Shown piece after piece: positions 1 through 64,000 of a DNA stretch of 64,000 nucleotides. The translations under genes and the position numbers were made by a program. The DNA comes from Podarcis cretensis (Eukaryota): assembly GCA_951804945.1 (NCBI GenBank), contig OX638155.1, positions 39,432,001 through 39,496,000 on the forward strand. The letters are read 5' to 3'. A model generated the notes under the pieces. That model saw only the letters and a list, made by a program, of their open reading frames with translations. It searched no databases and was not told the origin of the DNA. How positions within the stretch are numbered: the stretch's first letter is position 1; each line of letters opens with the position of its first letter.

Positions 1-257
1 TCCCAGTTCACTGGCATAGCGTGGGTTACCAGCTGCTGGGACGGGGGGAGGGGGGAGAAGGAGGGAAACATGCACATTCAACTGTCTAACACAATCTGCA
101 TCATCCAAGAGATGACAGCCACAGAGATAAGAAGAGTCGTTCCGTTGTCTGGAGAGGTCATTTCCTGGTTCGCATGGAGAAGCAGTTTTCAACGGAAGTG
201 CGCAGCTGTATTGAGGCAACACTAGGTGTTGAAATTCTGTGCCCCTAACCATTTTGC

Positions 258-615
258 GAGGGACATGGGTGGCGCTGTGGGTTAAACCACAGAGCCTAGG
301 ACTAGCCGATCAGAAGGTCGGCAGTTCGAATCCCCGTGACAGGGTGAGCTCCCGTTGCTCGGTCCCTGCTCCTGCTAACCTAGCAGTTCGAAAGCACGTC
401 AGAGTGCAAGTAGATAAATAGGTACCGCTCTCGCGGGAAGGTAAACGGCATTTCCGTGTGCTGCTCTAGTTCGCCAGAAGTGGCTTAGTCATGCTGGCCA
501 CATGACCCGAAAGCTGTACGCCGGCTCCCTCGGCCAATAAAGCGAGATGAGCGCTGCAACCCCAGAGTCAGCCACGACTGGACCTAATGGTCAGGGGTCC
601 CTTTACCTTTACCTT
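258..615 (+). mobile_element. Sauria SINE, full length
   Basis: tRNA-like head GGGACATGGGTGGCGCTGTGGGTTAAACC, B-box-like GTTCGAATCC, family core GTGCAAGTAGATAAATAGGTACC and (ACCTTT)n tail. 12-bp TSD TAACCATTTTGC at 246-257 and 616-627. Confidence 0.93.
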
Positions 616-847
616 TAACCATTTTGCACCCCGAACAACCACGCTATGCCACTGTCCCACTTCCACTCTATGCACATGCCTATAACATGCTGTGGAAAGT
701 CCCCTAACAATTTGCAACAGATCTGAGGTTGCAGGGGGGCTGCAGGGGAAAGACAGGGAAGTCCTGCTACACAAATGTAACAACAGTGTTGGATAAACCA
801 TGTGTTTTTTTCACCAAAGGGTAACTTCAACCAGATCACCAGGTGTG

Positions 848-922
848 ATTCCTGCACTGCAGGGAGTTGGACTAGATGACCATAAAGTCCCAACTCTACT
901 AGCCTGTGAACCTATGATTCTG
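848..922 (+). mobile_element. CR1-type 3' end remnant (LINE or partner SINE)
   Basis: ATTCCTGCACTGCAGGGAGTTGGACTAGATGACC...CCAACTCTA...CTATGATTCT matches the CR1 3' terminal stem and ATTCTRTG-type tail. Similar tails follow the tRNA-Lys SINE heads at 50199 and 61507. Confidence 0.65.
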
Positions 923-2919
923 TTATCAGCCCCACCTACTCATTCTCCTGCCCCAGCACATAAGTCTGAAATTCAAACAAGAAAAGGAGAGACCAGCTGG
1001 TGACAAGTCTAGGCCTGGTTTCAACAGCCCTATGACTTTCCCCTGCCTTTTATGACTTTTTCCCTGTCTTGGAAGGGTCTGATGATTTTTACTCCAGCGA
1101 GCTTTCGAGCAAGGCATAGATCTTTCACATACGCAATATAGTGCAAGTCATAGTAAATCCCACAGAAAGTATTTTGTGCTCCCTGCCGTGTGATTTCATT
1201 ACACTTCATAGTCTCGCTTTCTTGAAGCCCAGTATGGCAACATGATGAACATCAGCTGGAATTAGAGAACTAGCCTTAGAAGTGTAGGATCCGAAATCTA
1301 GGATGGAGAGATCAGCTGACAGGATGCCATTTATCACTCATCTAATGTCCTTTAGAACAAAAGCATGAGCCTCTCTTGAACAACACTTCTGCAGTGAAAA
1401 ATATTGAAACTGAAATAGGAAAATGAAGAAGATTCCTCACAGGGTTCCACAAGAGTGAAATCAGAGCTCGGTGGGTTAGAAAAAAAATAACTCAGAAAAG
1501 TAATTGGTTTTCTTTAAGAGAAGGTGTAAATTCACCTAAGCTCAGGTGGTGTAATTCTAAAGGTTGCTCAACATCCATTAATAATCATAATGGCTTCGTT
1601 CCTCAAGCCAATATCAAAGGGAATTTCAAGTTACATGTAAGAAATAGTTGCGGTAATTATTATCTCTGAGAAGATTTGGAAACATTGATTTATTTTAATG
1701 TTTAATTGTCATTTGCTGGAAGCAGGCCGAAAATAGAAGGATATTTCTCAGAGCAGGTCATTTCTTTTAACAAATCAATTGGATCCTGCTGTTATTATAA
1801 CCTTTTTCTTATAGCTTGACCTCCTGGATGAAATCTCTCACCCTATCATGGAAAAAAACAACCGAACTCCGCAGGATAAAGTACTCAGATTTCACCTATG
1901 CCTTCAATTGTAGGATACATTTCTCTGTCCAGCCAGCAAGACAAGATCTATACTTCGTAATTCTTTGAAACTAATCTCCCAGTTTTGCATTGTTTCACAG
2001 CATTCTGTTGTTTCAGAAAATGTGGTAGCTATATTCAAATTATATAGTGATCGTGTTTTTGCATATTCAAGTTTTTGTTGGCATCCACCTGTCTCAAAAG
2101 ACAATGGAGTGTGCTTCCAGGGGTGAAGTCAAACTGTTGCATTCAACTAAACTTTACCAGGACTTCCCCCTTCTCCTGCCCTCCCCCATTTTTCCAGAGG
2201 GTTGAGGGAGCCCCTGCAACAGATTTAAGATGGCATGGTTGGAGGAGAGGGAGGAAATTTGTGTTGTGCAAGGAGAAATCAGTGTGCTAATTGAACTGTT
2301 TACTTAGCACTACATGCAATAAAATCGTGTGCCATGTGCAGACATGTGGTCTGACATTTTGTGCTGAGAAGGGATGGGAAGATCTGGTACAACTCCTCCT
2401 AATCTAAGATCTTTTGCTTAGTCCCTACAGAACAGTATCTGTTATTTATGTTGGATGCCAATGTTGTTTTCTTCTACAGCGCTTCCCTTTCCCCTGCCAA
2501 AATAAAGAGTATTCTTCTTTTATATAGCTCAATCAGTATATAGGCTAAATAAAAAATTCAGAACACTTTTCAAATGGAACAAATTTTAGATTATTATTTG
2601 GTTCATTGTCTTGACAGTTTAATTGAAGGTAGCTCTTTAGATAAATACTATTTCCCCCTTGGATGTATATATCTAAAATGGCATATTATAAGGACACATT
2701 TAATAAGGAAGCCTGGAAATGTATTCTGTCCCCATCACAATTATGCAAAGCCATCCAGTGGAGCTCTTTCTGGCGCTGAATAGACCTTTATACCTGTCCT
2801 CTCAAAATGATGACATTATGCCATTGGAGGCCTGCTGTGACTACTTGCTTCCAAGGCATTTGGCAGATAAAGTCACTCACATCTGTTCCAGCTTAGATTC
2901 CACTTGGGAAGAATATATA

Positions 2920-2948
2920 TGTGTATGTGTGTGTGTGTGTGTGTGTGT
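2920..2948. repeat. (TG)n microsatellite
   Basis: Read directly from the sequence. Confidence 0.9.
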
Positions 2949-3303
2949 TGAACTCTGATTAAATCCTATTTAATTCATTCTGCCTCAAAATGTATACAGT
3001 TTCCCTCTAGAACTAGTAACTGAAAGAGAGTAACATTATTTTAGCTAATAATACTGGAGGAAGCAAAGATACGTAGTTGTTCTGAAGATATTTATTTGTC
3101 TGAAGACAACCATTTGCATACACAAATAATCTATTGGTACACTTTCTCACATGTACCAACCAACAAAGGTGCAGTATCCATACCTGCGCACATGATAATT
3201 TAGCTGTACACCTCAACAAGTGTACACTATTTCACCCAAACACTTGTACATGTGTAGCAACAGCATGTACCTGTGTTTTGTGTGACGTGTCAACAAGCCT
3301 AGA

Positions 3304-3417
3304 CACATGACCCAGAAGCTGTACGCTGGCTCCCTCGACCAATAAAGTGAGATGAGCGCCACAACCCCAGAGTCGGCCACGACTGGACCTAATGGTCAGG
3401 GGTCTCTTTACCTTTTT
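3304..3417 (+). mobile_element. Sauria SINE, 5'-truncated
   Basis: Near-identical to 498-615 (CACATGACCC...GAGATGAGCGCC...GGACCTAATGGTCAGGGGT) and ends in an ACCTTT tail. Confidence 0.88.
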
Positions 3418-3443
3418 AACCTTGAGTAGCAGGCATGAAAGTA

Positions 3444-3703
3444 CAATCATACCCCATGTTACGTTTGCTTCATGTTACGTATTTTCAGGTTGCGTCCCAC
3501 AGTGACCCGGAAGTCCCGGGAAGGGTTACTTCCAGGCTTTGCAGCTCGTGCATGTGCAGTAGCGCTAAATCACACTTCGTGCATGTGCACAAGCACCAAA
3601 TCACACCACGCACCTGCGCAGATATGGCGCTTCAGGTTGCAGGCTTTTCATGTTGTGAATGGGCCTCCGGAACGGATCCCGTTCGCAACCAGAGGTACCA
3701 CTG
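3444..3703. mobile_element. Tc1/mariner (Tigger-like) MITE
   Basis: TA flanks both ends. The right TIR is GAGGTACCACTG and the left TIR is degenerate (CAATCATACC). The subterminal CCGGAACGGAT motif is shared with 4276-4790. Confidence 0.7.
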
Positions 3704-4275
3704 TACTTAACTCTAGACTAAGACCCAAATGGAAGTGTGTTGTAATAGGAGTATCATCAGAAACAAGGTTTCATTGTTCCTGCCTTGCTTCTCACATGCA
3801 TAAATAATGGAACAGCCTGAGACTTCTCTTCCCATAGTAACCCAGCAAAGCTACTTCTCCATCCGCAGTTCAGACTCTCTCGTCTGTCAATAGGAGTCCT
3901 TCACAAAGGCTGGAGGCTTCACTGCCCATGCATATACTGTGAACTGAAGGCAGAGTAATGAATGTTCCCCCTTTTGACTTTCATCGTTATTGATTTTTAT
4001 TTTTTTTTACTTCAACAAGTTATATTTTTCAGCAATACCTTCAGGGACTGCCTATTACATACAAAGTTCAGTAATCCATCTGTGTGTTTGGTAATTGTCT
4101 GAATACTGTATCTGCACATCGGTGTGTTTGTTTGTTTTTTGTTTCTTTCATTTGCAATGCCAAGGCTATATTACATATGAAGCAACATAGTTTCTAAGTT
4201 TGCCTTTCTTGCATTTACAGAAAATGAAAAATCCAAGAAAAATAAGAAAAATAGTGCACTCTTGGGGCAAGGATA

Positions 4276-4790
4276 CAGTGGTACCTTGGTTCTCAAACAC
4301 CTTGGTACTCAAACAACTTGGAACCCAAACACTGCAAACCTGAAAGTAAGTGTTCTGATTTGCGAACTTTTTTCAGAAGCCAAACGTGCTCCATTTTGAG
4401 TGTTACACTTCCATTTTGAGTGTTATGCTTCCGATTTGAGTGCCACACTTCTGTTTTGAGTGTTACGCTGAGGTCTGTCTGTTTTTGCTATTTATTTTGT
4501 GTTTTTGTGGCTCTTTTTTTGTGTGACTGTGTGGAACCCAGTTCAGCTACTCACAGATTGATTGTGTGACTGCAGTACATGGTTTATTGCTTTCATTTTA
4601 TGGATCAATGCTCTCGCTAGAAAGTAAAATTCATGTTAAATTGCTGTTTTAGGGGTTGTTTTTAAAAGTCTGGAACGGATTAATCTGTTTTGCATTACTA
4701 TCTATGGGAAAGCGCACCTTGGTTTTGGAACGCTTTAGTTTTGGAACGGACTTCCGGAACGGATTAAGTTTGAGAACCATGGTACCACTG
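4276..4790. mobile_element. Tc1/mariner (Tigger-like) MITE
   Basis: 23-bp TIRs CAGTGGTACC(T/A)TGGTTCTCAAAC with 1 mismatch and a TA TSD (4274-4275, 4791-4792). About 4 internal ~20-bp tandem units (TTTGAGTGTTA core) at ~4391-4470. Confidence 0.9.
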
Positions 4791-7700
4791 TATAAAGTAG
4801 GTATATAGTGTGGCCATTTGCTTCCATGTTAATGACTAGATGAGCACAAACTTTACAGCAACAGCTTTCCCTTTAGGAAAGCACAAATCTGCCAGTTTCA
4901 GCTTTTCCCAGTTTCTTATTTTGCCAGGCCTCGTGGAAATTCATCAGCATTTAATTGTGAATTTCTCTTCATAAAGATATGTTTGTATGCAATTCTGCCT
5001 ATGCACATTTTGCAAAGGAATTTTCCATAAAATACGGTGTTTTTGTATGTTTTCACTAATGTATGTATTTTAAGGGACACTTTGCCCCAGTAAATGCATT
5101 TTTGCACTTGGCTGTAGAATTTCATTGCAAAATTCAGAGAAGTGTGAATTTCAAAGGATGGCTGTTTATTAGGTTCACATGCTGCTTTGGAAACTGTGAA
5201 TTAGGTTGGTTTGCTTATGAATGTGAACTGTATCCAATTTCTCTTCCATCCATATCTGTAGGTAAAGTTAACACATTCTTTGAGGTGCACATATACTTTC
5301 TGCTGGTAGTTTTGAGCTAGTGATGTTCAGGAGCAGCTTTGTTGGCCGCAGGAAGCGAACAAAATAGAAATGTGAAACGGCAGAGTCCTGTTTTCAATAA
5401 AGACTGACGTGCTGCCAAACAACCTGTCAATGTAAGGGAAAGAAAAGAAAAGCTTGTTGAGAATCTGCTTCAGTATAGCTCCTAAGAGACCATCCTTTGT
5501 CACCTTTAAGCAAAAATGAAAACAAGGACTAAGTCAGAAGCACATTTCATTGTGCAAAAAGTCCACAGTGTTTATCTTGGAGTTGACTGGGAGACAGACA
5601 CCTCTATGGTACTGATTTTAGTTGTGCTTTCCAAAAAGATAGGTTTGAGTTTTCTGTCATACAACAGAGGCGGGGGATGCTGAAATTCTGCTCACACAGA
5701 AAAGTCAGAGGAAGAGAGTCACTGACAATGATGATTCACCTCTAAAATAAACAATAGCCATAGTAGCTGCAGATTAAGGAGATAAACAATTCAAACGACA
5801 GCAACAAATTTGATGCAAATTATCTCTTTAACAACTGTTCTGTGATTGTGGTGGATGACTGGAACAATGATGGCTGATGCAAAACACTGATGCCCAATTT
5901 TACAATGTTGTTATGATTTTCATTTGGAAAGTGGCTAAGATTGATATGATGATGCTTCCCAATAAACACTAGTTTGTTGTACTTTAGAGGGAGAGAGAGT
6001 CTTGTTTACCTTATTATATAAAAGGTGTGCATTTGAGCCGTTACTGATGTGTCCCCTAAGTAATCTTTGCCCCTTATAAGGGAAAATTGCCACCTCTCTC
6101 CAACGCTTTCTCTCCTTCCTGTTGTGCATTGTTTATTATATGTGTTGCAGAAGAAAAGAACATTCATGGGTAGAGTAATTCAAAGGGCAGAGAGACAGAA
6201 CCTAAGCAAAGGAACACCAAGTCCAAAATCCTGCCAAGCTTGTGCTGGCAGGGTGGAAGGTGTGGGTTGGCAGTTCTTCCTCTCCCTCTTTCTCTTTGAC
6301 TTATTATTTTTAGACTTTCTTTCCCATAGGTCTCAATAAGAGATAAAACCAGTCTCCCATTCTAGAACTGATGTACCTTTCTTCCCATGCAAAGGGCATA
6401 TCAGGACAATAAGAGGGCTTTGAAAATAGGAGCCTACCTTACACAGAATCAAACCATTGGTCTGTCTAGCTCAACATTGTCTGTACTTACTAGAAGTGGC
6501 TCTCCAGGGTTCCAGAGAGTGGGTCACCCTCAGCCCTACCTGGAAATATTAGGACCTTCTGCAGGTAAACCCTAATGTTCTACCACTGCCCTGCAGACCT
6601 TACCCACTTCCCATGTGAATCCAAAGCCAGTGTATTCAAAGCTTGGCCCAGGATGTCCCTAGGATGCTTCCTTTTTTCTTTTTCTTTTGCATTCTCCACC
6701 ATGAGGGAGCAGACAGTGAAGGAGGGATAGCCTTGGAGATTTCTGCAGCTGCAACAAAGACCTCTGTCTCTGCCTGTGGAGAGGGAGATCTCCAAAACCA
6801 TATGACCTCTAGGGTGGTTCCTCGGCGACCCTAGGATTCTGCTCTAAAGTGTTAACAAAAATAGTGTACCTTTTTTCACATGAGTAAATAGTATAAATGT
6901 CTGTGACAAATATCACCCAGGGGCAAGGTGAAATCCATTTACAAGATGGGTTCTCCCAAATTTCACATTAAATAGTGGAAAGGTGATAATACCCTGTTTC
7001 TGTCAGAGGGACCGAACTGTTGTTTTCTTAAAAGTGGAGTTTGGAAACAAGCATCTCAAAACTACACAGAGGAAGAAAAAAATCTTTACAGTAAGTTTAA
7101 AAAATGATAAAGGTTCCCCGATGTAATGAGATGCTAGAGGAAACGGCTCTTTAGATTTCTCTCGGGAGCTCTAGTTGCCAAAGACAGACATAATATTTTC
7201 TCATTATTAGCTCTTCAGCAGAAAGGAAACACAGCAGCATGTTCTTTCCAGTCACACAGAAGAAGGGGCATTTTCAACAAGTAATTTAGAACAGGGGAAA
7301 AAATGAAGGAAAGATGGCTGTGGAACTCATCGTGATGCATAATTATCTCAGCAAAAGAGACGGACTGTGAATAACACTGTTGATTTTGCTTCAAGAAGAA
7401 TCCTCCAGAGAAATCTGATTCAGAATGTGCGGGTGGAAAGAATGTTCCAGAAGGAAGAGCATGAGTGGCAGCACAACTTTGTTTGGAAGCATTGTGCCCA
7501 TGCTCCTTCTGTGCCTCATTCGCATGCGAGAAATGGGTGTTTAACTCATACCAAGAAGAGGAAGACACAAAAGCTTAGACGGCAGCTGCATTCTGTTCCT
7601 CCTATTATCTGCCCATGCATCTATCAAATTCGAAGTTAAGATTGCTGCACACACCCCAATCTCTGAGCAATGAGACATTGGAATGATATAAGGTTTCTGT

Positions 7701-8639
7701 GATATGAAGTACTATTTACACATATATACATGCTGAGCATTAGATGAAGGGCTCACGGCATTAACACTACAACAGATACTGCTCCTCCATTAAGTTTCTA
7801 GTGCAGTCTTCAATGCCATAGCAATAGATTTCTCACAGAGAGAAAACCATGTCTCTGTGGCTGCATATATAGCACACATTTAAGAAATATTCAAAGCACA
7901 ACCCACCCTCAAGGAATCCTGGGAACTGTAGTCTCACCACTCACTATTTGACAAAAGTTACTTAACTATTTATTTAACTTATAAAACTTTCAATGTAAAA
8001 GAAACTTCAGAACAATATGGGAAACCCCATTACTAATTACTTGAAAAGAACAATGATGTGAATAAACTAATTTCTGTTCCTGACCACAAACAAACACACA
8101 AACTGCAACAATTTTCTAGATCAGGTCAGTCAACTCATATCAAAATTTCTCAAATATCCCCATGTAGAATTCACACCTAAATCCCTGGTCTTAAAAAAGA
8201 AAAGAAAAATAATGATCAATTTACCAGTATGTTGAGCATTTCCTGTCATGTTTTCTATTTCTTAACCAGGACCCCCAAGTTGCTTCAGGATTCTGTAGGG
8301 GATCATCACTAAGTCTTGATTTTCAGCTAAGTTAACCAATAAATTACAAATCTTCATGTTCTGAAGTTGTCCTGGCTTCCCTTCCTATCTTTAATGATGG
8401 TGCTTTTCTCAAGCAGCTGCTAAACACCTGTGCCAAGGGTAATCACCATGACTTGTAGCAGACTTCTTTTAGCACTTAGCGATTTGCAAAGAGGGTTAAT
8501 TAAGGGGTGAAGCTATCCTTTTGTAATCTACTCTAAATCATCTAGTGTTGAGAGATTTATTGTGCAAGGAACCACCTCACCCCATATATCCATGGTGAAC
8601 TCTTCAAATAGGACAGTGTGAAGATTACCACATGCCCCA

Positions 8640-8800
8640 GAGGTGTGTGTAGCTTACATTAGGACCCGGACATTTAGAGTTGCAGCTCCAGCTTTCTGGA
8701 ATCAATAACCAGCTGAAATTAGAGAAGTGCCAAGTGTTGTGATGTTTCAGATGCCGCTGGATACATTATTGTTTAAGAAGGCTTTCCTTGAGGTGTCATT
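8640..8800 (+). mobile_element. Degenerate L2 3' fragment
   Basis: GCAGCTCCAGCTTTCTGGAATCAATAACCAGCTGAAATTAGA resembles the L2 ORF2 C-terminal AAP.LWN.LP..IR motif, with a stop. Confidence 0.5.
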
Positions 8801-9653
8801 CAACCATTTATAAAATATTAATTGTTCATATGTAGGAATGGTTTTAATATTAGGATCCATGTTTTCCTAGAGTTTTCATAGGTGTCCTCCATGTCAGCTG
8901 ATCTGTTTCCACTCCCAGAGTTCATCTGAACATGTTTAGATTTAAAATTTAAGCATTCAAAAACTTTTAGATTTAACTAGGTTGCTTCCAGATCGGTGCT
9001 TATTGAGCACCCATCTTGATTGGTGCACCCAAAGCTTGCAGGGAGGTTATAAGGCTTTGGCTGATTTTCAAGCATTCGTTCTGATTTGTTTGTGGGGCAG
9101 TGATACGACTGCCCTCCAAGCAATAGTTACCCACATTTTCCAGTGCACCAAATCCACTTTTATTGCACAACTTGAATTTGACGTCTGCCAGCAGCACTTG
9201 ACTAGAGATTTTCAAGTGAGAATAAACAGAGGTTCTGAATTAAGCATCCATCTTAGAGAGATGCCCAACTGGAATCTGCTTGGTTACGTTTCTGAAACTT
9301 AGAACTCTCTCAAATTCAAGAATGAAATATTAGGCTTTGAATAAACAGAGGAAGAGAGAGCTTTCTTTTAGTGGCAGTAATAAGCAGCATGGAAATTAAC
9401 ATCTATTCTCTAAATACTTAACTCTCAGTCTTCTCTTTCTTTATGAAAAGACTGATGGCATACTTTCACCTGAGTCATAATCAGCATAAATGTGCTTCAA
9501 AGTCACAAATTTTATAGTTGAATTACATTGCCAGGAAGTAAATCAACTTTAATTGAAGTTTTATTTTATAGTTTGAACTGCTCTTTATTTTCTTGCATTG
9601 TATCTTTGTAAACCACTTAGAGACTATTTCATTTAAGTAATAGATATGATATA

Positions 9654-9742
9654 CAGTCGTACCTTGGATCCCAAACAACTTGCGAGTCAAACATTTTGGC
9701 TCCGGTTTGGGAACATTCTTTGGACACAACTTCCAATCGGAA
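9654..9742. mobile_element. Truncated Tc1/mariner MITE end followed by (GATA)n
   Basis: TA|CAGTCGTACCTTGG TIR as at 21026 and 56626. No second TIR found. GATA repeats at ~9742-9769. Confidence 0.6.
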
Positions 9743-10479
9743 GATAGATAGATGATAGATAGATAGATATGAAGGCCAGTGTCATGTGGTCAAATTGGGG
9801 CTATGTTGGAGGAACATATGGAAGTCCTCATTATTTGCAATCTCCTTGATTTGCATGTTCATGGTCAACTCCAATATCAAGATGACAGCTTCCCCAAACT
9901 GTCCATGCATGAGACCACTGCCCAGTCATTTTCTGAGTGGAGGCCCTAAACCCTGATGAAGTGCTTTCAGAAGTGTCAACTTGTACTTAGAATACTGCAT
10001 CAAAACAGCTGCTGTTGGGTTTTGGTTTTTTACAAACTGAGCATACTTATTTACACAGCAGAAAAGTAAGGTTTTTTTGCAAATCCAGAGGGAAGTTTTT
10101 CAAATCTTAACTTAAAAACTTGGCTCATTAAGGCAGGATAAAGTTCTTCAACTGAATTATTTTGTCATGACACTTGGAAAACAGGGTTGTTCTGGAGACA
10201 AGGAGAATACAGCTAATTAAGAACTCGGCTGTTAGATAGCCATTGTCCACTAGTGTTTGCATTGTAAACACACATAATTGATTGCTTGGCCTGTGGTTTT
10301 GTTTTCTGAAACAGTGAAGACAGCGTAGGAAAACTCTTTATAGAACAACAACAAAAATGGTTTCTTTGCTAACCAAAAGAAAGCACAACTCTGACTCTCC
10401 CCCACCCCCTGTGTAAGACAGCAAAACTTTTTTGCCTAGAATTAATTCAATTACCCTTATCCATTGTTACAACTAAAGC

Positions 10480-10856
10480 AGATAAAGGTAAAGGGATGTG
10501 GGTGGTGCTGTGGTCTACCACTGAGCCTCTTGGCCTTGCTGATCAGAATGTTTGAATCCCCACACCCCATTGCTCTGTCCCAGCTCCTGCCAACCTAGCA
10601 ATTTGAAAGAATACCAGTGCAAGTAGATAAATAGGTACCGCTGTGGTGGGGAGGTAAACGGTGTTTCCATGCGCTCTGGTTTCCGTCACAGTGTCCCAGT
10701 GTGCCAGAAGCGGTTTGGTACTGCTGGCCACATGACCTGAAAAGCTGTCTGTGGACAAACACCAGCTCCCTCGGCCTGAAAGCAAGATGAGCGCCACATC
10801 CCATAGTCGCCTTTGACTGGACTTAACCATCCAGGGGTCCTTTACCTTTTTTTAAT
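10480..10856 (+). mobile_element. Sauria SINE (older, diverged subfamily)
   Basis: Head GGGATGTGGGTGGTGCTGTGG, core GTGCAAGTAGATAAATAGGTACC and tail GGGGTCCTTTACCTTT. 13-bp TSD TTACAACTAAAGC at 10467-10479 and 10857-10869. Confidence 0.9.
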
Positions 10857-11249
10857 TTACAACTAAAGCCATGCTTGGGGGATAACATGACAGTTCACTT
10901 CTGTGGGTTTGTTTTCAGGTGTCTAAATACACAAATGCAAACAATAGCCACATGCACACACAATGGTGCCCTTCCTTGTGGTTCACCATTAGCCATTCTG
11001 CCTGGGGCTGATGGGAGTTAGAATTTACAGTATCAGGCTACTCCTGCTTGACTCCATATACTGGTGCTATTCAACTATATTTTACTCAGAGTAAAATTAA
11101 TGAACATGACTAGAGGAGCAATCCTTTACCTGGGAAATGGGCATAATCTATACTGGTTCAAGAGTGGGGTTACTGCCAGCTGAGCCAGTCTAACCCGGCA
11201 GAGGGGAAGCAAGCTTCTAAAACAGAGTTTAACTTAAACCACTCTTCAT

Positions 11250-11384
11250 TTGTATACCACCCTTCATCCATAGTTCTCAGGCCAGTTCACAACAAAACAA
11301 ATACAATATAAAACACAAAGTACATGATAAAATCAAAAACAAAAAGCACAAACCAACAACACCCTCCCCCAACAAATACAATTA
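11250..11384 (-). mobile_element. L2 3' end, left piece (interrupted by the L1)
   Basis: Collinear with the uninterrupted copy at ~19420-19590 and the reverse-complement copy at ~57975-58210. It continues at 18299. Confidence 0.7.
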
Positions 11385-11662
11385 TTATTTTTTTAATATA
11401 TTTTTATTAAACTCTTTTTCGTAAGCACGAACAAAAAAAAAAAGACACAAGAAAAAAGCAAAAAAGAACAAACAAAGAGTAACATAAAACAAGAGTACAA
11501 AGAATAACATAAAACAAAAGTACAAACCCATCCACACTTATACATCCACCCATCACCCATCACATAACAGTGCTTGACTTCCCTTCAAAACGGCTTGAGT
11601 TGCATTCCCACGTTAACTTCCTGCGGGGTATTTTTGTCACCTTTGTTTACACCTCTCAAACT

Positions 11663-14600
11663 TTATATATCACCTACTGTAATTTTAATGTTTCCTAAAT
11701 TTGTTTCCATGTATGTAAGGAATTTGCTCCAATCATTAATAAATTTTACATTTTTCTGATGCCTGATCTTCTGTGTCATCCTTGCTAGCTCTATATACTC
11801 AAGTAACTTAGATTGCCAGTCTCTGATGGTTGGGATATTGGGGGTTTTCCAGCTTTGCGCTAACAATATCCTGGCAGCTACCGTTGCGTATTGGAACATG
11901 GTTTGATCCTCTTGTTTAATCTCCTTCCCGACCATTCCTAAAAGGAAGGCTTCCGGTTTTTTAGGGAAGGTGTATCTCAAAATTTTGTTTAGTTCGTCAT
12001 AAATAAGTCCCCAAAACCTTTTTACTTTTTCACAGGCCCACCACATATGATGGAAGTCTCCTTCCTTCACCTTGCATTTCCAGCAAGTTTTGTCCCCCGT
12101 CTTGTACATTTTTCCTAGTTTCACAGGGGTAAGATACCACCTGTACATCATTTTTTGTAAGTTTTCTCGTAGGTCGACACATGCCGTGAATTTCATGTCC
12201 TTATTCCAGAGTTTCGCCCATCTATCATAGTCTAGGTTATAACCAAGATCTATGGCCCATTTAGTCATAACCTCCTTTACCTCCTCGTCCTTCGTGTCCC
12301 AATCTAATAGTTGGTTATACGTTTTAGATAGGAGTTTGGAGTTTCCTTCTATTATTTCCACCTGGAATTTAGACTTCTTCTCACTCATTCCTATTTTTTT
12401 ATGCTCGTTCCATAAGGAGTTAATTTGGTAAAATTGCAACCAGGTTGTTAATTTATCCTTCAGTTCTTCATAAGGTCTAAGCTTCCACCCTTTGTCTGAT
12501 TTTACCAATAGATCCTCATAGGTCCATCTTTGACCTTCCATATTAGATTTTTTAATTGTCAAAATGTCAATTGGTGATAACCACCATGGGGTATCTTTTT
12601 CTAAAAGTTTCTTATTTCTATTCCATACCTCCAGTAGCGCACCTCTGATTATGTGGTTGGAGAATCCTTTGTGTGCCCTCTCCTTATCTTGCCATAGATA
12701 CGCATGCCAGCCAAATCTGGCGTCAAACCCCTCCAAGTCCAGCAAATCTACATTTTTCAAAACAATCCAGTCCTTGATCCAGCATAGATACACGGCCTCA
12801 TAGTATAGTTTCAGGTTAGGAACGGCAAACCCTCCCCTGTCACTGCGGTCTGTGAGTAGTTTAAATTTAATTCTTGCTCTCTTGCCCTGCCAAATAAATC
12901 TGGACAGGGTTCTCTGCCAATCTTTGAATGATGTCGTACCCCTGATTACCGGAATGTTCTGAAATAGGAACAGCAACCTTGGGAGAATACTCATTTTAAC
13001 GGCGGCCATTCTGCCCAACCAAGAAAGTCTTAACCTACTCCAGGTGTCCAGGTCTTTTTTTATCTCTTTCCAGGTCCTTGTATAGTTATCTTCTACTAGA
13101 TTTATATTTTTCGCGGATATCCAAATGCCCAGATATTTCACCTTTTTCACCACCTTAATTCCCGTTTTCAACTCTAGCTGGTTTCTCAGCTCTTCAGTTA
13201 AATTCTTTGTCAGCATTTTAGTTTTAACTTTGTTTAGTCTAAAGCCGGACAGATTTCCGAACTCCTCAAGCAACTCTATAACTTTACCGATGCCCACTAC
13301 TGGGTCTCCTAGCGATATCACCAAATCGTCGGCATAAGCTTTTAGTTTATACTCTTTGGCTCCTAATCTGATTCCCTTTATTTCGGAGGTTTCCCTAATC
13401 TTGTTTGTAATCACTTCTAGTACCATAATAAATAGAAGGGGGGATAGAGGGCAACCCTGTCTTGTGCCCTTCGCGATCTCAAAAGAGTTGGTTAAATTAT
13501 TATTAATAATCAATTTGGCCTTTTGTTCTGAGTATATCGCTCTTATACCTTCCAAGAAGGGCCCCTCTATACCTATCCTCTCCATGCCTTTTAGTAGAAA
13601 CCTCCATGATACGTTGTCGAATGCCTTTTCAGCATCGATGAAAATTAAAGCTGCGGGAATATCAGTCTTAAGTTCCAAATACTCAATAATATTTATTATA
13701 TGTCTTACGTTGTCCTTTAAGTACCTATTAGGTAGAAATCCTGCTTGATCTTTGTGGATAGCTTTAGATAAATATTTTTTGAGCCTATTTGCCATTATTT
13801 CTGCAAAGATTTTATAATCATTATTGAGTAGTGATTTCGGTCTTTAATTTCTTATGTCCATTTTGTCAAGTTCTGATTTAGGGATTAACGTGATGTGCGC
13901 CTCTTTCCAAGAATCGGGCACCGAACCTCCTTGCAAAATATTGTTCATTACATTACAAAGGACCGGGACCAGATATTTTTCTAAGACTTTGTAATACTTT
14001 TGGGATAACCCGTCAGGACCTGGTGCTTTCCCTGGTTTCATCCTCTTAATTACTTCCTTGATCTCATCAGCCGTTATTGGTTTGTTTAGGTAGGTTTTCT
14101 CCTCATCCGTCAGCTGTTCTCCTCTATTCCTTTCCAGATACTTATCTATTTCTTCCGTGTCTTCATCTTCCTTTTTATACAAATTTTCATAAAATTGAAG
14201 GAACTTTTCCTCTATTTTACCGGGGTCCTCAAATATTTGTTCTTCTAATTTAATTTTGTTAATCACATTCTGTTTTTTCCTTTTTCTAAGTTGCCACGCC
14301 AATAGCCGTCCCGTTTTGTTCACAGATTCAAAGTATTTTTGCTTCATTGATCTAATTCTCCATTCTACCTCTTGACTTATTAATATCGAGTATTGCGTCT
14401 GCAACGTTTTAGAGATTTGTTTAGTCCCTTCGTCTCTGGGGTTTACTATTAATTTTTTCTCACATTCTCCTAATTGTTTAACTATTTCCTCCTTCTTTCT
14501 CTTAATTTCTTTCTATAGCTATTTTGCTGAATAAAAAATACTCTTAGGACCGCCTTACTGGCGTCCCAAACTATATCAATTTTTGTTGCTTTATTCAAGT

Positions 14601-15412
14601 TCATATCAAAGTATTCTTTAAGAGTAATCTTAGCCTTTTCACTTATCTCCTCATTTTTGAGTAAGTATTCATTCAATCTCCATCTATATGGGCCTGCTGA
14701 TTTACATTTTATTTCCAACACTATTGGGTTGTGGTCAGAAAGGGTTCTGGGTTGTATTTCACATTTCATTGTTCTTATCGATAACTTGCTTGAAACCCAT
14801 ATCTGATCAATTCTGCCCCAACTCTGGTGTGGTTCTGAGAAATACATGAATTGTTTCGTTATTGGGTTTTTATGCCTCCAGATGTCGATTAAATCCAGAT
14901 TTTCTTGGAGATTATTAAATGATTTTGGGAGTTTCCCTTGGTTCGATTTCCTCTTTTTTCCATTTCTGTCTAATTCTGGTGATGGTACTCCGTTCAGGTC
15001 TCCAAGCAGAATTAATTTGTGATTTTCTAGTTCTAGTAACATTTGCTCCAATTTTTTTAAAAAACTCTGCTTTCTTTGTATTAGGTGCATAGACAGTTAC
15101 CACATTAAATTTTTCCCCATGATGGTTAATTTGGACTCCCAAAATTCTTCCTTCGGCATCTTTACAAATCAATACTGGTTCCCATTTCTCTTTAACATAA
15201 ATTACCAGCCCTCTTTTTTTTCCTACATCTGAATTGATGAACTCTACTCCCAGCTTTTTATTTATTAATATATGTTTGTGTTTTTTGGCTACGTGTGTCT
15301 CTTACCAGCAAATCACATCATAGTTTTTATTCTTCACAATTTTTTCTAGTTTATTCCTTTTTGATTTTTCATTCAAGCCGTTTACATTCCAGGTCAAAAA
15401 ATTCAAAGACAT
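11663..15412 (-). pseudogene. L1 ORF2 (APE endonuclease + reverse transcriptase), disrupted
   Basis: ATG at 15412 gives MSLNFLTWNVNGLN. Endonuclease motifs: W*ETH (normally LQETH; stop 15302-15304), VYAPN, LGDLN, RIDQIW, LSDHNP. RT motifs: KAPGPDG, *RPKSLLN (normally YRPISLLN; stop 13844-13846), DAEKAFD, GTRQGCPLSP, YADD, KYLGI. C-terminal CWKC-x7-H-x4-C. Frameshifts at ~15055 (homopolymer) and ~14495. Confidence 0.95.
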
Positions 15413-15454
15413 TCCTAACGATTTAGTCTCTTTATTCAGTCAAGATTTTTAAAG

Positions 15455-16498
15455 TTATATTTTAGGGCTTCCGTTCCCAGTGTAGTCCTCCTCTTCTGCT
15501 TCCTCACCTCCCACTGCACCCTCTTCCTCTTCCGTTTCTTCTTCTCCTATTTCTCCTTCTTCCTGTCTCCCCTTCTTGTCTTTCTTTCTTTTTTTCTCGT
15601 TTCTGGATCCCTCTCTATCTCTTATCCTCTCTTCCCCCTTACCAAGCTCTTTCTCATACCTCCTCAAAAAATTTTCCACCTCTTGGACATCTGTCAGTTT
15701 AAATCTTTTGTCTTTGAAAAAGAAGGCGATCCCCTCAGGGAACTCCCATCTATATTGTATACCGTTTCTCCTCAGAACGCCAGCTATCTGTCCGTACCTT
15801 TCCCTTTTACGCAGGAGCCTAACTGGGATCACTTTAAGAACAATAATTGGTTTACCATCATTAATTTTTTTATGATAGCTGGTTTTTAGTATTAAATTCT
15901 TCATCTCAATTGAGTTTAGGATTACTAGACAGTCCTCAGGAGGTTTCCTTAACCTGTTTTTTGGGGGTCTCATTCTTATTCTAAAGGCATTCTCCACCGT
16001 AGAGGCCACCTCTTCCTCTTTTAGTTCCAACCACTTAGCTAACTCCTCAATCATTTTCTCTTTTATGTTCCCTTTAGTTTCCTCTCCTATTCCTCGAAAT
16101 TTTAAGTGAAGATGTTTCTGTCGCATTTCTGTCATCGCTAAATTGTCCCATATTTGCTCCTGCATTTTATTCACTTCTCTCACTTCTTCCTTTATCTTTT
16201 CTGTCTCTTTTTTCTGCTTTCTCATCTCTTTTTGAATTTTTTTATTGGTTTCCTCATATATTTTTGACCTAGCAGACAGTTCTTGGATTTTGGTGGAGAG
16301 TTCTCCTACTGCCCCTTCTATCTTTCTATCTATCAGCTCTTGCATTTCTCCTAGTTTGCTTTCCATGTGGGTTTCATTTTGTTTAAACTCCTCCTTGATT
16401 TTTAGCCAAAGGATATCTAGATCTTTAATTTCTTCCTGTCGGGATAGCTTTCTTTCATTTGGGGTTCCCCCCACCTTTTCCCCATCTTTTCCCCACAT
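15455..16498 (-). CDS. L1 ORF1p (347 aa; coiled coil + RRM/CTD-like + acidic tail), apparently intact
   Basis: Open frame ending 42 nt upstream of ORF2. It has a K/E-rich heptad-like N-half, LKFRGIGE and VENAFRI (RRM-like), YRWEFPEGI (CTD-like) and a Glu-rich C-terminus. Confidence 0.9.
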   Translation of the reverse strand: MWGKDGEKVGGTPNERKLSRQEEIKDLDILWLKIKEEFKQNETHMESKLGEMQELIDRKIEGAVGELSTKIQELSARSKIYEETNKKIQKEMRKQKKETEKIKEEVREVNKMQEQIWDNLAMTEMRQKHLHLKFRGIGEETKGNIKEKMIEELAKWLELKEEEVASTVENAFRIRMRPPKNRLRKPPEDCLVILNSIEMKNLILKTSYHKKINDGKPIIVLKVIPVRLLRKRERYGQIAGVLRRNGIQYRWEFPEGIAFFFKDKRFKLTDVQEVENFLRRYEKELGKGEERIRDREGSRNEKKRKKDKKGRQEEGEIGEEETEEEEGAVGGEEAEEEDYTGNGSPKI

Positions 16499-17749
16499 TG
16501 TAACCCAATTTTCGTGTTCTGTACTTTATACCAAATCTCTCCCTTAAAGGGTTCACAATCTTTCTTCCTTCTTTCCCTTCTTACCCCTCCTCTATAGAGG
16601 TTATCTTATACCGAAGTTATCAGGTTCAGCTACTCCACCCCCTCCGAGAAATATCTTGGATATTGTCTCACCCCAATATCTTAGATTAGTCTGCGAACAG
16701 ATCAGACCCCATGAATCTACAGATACAAACGCAGGTATAATTTCCAAATATCAGAGGGCAATTAGCCCTAACTCACAAAACCAAGGATAGGCAGAGTGTT
16801 TTCAAACAAACGTTAAAGAAAGCAAAAAGGGAAGAAAAAAAAATAGTACTAAAAGGGTAGAATTGAGTAGAATTAGCCCACAATTAAACACGTCTGGATA
16901 ATATAAGTACTAGTGGCTTCACCTCCATGCGGGATATTTAACCAGAAGTGAGCTATTGCCTAGGCTGTTTCACAAAGGTTATTTAGTCAGTCCGACTTCG
17001 CCCTAAATTCTTCAGCGACTTGATGGCCTAATCCAGCCTTGATAGGCAAACACGGCAGTCTGCAAAGAGGGTTTTTCAGAGTTCAAAATTCAGAGTTCAA
17101 AGTTTCAGAGTTCAAAATTCAAAATTATTGTAGAGTTGACCAACCCCATTATTAAGAGTGGACGGTAGGGAGGGGGAAGAAGAAGAGGGATTGTTCTTAG
17201 TTATTAGAAGAGCATATCGTAAAGGGAAGTCCAGTGTTTAGGTTTGCTTCAAACTCTTTTCCCTTCATCAGAGAGGGTGTAGCATTCATCAAAGTTCACC
17301 AGTGCAGTTATTAATGAGGGGGGCTGGAATCATATAGCTTATTAGGATAGTAGAGAGGAAGGGGAGGGTAGAAACCTGTAAGGGGGGATAAGAAAAAAAA
17401 AAGAAGGATAAAGAGGCTTGCGATGTCTTGCAGCCTTCACAGCTTTCTAGTCCCTTATATTTCAATTCTCAGGACGTCCACAATTGAAAGTCTGCCTCCG
17501 TCTGCCCCCTTCTCATTGTCTTCGCTCTGTCTGCGCCGCTCTTCTCAAGCCCTTCCCGTTCTTCTCAAGCCCTTCTCAAGCCCTTCCCATTTACCGCCGC
17601 CTTCAATACACTTCCCAATTGCAGGGTTCCGATTAAAGTTTGTAACTGTGTCTCCCCACCGAGGAAACAAAGTACGCAGCAAGGAGGTAAAATAAGAGTT
17701 CAAACAGGCAACCTCTTCATTACTTTGTATTTAATGGTTAGTCGTTAGT

Positions 17750-18285
17750 TTGCTCAGGCAAAACAGCCTTAGCGGTCAGTACTCACTCAGTCAGGCAATG
17801 GCTGGGAGAGCGGAAGCCGCTGCTTCCTTCTTTGTACACCTGAGATTCAGTGACCCGCGCCATTTTCTACTCTCAGCCGTTTGAATTCCTCACCAAAATC
17901 TTTAAACATCCACGGCTCTCCCTGCTTAAATTCCAGATTTTTTAAAACAATTTAACGCCCAACACGCAGGGGAATCCGTTCTTGTCTTGTGGAGGTTCGT
18001 CGCTCTTTCCTCGGCTGAAGCTAGAGGCATCTCAGCACGGAGTCGGTGTTTTCCCTTTCTTGCGCTCGCAGCCCCCGTCCCAAGTCTCCTCCATAAAGGA
18101 ACAGACCCGAAGACTACAGACTGCTCCCACGCTGCCAGGAAACCTATCCCCCAGGGTCTCCCCCCTGGGATTTTTGGGGGGCGCAGTGCCCTTGCGGCAC
18201 CCCCAAGCCTCCGTGTTGATCAGAAAGTCCTTGCAGGGACTTTCTGCGCTTCTTCACCGATCGCGACCCAAACCGGAAGTCACCG
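17750..18285 (-). promoter_or_regulatory. CpG-rich internal promoter region of the L1 5' UTR
   Basis: Visibly CpG-dense. ETS/GABP consensus CCGGAAGT at 18273-18280, 5 bp inside the 5' end, and YY1 consensus CGCCATTTT at 17858-17866. Confidence 0.65.
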
Positions 18286-18298
18286 ACAAATACAATTA

Positions 18299-18490
18299 AA
18301 AGGATTATAAGATGTTAATCAGTCAAAGGCCTGATGGAAGAGAAATGTTTTCAAGTGTATAATGAAGGCACCAACCAAAACTCCCTGGGGAGAGCTTTCC
18401 ACAACTGCAGAAAAGGCCTGTTCTCAAATTGCCACCCTCTGAACCTCTCGCAGTGGAGGTGCAGTGGAGGTGCATGAAGAAGGACTTAAA
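18299..18490 (-). mobile_element. L2 3' end, right piece
   Basis: AAAGGATTATAAGATGTTAATCAGTCAAAGGCCTG...AATGAAGGCACCA...CTCCCTGGGGAGAGC is the reverse complement of ~57975-58085. Confidence 0.7.
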
Positions 18491-19394
18491 GCAGCCACAT
18501 ATCTCTGTTACTAACAGGTACACACATATGCAGAAGGAAAGCCTGTGGGGAGGGGAGTTTCTGACCCATAACAGAAGTGAGCTTTGCACGACAGAAATTC
18601 TGCTTTTTAGTTTCACTGAAGAATTAAGTTGTGGTGAAACTGCTACCCATTTTCATCTTCTGAAGCTCAACAAATGTTAAGTGAACACATGCTATTTTCC
18701 ACTCATGTTCAATATATTGCAACCTTTTCTTAACATCAAAGTCAAAGGTTTGCATCAATAATCCAGTGGGAAATCTGCATGACATTATTAAGGAACGGAC
18801 CAATGATCTGAAAGCCCCAACACGGCCAATATGTTTCTGATTAAAGCTTAGCATTTGTTTTCTTGCTATTTGCCATAGAGAATACACTTGTCTGGAATCA
18901 GAAGTATGAAAAGCAGAAGAAGTTCCCACTTCTTTTTTCATATTGCAGATGGCAAACTATGTTTTTCCCCTTTTGAGAAACACATTATTTAAATGAGGTC
19001 ATCCTTGTTGTTCCCATTTAAATGTGTTCCCTTCTTGGGATATTGCAGCATCTTTACGTAAGACGTTGTTTTATACATCCTAATACTCTGCCTTCAGGAG
19101 AATACCTTGGAAATCCCATGTGCATTTTCTCCCAAGTAAATGATTTGCCTTAACCTTGCCTTAACCTCAGCACTGTATAACGAATATTGGAGAGCATGTG
19201 CTTCACATGTCCTTCACCAAGCCTTTTCACAAGTCCTGCTTGCCCTTGTTGCATTGAGATGTTGACAGATATGAGCAATCATGGTCTGAAAAAGATGCTG
19301 AGGGTGGCACTACATTTAGGGCAGGGAGTGAATTCAAAGCCAGATTGGCTTTCCACAAAGGTTACGCTATATCATTTACATTTCCAGGCTCTGA

Positions 19395-19592
19395 TTTATT
19401 TGTTTTATTTATTCATATTAAATTTATATACCAACCTTCATCCACAGATCTCTAGGCAGGTCACAACATAAAAATACAATATTAAAGCACAAAACACAAG
19501 ATAAAAACAAGAACACACAAACACACACCAATTACCCCCTGACCCGCTCCCACAAACTCATTGAAAAGGGGTATAAGATGTTAATCAGCCAT
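19395..19592 (-). mobile_element. L2 3' end, uninterrupted paralog
   Basis: (ATTT)-type tail, then TATACCAACCTTCATCCACAGATCTC...AAAGGGGTATAAGATGTTAATCAGCC, spanning the position where the L1 sits in the other copy. Confidence 0.7.
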
Positions 19593-20514
19593 ATTTTTTA
19601 TTTATTTGTACAACAAAGAACAGAATTTTTTTTGCCTAAATGTAAGCCTGGAAGCACCTAATTTTGCCTAATTGTGCAAAATATACAAAAGCTATATCCC
19701 CAAGTGGACGTGGTGTATTTTTGAGCTTTTTTCTTTTCTCCCCTCCCCCTACCCTTTTCTTTAAGATGTTTGTTGTTGTTGCTTTCAGTGAAATCTACTC
19801 TTTATGAAAATACAACATGGCTAACAATTTTCCGGTGTCATAGACTATATTTTTAAAAGGTTACCTCATTCAGTCACTCTAGATAGCAACAAGCACCCTA
19901 TTTTTCAATCCTGGCTCATGGACAATAGGCCAGAAAAATCTCATAGCATTCAAGTTAAAAATCAGATATTGACATCTCTGTAATAAGACCAGTTCCTAAA
20001 TACATATGTGATTATTTAGATTTAGATTTGGGACAGAGCCAACAAGTTAAGCCTTATATGTCGGCATATTAATTAGATTGTTATTTTAGTCCTTTAAGTC
20101 AGAATGAGGACGAACATAATTTAATCATGCATTTGTTATAATTACTCTTCTATGCTGGTTAATTTCACTAGGGAGTTTTGCTTATGTTCATCTGGCTTGA
20201 TAGTTCCCTGTGTTATCTGGAAACATATGGATTATATAATACAGTTTGCTGTGAAGTTGTATTTACTAATTAAGCCCTACAGTGTTCAGTGCAAACAATG
20301 AACCTTATAGGCTGTTTGAGCACTATAAAATAAGAAACTACAGTTTGCTCTGCATAAATGCCCCAGGGAGAGTGACCTACTCAAAGATGCTTCCTGTGGA
20401 ATTATCCTTAATGAAGATTGTCACTTGGGAAACAGATATGATGGACGACAAGTAAGTAAATGGGGTGTGCAGTGACCTTTCTGCTTTACATGAAATGCAG
20501 TTGATTCACATCAG

Positions 20515-20686
20515 CAGCATCAAGGCTGCTGGACACCCCCCCCCCATGGCACCTGGTTGGACGGCCACCGGGGGGGGCGTGAGCGCCAGCCAGGTGAGCT
20601 GGAGGCAGGGGGCTACGCCCCCTGCTATGGGCGGTGTTCAGGCTCCCGCCCACAACCACTCCCCTCTCTTTCAGGGAGGAGAGTCT
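20515..20686. mobile_element. Unclassified 172-bp GC-rich structured insertion
   Basis: Perfect 14-bp direct repeat TTGATTCACATCAG at 20501-20514 and 20687-20700. No tail, TIR or pol III boxes. Multiple stems. Confidence 0.75.
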
Positions 20687-21025
20687 TTGATTCACATCAG
20701 ATGCAAACAAGTCATGGGTATGGGGGGAAATCCTAGATGAGTCCAACAAACATGATACATTGTGGTGGTAGTGGTAGTTCTGTCTCTCTTTCCATACGCT
20801 GAACAAACTTTTGCTTCCCTTTAAGAGCATAAGAAGACACTGTCCATCTTGAAATAATTGAGAAGGAATTCCGAGAACACATTTGCTGTTCTGAACCTAA
20901 GCGTACTCTGAGGTAAATCCTAATAGTGCACACAGTGAACAGCATACACACAGCAAACCATGGAGCAATGCCATCCAGAGATTTGGGGCATGGTATTTAT
21001 TTGCTTTTATAACTACATGGTTATA

Positions 21026-21232
21026 CAGTCGTACCTTGCATCCTGAACACCTTGAAAGTCGAACGTTTGCAAACATTGTTTGTAACCCGAATGTCTGACG
21101 GGGCTTCCACAGCTTCTGATTGGCTGCAGGAGCTTCCTGCAGCCAATAAGAAGTTGGGCTTTGTTTTTGGAACTTTTTGGAAGTTGAACAGACTTCCAGA
21201 ATGGATTCCATTCAACTTCCAAGGTACAACTG
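21026..21232. mobile_element. Tc1/mariner MITE
   Basis: TA|CAGTCGTACCTTG...CAAGGTACAACTG|TA. Same family as 56346-56626 (shared GCTGCAGGA(A)GCT(T)CCTGCAGCCA palindromic core). Confidence 0.85.
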
Positions 21233-23260
21233 TATTGGTCTAAGCCATTCTAGGACCTTGTGGTGAAAGGTAAGTATGAAAACACATGAACAAACAAATA
21301 TGTGGATGACGGACACTCAACTCTGTTTTTCCTTTTCATCAAATGCAGGTGAAGTGGTGGAAGGTCAAAGCCAGCACTTTGAACCAAGATGCCATGAAGT
21401 TGGGTGCAGTGCACCCATACTTTAACTAATTAAAACGAATAGAGGGGGCAACAAGAAAACAGTAAATCTATTACTGCAAAGATGCAGTATTTTCTATATT
21501 AATGTGAACATGTGAAATAGCATTATACTGAGTTACATAGTTGGCCCATCTAGTCCAGTATTGTCTTCTCTGGCTGTATCCCCCTCCAAGGCAGGGATCT
21601 TTCCCCTTTCTACTACCTGAATTGCTGACTTGAGATACCAGGGATTTAACCTAAGATCTTCCACAAAAAGCATATGCTCTGCCACTGAGCTACTGGTAGC
21701 AGATCTCATCCCATTAATCCAAAAAAGAGCAATATTGTACCTTTGCATCAGACAATAGGCCTCTATGCTCACATAGCCAACAGGAGGATTCTTCACAATG
21801 ACTATAAATAAAGTAGAAAATGTGCAGAGGGAATCATACAGGCAGTTTAAAAGCAATGTGTGCTCTTCCCTCATAGCACCTCTAATTTCCTTCATAGGAC
21901 TTGATGTGTACCACATTAGTAGCACAATAATTGCATTGCACCTCACATTCTCCTGCTTTAACTCAATTTCTGAAAATTAACCCAGCTCCGATGGAAAAGT
22001 CATTTCCCATTTTCCTTCCCCTTGTCTTATTGAAACCTTCCCTAAATGAACTTCCTGAAGGATAAAATACTATTTTGCACTCTGGTTTCACTCTCTGTAC
22101 AGTTTGTTTTTTTTTTAAAAAAAATCTTCCATAGAAAAGTAAATTCAAGAATAATTTTTTTGACAAGAAAGAAATCAGACCTTATGCCTGAGAACAATTT
22201 AATCTGACAGCAGTGACACCCAGAAGTAGAAAATTGCACCAGTCGTTTTTTAATATGCTGACAAAAATTATTAGCTTTTGACAAATAACATGTTTAACAT
22301 TTATAAATGCAACTTCTAACCCATAGTGCAAGCGAGCTGCTCACACCTGCTGAAAGGAAACATTTTATATTAACTTCTAGAGCTGGTAGTCACAGGCTGA
22401 TTGTGACCCCATGCAGCAGAATATACTGGAGTAAAAGGCTGCATGTTTAACATTATCTACTTGCGAAAAACTCAGTGTAAGGACTCTAAAATATATGATG
22501 GCATCGATGCCAGCCTTTATATGTCAGGGATTCTGTAACTTCAGTCTAGTATCTTGGGTCTGAGGCTCACATGAGCTGAGCTGCAGTGGACCTTAAAGTA
22601 TGCAGGGTTGTACTTGAAGTAGCACTAAGTGTAGCATTCCATTGGCAAAAGAATTTCTTCTTGTGCAACAGAACTTCCCCATCTCATCTCCCTGCTGACC
22701 CTTATATCCGTACTTGGGGTTGCCCAAAGTTTCCAGAGCAGCTTTGGGGAGAACTTAATATGTGTGCAGGGAGAAGGACCAAGGTAGTTCCATGGCACAA
22801 GATCCAGCCTTTGCAGTAACAGGATAACACACTCCTTGGAAGCTGTCTCTGCCATTTCCTTGGCAGCTCCCAAGCCCCATGCTGCCTCTACAGCGACCTC
22901 TTGCTGGTCTCCTCCCACCCTTGTTCCCAATGTAAATCTTTATTCCCTCTTTGTTCCTGATGTAGATCTTTGCTCACCCCTTCTTCCCAGGCAGAGGGAA
23001 GCACCTTTTTGTGGTTCGCCTCAGGTGCCAAAATATATTAGGCCATGCCCTGCTGCCCCAGTGGAAAGAAGAGTTTTTGCCTCCCCACTTGTCCCAGTAG
23101 ATACTGTTTCCTGCCTTGCCCCCTGACACTCTTCTCCCCAGCTATTGGGATGTCTCCTTTGACACTTTTTGTTATCTTGATCACAGGGTCAGAGAGGCCT
23201 TGGATTGTAGCCTATGCTAGTCCAGAGTAGATCCATTGAAATTAATGAACACGGTTAGTC

Positions 23261-23537
23261 CGCTCACCCTCTCGGTTCGGTGGCATTGCGGGATGGCAGA
23301 GGCTCCTCCAAAGGCCCCAACTGGATGGGCAGTGGCAGCATAAGCCCATGCCACCTATAAGGAGCACCCAGGATTGGCAAATGGGTGTGCAGGTTTGGAT
23401 GCAGGTTGGGCCAGGGGGCAGAGCTTATAGATCAGGAAGGCTTCCCTCAGGTCCGTGCCTGGATCATTTAAGCAGCCCATACCTGGGCTCCTTACCTGGG
23501 TTTTCCCTCATCCAGTTCGTCATCGTATTCACTGTGG
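23261..23537. mobile_element. Unclassified GC-rich insertion splitting a palindromic MITE
   Basis: Flanks ~23200-23260 and ~23550-23590 join into the palindromic element seen intact at ~33685-33800 and ~60207-60317. Degenerate direct repeat GAACACGGTTAGTC (23247-23260) / GAACACAATTATC (23538-23550). Confidence 0.6.
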
Positions 23538-25227
23538 GAACACAATTATCTTAGGTCTATTGATTTCAGTGGGTTAGTTGGGTACAACCCCTTGGTCATG
23601 AAAGACTGGTGGTTGTGCATAAACTGATCAAGGGACTGAGGTCACACATACAGGGGCTTGGCTGATTCCTGTTTCTTATACTTCTGAAGCAATGAGGCAT
23701 CTGAATATGTGGCTTCAGGCCATTTTGTTTTGCAGTGTTGGAATACCAAACTTAGCTAATGAAGCTAAGATTGCCTGTTGCTTCTTCCTTGGTAGCTGCA
23801 TGTTCTCTTCAAAGCAAATGCCATTCATAACTGATTCATATTATGTGGAGACTGGTAGGTGTTTGAGAGCAAGATTGTAGAAATGTTAAAAGCCTCTTGG
23901 AAAGGAATGACATGCATGAGGGTTTGATGTGGAAAGAACCTAGATTATATACCTCATGAAAACATACCCAACTTTTAAAAATGTACATCATTACTACAGT
24001 TCCTTCTAACTGTGTGTATTAAAGAGAAAAAAGCACAGTCCTGACCCATCAAGTTTAGTGGACAAACTTCCACTGATTTTGGTGCAGTGAGGCTGGCACA
24101 CAGCTTGCTTTTTTATTAAAATAAGATTATATACACTGGATACATCATATGTGGAGGGTGGCATTGTTTGCTTAAGCTTTGATGCCAAAGCCAAACTCTC
24201 TGTAAACAGAGAGGTGCTTCCATTTCTGAAATGTCTGCTGCTTGTTGAATTACAAAAGTGCAATTATGCAAAACGGTGCTTCAGATTCATCCAGGCAATG
24301 TCTTTTTCTCCCTCTCCTTTACTTTAAGTTCAGAAGTAATATTGCTTGATGCTCCAAATCTACTGAACAGATTATTAAGCTAGCTCTAGGCATTGATGGC
24401 TCGAAAACTAATTTTACTGAGGCATCTGATATTTCACGTTCATTTTAAAAGGAGCAATAGAACAAATAAACACCATGCCAGATGTTCAGTGTCAAAGCAA
24501 CTGAGTTCTTTTCAGCTGAGCCTAGCACTTCTTGCAGGGCATCATGGGAGTTGACATCTCTTGCAGGGCAGCAGATGAAATCAGGTGTTGAGCACAGAGG
24601 GAGCACAATTTACTATAAACAGTTTTATCAGTCTCAGCAAAAAGTTTGTTTCATGAAGAAGAAAAAAATCTTCCTCCTTGCAAACAAAGATGTTAATAAC
24701 TATACAAGATAAATGCTTGCCCTTCTCTAGACATTAAGCCATTTTTTTGTGCAGGCTTTGCAGAATTTGTAAACTGAATTATAGAACAATTTGCTGTGTC
24801 TTTGATGTAATAACTTTAAAGATGCACTCAAAGGGTGCACAGATCTGCAGGGGAGACACAAACATGAACCAGTTTTAATTGGCAAACAGTAGAAGTGGTA
24901 TTCCAAGAAATACTGCTTTAGGTCTATCGGTCGTTTTCTTGGATTCATATCTCCATGGGCTATTGCCTAGAAGAGCTGACATAATCCCAAAGAATATAAT
25001 TGGAAGAACCTCTGCTAGACAGGCTGGAAGGAAGACCATGCTGGTAATCCAGGCATCCCAACAAAAGACAGTCTTGTCAGTTAATCCTAGCCATGTTTAC
25101 CCTGACATTAGTTTTATTCTTTTCAGTGGGATTTCCTGCCATACTGATATCATAAGGATTATAACCACTTTGCATTTCTGTAGCCATGGCAATCTTTTCT
25201 CATCCAGTTATGTTAAAAACCACCAAA

Positions 25228-25505
25228 CAAATGCTTTTTTCCCAAGAAGCAGGTGTCTTTTAATTTCGTGACTGCTGTCACCATCTGCAGTGATCATGGA
25301 ACCCAAGAAAGTAAAATCTCTCACTGCCTCCATTTCTTCCCCTTCTATTTGCCATGAGGTGATGAGACCAGTGGCCATGATCTTTGTTTTTTTGGTGTTG
25401 AGATTCAGACCATATTTTGTGCTCTCCTCTTTCACCCTCATTAAAAGGTTCTTTAATTCCTCCTCACTTTCTGCCATCAAGGTTGTGTCATCAGCATATC
25501 TGAGA
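25228..25505 (-). mobile_element. BovB (RTE clade) RT fragment
   Basis: Translates as LRYADDTTLMAESEEELKNLLMRVKEESTKYGLNLNTKKTKIMATG...DFTFLGSMITADGDSSHEIKRHLLLGKKA, the characteristic BovB RT region. No 3' tail. Confidence 0.92.
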
Positions 25506-26216
25506 CTTAAAAATATTGAGCATATTGCATCATACTATAGTAATTCATTTGAACCAGTGCAACTAATCTAGCAAAATGCTACTTAAGCTTGCTATTAAGA
25601 AACATGCTCCTCATTAGAGAACAAAGTTTGTTCAGTTTCCAAGGGAATTAAGAATTCAGCCTACTGTGTGACTCCCCTAGCATACACATTGGTTTTAATA
25701 AAGATCACTTTGAAAGAGCCTGTCAATGACTTGCCTGAGCCATAGTTTTCTCTATCCTTCAGATAACTCTGGTAACCTTGGAGCCACAGTGACTTCTGAT
25801 CTTTATTTAGAAGCTCATATCAGCCATTTAATTGAGGTGTCCTGCTACCGCCCCTGGAATCGAGCAGCTTGAGTCTTGTGTTCTATAGGCTATTTACTAA
25901 GGCATTAGTCCATGCTGTTTTGAAGGCATTTTTCCCCATTTCAAAAAACTATACCCAACTGCCTGTGGTTTCTCTGGCAAGGCCTGTTGCAGCATAGGAT
26001 TTCACAGGTTGATGTTTTTCATTCTTATTTTGCAGTTCCCTTTTGTAATTAGGCTTGTTAAAATGGCTTTTCACTCTAGTTAATATTTCTTCTAGAACAG
26101 TTAACTGGCACTTTACATCTACATTGCATGTGCTAAAATATTGTCAAATGCATAGGTAGCCATGACATATGTTTAAGTTTGTGGAATCCCTAGGCATTTT
26201 AAAACTGAAACCTTTA

Positions 26217-26221
<5 letters not shown>

Positions 26222-26258
<37 letters not shown>
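26222..26258. repeat. (AG)n microsatellite
   Basis: Read directly from the sequence. Confidence 0.95.
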
Positions 26259-26262
<4 letters not shown>

Positions 26263-26403
26263 AGAGCCTACACACTATGAAGTAATTTGAACTGGACCTA
26301 AACAATGTCTCAATTTACATTTTGTCAGTTTGAAGGGGGATTGATTTGTGTGTATGTGTGTGTGTGTACTTTCACGCAATGAAAGTACCCATTGTAAACC
26401 GAG

Positions 26404-26492
26404 CATAGCTGTCAACTTTCCCCCTTTTTAAGGGAAATTCCCTTATTCCAAATAGGATTCCTCACAAGAAAAGGGGAATGTTGACAGCTATG
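26404..26492. mobile_element. Tiny (89-bp) MITE, probably hAT
   Basis: Perfect 13-bp TIRs CATAGCTGTCAAC / GTTGACAGCTATG with degenerate 8-bp flanks AAACCGAG / AACCTGAG. Confidence 0.75.
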
Positions 26493-26924
26493 AACCTGAG
26501 TGTTAGAGTAAATGTGAGGTGGAAGTCAAGATCATCACTAATATCTAATCACTATTTACTATTCAGAATGAACACTGAAAAATGTGAACAGACAGCATTT
26601 GCTAACACAAATGTGAAGAAGACTCAAGAGATAATGAAATGGTGAAATGGTTCTATCTATTAAATAAAACAATAGAAGATCTGCAAACTAATTAACCAAA
26701 TTATGAAAGTATGGGCAGGTGGGTTTTTAATTCAAATCTAGAAGGGAAGCATCCCTCCAATCTCCTGGACATGTTAATAGCCACATTCCATCTTCCTCCT
26801 TGCTAAGCGAGCCTTGGGTACGTGAGCCCAACGTGTGAGCTCAAGCCCCACCATCCAGTGTTCACTCAGGTGCACATGTCAGGTCCAAAGGGCAACCCCA
26901 AGGACACCCTACCTACCTACTCGT

Positions 26925-27123
26925 AGGTGCTGCTGTGGGAAATGTCCAAAGTCCATTTCAGGGGCCTAATCTGGTCTGCTGGTTGGTTTAATCCAGCCCC
27001 TGTGGCAGTTTATTTCCTGGGGTAAAATCCCCAAAAAAGCTCAACAACTTTGGTTGGCCATCATGCATTGCATGTGCACTTCATCAAATCTGGCCCTCTT
27101 TGAAAAAAGTTTGGGCACCGCTA
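26925..27123. mobile_element. Degenerate hAT/Charlie-like MITE
   Basis: Right end CTGGCCCTCTTTGAAAAAAGTTTGGGCACCGCT is typical of Charlie-type non-autonomous elements. The left end is decayed. Confidence 0.5.
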
Positions 27124-29319
27124 CCTTAACCCAATAATAGCTTAGGATGCCTGTTAATGAAGTTCTTGAATTTCCTTTCTGCCTGTACTAAATACCAAAG
27201 ACCAAATAATTAACACACATCAAATGGCCAACCAGGGGAACCCAACAGTGTGGAATAGCAAAAAAGAGGTGTCCCAATGTCCAATCAGGGGCTCCTCAAA
27301 CAATTATTATTCAGCCCTCCAAAAGGCAAGTAGCAAAAATTCATACTGTAAAGGCAGGGAGTGAGGGGAGGACATTGCAAAGGAGGTGTTGGGGATGGAG
27401 ATAACCCACATAGCCAGTGAGATGCCCCTTCCAGTGGGGATCTGAAGCCCTTGTGCTCCCCAGATCTCCTCCCCTTTGGAAAAACCATGCTGAGCCTTCT
27501 CCATAAAGGGGGGATAGCAAACACACCACTGCTGGACAGAAGAAACAGCATTCTATGAAACAGATCCAGAACATTTGATATGCTTTCTAAGACAGCGAAT
27601 CTAAAGAAAATAATAAATAAAGCTTTCTTTGTTACATTTTTTCAATATCTTTTCCCCTCTTTTCGCCTTCTTAGGTTACCTTCCCAGTCATTGAGATTTT
27701 GGCTGTAAATTCATTGCCATACGAAATAAGGAATTCCTACATAACAATGTTATTCAATCCCAAGATATGAAATAAGTTTCCTCTAAGAAGAGTCAAAGTT
27801 ATTTAGGCAAACTACGGAATATGAATTATTCCCCTGGTACTCCTGGTTATTTTCTTTTCATAATAGTCAATTGAGTTCTGCCTCTAATTCATTTGTTTCT
27901 AAAATGATGTAGAAAACTAATTAGAATTATAATTAGATAAGTTATTATTTCAATACTGTTTTAAGATCCTTTGACCAATGGTAGCATGAAGTGGTCTAAA
28001 GATAGAGAAAAGGATTACTAAATTAAACAGAGAGAAGGGAGATCTAAGGCTAAGTATCATGCTGACAGATACTTTAGCATCTCGACTAGTATCAGAAGCT
28101 AGTTCATCCCAAAAGTTGCAGCTTTGTCATGATAGATTAAGCAGAAACAGGGTTTTCGGTATCAAAAATATTTTGGACAGAAATAAGTCTTTTGTGCTGT
28201 GCTGTCAGCTCTTTTTTAGAATACAAGAATAAAGGAGTCTTGGATCGGGTCAAAAAGAGAGAGAAAAGGTGAAACTTTTCCATATTGAAAAGCTCACATG
28301 TTGTTTTTCTGAATTTAGCTTGACCTTGCAACTCTAGCAGTTAGGAGGGGGAGAAATCTCATTTCAGTCTGTAAACAGAATGAATTTAAACTGGATGCAC
28401 TTCACTAAAGATACCATGGCACATCAAGGTGTGTATTTGTGACTCACTTCTCTGCTCAGAAGAGCCACTCAATTTGAGATGTCTCTCACGCACAAATGCT
28501 CACAGAACACCCTTACACGTACACAAGCGCACTGTATTCCCCAATAAGCTGTTGCTCATTTCTGCATATCTTTATTTTCTTTGGGGCTGAAAAAAATGAG
28601 TGTTATTGAAAATAATGTTTCCCCACTGTACAACTTGTGAGTCACATCAATAGAAAATGGCCAAAACCTCTCATGTTGGTGACATTTAAAGGAGTGATTT
28701 GCTCTTAGCATTCCCCATGGGCTACCTTGCTATAATTTCATGACCCTCCATCAAAAGACCTTATCACTTTGTCTCTACCATTGAGAATAGCATTCTCTCA
28801 CATAAAACGTAGCTGAACAAAGCTAGCAAGGGGCCTGAAGGCATGATAAATGTAGAGCATTCTTAAATATTTAAAGTTCAAAGCCACATTTTCATTCTTG
28901 GCTTCGAGCATACTCCTTTACGGTTGCCAGTTTTGCATTTTCTTCATATAGTATAACACTAGCCCTATGCATCAGAACCAACTGAAACAAAAGCATAAAA
29001 CACACATACAAACATGGAACTCTATATTAGCTAATTGATCATCACATCAAATGATTATTATTGAAATAAGTTTCACAGCACAGAACTGAAACAAAATTTG
29101 GCAGAGCTTCGAGAACTATTCAGCTGCCTCCATCGGGAGCCTACCTTAGAAGAAGCAAGACTTCTCTCTGAAATTAAAGATAGTCCTCAAAAGCTGAGGA
29201 CCGAAGCAGGTAATCACATACCACATGGAAGTGCTGAGATAAGGAGCAGAAATCTCCTTCTCCTTAGACAAATGTATAGTAATTGAAATTTTGAAGCAAT
29301 TAATATAGCAGAAGTAGCC

Positions 29320-29435
29320 AACAGTGCCTTCCAATTGTTGGACTCCCATCAGCCCAGGTCAACACAGTCAGTGGTCAGGGATAATGGAAGTTGTAGTCCA
29401 GCTGCATTTGGAGGGTACCACATTGGCCATGGATG
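29320..29435. mobile_element. Common squamate palindromic MITE (ACTCCCATCAGCCC...GGGAGTTGTAGTCC family)
   Basis: Related copies at ~10990-11050, ~39835-39965, ~41010-41110 and ~43865-43990. Confidence 0.6.
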
Positions 29436-29443
29436 CTGTACAG

Positions 29444-29651
29444 CAGAACTTTCCAAACTTTTCATATTGGTGACACACTTTTTAGACACGCATCATTTCG
29501 CGAAACACTGTAATGTAGTTTTATTAGCAAACCGGAGGTTAAACTAACTCCTTTCCAGCCTTGAGAGGAGCACAGGGAGAATTTGTGTGACACACCGGCA
29601 CACTGCAACTGGCACACTAACGTGTCACCACACACAGTTTGGAAAGCTCTA
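29444..29651. mobile_element. hAT MITE
   Basis: TIRs CAGAACTTTCCAAACT / AGTTTGGAAAGCTCTA and a perfect 8-bp TSD CTGTACAG at 29436-29443 and 29652-29659. Confidence 0.88.
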
Positions 29652-30049
29652 CTGTACAGTATGTGATGTTGGGATACAATGGATTCTTCTCAAATGCAAA
29701 CTAGGACTGATTTTATCCTTTTCAGGTTAACACCAAATAGGACCGTGGTGAACTGACTAGGGGGTTCAAACCCAGTCCCACAAACCTTTCCTCAGTTTGG
29801 AGATATCTGCCAGTTTTATCTGTATCTTTCCTCTTTCTAAATAGCTGGCAACACAGATATATGCATGTGCAGCACCTCTCTTCATTAGAAGTAAGCTATG
29901 CCATCCAAACTATTGATTTGCCAAGGTGTATGTATTCATTCATTCATTCATTTATTCATTTGGTAGTTTTTGAACCAGGCAAGTACAATGCTGTACTATG
30001 ACATGTCAATTTTGAAAGAACAAGCTTCTTTCCACCATGCTTATGTAAG

Positions 30050-30880
30050 GTTGTTGTTTTTTCACTTTACTTCCCTTGTTTCTTCTTTGGATCCCAGTCC
30101 TAAGACATCATTGTTGGGATCTCTTTATCCATCATTGACCTGAACAACATAGTCCACAAATCAATCCACTTGACACATTTATTTGGTTGGTGGTGTGCTT
30201 TCTTCTGAGCATCTTTGCAACATCATATGTAGGAAATCTCTGGAACCTGCATGCGTTTTCCACAGAACATCCCATAGAACTACTGTAAGATGGATGAAGC
30301 TGTGATTCATGTATCCAGCAGACAGCATCCCTATTTCAGAAACCATTTTTATTCTTAGTATAGATATATTTTCGTCATTACCAGCACATCTATTCCAGAT
30401 ATATATATCTAATGTAGACAGAGAGATAAATGCACTCTTGGCTTTTAACAAGCTGTGTCTAAAACAGACATTCCACTCTTTAGTTTTGTTCTTTTCTTGT
30501 TGTATTTCTTCATCTATAGCTTATTTTTAGCTTATTTTTTCCCTTTACATACCCCCTCACTCTTCAAGCTTCCCTGTCTCAAAAAGAGTTGCATTTCCTT
30601 GAACCTATCCACTAAAACCTTTCACCTGTGCATCTATTAAATTTCTTGTTAACCTTTGCTATCTTTCTAGTATTGTAACCTGCTGAGCTGTGCACCTTTT
30701 TCAGCTTCCCCTGAAAACTATTTTCTCTTCTTTCTTCCTTTGAGCTTCCTGACCTCAAATTTTTATCTTCCTTTCTCTTCTCCTTTAATAGCTTGTGTAG
30801 ACCTTTCTCCTCACTTTCACACCTATCTCTCCCATCTTTTCCAAGAATGAATTCAGAAATCTTTGGCTGGATAGAACTGC
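30050..30880 (-). mobile_element. Ancient, highly decayed L1-like ORF2 3' fragment
   Basis: A-rich minus strand. Translated LDIYIWNR...GSRDFLHMMLQRC parallels LDYDRWAK...EGDFHHMWWAC in the C-terminus of the young L1 ORF2 in this window. Confidence 0.45.
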
Positions 30881-30950
30881 TGTCTGATCCGCTCAGCTGC
30901 TTCCCACACAAGAACAGAAGAAGATACCTATTGCAGATTAATTTGATATA

Positions 30951-30994
30951 CAGCAATCCCTACTGCCCTTGGCAGCAATCCCTACTGCCCTTGG
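30951..30994. repeat. 22-bp perfect tandem duplication
   Basis: CAGCAATCCCTACTGCCCTTGG x2. Confidence 0.9.
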
Positions 30995-31547
30995 CAGTAA
31001 CTGATGGGGGTGACCATGACATGGTGTTTGTTTGTTTCAACCACTGTTTTGTACAAATGGAGAATGTGACAGCATTGCTGGGCTCTCCCGGGCCATCTCA
31101 GGCCCTCAGCAGCTAAATCAGCTGCCACTAGGGATTTCAGGGAATTCCAATGGAAATGGAAGCAGAAATTGCTACTGTTCATCCCAGGTCCAGAATGGAA
31201 ATCAATCTAGCATGCAAGCTGTATTTCATACTCACCATAATCTTTTTGTTGTTGTTTTGTGAGCCATCCACTGATATGCAATTAATTACCTTTTTAACAT
31301 TATTTTCATGTTTCTTTTACATCCAACTAATTTATGTGGAACTATACATCATTAAATACATTAAATTCTTGATCTATATGACTACACTGGCATATCTTCC
31401 CCCATCCTGGTTCAGCCAGGACCCAACTGGCAGAGCTGTGCCCAATGCATTTTAAACTGCTGGATCCAAAGTCAGTTAGGCTGGATCCAAAGTCAATTCA
31501 GCTTGGTCACATGACCTAGCAACTCAGCATAAGTTATGCTGCCAAAA

Positions 31548-31914
31548 GTTAAAGGACCCCTGTACAGTTAAGTTCTGTTGAATTCAGGTATAGGGTGCGG
31601 CGTTCATCTCCATTTTCAGGTCGAAGGAGCCAGTGTTTGTCTGCAGACAGCTTTCCCGTGTCATGTGGCCAGCATAACTGAATTGTTTCTGGCACAATGG
31701 GACACCGTGACGGAAGCCAGAGTGCATAGGAACACCATTTACCTTCCCGCTGCAGCGGTACCTATTTATCTACTCACGTTGGTATGCTTTCAAACTGATA
31801 GGTTGGCAGGAGCTTGGGCAGAGCAATGGGAGCTCACCCAGTCGCATGGATTTGAACTGCCAACCTTATGATCGGCAAGCCCAAGAGGCTTGACGGTTTA
31901 GACCATAGTGCCAA
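31548..31914 (-). mobile_element. Sauria SINE (older subfamily)
   Basis: Reverse-complement core GGTACCTATTTATCTACT and similarity to 10480-10856. 10-bp TSD GCTGCCAAAA at 31538-31547 and 31915-31924. Confidence 0.88.
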
Positions 31915-33679
31915 GCTGCCAAAAAAGGTAGTGTGACTCAAAACACAATTTTAAAGGCTTGTTTTTCCTCTGCCATGCTTAGACCAATTTAGCGGCCAGT
32001 ATCACTGCTGCTGAGCAGAGTTTGGATTTCATGTAACTTTACTTACACTGCCTTGCTCTGTGTCAGCTTGTTGTGTATAGGACTGTTCTCTAAATGTCTT
32101 AATTTGGTAGTAAGATTTAAAGTAGTGTTCTTTGGGCCAGCAAACATCATCATCAGCAACAACAACAAAAACAATAGGTTATTCTCCCGGTAAAAACTCC
32201 TCCATGAACAAATAGCATGCTAGCATCATCCAACAGGCACTTTTCCGTAATACACTATTGAGCCTTGCCTTCATATTCACTTTTGTCATGTTAAAGTCAG
32301 CTTGAGATTACATTGAAAATTCCATGTGGTGAATGTTTCTTATGAATGCAGCTGTGCCGTAACAGCTGATGTTTACTATGCCAGAGAACAGGCATCAACA
32401 CTCCCTAATACGGTAAATACCAGCTGTCACTATGGAGGGTATGTTCATAAGAAATAATCACCAGGAAATATTGATACTAAAATCACGTGCAAATGATTCC
32501 AGCATGTCAAAGGTAAATAGAGAATTGGAGACTTGGCCACTGAATTTGTCTCATGACTTAAATCAGAACAGGGGAAAGAGATTATGGGCATGTATACTTA
32601 CAAGTTATACTTGAATGCACCAAGCTGCCCAAACCTTTTGACATCTAAACTTGTCTTTTAGCTGTCTAAAATGACATAAATTAATTTGCCTGTCAGGAGG
32701 CTGTTCAAACTTCTAACGGATCAAACAAGGGACCAACAAATTAATATACATGAACAAAGGGAAATTAAAGAAGAGAGACTGCTTTTTGTACCTGTAGTTA
32801 TCACATCCAGAGCTGAACTTACAAACGCCACTCTAAGATATGGAAAAGAGATGGGGCTTTGGGAATTCATTCAGCATAAAACTATTTATATTTTTATAGG
32901 ATGGGAAAGGGTTCTTGCAGGTTTATTTCCACATCACAGAATACAAGAAAGGTCATGAAAAAATGAATAAGCATACTGCATTAGAAGTACAAAACATTGT
33001 ACTTTTTATGAGTCTCCTAATTATCAAACATATTAAAAGAGTTTTAGTACCACGAGAGAAGGAGAAAAACTCCACTCCATCCATTTTCTGCATGCCACAC
33101 ATTATTTCATACAGCTCTATCAGGTTTTCCCCCCCTTACTCAACATTTTCCTAAAGTAAAAAGCCCCATATCATGTAGCTTTTACTCACAGCACTATATT
33201 TAAATAAAAACAACAACACCATACTTCTGGAATGCATATAAGGACTGAATGGATTCATTTGAAAGTACTAATACTGAAAAATACAATATTCACATTGAGT
33301 AGTAATCTAATTTAGCTTTGCATATCCTCAGAAAGAGGCATTATATGGTAAGGCAAATGACGTCTTTTCAACTTGCAAAAACCATTTTCAAAAAAACCCT
33401 TTTCCCATTTTAAACAAAGCAATTTCCTCGGTGCTTCCATTTCTAGGACGCAGTTTATAATTGTTTTGTGCTCATCTTATTTATTTATCTAGCTCATTGC
33501 CGTTTCTCCAAATTCCTCCTTAATCACATTTAAAGCCTATTTTGTTAAAACAAATCCTTGCTTTATCAAGACCCTTACAAATAACACAAAATTGCTCCAA
33601 GTTATATAGCAGAGCTTGCAGTTTTCTTCACAGATGAAAGCCATAATTCATATTTCACCCTGGCTAGCCACACATAATT

Positions 33680-33800
33680 AGCTGTATCCAATGTTAGTCC
33701 TACTCAGAATAGATCCACTGAAATTAATGGCTGTGACTGGCTTAATCCCATTAATTTCAATGGTCTTATTCTGAGCAGGATTTAGTTGAATACAATCCAT
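33680..33800. mobile_element. Palindromic MITE-like repeat
   Basis: Self-complementary arms TGTATCCAA...CTCAGAATAGA...TGAAATTAATGG / CCATTAATTTCA...TATTCTGAG...TTGAATACA. Another copy at ~60207-60317. Confidence 0.7.
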
Positions 33801-36800
33801 ATGGAGGAATTAAACATGCTCTTCCAATTGTCCCACCAGCGCAATTTCAGCTATCCTGATGAAATGATCTCCCCATGCATGCTGTTTTAGGGATTCTCCA
33901 GACATGGGTGTCTGGGAGAAAGAGGGAGAAAGTCCCATTGCACTAGCAGGACTCATTGCACTGGTCTCCATTAGTGCACCTACTTAGTTGAAACTGGGCC
34001 CATTATTTCCAGAATGTCTCTTCAGGGCTACTAGCTTCTGTGTGTGTTCACTGGGGAAACCAGGATTTAGAAAATGCCTTCAACCTCCATGTTATTCTCA
34101 AGAACGTTGAACTTGAACTGCTTCCAGGACGCATCCTCTTTTTCATGGGTAGAGTCATCATAGTAATCCATAGTTATAAGCAGAAGTCGGCAAATGTCTC
34201 CTCTTTTTTGCTCTTAAAAATATGGCAGCCCTGGATAAGGTTCTCCTGATATGAGGGGTAGTCTTTAATTTGTTTCTCTTTATTTATCTGCCTAACAAGG
34301 AAGCTGTGTGTCTTGTTTAAGGCTGGAGACAGATCAGGGTAAATGATGGGATTTATTTTCAAAAAGAGGAGAGAGTATGCCCGTCATTTTGTATTTCTTT
34401 GTCACAGCACTCCTGAAGCCTGCAGAGTGAATAGGAGGGCCTAACGCAGTCTGCCTGCTCTGGTATGCTACAGGGTTTCATTCTAGCTTCTAGATTCAGA
34501 ATAGGGATTCACAGACTTATATGAGGACTGTGTGATGGATCTGGCATGAAGGGGATCGTGAGTTGTGTGGGTGGATGGGCAGAGACAGGGATTCATCCCC
34601 TGAACATGTACGTCTACACCATCCTTCAAATCAGTCCTCAAAGCCTAACTATTCTATGGGACCTTTGGGTTATTCCCTTAGGTGCCAGTCCTACATGCAC
34701 GTACCTGAAAGAAAGTCCCAGTGAACTCAGTGAACCTTCTCTTCAGTAGACATATATTTGATCACTCTGTGAATCCTCATGTGTAGCCTTTAGGTTTTTG
34801 GTCACATTCATCACTCCCCATTGCCATTGTCCATTGTCTCTCTGCACTCTGGTCCTTCTTGCAGGCTTCCCATAGGAATCTGGCTGGCCGCTGCGAAAGT
34901 AGGGTGCTTGCCCAGATGAGCCTTTTGTTAGGATATTGATGTTCCATTTCACCTAAACAATGTGTGGAGCTATTGTATGTCACATGCCTGTTTACATTCC
35001 AGCACAGCTTGCTGGGAACTTCCATTTGTGTATAGCTTTTGCCTTATGCTCCTTGCTCTTGGACATGAAAAAGAGAAGACATGTTTTCTTTGTCCTGATC
35101 TATGCTGAATAAACTGCTTGTAAATATGCTTTACATATGCCTCTGTCCGCCTTTCCATCACGAAGAGTTTGGTATCTCTGCTGGCTTGCGTGCTCAGCTT
35201 CTGAAAGGCTTCTGAAGCTCTGAGTCACTGATTGATGCAGAACCGAGGACTGGAGTTCGACCGGCAACTGTCCGGTGGGCTGGAGCCAGCTGGGGGTCTT
35301 CCAGTTGCCCCCATTCCCTTGGACGCATCCCAGCACCTTTCTCCTGATCCAGCAGAGCCTTTTGTGTGTCTTTATGGGTGCAAGGACTTGTTTTCTCTTG
35401 TGTCGCTCTGTAAGGCATTGTATATACATGATGCTAATAACTAATAGCAAAATGAGAACATCTCTTGACTCCATTTCTAGTGACTCTGAGTCTGCTGGCG
35501 GTGCTTCTATTTTAACATCTCCATTCCCTTTTGTTGGAGCCTGTTAGCAGGGCACACATTGCCATTGCTCTCATAGAAAAGTGAAAAATAGCATTGCTGC
35601 AATAAAGCCCTGGCTACAATTGGGACGAGTGGGAGAGATCAGCAAACATGAGACAAAGGGAATCCTGACAGATATTCAAAGCCAGAATGAACTACCTCCT
35701 GTAGATCAGACTACAATTAGCAGGAGCAGAACTAATGAACCACACAAAGCATGCTGGTGATCTCTCTTTCCTACCCTACAACATTTGGATACATAAACAA
35801 ACCGTCCCCATAGCAAGAGTGTAAAAAGAGAGTCCCCTCCGCCAGCCTATTACCATATGGTGTCATACATCCTTGTTTCTCAAGAGAGTAGCAGTGTGGC
35901 AGCAATGTTACATTTCTAAATAATACATCAAAGCAGGGCTTGTCATTTATGGCCATTATTAAGCCTCTGAGTAGACAAGTTGCATCTCTATTTTCTTATT
36001 AATTTAGAATCCCTACAGCCATCATAGGTTGCAAGGTACACAAGGAAGGGGCAGAAGGGGGGAGGTCTACACAAGGGAACGTGTCAGGTGTGAAGAATCC
36101 GTTGGGCACAATCTCCAAAACAAAACAAAGAGGTTCAGTGGGATGTCGAGGTAGATAGGAAAGGAATCATCTTGCCTGTTATTATAATGAGCTATGCCTT
36201 AGCTGTCAGGATAACTAATGCAAACGATGGGGAACATAAGTGCATCGACTGCATTCATGCCATCACTTTATAGAAAGTGAAAAGCATGTCACACAATGTC
36301 AGACAAAAACAAATAAGGGGAATGAACCTATACAAATGCCAGTCACTGAGGGAAAGAAGTATTGTTTTCTTAAAAAATAACTAGGATGGAAGAAAAAGGA
36401 AGGACCTATAATTACAGAGCTTTTTGTGGTTTTGGTTACCTACGTCATTCAAGGACAATGTAATAATATTATTCTGGGTAGGTTAATTATTTAGGAGGAT
36501 ACTGTCTAAATTGTTTAGATTATTCTTCATGCTGTTACAATGATGCTACTGATTTAAAGTGCAATTCTATCCATTCCCAATGCTAATGGTGGGAAGATTA
36601 GGATGGTATGTAGTCTCATCTCCACTGGTGGAGAGAAGTGCTGCAGGAGAGTGATTCTCCAGCCATGGTAGGCAGTAAAGGTCCCTGGAATGGGGTGTTT
36701 GGGGGAGAGGCCAAGACACGGCTGGATTGAAAGTCCTGTGGTTCCTGCAAGTGGACCTAAATCCAAATTGATTTCAGGAGAAACAAAGCTCAACTTACTT

Positions 36801-37769
36801 AGTCTGAGTCCAACCTTCTGTGCCTAAACAGCTTCATGCTGGGCTGAAACCAAGTGGGAAGAGAGAGTGCTAGGAAAACACCACACCAGCTGAATTTCTG
36901 CCTGTTATTGGTCTCAGTTTGGCAAGAAAAGGTGACAACGGTGAGACTACATGTTCCAAAATGGTTTTCTTCAGTATGAATTCTGCAGCAGTATGTGTTG
37001 ACGTGCACACTTCAACTAGCTGGAAGAGTAATTCACCTTTAGAGTTTTGACAAAATAGCCTTCAAATAGCACCACTGACTATTTAAAAAGACATTGCCTT
37101 TGTACATGCAAAGAAATTGTGTGGTTCTGATGTGTAAATATGCAGAGGATCACTTTTGAGAGCTCCTGTATTAACTCCCTTCTTGGAATTCAGGTGCTAA
37201 TGGAACACAAACTCTATATTGTTACAGTCAGCAGTAAATTTGATAATACTGTGCTTTATATTCAGGCTATTTCTAGTGTTCAGTTAATTTATCTTGGCTG
37301 CCAGACAGGTTGACTAATTAACAGATGTTCAGGTAGTAAAATATTCAAATTCCAAGCATTAAATAAAATTGCTTTCAAATATTCAACAAAACCATCAAAA
37401 CCGTCAAGGGAGAAGCAGGGGAACAGCCAAGGTTATATGCAGTTTCGTGAGAGAGAAATTGGGCTGATATTATAGTGCATTTGAATGGATTAGTCTACAG
37501 TCAAGTTACAGTACTTGTAAATATGCCAGAGCATTGTCAGAGAGGGAAACAAGGAACAGTAAAAGTATGAGAATATGATTTAATACTTCTCTATTTTCTT
37601 TATTGGTTCAGAAACAAGTGTTAGAAGCTAAGCAATTGGTTTCCCACAGGGTTCCATTTTGTTCATCATAACTATATGATACCACTAGGAGACGTCATTG
37701 TAAGATTTTGAATGAAGTGATATCAGTATGTTGATTTGCTGGCCCTCATCCAGCCCATTGTCCCCTCCA

Positions 37770-38400
37770 GGCACCTGCTCAATGCCTGCCGGTTGAAGGC
37801 CAGCAAATTGAAATGGTATTCAGACAAGATGGGGTAACATGTGTGCCAGGTGCATGAGCTCATGAAGTGAAGAGTCAACCATTCGGGGGTGTGGGACTGT
37901 ACATTCCTGAGAAAAGCAGGTCATATGTTTGGGGTGCTCCTTGATCCAGCATTTCCATGAGTCCCAGGTGGCCTCAGTGATTAGGAGTGCCTACTTCTGG
38001 CTTTGGCTAGGACACACTTCCTGGAACAAGATGACTTGGACAGCAGCCATGTTTTGGTAACCTCCAGACTGGACTATTGCAATGCACAATACATGGGGCT
38101 TCCTTTGAAGATGTTTTCGAAGCTGCAGCTAGTGCAAAATGCAGTAACTAGACTGTTGAGTGGCACAGCTGGTAAGTCTCATTTTGTCCCAGATCTCTGA
38201 GAAATGCACTTGTTCCTATTAGCAGGAGAGGTATTTTTGATGTTGCAACCCTCAGGGAACTGAGTGACAGTAGTGTGTGAGAGAGACTCTTCTGTGGTGG
38301 CCCCCAAAGTTTTTAATACCCTGCCTTGGATGCATGCCTGGTCCCAACATTGGGAATTTTCAGGCAACATGTAAGGTGTCTAGCTTTGTACAGAATTTGG
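37770..38400 (+). mobile_element. L2 ORF2 C-terminal fragment
   Basis: HVLVTSRLDYCNAQYMGLPLKMFSKLQLVQNAVTRLLSG matches the L2 SRLDYCN...LQLVQNAAARL motif. A downstream FSVVAP-like segment is present. Confidence 0.85.
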
Positions 38401-40027
38401 AGGATGTGCAATGTTTCATTACTTTCTATGTATGATTTCATTGGTTGGCTGCTGTTTTGAAGCTGGATCTTGATTGCTGTCTATTGAAGCTGTTACAAAC
38501 CCATCTTGCTTATGGGAAGTACCACCAAATGTTACTGCAAAATGATGAGTACAAGTCCAAAACCACTTGATGACCACAAAAGAACTTTATTTTGCTTTGC
38601 ATCTTCAATAACACAACTTCATGACAACTTGCCCTATGGAGTAATCATCTAGATCATTGTCATGTAAAAATGTGTGGTCCAGTAGGAGATAAAGACATGT
38701 AAAATTGACTTTTTTGGTCCACTAGAGTGAACTTGCCATAGCAAATTTCATTCTTTGTTCTGGTACACATCCAACAATAGCAGCATTCATCTCAATTTGC
38801 ACTGTCACAACAGTGAGAAGGTTTGGGCCTGCTGATGTATTTGTGTCTAAGAATTATTTATAGCCTGTTGCTGAAATAGCATTATTTTTCAAAATGGGTA
38901 AGATGATGTTGCCCCCACTTTTCTTAGATGATGGATGGTGAAACAAACAGGGGAGGTTGGAAATGCATGAACATCAAGCATTTTAGCATTACAGTGATAT
39001 CCACAGTGGAGGTTCGACTCCATTTTTTAAAACAATATGAACTAATATTAATGGTACTTACAGTGAACATGTAGAATAGCTTTCAGTGATTCAGAATTGC
39101 TGCTCTGTACCCACCATCGTGTGGAAATTATTATTGCAATGGCAGTATGCGGATAACATACTAATGTTTCCAGATCCAAACTCTGGGGGGAGAATATTTT
39201 CGAAAGCTTCATAGAAGGGTAATTATTCTTTCCAAACACTGCAGCACTTTCTGTGATGGAAAAAGCTGCACCTGATCAATATCTTTTCTACACTACTCAT
39301 AAAGGTGCAGGAGCCTTCTCAAGTTCTGGATCTGATGGCATCAGAAATTTTGTCACTCCATATTCCTAGACCTGAATGATTCAAAGTCGCCCTTCTGCAC
39401 TGTTTCAGACATTCAGCTGTTGATGTAATGAAGATTTTCTAGCATATATTTAATGGAGGCAGTTAGCTGATGTTTCACTGATATAGTAGGCCTTCTGCTA
39501 TTGACCAGTGGCTTATGGTTTTCAAGTATAGGACTGCACCCTTAATTTCCTAAGAAAATTTAATCTTGTACATCCTATAAACTGCTATTTTTAGTTGTAT
39601 TAAATATCCTGGAAAGGACTCTAAGTAGAAGCTATCTTTAGAATACTTACAGCAGGTATAAATCTAGTACAGAGCAATAGATAGTGCATCCAGAACTTCA
39701 AAAAGTATAAAAGTTTAAAAACGTTGACAGTTGACTCAAATGCCTCTATGAGATCTACAAGCTATTTGTTACTTAGTAAGCACAAGATATAGATAGACTT
39801 GATAGCTGCACTATATCCAGGATATTTACTAAAACTGGCATGAGAAACCTGTGGCTCTCTTGAGGTTGTTGGACTACAACTCCTGTCACGCCGAACCACA
39901 GGGCACACTGGCTGGGCCTGGTAAGAGCTAGAGTCCAACAACCCCAGGTTCCCCATCTCTGCTCTACAGAAACAAATCCAAAGTTGAAGGGAAACTGCAT
40001 TGTTGAAAGAAGCCATGGAAAGGACAG

Positions 40028-40091
40028 AAGGAAGGAAGGAAGGAAGGAAGGAAGGAAGGAAGGAAGGAAGGAAGGAAGGAAGGAAGGAAGG
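40028..40091. repeat. (GGAA)n microsatellite
   Basis: Read directly from the sequence. Confidence 0.95.
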
Positions 40092-40622
40092 ATAAATAGT
40101 AACATCAGTACAAAGTTCAGGAAAACAGTGGCTTTATTCCTGATTTATTTTGATTTGATTTATTTAAATGCATATGTTTTATTGTGGAGTGGGTACTTTT
40201 AGGGCAGAGGATAAGGAAGGCTATGCTTAGCCAATCTCCAAGTAGTGTTCAGGAGTTAATTTAAGGTGACGTGGGAGATGAGCTACTAAGTACTAGTGTC
40301 AAGGAGTTAATTAGGTTCAACATCCTAAGGGAAAACAAATTACTAGAAGTGTCAGAGTGGCACTAATTTTTATAAGTGATGGATTCAATAAAGTGTATGG
40401 AAAAGACAAAGTAGCCATATAGGGTTTTTTAAAAAGTCATAACAAACGCATAATCTTTCCATTGGTAATGCCCATAGCACTTCCGAATCAACTGACTAGC
40501 TTTCAGGAGATATGAACGCAGCTCAGCTCTTGATCACCAGAATGAGGACTAATGGAAATGTTTGCTAATACAAAATAAAAGACTGCAAATCCCATTTCCT
40601 CTTTCTCCCTTTTCCCCTGCAG

Positions 40623-40894
40623 ATTGGAGAGATACCGCTTTCAATACAACTACACTTTTACCCAGAAAACACCCAGAGCAGAAATTGCTAGATGTCGCTG
40701 TTCAAAGTGCTATTGATTTGTCAGCGGAGTAAACGGATCTTTCCGGAATGATGGTACAAAGACAACATCAAACATTTAGCTTTCCTTGTGAATCATGCTG
40801 GTCTGTGTAGTCATACTTCTTCTAAGACCAGTTATGTTCCACTGATATAATACATACAATCTATCATTACTGATACACCCCAAATTCAAATGAG
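40623..40894 (+). other. Candidate exon (probably non-coding or stop-containing)
   Basis: Strong acceptor TTTCCTCTTTCTCCCTTTTCCCCTGCAG (AG 40621-40622) and consensus donor GAG|GTGAGT (40895) in repeat-free sequence. All three frames contain stops. Confidence 0.35.
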
Positions 40895-41400
40895 GTGAGT
40901 ATATTTCTTTTCTAGAGAGTAGCTGCAGAGATTTTCACTGTAATAAGTTTAATAACTACCTTCATATCACTTTATCAATTCATGCAGTATAAAGGGGGGG
41001 ATGTTTCTATACTGCCATTTCCATCATCCCTGACCATGAATATGCTAGCTGGGGCTGATGGGAGTTGGAGTCCAGTGATGTCTGGAAAGCCACAGGTTCT
41101 CCATCCCTGTTGTGTAATAACTCAGGGAAAGTCTGAAAGGATCCATCAGTAGCTCACAGCCCACTGAAGATAAGGCTTCCACAGTTCAAAACTGGAATTG
41201 CAACAGGGGCGGGTGGGTTCATGGATGAAAACAATGGATAATGGTACACTTATTCTATGTTGGGTGTTGTTACTCAGCAATCCACCATTGTGCCACTCCA
41301 GGGGGCACCAGCCAACAACCCTCTCTCTCAGCTGAACTGAGCCATCCGCAGTCTGGCTTCGCATGTTCTAGGCTAAATCACACAAAGTAACAGAGCTTCA

Positions 41401-41779
41401 GGGGACGCAGGTGGCGCTGTGGGTAAAAGCCTCAGCGCCTAGGGCTTACCGATCGAAAGGTGGGCGGTTCGAATCCCTGCAGCGGGGTGCACTCCCGTCG
41501 TTCGGTCCCAGCGCCTGCCAACCTAGCAGTTCGAAAGCACCCTCGGGTGCAAGTAGATAAATAGGGACCGCTTACTAGCGGGAAGGTAAACGGCGTTTCC
41601 GTGTGCGGCTCTGGCTCTGGCTCTGGCTCTGGCCAGAGCAGCGATGTCACGCTGGCCACGTGACCCGGAAGTGTCTCCGGACAGCGCTGGCCCCTGGCCT
41701 CTTAAGTGAGATGGGCGCACAACCCCAGAGTCTGTCAAGACTGGCCCGTACGGGCAGGGGTACCTTTACCTTTACCTTT
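41401..41779 (+). mobile_element. Sauria SINE, young CpG-rich subfamily
   Basis: Intact head and B-box GGTTCGAATCC, internal (GGCTCT)n expansion and (ACCTTT)n tail. Perfect 13-bp TSD TAACAGAGCTTCA at 41388-41400 and 41780-41792. Confidence 0.95.
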
Positions 41780-42635
41780 TAACAGAGCTTCATCTCTCTG
41801 CTGGATTGCTGAGGAAAATAGGCCAAATAAGGCTAACACCACACTTATATAGGTCAATGCAAGCCCTGCTCTGATCAGCCACACTGTGACTGTGCCTCCG
41901 CCTCAAACTCCAAAGGGTGGAAGTTTTCAGGCTTCATCCCACTGGTGCACATGGAAAAGTGGGATTCTGAAAAGCAGTAATGTCATCAGATGTAGTATCT
42001 GATAATTTTCTATATACATTACCTACCAATTATTTGCTGGGTGAGAAATGTAATAAATCATTTGTTTGTGATTGCTGTCTAATTGGGCCACATAGACTAC
42101 TTCTTCAATAAAATGCAAATGCATGGCATACTGTGTTTGATCGAAACTACCAAAAAAAAAAAGCAAAACCAGCTTCTAATCATTGAACTTAGTTAGAGGC
42201 AGAGTTCCTCTCCCCTTTTTTGCATTGCTATAAATGAGCACAAGAAAAAGAAATTCACAATAAGAACAGCAGGAAATCCACTAAAACACCACAATGACTG
42301 CAAGCGTGCTTATCTGTACTATTACTATGGGAATATTTTCCTTTGTATGTAGTTGAAACTGCTCATTTATCTCAGCAATCTCAGTCAGCAGAGCTCATTT
42401 TGAAGTTCTTCATGCTATGATGTGTTAACATATTGTCATCTCTTATACTGCTTGAACAGTATTTAGGCCAAGAGATGTGCTGATTTGTTAATGAATTCAT
42501 TTTCTCAACCTCTAAACTTGGTTTCTTGTTAAGTATCATGTTAAGTATAATGACTTGAGCACAGACAATGAATGTCACAAAATAACACATGTTTTTCCTC
42601 TGATGTGTGCTGCCATTTTAAGGGTCTGTCTTATT

Positions 42636-42636
<1 letters not shown>

Positions 42637-42669
<33 letters not shown>
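42637..42669. repeat. (TTAG)n microsatellite
   Basis: Read directly from the sequence. Confidence 0.9.
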
Positions 42670-42670
<1 letters not shown>

Positions 42671-42896
42671 ATCCATCAATAAAATCAATAACATCAATCA
42701 GTGACTTACTTATGTAGGTTCCTTATGTAAGTACTTTGCTTAGCCTATGTAAACAGGGAACCATTGTTCATAGATGGTTGCATTTGTGACTTTGGATGAT
42801 GCCTTTGATAGAATAGTTTTATTAGCCCAGTGTTCTCAGAACAGTTCTTTGGGTAGGAGGGAGCTTAAGTTGTAGCAACATTCCTGAAATCAGAAT

Positions 42897-43757
42897 TGCG
42901 TGGACAGGCGGAGTCCCCAGATCCCATGCGGTCCCCCCATCATGTGGAATAACAACTCAAGACAACGTGCTATGGGATTAAATTGGCCACAACTTTATTA
43001 AATTTCAAATGTGGGTAGACCTTGGCTCAGGCATTGGGCGTTCTCCCTCCCCAGTCCCCAGCCGGGGACCTAGGGAGCATCAGGGTTATCCAGTGTGGGG
43101 GGGGATGGGCCGGCTCTGGAGAACATATGTTCAAGCAGAGATAGCCGCCCCCGTTACGCCGCCGCCGCAGGGGAGAGCAATGACGACCTTTCGGCGTACG
43201 GCCAAAGCCTCCCTTCATAAAACCCCTTTAACGGGAAACCCTGGTATCGCCGCCGCAAAGAGGAAGATGGACTAAAGGATTCCGCCCAAGGCCTGATACC
43301 GCCAAAGTTGTGACGTTTTGCTACGGGAAAGGCGAAACCTGCCAATGTAGGGAAATTCCTTTCCGGCCCTTTAACAGCGACCTTAACGTAGCAGCGCCCG
43401 CATACCTGTGAAGAAAAGTTAACCTGCAAAACCTGTGAAGAAAAGTTAACCTGCAAAATAAGACATTAACTGAGGGTGGGTAGGGTGGGAGAAGCTCTGG
43501 AGCCAAGTGAGGATTCCCAGGTAAGATCCTCCCTCTATTGTGTGGGCAGGTAATCCCTCCCCTACCTGGCCTGGTCTCCTTGGCAACGCTTCCCCCAGGT
43601 GGGATTGGACAACTGGCTGAGGTAGGCGGAGACCTTCAGGTATCCCACCTGAGGGAAGGCAAAGCCAAGCCTATGCTGTTGGAGCCGCTCCAGATCTAGG
43701 GGCTGCACGCGTCCACGCAAAGGGCGCCCCCCCCCCCGTTTTAAGCGGGAGCGGTCA
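42897..43757 (-). mobile_element. GC/CpG-rich LTR-like element, unclassified
   Basis: TG...CA unit 42897-43719 with 10-bp inverted ends TTGCGTGGAC (42896-42905) / GTCCACGCAA (43711-43720). Minus-strand AATAAA (42994-42999) lies ~100 bp from the 3' end, and a PPT-like AAAACG(n) tract lies just upstream on the minus strand. 27-bp tandem duplication at 43404-43457. No TSD found. Confidence 0.6.
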
Positions 43758-44531
43758 TTAGCATTTTAGGTCCAAAAATGTATGCTGTATGTTTTTTATA
43801 TCTATACCCATTTCTGAAGAACTCAAATATATGTGGTTAGACAGTGAAGACAATTGCATTCCCTAACTTTAGTGTTCTCCAGTTGTTTTGGACTACAATT
43901 ACCATCCCCATAACTGCTGGCTACCTGCCTAGGGCTGATGAAAGTTTTTGTTCAAAACGTTAGCAGCGAGGGAAGATTGGCATACTGTCTGTTCTTGGTG
44001 ATGGGGTTAAGTCTAATGGTCAGTGGGTTCTAGTCTAAACTTACCATGAGTCCCACTAGTTTCTGGCCCAGCACTCCAAGCAGTGATGGGTCTCTCAGCA
44101 TAGCAACCATTTTAATTTCCCAAAATGCCCCTGATGTAATGCTCCTGGGAATGGTGTCTAGATCCAGCTGCCCCATTCTGTTTAAAGTGCTCCACGCAGT
44201 GCTGCTGCTGCCCAATGTCAAGTAAGGCAACCCAGGTCTACTGATGAAGGAATAGGCCTGCCAGAGGGCACCCTCAAAGCTAGAGTGCCCTCAGAACTAA
44301 AGTAATACATCTCTATTAGAACCATAGGAACAGCCTGCTAGATCAGATCAGTGGCCCTTTGCGTCCATCATCCTGTTCTCACAGTGGCTGGCCTGATGTA
44401 AGCATGCTTGCAGGAAGCTCCTGAGGGGAAACCTTCAGGAAGGACCAGGGTATGATGACACACTCCTATCCCTCATGAAGAGTACAACATACCTACTTGC
44501 CACAGCAACTGAGGAGGCAAGTATATGTCAC

Positions 44532-44976
44532 TGTGGCATTTGCCCTTTTTTAAAAAAAATGTCTGTACAGGGGGAGAGAAAGAGTTAATAGGTAGGCCAA
44601 TAGAAAAGCCAGAGGCAGAGCCTATCTGTTTATAAAAGGGCTTAGCCCAAGGTTTGGGTTGGTTGGTTGGTTGGTTGGTTAAACAGTTGGCAGATAGTTG
44701 GAAATAGAGAGACAGTTAATGCAGTTGGTTTTTGTGTGAGGGAGGTAGAAGAGTTAGAGACAGGATAAAATAAGACTAAAAAGGTAAGGAGTAACAACGT
44801 TTTGAATGCAGTTATAGTTTATTTGTGTTTGCAATAAACTACACTCTTCTTTGTTAACTTAAGAACCTGACTGAGACTAAGTGATTTAACGGGGAGGACC
44901 TGGTTGGTGACAGTGGATTAGTGGTGTACAGGTCAATAGTCCGTGAGATGACCAGGGGCTCTGTACGAACGCCACA
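44532..44976 (+). mobile_element. Solo LTR (Gypsy-like, 445 bp)
   Basis: TGTGGC...GCCACA termini and 5-bp TSD GTCAC/ATCAC (1 mismatch). CCAAT (44597), TATAAAA (44631) and AATAAA (44833) occur in U3-R-U5 order. Confidence 0.8.
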
Positions 44977-45169
44977 ATCACCAACTTCACAATTATATGA
45001 TTATATGACACAACTAGCAAAGGAACAGGTGGGAAGAGCTGTGGTTGGCTCTCACTGCATCATTGGATTCTACATTCTGTGGCCTGTATCTGGGTTGTGT
45101 AGTGATTGCCACAACTCCAAGCTGTCATCAGTCAATTATCACTAGCAGACACGTAGACCTTTTATCTGC

Positions 45170-45470
45170 TTCTTCTTGTTGTTGTTGGCATCCATCTTTC
45201 TTGAAAGACAATAAAGTGCAAACTGCTGTAGAATCACAGTGACTTTTGTGGCTGCAGAGACTGGTAACTCGTAACTGTTGCCTCCTGCATGGTTTTTGCT
45301 ATGCTAGCAGCACTGAAGTGACTTCTCCAGGACACAAGCCCAGGCAGCGTAAATGGAGGTCCGGGGCTGCCCAGGTGAGAAGGCTCCCCTCTTGCCCTCA
45401 CTGATGTGGTCCAAAGGAAAGCAGAGCAATACATCTGGCACCAGCTTGGCTGCAGGAGTTGCCAGGAGGA
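45170..45470 (-). mobile_element. Short RTE-related non-autonomous element (5' UTR joined to 3' tail)
   Basis: (CAA)n-type tail (plus TTGTTGTTGTTGGCATCC...AAAGACAAT) joined to an RTE-5'UTR-like segment (CCAAAGGAAAGCAGAGCAATAC...GGCACCAGCTTGGCTGCAGGAGTTGCC). A shorter copy is at ~2075-2138. Confidence 0.55.
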
Positions 45471-47216
45471 AGCATGCAAGTCCAGCCCTGCTCCTCATCT
45501 CTCAGGACAGAACAGTCTGTACATCTATACTTCAGTTATAAAGCACAGTCCATAGCATATAAATTTATATCACAAAACTTCAGTTCCTACAGTTACCATC
45601 ATATTTTGTCCCTTACAAGGCCCTGTCTCCTTAAGGTCGCTAGGTCAGTTGTTCAGATACCCCAGTGGGTCCAGAGATCCCTTAATGGTCCCACAGTATA
45701 CCACTGACACCACCAGTGTGGACAATTCTGGACTGGATGGACAGAGAGTCTGGCATTGTACAAGGCAGCTTCAAATGTTTTTGTGACAAGTGAAAATGAT
45801 ATGACAGCATGGACAGGAGTACTTCCAGGACAGTGTCAGATACTGGCAGATTATCAATGCTACTAATCTCTCTGTTCATTCCCTGTCCACTGTGACTCTC
45901 CAGAACATTTTTTCAAAGATGTAAAAGCTTCACCCTGCTGCAGAAGAAATATGTTTAACTCAGAGACAGTAAAAGGTAGAGAAGACTAATGCAGTGGTAT
46001 AAAAAAAAATCCTTGGGTCTGAGGGAGTTTGCCAATCGACTTCAGATTTACTCAGACCAGAGTATGAAATGTTAATGCTTGGAGAGAGAGAAACAGATGA
46101 ATAAAACCTATCTCCACCACTGACAAACCTGAGAAAACATGAACAGATCTTTAAAGATTCCCTTGAGAATGATTATCTCTCATAGCTTTTGACTGTCTGC
46201 TCTGATAACATAATACTGCTGCATGGTTTACAGTATTTCAGATGGTCTGGAGTGAAGGCAAAGAAAGTGCTTTAATAACCAAAAGAATGAGACCTTGAGC
46301 CTATGCTTGGAAAACAGGTCTACAATTCCAGACAGATCTGTTGACTGGGATGTAATGTAGCTTGGTGGATGTAGTCTTTGAGAAATGCAGTTTTTAGATC
46401 TACCCTTTCCATAGTGACTCAGTGGGAGGTCATGCTGCCTTCAAACATGGAGATCTGGAATCCAAAAACATCTTTCCACTTACCCTCAAAACATTCTCTG
46501 GTTAACTTCACCTTCTACACTTGATACAACCAGCTTCACAGCCTCCTTCACTTCATTTCTCTAAACAAACACAATAGGGTCATCATACACTACACTAACT
46601 TTTGAATCCTCCCTTTATTTTTAACAACATTTGATTCCTTTATAGGGCTTGTGTAACCCACAGTCCTTTCCCACACATCAGTACGGTATATAATGCTGAA
46701 TTTTATTGCCATCGGGTGAGAGGTTCTCAAAACATTCTAAAACACAAGAAGTCATCATAACCACCACATTTTGTGTGATAATGAAAGAGCACCTGAGTTA
46801 GAAAGATCATTAATTCCTGTCTTTACTGTTAACCTTTCATATTTTGGGTTGACACACTGCTCTCCCACCCCATATCACAGTTACACTAAAATCCTGGGTA
46901 CCTGTATTGTTTTCTATGCAGCCACCACATCTCCACTCAGCGAGACCAACAGAAAACGCTCAAAAATAAAAATAAAAATGAACCAAGAAAATCCTCCTGT
47001 AGAAATGAGTGTTTCACTCTAGCATTCTCTTTGCCTAAAAAGGTAGCTCTGCTTTTTCAAATGTCAGCAATTGCTATGGGTTCATTCATTGGCTAAAAAC
47101 GTTGAAAGGTAGGAACATGCTGCTTTCTCATAGAACGCATGGGGACAATAGTACCTGCACATTTTGCCTTAGTTCTTAGACTCAACAAGTGCTAGAAACA
47201 TTATGCCAATAAAGGC

Positions 47217-47264
47217 TGAATGAATGAATGGATGAATGAATGAATGAATGAATGAATGAATGAA
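47217..47264. repeat. (GAAT)n microsatellite
   Basis: Read directly from the sequence. Confidence 0.9.
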
Positions 47265-47545
47265 GTGCTAGAAACTTATTTCAAAAGGAAGGAAGGAAGA
47301 CTGAGAATTACAGCTCACCTGGGAGGGTGCAGGTCTCTTCCCCCTCCCCCCATCCTGATGCCAATCATTGCATTCAGGAGTGCCAAACTGAATAAAATAT
47401 GGCGGGGAGGGGAGTAAGCCCTACCCCACACAATAGATCTCATGATATGGTGCACGCACACCATTTAAATGGCAGTGCCCATCAACTTTAGGGGCCCGGA
47501 CACCTCAAATATTTTGGGGGAGGGTTGAATGGACCTTGGCCCCTT

Positions 47546-47706
47546 NNNNNNNNNNNNNNNNNNNNNNNNNNNNNNNNNNNNNNNNNNNNNNNNNNNNNNN
47601 NNNNNNNNNNNNNNNNNNNNNNNNNNNNNNNNNNNNNNNNNNNNNNNNNNNNNNNNNNNNNNNNNNNNNNNNNNNNNNNNNNNNNNNNNNNNNNNNNNNN
47701 NNNNNN
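47546..47706. other. Assembly gap (161 N)
   Basis: Run of N. Confidence 1.
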
Positions 47707-48299
47707 CGTTCTGAGTTCAGTGCAACATAAATATTAACAGTGTAAATTGCATATCTACTCAGAAGCATACCCATGCTTTGAGCAATGATACATTTTGCAA
47801 CCTTGGGTAGCCACACATTTTATAAGACAAAGTCAATATTTGCCCTTCATCCCCCAAATAACTTTAAACTGAGACTAAGTGAACACATACATTCAAATTT
47901 GGGAAGGTGTAGCTGAGCTGTTTTGCTAATTAGGCTCAGCCCCTACAGCGCATGCTTGTTCTTGGCATTCCTTGAAAATTCCCTGATAGGGAAGCAGTGG
48001 TGTGTTCTTAGTAGGAAGGAAATGTAAGATATTAGTAGTACTGCCAGCATTAGCAAAGGAGAATATGCTTGGAAACAAACCGTCAAGGCTGTGGGTTAGG
48101 GTAGAATGGACGCAGAGCACCTTCTCTGCATATTGCATGTAGGTGCATGTAGTCATGTTTGTGAGTGGTGAAGGCAGACAGATGATGTGCGGTATGTGTG
48201 GGTTAAGGAAGTGGGGTGTATAATGTAGTACAGCAGAGAAACCTCATGTCCCTAATCCACGCCTGGGGATAAGTGCAGCCCTCCATCTCCCTGTGTGTC

Positions 48300-48850
48300 A
48301 AGTGTGTACAGGGTGATGCTTAATTCCGTTTGCTTCAGCAAATCCAGGGAGATGCATTATTTAATGTCAATCTTTTATGACATCTTTTCTTCAGAAGGCC
48401 TGTCTCTGGCAGCACTTTGCAGCTTACAAGAGAATCCTGCCATAAATGGGAAAGTATTACAGTGCATTAGCCACCGTAAAATGTACCATAAAGGTGATTA
48501 TTTTGAAGATCAGGGCTAGTTGTGTTCACAGCTATCATTCTTCCTCCTTTTTCCAGTCCCCTAATTTAGAAGATTTGTTGCAGCCACTCTTTGCCAAAAC
48601 AGGTTTCTGCAGCAGCCACAGGAGAGAGGGGAAAAGGGGGGAGCATTTATTACATTCTGCCCGAGACATAACGGGGTTAATAATGTTTGATAAGCCTGTG
48701 CAATGTAAAGAGTAAAAAGAACTGATGCATTTTTAAAGGGATTGTCGGTCCCATTTGAGACTGAAGCAACAGTCGCCCAGAGAACTCTGTCACTAAAGTC
48801 TTGTCATTAATGATGATTTATGGATATGGATATTCACAACAGCTGTGTCC
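48300..48850. promoter_or_regulatory. Candidate developmental enhancer / conserved non-coding element
   Basis: Repeat-free block with Pbx-Hox TGATTTATGG (48814-48823) beside Meis-type CTGTCA (48787) and TTGTCA (48801), plus posterior Hox/Cdx-type TTTTATGAC (48373), CCATAAA (48440, 48486) and TTTATTAC (48646). Confidence 0.5.
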
Positions 48851-50198
48851 TCACCTTTAAGTACTTCATGCAATATTTAGAAAGTACTGGGAGATGATGC
48901 AGCAGGGAACCAACTAAATTGCTCGATTGCTAGAAGGCACTGCTGGCTTAAATCATTTAATGTGCCTTCTCAAAGAGAGTAGACCAACTTTTCTTTTTTT
49001 ACTCTAGAGTGAATCTCTCTTCTTTAGTAAGCATACTGAAGCAAAACAAAAGGAAGTAAAGATCATCTACCAGAAGTTTATTCTGGGAATAAGAAGGGAC
49101 TGAGTCATGACCATCAGTGAGAAATCAAAGTGATACGGATCTGCAAAATAGCAACAAATCCTTTTTATATATAAAAATATCTGTATTACCTCATAGCAAA
49201 TCTACAACGCTACCCAATTATGCAGAGCTACCTGACATAAATGGGCATTTCCAAATGCAGAAATGTAGTGCAGGGGTCCCCCACAGACAAACCTCATTTT
49301 CTTCCAAGTCTGCTGAGATTCGCCATGCATTAAATGTTGATTTTTCAACTCGTATTTCTAGAGCAGGGCTTCCAGAGTGCAGGACAAGGGTTTTAGAAGC
49401 TGACATGCACTGACTTTGCAGATTTGGAAGTCAGAAGCAGGGCACAGTGGCCACATTAGTCTATGACTGGTGTTACGCAGCACAAGTAATATATGGTGTC
49501 TTTCATCTTCAAAATGTTCCAAAGCTGCTTCAAAGTGAAGGCTTTCATACCTTTTGAAGCCAGCATTACCTTTTTCAGGCCTGAAATGGTTTCTGATAAC
49601 CTGGATCAGCTTCTTGATCCCTGGGCCATGTACACTTTCATATCCCTCCATGATGGCTGTGAAGGGAACTGCCCTAATAGAGAAATCAGCATCAAGAAAT
49701 CAAATAAAGAACTCCAAACTTCCTGGGCTCACTTGAGGAATTGCATTTATACTTCCATTTAAACATGAGGGAATTGAATACAAAAAAGGTAGATGTAGAC
49801 AGAAGACCAGACCTGTTTTATTTTTAGTGTGAAACAGCAGCTCTCTTCCCTTTATTAAGACATTTGATAATGAGTAAGTTTTGCCTAGCATCTATTGCTG
49901 AATTGCTAAATCTAGCATATCTCTTAATTAAACCCTTCAAAGAACAGCGCAACAATGGAGCCACCAGAAATAGATATTGTCTCAGGCTCTTCCAGAATGC
50001 CATTCACAATGATATCACAGCCACCATCACTTTCGTATAACACAAGGATCCTAGTACTTGGAATACCTTATTATTACCTACACAAAGCACATTAGCAAGT
50101 CATACCACTGCTAAGATGAAGGTTCCAGTCCAACCCAACACATTCCTGAACACTTATTACCATTTTTCACTGTTGGACCTTTTCATGATGGGATCTAA

Positions 50199-50533
50199 GC
50201 TGGGTTAGCTCAGTGGGTAGAGCATGAGACTCTTAATCTCAGAGTTGTGGCATTGAGCCCCACAATGGGCACTTCAGGGGGTTGGACTAGTTGACCCTTG
50301 TGGTCCCTTACAACTCTACTGCAGTGGTACCTCTAGTTAAGAATTTAATTTGTTCCAGAGGTCTGTTCTTAACTTGAAACTGTTCTTAACCTGAGGTACC
50401 ACTTTAGCTAATGGGGCCTCCCGCTGCTGCCGCGCCACCGCCACACAAGGTACGATTTCTGGGTTAGCGGAGTCTGTAACCTGAAGCATCTGTAACCTGA
50501 GGTACCACTGTATTCTATTATTCTATTATTCTA
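50199..50533 (+). mobile_element. tRNA-Lys(CTT)-derived SINE with CR1-type tail, interrupted by a MITE
   Basis: TAGCTCAGTGGGTAGAGCATGAGACTCTTAATCTCAG follows tRNA-Lys-CTT. Next comes GGTTGGACTAG...CAACTCTAC, and after the MITE a (TATTCTAT)n tail. Confidence 0.8.
50322..50510. mobile_element. Tc1/mariner MITE nested in a SINE
   Basis: TIRs CAGTGGTACCTC / GAGGTACCACTG. The right flank is TA and the left is TG (mutated). An extra internal TIR copy lies at ~50393-50403. Confidence 0.85.
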
Positions 50534-50689
50534 AATCAGTCAAATCCCAAGGAGCAAGGAATGCATATTGACAACAAACCAGTAACAACATTGTGCGATG
50601 TGCACCTTCTAAATTCCTAAATACTTTCAGTATCAGATGATCTCCTGAAAGAATTGCTCATACCAACTTCTGATCCAAAAACATCATAT

Positions 50690-50851
50690 GTAATGAGTGG
50701 AGTGATATGCTGTAAACTACAGGAGGGGAGAGTGCTATTGTGCTTGAATCTTGCTTTCAGATTTCCCACAGGAATCTGATTGGCCACTGTGAGAACAGGA
50801 TGCTGGAATAGATGGATCATTGGCCTGATCCAGCAGGCTCTTCTTATGTTT
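50690..50851 (+). mobile_element. CR1-type 3' end (LINE or SINE)
   Basis: TTGGCCACTGTGAGAACAGGATGCTGGA.TAGATGG...GGCCTGATCCAGCAGGCTCTTCTTATGTT. Reverse copies at ~44325-44395 and ~59340-59400. Confidence 0.65.
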
Positions 50852-51996
50852 TGCATGAGCATCCACATGGCATGCTTGGATAAGAACACCAAGTCATAGT
50901 ATATTGTTTGCAAAAATAAATTCTCATGAGAATATGGATTCTGTATCTTGTGACTAACCTCAGGAGTATTCCAGACCTGCGATTCTGTGGCATTTACAAA
51001 AAGGGACAATAAATTATCCTAGAAATGTAATTAACTAGTTCTTCAGTTGCTTCCTACAGCACACAGCAATTTCAGAGCCAACTTACAATTCAGTTGCTTG
51101 AGAAAAACACAGTGTTCTACAGAAGGAGGGAAACTTAAAATCCTAATTAAAGTCAGTAAACTTTCCTAAAACTTTCCCATGAGACCTGTGGAAAGACTCC
51201 TAAGAGCATGATGTGCGCTAAAGGGCATGTTTGCTTTCTACTGTTTTGCCTCATTTTTAAAAATATATGTTACCTGTATAGAAAGGGCCTTGTTAAACAT
51301 GCCCCTTCTCAAAGGTAAAAAGGTGACTCAGGGGATATCATTTAGAGCACATCTTCCTATTATCCAAGACTTTCCATCAGCTAGACTAAGATTCCCTATC
51401 TTTTTAAACTTTTGAATGAACTCACCATTCAAGAAAGGTCAGGAACTAATAGTCCTCATCAGCTGAGCTCTATAAGGCTTTTAAAAAGTCTTTTCCCTCT
51501 TTTGGTCAGGTTTGCTAATGAATCCTCATTCTGACTAGCTGCAGAAAAATTGCTCATGTTGGATTAACATAGCAGAACTGTTTTTTTAGAGTTCAACCAA
51601 TGAAGGTTTATATGTAGAAAATCCACCAGACAGAATCACATAGAGCATGTATATGGTGCATGATGTTGAATTTTTTGAAACATAGCAAAATTGTAGCCTG
51701 TATATAGCATTTGTTGCAACTACCTATTTTATTTAGGAGCGATTGCATCTGCCCCAGATAGAGTGTGGCAAAATGGTTACAATTCTATATTGCTCTATAA
51801 AAGTAGAAAAGACAGGGCATATTTACACAGTGACCAATCAGAGCACCACAATTGTATGACACAGTGTTTACGTGAACTAGGTGGTAAGCAACTCAGAGGC
51901 AGCCAACAGCAATGGTCTGTATCAAAGCTACGTGCATGTAGGACAATCTACATGGTTGTTTATTAAGGGTGCTGAAAATCTGTCCCCACGAAACAT

Positions 51997-52254
51997 GGCA
52001 GTGGCAGCCTCAACAGCCTGGAGCCAACCTGGTAGCGCAGTTGGCTCTGGCTGGCTTCAGGAGCTGCTCGCTGCTGTGGCGCCCACCATTTTTCCTTTCC
52101 AGAAGTCCCCATATGATGTGTCTTCTGTGCAACACATCACATGGGGACTTCCGGAGAGGAAAAATGGCAGGCGCCATGGCAGCAAGCAGCTCCTGAAGCC
52201 ATCCAGAGGCAACTGTGTTACCAAGCTGGCCCCAGGCTGCTGACTGCCACTGCC
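51997..52254. repeat. Long imperfect inverted repeat (~120-bp arms, 10-nt loop)
   Basis: Left arm GGCAGTGGCAG...CTTCAGGAGCTGCT...CCATTTTTCCT...GAAGTCCCCATATGATGTGT, loop 52122-52131, right arm ACACATCACATGGGGACTTC...AGGAAAAATGG...AGCAGCTCCTGAAG...CTGCCACTGCC. Confidence 0.92.
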
Positions 52255-54886
52255 GCCACCACTGCCAAAGGGGAACCAGAGACATCCAGCGGTACGGATC
52301 TCCTGCCCCTTTCCCCCTTTGTTTTGACTGATGGGGGAGGCTCGGGAGTCACGGGTGGACATTGCCCAGTTTTTAAAAAACTCTGCGCATTTATGTTTCA
52401 CAGGGTGTGAAAGAAGGGCTTTGCACCTTTATACAATATGCATGTGTGCTTGGGCCCAGGGTCTTTTGCCTCACCATCCCCACTACTGACTCCCTGTTGC
52501 TACTCAGCTTCGGGGGGGGGGGGTGTCCCCAGATTCATTGGAAAAAATCTGGTAACCATAACCTACAAGAATTGTAGCTCTGTGCAGGGAATAGGGGCCT
52601 CCTAACAGCTCCTAGCACTCTTAGCAAACTACAGCTCCCAAAATTCTATGGGGGAAGCCATGACTGTTTAAAGTAGTATCATAGCATTTTGGTGTGAATG
52701 TGGCCTTTGTGAAACATCAGTCCAACCAAAGCAGAATAAAAAAGAACCCAACCCCGCTAAACTGGCATAATGTATAAATGAACGGGGTATCTCAGAGGAA
52801 GGTCAAAACATCTTTATTTTCCTTTTGCAACTTAAGCTCCAGCTTCTTAATTTGTTTGCTTTTTATTTGCTTGTTTTGTTTTGTTTCCAGAGGGACAATT
52901 GAGAGATGCAGAGGATGAGCTGATTCCCTGCATTGGAGAAGAGCCAGCTGGCACCCCACACACTGCAACAGGCAGAGTTCCAATATACGAAGTGGAAACA
53001 CATTAACTTATTGGTACCAAACACTGGCCCCGCTGCCAGCAGAGTGAAAACAAAATTAGTTATGGTCAGAATTAGTTATGGTCAATTTAGCCATGCTCAA
53101 AACATAGAAGGATAACGGTTCGATTACAAGCTAGTTCCCAAGAGCTTGCATGTACTGGACAGCTTAAATTATAAATGGGAATGATTAGTGGTTGTAAGGT
53201 GAAATGAAAATATACCCACTGGTCTTGCTTACCTGCCCTCGGGGAGGAAAGGCAAACGGAATTGAAACCATCCATAATAACTATTCAGCGCTGAGGCAAG
53301 ACTCACATTATTAGCGGTTATGCAGATGCATAAATAGTTTGGAACATCAGCACTTCCATTAGCAACACAATATCCACAGTACTGCTGACATGCAGATCTC
53401 GCCCTCAGTTAAGTCTGGGTGGTCCAGAGTTCAGGAGGGAGAGCCAAATCTGTGTTAGCAAACTGGAGGCTGGAGGAGTAGGGAAGCTTCTGTAAATGGT
53501 GTTCTAGAATTCAGCAGCAAATTGGGGGTTCCGCTACATTAGATTCAAAATCAAGCTGGTATCAGGGCTTATTGGAATAATAGTTTTGTTGTTTTCCAGA
53601 CCACCTCAGGGCATACTAATCCTTGGCATGTATTCTGGAAAGGTGCCAGTACATCAGGCATTCCCAACTGGATGAATAAGTCTCTGCCAAGAGTGTCTAT
53701 TTTGTGTTGTCCTGGTTTTAAATGTAGAAACTGGTTTTGTGTGTTTGTGTGTGCTTTAACTGGTTTTTGTTGCTTTTATTGTGAAATGCCTTGCAGCAAT
53801 TGTGTGTAAGGTGATTAATAAATTAATGATAATGATGACAATTAAAATACCACTCACAATACATCGTGCCATTTTAACTGACATGCGCAAACTCCCAAAG
53901 GCTTCCATGCATGAAAGTTGTTGTGCCAGAATCCAGTAGTGGACCTTTTACATGGAACTCCTGGTCCGCTGAAACTGCCAGAACATTGACAAGCATTTCA
54001 GTTCTGCACACGTTCTAAGTTGGGATGCAAAAATGCACATGATGCTGTCCTGTAACACCTGCTGAATGACATTCAAAGGAACAGGTGCACAGTTTGTGGG
54101 TGCTGCTGGATCCAGTAGTGTCACCAGTCCTGAGGCCGGGGTTGGACAAATGGGTGCACCTCCCCACCCCCTCAAATGGTGCTTCAACACACACCCCAGA
54201 TTTGTTGGGGGTGTATTTTCAATTTATGACATGACAGATAATGACAGCCTCCATTTAAATAGTGGCAGCTTATTATTTGAGGTGAGGTGAGTGGCTGCTA
54301 AGAAGAGGGCCTTTTCAGTGATGGTACCCCAGTAGTGGCACCTTCTCATACCAACCTTCCCCACCAACCTGACCCCTCTCTATGTCACTCCCAATAAGCA
54401 ACAGCCCTATCTGGCAAGCCACTTCTGTTTACAGACCTCTGCTTGAAGGTCTGTCTGCTGAAAGATGAGGAGAAGAGAGAACAGCAGCCTTGAAGTTGCC
54501 CATCTACAATTAGCGCAGCTCATCTGGCCATAGTATTTTTCCTTATTATGGCGAGATGTAGTATATTTATACTTACGTTATAGCAATAATTTCTAAATGT
54601 GAATGTGTACATCTAAAGTACCATATGCAGAGTATATGCAAATATGTGTCTTATTTTGCCCTCTTTTATGGTGATGCATGTCCTCTTTCATGGCCATGTG
54701 TAAATGGCCACCCTAACTTCTGCTGGAGGTCCTGGAGAGCAGCTGGCAGTCAGAGTAGCCAATATTGTGCCTGATGGACAAATTGTCTGACCCGGTTTAA
54801 GGTAGCTTCCTGTCTTCCTATGCCTCTGATGAAGTAGCTTTATTGATGCGCATTCAGTTTGTCTGGACAGTAATAGGAGCATCCTT

Positions 54887-55085
54887 TAGTGTGGTGTAGT
54901 GGTTAGAGTATCAGACTAGGAGCAGGGAGACCAGGGTTCTAGTCCCCAGTCAACCATGGAACTCACAGGGTGACCTTAGGCCAGTCACAGTCTCTCTGTC
55001 AAACCTACCTGACAGGATTGTTGTGCATACAAAATGGAGGGCACAGAACTATGTACTCTGCCTTTGACGAAAGGTGGCTTATATT
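54887..55085 (+). mobile_element. MIR/CORE-like tRNA-derived SINE
   Basis: A-box TGGTGTAGTGG, B-box-like GGTTCTAGTCC, CORE-like GGGTGACCTTAGGCCAGTCAC and ACCTACCTGACAGGATTGTTGTG. Confidence 0.8.
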
Positions 55086-56092
55086 TGCAATAATGAGTGA
55101 GTGAATTGCTTAGAGGACTATGCTATGCAATGTGATAACTTTGGGAAATTTAGCTTTTACATTAAGACATGTTTTACACTGATTCCTGTTTCAAATAAAT
55201 TGGAAACATTGCTGCCGGAATTATTATTTTTCCCCTTCTGCTTTGGGACTAAGGATTCTTTTTTTCTTTTGGTATGTCTCAATGCAGAACAAAATCTTGT
55301 CGGGTCAGCCAGGCACAGTACAGTCAGCCTCCATTTTATCCCACCCCATTCCAACCCCATTTTGTTCTCTCTGAGATTCCAGCAGCTCATTAGATGAGGC
55401 AGCTGGAATGAAATGGAATCAAGGATGTTCTAGCTTTCGGCAACCACCAAACTTTGCCCTCTGTTGCACTTGCGTTAACCCTACTGATGCTAATGGGATT
55501 TGCACAGATGAAATACAAAGATCGCAGCTCCCTGTCTTAAGTACCATGGGCCCTGGTGCCTTTTTTTAGATATAATTGTAAAATACTTCCCTCAGATCCT
55601 GTGCACTTGTTCTTTTTATGTGATCTGAGCTTTTACAATTCCCTCAGGCTATCTATTAGCATGACGAGAGTTTCCCCTTCTGAAGACCCGCAGGATAGAG
55701 AAATGAGGTGCACAGCCAGTTTTAAGTCATATTCCCTTTAAAGCTAAGTAATTTCTTTTGTCCTAGTAATAAGGCTCATAGAAGTCATAGAATTGTAAGC
55801 TGCTTTGAGATCATGCCTTGACTCTGTCCTGCCCTTTAAACATCTAAATTCTCAATAGAGGTTACCACATATCATAAGTGATCTGCTGGTCTCGGGGACG
55901 GGTTATAGTATAATGCTGTCATCACCACACAGTGTCAGCACTTTTATTGTCAATATGATACCTTCTGCAGGGATCACAACCTTACTCAGCTTAAAGAAAC
56001 AAATCAAATCAACTGAGACTTGTTTGTTATGTATTTTATAGCTGGGAGTTTCTTTGAGATTTTATTTTTGTAAAAAGTAATGAACAAATTGA

Positions 56093-56094
<2 letters not shown>

Positions 56095-56128
<34 letters not shown>
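56095..56128. repeat. (AAT)n microsatellite
   Basis: Read directly from the sequence. Confidence 0.9.
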
Positions 56129-56129
<1 letters not shown>

Positions 56130-56345
56130 TATGTTTGCCCGTGGGAATTGCTGCTAGGTTTGCCGTCTTTTAACCCAGAGATGTATTAAACCCCTTTTTA
56201 AATGTACTCAAAGGAATAAGAAGAAATTCAGCCCCCTTCATAAACTTCCCTGACCTCCACTGGTCCCAGTGCCCACCCTCCTACATTTGAATACAACTAT
56301 CTGGATCAGAACATCTTTGTTTCAGTTGTCAATACTTTGAGAATA

Positions 56346-56626
56346 CAGTTTTACCTTGGAAGTCGAACGGAATCCATTCCGGAAGTCCGCTTGACTTCCA
56401 GAATCCATTCCAGAAGTCTGCTTGACTTCCAAAAAGTTTGGAAACCAAAGCACAGCTTCTGATTTGCTGCAGGAAGCTCCTGCAGCCAGTCGGAAGTCGT
56501 GGAAGCCCTGTCGGACATTCGGCTTCCAAAGATAGTTCGCAAAACAGAACAGGCACTTCCAGGTTTGTGGCATTCAGGAGCCAAAACGTTCAAGAACTAA
56601 GCTGTTCAAAAACCAAGGTACGACTG
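56346..56626. mobile_element. Tc1/mariner MITE
   Basis: TA|CAGTTTTACCTTGG...CCAAGGTACGACTG|TA. Inverted relative to 21026-21232, with an internal ~31-bp tandem duplication at ~56370-56431. Confidence 0.87.
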
Positions 56627-57974
56627 TATCCAGGTTAAACTACTGCATAGTGTTGTACATGGTGCTGCTTTTGAAGACAATTCAGAAACTAGAACTAGTG
56701 CAGAATGTGGCAATGTGGCTGTTAATTAGGACAAGAAGGTGTAAAACTACCGTATATCCCAGTTTCTGACTTGACAGCACTGATGGCCACTTTGTCTCCA
56801 GCTCCAGTTCAAAGTGCTGGGACTGAGCTCTCTCTCGGGATAACTGCTTGGCACCTACCTTGTCACTGTTCAGAAGCAAACAAAGAATTTTTTGTTTCCC
56901 TGGGCAGCACCAGTGATTGCCAACCCCTCCATTAGCCTTTTTATTGTACACTGCTTTACTGAGTCCTAATTCCTTATTGAATTAGTCCATCAATCTTATT
57001 TAAAAAACAAAGAGAACATCTCAAAAGCAAGACCCTAAAAAACCCCATTTAAAATGAAATTAAAACTCATTCTTTCAACATGTGGAGGGCTTCGTGTTGT
57101 CTCCCTGCTGTGATCTCCTTAACTATTATTCTTTTTCCACGGCAACCATTGTGTTACATATGCCATAGTAATATATATATATTGAGAAAGAAGTCTATCA
57201 CAATAATAATAATTAATATCATATTGCAAAATTGTATGCATGAGCTCTTTTTAAACAGATAGTCTTGACTTTTCCTTTCTTTCTTGAGGCATGAGATCCT
57301 GGCTTGCTAAAAATGAGTGTTATGACACACAATTTTATTAGTTGTTAAATCAGTCTAGCACAATTTATCCCCTTCCCTTTAGGGTTTCTGTTGTGGGTCC
57401 CCTCCCCCCACCCTGCACTCTGTTGTTTCAGTCCCTTCTCAGGAAGGTAGAGGTGACAATTATTTTCTTCATTTCCTTACTAGCTGAAAGCTATTTTCAT
57501 GTTCCTTGAGATCTTCAGAACTAGGCTCATTTGTAATGGCAAACTTCATCTCTTGGCAAATAGTGTCATTTAAGAAGCTGCTCGTGATCATTCCATCAGA
57601 CACTTCAACATTTCTAAGAGTGAATACAGTTAGTTTTGGTTTCATGCAGAAACGAAAGTGCAGCCCAGCAAAAATGCTCATCATCAGCACCAAGGAGAGC
57701 TCCCATGCCCTCTGGAATATTTAAATTCACCAACAAATGGTAACACTTGCATATATATGTATAATTGACATACTACCATAGAGTAAAGCTATATTAAGGT
57801 CTGAAACTGCATTGACTACAATGAAAATAAAAGCAAATTTCCTCCAGAAAACTACAATTATCTGGTAAATACTATCATAAGGAGGCGTGAGTTCATGATG
57901 TGATTTCAAGCCTTTCCCACAACTATAGATTTGATGTGTGATGAATACTGTCTTATCAGGGTCTAGTTTATGGG

Positions 57975-58215
57975 ATGCTCTCCCCAGGGAGGCTCATCTG
58001 GTGCCTTCATTACATATCTTTAGACTCCAGGCTAAAACATTTATCCACAACCAGGCCTTTGGCTGATTTACATTCTATGACATTTTAAATGTGTTTGTGG
58101 GAAGGTGGTGCTATTTGTTTGTTTGTTTGTTTTATTATGTCTTTTGTGTTCTTGTTTTATATTTTTATGTTGTGAACTGCCCTGTGATCTTCAGATCTGT
58201 ATACACACTTAATTA
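57975..58215 (+). mobile_element. L2 3' end
   Basis: GATGCTCTCCCCAGGGAGGCTCATCTGGTGCCTTCATTA...CAGGCCTTTGGCTGA, a T-rich UTR and TTGTGAACTGCCCTGTGATCTTC terminal stem. Same family as the L1 host element. Confidence 0.75.
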
Positions 58216-59420
58216 TTAACAATAGTTCTAATGCCCTGAGATAAGTGAATTGATGCTAGCCATCGTATGAACTTGAGCTTTTAAGTAAGTGTCTTGAAGC
58301 TTTCTCTGAGAAACAGAAAATATGCAATGTTATTTATTTATTTATTTATTTACTTATTTCAAAAGCTGCTTGTCAAAATCCACTATATGGTGGGAGAGAC
58401 ACCATGAAAGAAGAATTAACCTAACTAGGATTTATGTGTTCAGAAATTATCAAATATGCTGAATTCACTGTCCTTAGTTCACACTTACAGTATGTGACTT
58501 CACTTGAACACTTTCATTCAGGGCCTTATGCTATTTGTAATATTGGAGATACAGGTTAAGTACAGAAAAAAGAAGTGGATCTTTCTCTTTTTCTTTCTTT
58601 TCTCCTTTTTTACCCCTGCTGACTTTCTTAGCAGCTGGATGCACTTTTTTCCCATTCACTCATTAGTTCTGTATGACTGACAAGGTTACCCCCAAATAGA
58701 TGCACTGAAGCCAAACAGTTCATTTGCAAGCAATATTAATGACATGCTCTACATATACCACCATTTGGTGTTCCTAGGGGAGCGATCAGTCTACAGCTCA
58801 GTTGCTTTTGTATTCACAGGTTGTTCTGGAGAAACTGCACTAATTAAGTTCTGACACCTAAGGGGCAAGAGTGACTGGCTAACCAATGTACACCAGGGGC
58901 AAAAAATAAGTCCTAACCCTGTCTTCTTCTGCTGCTTTTCATTCATTTATAAAGCTAACAAGCCTTTTGAGAAGCAGGCAATAAACTATAGCATTTGTCC
59001 ATGCAATTTCTTATCTAATCTAAATGTCAATAATTTAAGACTAAAAATAGCCATTTTACAATCCTCACTCACTCTCAGAAGTTATATAGTCCTTATGACT
59101 TCCACCAAACCTCCTGCTCTTTGGGACTCTAAATTCAAATTAAGAGCAGATGGCTCTCTACTATACTATGTCTTTCTTTGGGCTAATGGGAAATGTGGTG
59201 GATTCAATATTCCAGGAGTGGAGTGGTCCTGAAATACGAGGATCACTCTTAAGCTGAGTGACTATTCACTACTGATTTCTTTGCCCTTGACAAAACAGAA
59301 ATGAAAACAAGGATTCTTTATTTCTCCCTTCATTTACTCTAAGAATATAATGACATAAGAGCCTGCTGGATCAGACCAATGGTCCATCTAGTCTAGCATG
59401 CTAGACTAGATCAACTAGAT

Positions 59421-59887
59421 CAGGGATCTGCAACCCACGGCTCCGGAGCCGCATGTGGCTCTTTTACACCTTTGCCGCGCCTCCGGGGCGGATACTAGTG
59501 AGGGGAGGAGGCGCATTGTGCACCCCGACACTCCCCACTGTGGCGGGCACTGTACTGGCTGTGACGTCGCATGGGGGCGGTGCGTGCGTTAATCACGCAC
59601 CGTCCCGACGTCACCTTCCCGCCCGCTACATTGTAAGGGGCATGTACGCTGGTCACTGTTTTGAAGGGGCGTGAAGAACACACACACACAAAAAGGTAAC
59701 TTGTTAATTTAATGTTTATTTCTATGAGGAGGAATAATTCTGAGGCTGAGGGGTCAAACAAAGAAATAATAAAAAAGTGACAAAAAAGTTATTTTTATAA
59801 TGACGAGTTTTGCGGCTCCCAGTTTGTTTTTTTCCTTCGGAAATGGGTCCAAGTGGCTCTTTTGGTCTTAAAGGTTGCAGACCCCTG
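59421..59887. mobile_element. Young hAT (Charlie-like) MITE, 467 bp
   Basis: 15-bp TIRs CAGGG(A/G)TCTGCAACC and a perfect 8-bp TSD AACTAGAT at 59413-59420 and 59888-59895. CpG-rich interior. Inserted in a CR1-type remnant. Confidence 0.92.
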
Positions 59888-60557
59888 AACTAGATCAACA
59901 GAGTCAACCAGATGCATGTAGTTTAACTATGTGCTCTGTGGAAAAGTACTTTCTTTTATCTGTTCTGAATCTTTCAGCATTCAATTTCATCAGATGTTCA
60001 CAAGCTGTAGTGTTATGAGAGGAAGAGAAAAAAATCCTCTTGGCACTACTGTGTTTTCCTGTTCAACCCTAGAAATGGTAACAGCTCCAGTCTTAAATCC
60101 CAGAGCCAATTAACCCATCCCAAGTGAAAATTGCAAGCTATGGTACATCTGTGATGACTGCAAGGGTCTCACTTTATGTTGTGAGATCAAACATGCAAAA
60201 GATATTGGGTTGTGTCTATTAGTTCTACTCAGAATACAGTAGACCTATTGAAATCAATAGACATAACTAACTGTCATTTCAAGCAGTCTGCTCAGTATAT
60301 AACTTGGATACATGCCCTTCACCATCTTTTCAAGCCACTTCATAAGATAAAGAGTGTGGACTAAGAGTGCAGATAAGTCTTCATGAGATAAGTGTGTAGA
60401 CCCAGTCTTCAGCTGGTCAAGTTTATACCACTTCATGTGTCTGGTTTATTCAGGCAAATCGATCCAGACATTCCTCTGGGTTTGATATGACTGAGAATAT
60501 GGCTACCTACAGTTATGGTGCATACATTGCCCTTTCATGCCTTCCTAACAGGCTTCT

Positions 60558-60974
60558 GGGACGTGGGTGGCGCTGTGGGTTAAACCACAGAGCCTAGGGC
60601 TTGCCGATCAGAAGGTCGTGGTTCGAATCCCCGTGATGGGGTGAGCTCCTGTTGTTTGGTCCCAGCTCCTGCCAACCTAGCAGTTCGAAAGCACGTCAAA
60701 GTGTAAGTAGATAAATAGGTACCGCTCCGGCGAGAAGGTAAACGGCGTTTCCGTGTGCTGCTCTGGTTCGCCAGAAGCTGCTTAGTCATGCTGGCCACAT
60801 GACCCAGAAGCTGTCTGCGGACAAACGCCGGCTCCCTCGGCCCATAGAGCGAGATGAGCACCGCAACCCCAGAGTCGGTCACGACTATACCTAATGGTCA
60901 GGGGTACCTTTACCTTTACCTTTACCTTTACCTTTACCTTTACCTTTACCTTTACCTTTACCTTTACCTTTACC
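60558..60974 (+). mobile_element. Sauria SINE with expanded (ACCTTT)n tail
   Basis: Near-identical to 258-615, with about 11 tail units. No TSD recognised. Confidence 0.93.
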
Positions 60975-61506
60975 ATGCAGACATCCATGGGACACATTCT
61001 ATTGTTCCAAGAGTCTCTGAATCTAAGCACTCTGAATCCAAGCTCTTTAGGAACTTTTGCAATATCTGGCAGGACTGATGCTGTCACCTGCCCTTCCACC
61101 AACTCCTCTCATCTAGCCCCTAAATACCACAGCTACACTCCTAACACAAATGTTCTCCCCCTTAGAGATGGACAGCCATCTTCTCCATTAAATATATTAT
61201 TGTTTGTGGAGGCCCTGACGTGTCTCCTTACCTCAAACAGCAAAACCCTAGTTCATTGACCATTCCATTGTCACCCAAGCCCTAACTTCTCTTCCTTCTC
61301 CTTTCCTATCTGCCGTTCCTCTAGCCTAAACAGGAGGCCCTATGAACAAATGGGTAGGTGCATGGGGGTGCATCTGTTGCTACTATTACTATACAGGCTC
61401 ATTCAACTACTGGTTTCCTGCTCTGCTTGGTCTTCCCCTTAGGCATAGGGCCTTTTTTAGTGTCCTTCAAAGGTATGTGTTGGGGCACCAGCACTACTTT
61501 GACCTT

Positions 61507-61613
61507 CTGGGATAGCTCAGTTGATAGAGCATGAGACTCTTAATCTCAGGGTTGTGGGTTTGAACCCCACTTTGGGCAAAATATTCCTGCGTTGCAGGGG
61601 AGTGGAATAGATG
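61507..61613 (+). mobile_element. tRNA-Lys(CTT)-derived SINE, 3'-truncated
   Basis: GATAGCTCAGTTGATAGAGCATGAGACTCTTAATCTCAGGGTTGTGGGTTTGAACCCCACTTTGGGC followed by CR1-like ATTCCTGCGTTGCAGGGG. Confidence 0.82.
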
Positions 61614-64000
61614 TTTGCATCCTGCAGGGTCAGTCCATGTCACAGAGCTGCTGAAGAGACAAAATCAATGTAACTCCACACACAGCCCCCCTTACAGTAT
61701 CGTCAAATCACAGGCGACCTGAGACAAAACCTTGAATAACATGCTAATTTGCTTTGACTGCTTATGTTGCAAAACTAAGCGCATGGCAAATGGTCCTGTC
61801 ACTTTTAAGAACCACATTAATGTTTGATACTTAGCTGCCCTTTTAATAGTCCAGTGGTATCCAATTAGCACAGGAAGTGCTTTCTCTAAAGTTAAACTGA
61901 TCACGTACCATGGAAAAGGTTATTTCAAATGCTAGAAATGCTAACCAAATATTAAATTCATTTATTGGTGTGTTGATTATGCTTATTTTTTTCCTAATAT
62001 GCCAATTAAGCACCACTATCAGGATAGGGGTTAATACTGTAAAGTAAAAATAAAAATGTATCTCATGCAGTTGTAATACTTATAATTTAAGAAGCTGCTT
62101 TCAAATACAATAGTAGAGTTTCTTTCCCTCAAGTGGCTCTTTCCCTCAACATAAGAAAAGGAACAGGGTTGGTGCTAGTGGTAGTTGGTTTATTAGGGCA
62201 AATGGGGTATTGCCCCACCAACCCCATCTGCCCTCAGCCAACCTTCTTACTTACAACGACTCCATGGGATGGCTCTGCTTATCACCCTCCTCCTGCTTCG
62301 AACTCAGCAAGGAGGAAGGTGGGAAGAAAACTAGAGTTGACTCCACCTATCATTGGCTCTAGCTCCACCTACTGTTGGGCTCCCTGCCATCTTCCCTAGC
62401 ACCCCCAATGGGTGAAGCAGAACAAACAGTTTTGTTTCCTGGTTGCTGTGTTAGCCATACTGATGTTCAGCACACCTGATGTGCTCCAATCACTCCACCC
62501 TGCCAATGCACTATTATATTAGGAAACCTTTTCATTTGTGCCATGTCTGGTAGCTCTTGTTCTTCAGCAACAATATGACCCTAAGCTAGGAATGAGGTTC
62601 TGTAGTAAACAGTGAGTATGGCATTAGAAACTTAGATTTTTCTCTCTGGGATGACTGTTCTCACCAGTCAGCCAGAGGTCAGTTTCTGGTCTCCTTCTCC
62701 TTTCTAGCAGCTGCTGCTCTGCCCAGAGAAAGCTAATTACAACAATGGTTAAACAAAAGACTGTCTCCCCCCCCCCCACACACACACACATATTCTGCAT
62801 TTGAATTTTTGCTGTGAATAGTAAAAAATATAAATAAATAAAGTCTAGCGGATATGGTTGATCATTCTCAAAAAATGCCCAAGAAACTAACAAACACAGA
62901 CGCTATAGAATGCACACACATACACACACACACTTCAGTGTCCAAATAAGCAAATCAGTATATAGAACTGTGCAAAAGAAACAAAATTATTGTCTAAGTT
63001 CCTTTGATAATAAATAACAGAAATGGAGAACCTTATTCTGCTGCATATGTCCATATAACTCAAGGGAACGAAATAAGCTTTGTTTCAGATATTGTTTTCC
63101 CCAGTGCATTCTCTCTCTCCCTCCCTTTCCCACCTGGAGAGAGGGAGAGAAATAGAGAATTGACAGAACCAATGTGCACATTAGCTGTGTAAAACCTGCA
63201 ATGCTTCTCATGCTGCTTGTTGAACTCACAGAGGGAAAATTAACTAACAATAGTAGAAGCAGGTTGATCTTTGTTTCTCTCCACTTCACTGCTGGTGGAC
63301 ACACATATACAAAAATATCAAAATTATCTGTATGGATAAGAGAGCTCCCCAGAAATATGAAATGCTCCTCTTCACCTTAGGAAATATCAGTACCTGGATT
63401 CCAGTAAGAAAGAAGAAGCAACACTGATATCATGGACTGGTAATCAACCCAGGAACAATCCCAGCCTTGGTGCAAATTGTGGTGTAGCTTATTCCATTTT
63501 GCAGTTGGAGCAGTGTGCAGATTCCAGCATAAAAATGTGTTATGCCGTCACTGAAGTTTTGTCTCCATATACCTAAGATATATTGTGGGAATGGAGTAAA
63601 AGAAAAAGGATCATTTGTCTCTTGTCTTAAGAAGGAAAGAAACAGTATATGAATATCAAAAGATTCTCTTACTTGACCAATTGCAGAACTGCTAGCTCAG
63701 TCCTATGGCTCTGACACCACCAGATTTAGGGCGGTGTGGGCAGTTCCCTGCACAGGGTGCTGAGCCGAAGGGGCACAAAATTGAGAAGATCCATAATTGA
63801 GATTATGGATCAAATTTTGGCCTCACATATTACAAAAAAATTACCAAAGTCCACCCCTGGATCTGATTCAGCATGGTAAAATGAAATTGTCCAAAGGCGT
63901 AAACAAATGAATGCCCCTAATGTGGCCAAGTGATTTTTCATAAATGGGGTCCCACCACTGACAAGGCTCTGTCTCATCTCACTATCCCACAAGCCACACC

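Follow-up and report, generated by a model that had tools for sequence, protein, structure and literature searches.

Ngaro elements are tyrosine-recombinase retrotransposons with split direct repeats. Hydrolase-bearing members such as Xenopus DIRS-53_XT are arranged as A1-ORFs-B1-A2-B2 and encode gag, RT, tyrosine recombinase (YR) and SGNH in this order (PMC9210276). Solo AB units occur in the Ngaro of Cafeteria (PMC8547959), and complete copies of described Ngaro elements lack target duplications (PMC4157794). Dictyostelium DIRS-1 is likewise a tyrosine-recombinase retrotransposon with a short shared junction, but unlike Ngaro it has inverted repeats, an ICR and a trinucleotide junction (PMC7192593). 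Its cDNA is single-stranded and antisense, although its authors still prefer a double-stranded circle for the last step, as the recombinase substrate (PMC7192593). According to the same 2020 account, the specificity of the recombinase was experimentally unstudied and attempts to amplify the circle junction had failed. Integron attC sites recombine in folded form, by one proven single-strand exchange and replicative resolution. They are imperfect two-stem hairpins with strand-selecting extrahelical bases, an unpaired central spacer and a variable terminal loop; the crossover takes place at the edge of a stem, in a motif that contains AA, and pairing is kept while the sequence is free, with tiny homology to the partner site (PMC5027507, PMC3458562).

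Element family of the three insertions

The window, i.e. the 64,000-nucleotide stretch of Podarcis cretensis DNA analyzed here, contains three GC-rich insertions (E1, E2 and E3), which an initial annotation had proposed to be diverged members of one undescribed squamate element class. E1 and E3 derive from the left ends, or A repeats, of Ngaro elements, and shared end motifs suggest the same for E2. The proposal of a common class was supported, as was the anticipated autonomous partner, an RT with tyrosine recombinase, for the E1 and E3 families; the class itself, Ngaro, was already known. The insertions and their parts are:

20514–20688, minus strand: E1, A repeat from a young Ngaro family, represented by its first ~173 nt and cut off on the 3′ side
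20687–20688: junction AA of E1
20536–20598, no strand assigned: crossing blocks of E1 with CCAGGTGAG, over putative, oppositely oriented GC boxes and CCAAT-like boxes of a promoter
23258–23522, plus strand: E2, A repeat belonging to an old family and cut off on the 3′ side
42896–43759, minus strand: E3, complete solo A-spacer-B unit of 864 bp with AA at both junctions and no target duplication
43499–43759, minus strand: A repeat of E3, containing the initially annotated blocks and motif
42896–43304, minus strand: B repeat of E3, with AATAAAGTTGTGGCC at 42985–42999

The E1 boxes are what we take to be GC and CCAAT-like boxes from consensus motifs; the E3 A repeat appears to contain a CCAAT box together with motifs that resemble TATA and initiator elements.

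E1 and E3 could be linked to copies that encode gag, RT, recombinase and SGNH and whose repeats are split. The order A1-ORFs-B1-A2-spacer-B2, which resembles that of DIRS-53_XT, was found in the copies L120 and L121, in the E1 family (L126, L130, L132, L083+L089) and in the E3 family (L164), and the long E1 copies contain the recombinase. RT and YR ORFs lie on one strand with a gag-like ORF upstream, as is characteristic of Ngaro. Two E1-subfamily copies (L131 and L132) encode a gag zinc finger, RT and YR, and L131 also encodes SGNH. The recombinase has an HSFRIGAA motif and a terminal Tyr. A Pfam scan of ORFs yielded RVT_1, Phage_integrase at or below the cutoff and a weak zf-CCCH match, while SGNH, which follows YR as in the amphibian type, was matched as Lipase_GDSL_2 below the cutoff (E = 3.8e-5 and 1.7e-3). 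Ngaro elements are characterized by RNase H and the lack of a methyltransferase domain; neither domain gave a Pfam match among the 12 ORFs scanned. With tblastn, RT/YR/SGNH were located beside the E3 unit in 3 of 9 fetched stretches. The RT in L083 was rejected as the element's own, since it belongs to an inserted endonuclease-bearing LINE.

For the E2 family, whose copies are 70–80% alike, no protein match was obtained in 25 loci, six longer stretches and five pattern matches, and neither a coding copy nor a natural B|A junction was found. Its solo units contain the spacer and B-end motifs that are shared. The three sequences had been called otherwise dissimilar; this holds for the A parts, but spacer and B align between the E1 and E3 units (E = 5e-7 and 2e-4).

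Complete copies have a short shared junction and no target duplication, consistent with described Ngaro elements, truncated copies being the exception. AA was present at the left junction in 27/27 and 25/25 copies and at the right junction in 15/15 and 20/20, and in the 15 E3 copies with both ends located the flanks were unlike except for this AA. The boundaries initially drawn for E3 were replaced by those of the 864-bp unit, at whose true ends no flanking repeat of 6 bp or more was detected. E3, a solo unit of the kind present in Cafeteria, would most simply be the product of A1 × A2 recombination.

Other identities were rejected. A target duplication and 3′ tail, as in a LINE or SINE, were not present on all copies; a solo LTR of an LTR retrotransposon or ERV did not fit the lack of a 4–6-bp target duplication and the E3 flanks differing beyond AA. 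DIRS1-like inverted terminal repeats with an ICR were not seen when one copy was compared with five long E1 stretches, which revealed only direct repeats of the element ends. An HDV-like or other known ribozyme or structured RNA was dismissed, as the Rfam search of the window, at the gathering score, returned just two tRNA-like matches, both outside the inserts.

Direct repeats beside truncated copies

Two of the three insertions had been reported to carry flanking repeats of 13–14 bp. The repeat of E1 is exact over 14 bp, whereas that of E2 is degenerate:

20501–20514, plus strand: host duplication of 14 bp, broken-end copy of E1, overlapping the element by 1 nt
20687–20700, plus strand: other copy of this duplication, located at the E1 end with the normal AA junction
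23247–23257, plus strand: probably an old host duplication where E2 begins (9/11 identical to its partner at 23538–23548)

Clearer duplications were present at two other E2 copies. In the position-ordered set, host duplications of 13–148 bp occurred in 6/10 truncated copies vs 0/47 other copies, for which a duplication was scored from 10 bp upward. In this count, L375 and L376 were treated as complete, three A2 copies were excluded from 50 controls, and a repeat of L035 away from the break was not included. Among truncated E1 copies, duplications were found in 1/4 of the position-ordered set and in 1/5 of the score-ranked set, the latter being the window's own. These direct repeats are marks of broken copies and not of normal insertions.

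The fixed end, the variable end and duplications of 13–20 bp resemble LINE products, and the duplicated truncated copies (E1 and E2) might have arisen if an antisense RNA that stops where A begins had been reverse transcribed in LINE fashion, primed by the target. We consider this improbable: the copies have no tail, the longest duplications reach 46, 65 and 148 bp, B ends show mirror scars (296 and 68 bp), and the family's AA is kept at the junction.

The B|A junction hairpin and integration

Where B meets A, computed folds predict a hairpin in which an unpaired loop separates an outer from an inner stem, the outer one ending at the crossover AA. The window contains the A halves:

20650–20686, minus strand: E1 half, with the inner hairpin at 20656–20686
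20650–20655: E1 arm TTGTGG, complementary to the family B end CCACAA
23258–23292, plus strand: E2 half
23286–23292: E2 arm TTGCGGG (family B end CCYGCAA)
43711–43757, minus strand: E3 half
43711–43720: E3 arm TTGCGTGGAC, 10-bp complement of the B end at 42896–42905

Natural B1|A2 junctions had folding energies of −26 to −39 kcal/mol, compared to −2 to −23 kcal/mol for B2|flank controls. Watson-Crick pairing at inner-stem positions +3 to +9 amounted to 0.65 in cognate vs 0.44 in permuted combinations for 32 clusters and to 0.70 vs 0.45 for 12 lineages (0/20,000 permutations each, counts that are not probabilities because clusters share ancestry). One cluster representative with a misplaced start (L262) was substituted by another. 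Position +1 was unpaired in 29/32 clusters, +6 was paired in 31/32 with four pair types, and +7 was T·G in 22/32. The outer pairs −1 to −3 were invariant throughout, pair −6 was mismatched (bulged or mismatched A) in 19/26, and seven distinct natural junctions showed two-sided changes at 6 of 12 pairs. Three distant metagenome families of unrelated sequence have the same fold, there with the arms GCATAAA/TTTATGC (z −2.6 to −5.8), while five of six B|flank controls ranged from +0.3 to +1.2. Matches of a loose junction pattern search were mostly noise, and those of a further junction search were mostly B2|flank. As modeled, the B|A hairpin is kept by shape and not by sequence. The initial suggestion that structure is conserved over sequence stands for this nested hairpin, which had not been listed, and not for the crossing blocks.

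In three Ngaro accounts (PMC9210276, PMC8547959, PMC4157794), the word 'hairpin' is absent from the main text, and no mention was found of a covarying B|A hairpin or of truncated copies with host duplications of 13–300 bp. Our literature search, with supplements, Goodwin and Poulter 2004 and Poulter and Butler 2015 outside its scope, likewise retrieved no account of this hairpin or of the scars.

In the computed folds, the junction shares with attC an unpaired spacer between two stems, covariation and a crossover at the stem edge, as well as freedom of sequence and minimal homology to the partner. Unlike attC, the junction belongs to a eukaryotic retroelement and its target is any host AA and not attI. 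Candidate counterparts of the extrahelical bases are the A at −6, bulged in some lineages only, and the T·G at +7. From sequence and modeled folds, we rate it as somewhat probable that the insertions are Ngaro A-repeat ends whose covarying B|A hairpin serves as a folded single-stranded site for the tyrosine recombinase. By analogy to attC, a single-stranded DNA copy, as in DIRS-1, would fold at B|A, the recombinase would bind both stems and exchange one strand at AA, and host replication or repair would complete the insertion. If copying were aborted, the loose end could rejoin host DNA slightly before the insertion point and leave a duplication of 13–300 bp, as in E1 and probably E2. More tentatively, and with not quite even confidence, we propose that from lizard to distant Ngaro elements B|A is a shape-recognized eukaryotic counterpart of attC with one exchange at AA and a finish by host replication, one-ended insertions and duplications being failure products. 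If true, integron-type single-strand recombination would also be active in animal genomes, insertion with two bases of homology would be accounted for, and a source of local host duplications would be identified. Because the site is 50 nt long and its fold is defined, and because compensatory variants occur naturally and some families are young, the mode of integration is testable with oligonucleotides and one protein.

Wobble pairs at the junction favour the sense strand (G·T 36 vs A·C 16). This bias is opposite to the antisense single strand of DIRS-1 (PMC7192593) and counts against a single-stranded substrate. It is in line with a hairpin of Ngaro ends that acts in RNA, by B1 poly(A) read-through, packaging or an RT strand jump, as are the lower sense-strand RNA energies in 6/6 natural junctions, the presence of the hairpin solely at B1|A2 in the transcript and the folding of A repeats beyond shuffles in several families, albeit not in E3 (z about +1). 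Such a role appears unlikely, as it would leave unexplained both the scars and an outer stem that stops exactly at AA beside the unpaired +1 in squamate and distant elements.

A double-stranded circle, the standard model for the order (PMC7192593), would turn the inverted arms into protein boxes that may be extruded as a cruciform; the scars would then be aborted Holliday junctions. DNA folding energies differ little between the strands, and inverted boxes would covary too. However, the outer arms are separated by 26–36 nt, far beyond the 6–8-bp spacer of classical sites, the inner stems vary freely in sequence yet stay paired, and only AA is common to element and targets, so that we regard a circle substrate as rather unlikely.

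Crossing blocks and the CAGGTRAG motif

Interleaved, pseudoknot-like blocks with a splice-site-like motif had initially been suggested as a candidate conserved functional unit. All but one E2 pair exist as written. In E1, CACCTGG (20550)/CCAGGTG (20590) crosses a poly-C/poly-G helix (20536–45/20570–77); E2 has GGTGGCAT/ATGCCACC and CTATAAG/CTTATAG, but GGCCCCAAC/GTTGGGCC can pair only with a bulge; and E3 has three mutually crossing helices of 7–10 bp. All three splice-site-like motifs and both TGAGG were found. These features do not constitute a shared architecture. When helices of at least 7 bp were compared with those of 300 dinucleotide-shuffled sequences, crossing gave p = 0.013 for E1, a result inflated because poly-C/G registers slide, 0.13 for E2 and 0.21 for the E3 A repeat; 0/300 applied solely to the three helices in the 97-nt E3 piece as drawn. 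At least one crossing pair occurred in 34%, 47% and 53% of the E1, E2 and E3 A-repeat shuffles, respectively.

Conservation of the unit would agree with CACCTGG/CCAGGTG being intact in 51/52 E1 copies, with CTATAAG/CTTATAG of E2 differing from most copies on both sides, and with the similar position of the motif in E2 and E3. However, neither the E1 helix nor the E3 helices displayed a two-sided change, the sister lineage lacks two of the three E3 partners, and the E2 helices are intact in 1/17, 1/16 and 3/22 copies. For the E1 poly-C/G helix in fixed register, compensation was unconfirmed and the CACGCCC/GGGCGTG core near-invariant. In nested-only ensembles, from a program that cannot form pseudoknots, one helix per region dominated in E1 and E3 and crossing ones were near 0. 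CAGGTRAG is antisense and lineage-specific, occurring in 6/32 end clusters at two different positions, and no Rfam match was obtained. We regard the conserved unit as largely refuted and very improbable. The crossing blocks are mostly incidental and probably result from promoter motifs that recur in opposite orientation inside nested hairpins, and the idea of a pseudoknot with a splice motif is of little interest.

None of the sequencing runs containing the stretch is recorded as RNA. Four raw RNA runs had 105, 64, 16 and 11 reads on E3, from both strands; at this shallow depth, neither joints nor peaks of read starts or ends were seen. Use of CAGGTRAG as a splice donor was set aside, the E3 reads being without joints at a coverage too shallow to decide. 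CAGGTAAG is a candidate antisense splicing site.

Ngaro elements in the window

The GC-rich inserts E1 and E3, and probably E2, are new members of an already known superfamily, Ngaro, in which the split direct repeats A and B are arranged in the order A1-ORFs-B1-A2-spacer-B2.

20514..20688, minus strand: insert E1
23258..23522, plus strand: insert E2
42896..43759, minus strand: insert E3
259-616, 41402-41781 and 60558-60923: copies of another dispersed repeat
3304-3415, 10570-10849 and 31715-31913: weaker pieces of the same dispersed repeat
50199-50271 and 61512-61571: tRNA-like Rfam matches, probably pseudogenes of tRNAs or the heads of SINEs
59440-59760: GC-rich element with a weak A-start profile match (E=0.36)
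47546-47706: run of N (161 bases)

The first-look candidates for the underlying repeat families numbered 1176 (E1), 108 (E2) and 1811 (E3), with 737 and 1188 exact matches to the E1 and E3 start motifs, respectively. The B-end pattern had 799 matches compared with 0 in controls, and Rfam gave no match for the three inserts. Long E1 copies show the full A1-to-B2 order and code for a tyrosine recombinase (YR); related copies contain gag-like, reverse transcriptase (RT), YR and SGNH hydrolase ORFs. Of nine stretches fetched for the E3 family, three have RT/YR/SGNH sequence ahead of the unit, and both split repeats are visible at one locus (L164). The layout and ORF content seen for E1 and E3 are those of the Ngaro definition in PMC9210276, and solo AB units are already known from PMC8547959. 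The E2 family begins with the same layout as E1 and E3 and has their spacer motifs and B end; as no coding copy of it turned up among the loci, longer stretches and pattern matches examined, its membership is inferred.

ORFs of RT length are missing from two non-autonomous E1-family copies (L081:6266-7110 and L133:6982-8775), in which a 93-bp tandem array follows the recombinase. Three loci (L081, L084 and L085) have the form A-internal-B with the second unit absent, and are likely products of B1 x B2 recombination. An intact LINE ORF (endonuclease-RT, 1035 aa) sits inside another E1-family copy (L083:2373-5480, minus strand), and the E3 spacer contains a perfect 27-bp tandem duplication (window 43404-43458). 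Ngaro units L144 and L032 likewise contain insertions of the dispersed repeat of window 41402-41781, which resembles the squamate Sauria SINE. BLAST of the 59440-59760 element against Ngaro units gave no match.

Crossing blocks and the CAGGTRAG motif

The initial annotation had proposed interleaved complementary blocks and a CAGGTRAG motif as a shared architecture; its observations were confirmed in part and its interpretation is supported in part. Blocks and motifs were found at the annotated positions. As for flanking direct repeats, E1 has 14 bp repeated exactly and E2 a repeat matching at 9/11 positions, with none at E3. CAGGTRAG is antisense in all three inserts. Among 32 end clusters it occurs in 6, at differing positions: approximately +89 from the start of A in the E1 lineage and, for E2 and E3, +229 to +247. 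RNA reads bearing on its splicing were few.

In 300 dinucleotide shuffles scored for crossing helices of at least 7 bp, 34–53% contained at least one across the three regions. The observed counts correspond to p = 0.013 for E1, p = 0.13 for E2 and p = 0.21 for the E3 A repeat, and 0/300 was reached only for the 97-nt piece chosen in the annotation. Compensatory changes did not bear out the crossing stems of E1 and E3: the E1 CACCTGG/CCAGGTG helix (intact in 51/52 copies) and the three E3 helices (28/39, 28/38 and 32/35) had no two-sided changes, and an E3 sister lineage has no 3' partners for two of its helices. The E2 helices are mostly broken (intact in 1/17, 1/16 and 3/22 copies); two differ two-sidedly from the window copy in many cells (18 and 15), which we read as CpG decay plus one lineage change, and the CTATAAG/CTTATAG helix may be real. 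A repeats contain motifs resembling CCAAT, GC, TATA and initiator boxes, and the complementary blocks would arise by themselves from oppositely oriented copies of such promoter-like motifs.

A covarying hairpin at the B|A junction

The proposal that structure rather than sequence is conserved holds for another feature, a covarying hairpin where the element ends meet (B|A), and not for the crossing blocks. The CRCAA end of B pairs with TTGYG 26–36 nt inside A at all natural B1|A2 junctions. Enclosed by this stem are a small unpaired loop and, beginning at +3 to +5, an inner hairpin. Folding energies were −26 to −39 kcal/mol for natural B1|A2 junctions versus −2 to −23 for B2|flank. Covariation was assessed on 177 A starts in 32 clusters, placed by homology and the AA dinucleotide independently of folding (18/177 via hand-written motifs). 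The Watson-Crick fraction of the inner stem was 0.65 for cognate and 0.44 for permuted arms across the 32 clusters, and 0.70 versus 0.45 across 12 lineages (0/20,000 permutations each, counts that are not probabilities because the clusters have common ancestry). Position +1 is unpaired in 29/32 clusters, +6 is paired in 31/32 with four pair types, and +7 is T.G in 22/32. In a separate count of seven distinct natural junctions, pairing stood at 91.7% and 6/12 pairs were altered on both sides.

Among 40 distant metagenome loci with a recombinase ~30% identical, part of them on contigs that are collapsed repeats, the junction could be read in three families. Each of these has the same fold, in which the arms are GCATAAA/TTTATGC and z ranges from −2.6 to −5.8; in a fourth, visual inspection shows the arms. 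Of the six B|flank controls, five were unfolded and the sixth folds inside its own flank.

In every family the B end carries AATAAAGTTGTGGCC (at window 42985-42999, for instance), which stays near-invariant between families that otherwise differ greatly, partly by selection; the distant elements have AATAAACGGCCAC at this place. Within AATAAAGTTGTGGCC lies a third TTGTGG arm, and in the E1 family this could form pairs with the B end.

Integration and scars

AA was the sole overlap between element and target at left (27/27 and 25/25) and right (15/15 and 20/20) junctions, both ends having been located for part of the copies. Integron attC sites are likewise hairpins with an unpaired central spacer, recombining at a conserved AAC, with one exchange followed by resolution through replication (PMC5027507, PMC3458562); DIRS-1 has a single-stranded cDNA and an untested recombinase (PMC7192593). 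Since attC hairpins act in this way and DIRS-1 cDNA is single-stranded, we lean slightly towards a reading in which a single-stranded Ngaro copy would fold at B|A, recombination would exchange one strand at AA, and host synthesis would finish or abort the insertion. The main difficulty is the strand, as wobble pairs favour the sense strand (G.T 36 vs A.C 16) whereas the DIRS-1 single strand is antisense. The hairpin could instead act in RNA, which we consider unlikely, or the recombinase site could be double-stranded or cruciform, which appears slightly less likely. A known family carries a candidate integration signal that is testable and apparently undescribed: no account of the hairpin or of scars was found in literature searches or in the passages covered of PMC9210276, PMC8547959, PMC6681497, PMC3783388, PMC13465315, PMC4157794 and one preprint.

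These recombinases form no target duplication according to PMC4157794. In a census of 60 position-ordered starts, 10 of them truncated, upstream host DNA was duplicated in 6/10 truncated copies (13, 13, 20, 46, 65 and 148 bp; E3 5/6, E1 1/4) and in 0/47 other, non-truncated copies. The duplications start at the break and stop at AA. Breaks show 1–8 nt of overlap or short filler, and all six E3 breaks lie inside A (91–261). In a score-ranked E1 set, one of five truncated copies had a duplication, namely the window copy alone. A mirror scar was present at two B-anchored copies (296 and 68 bp).
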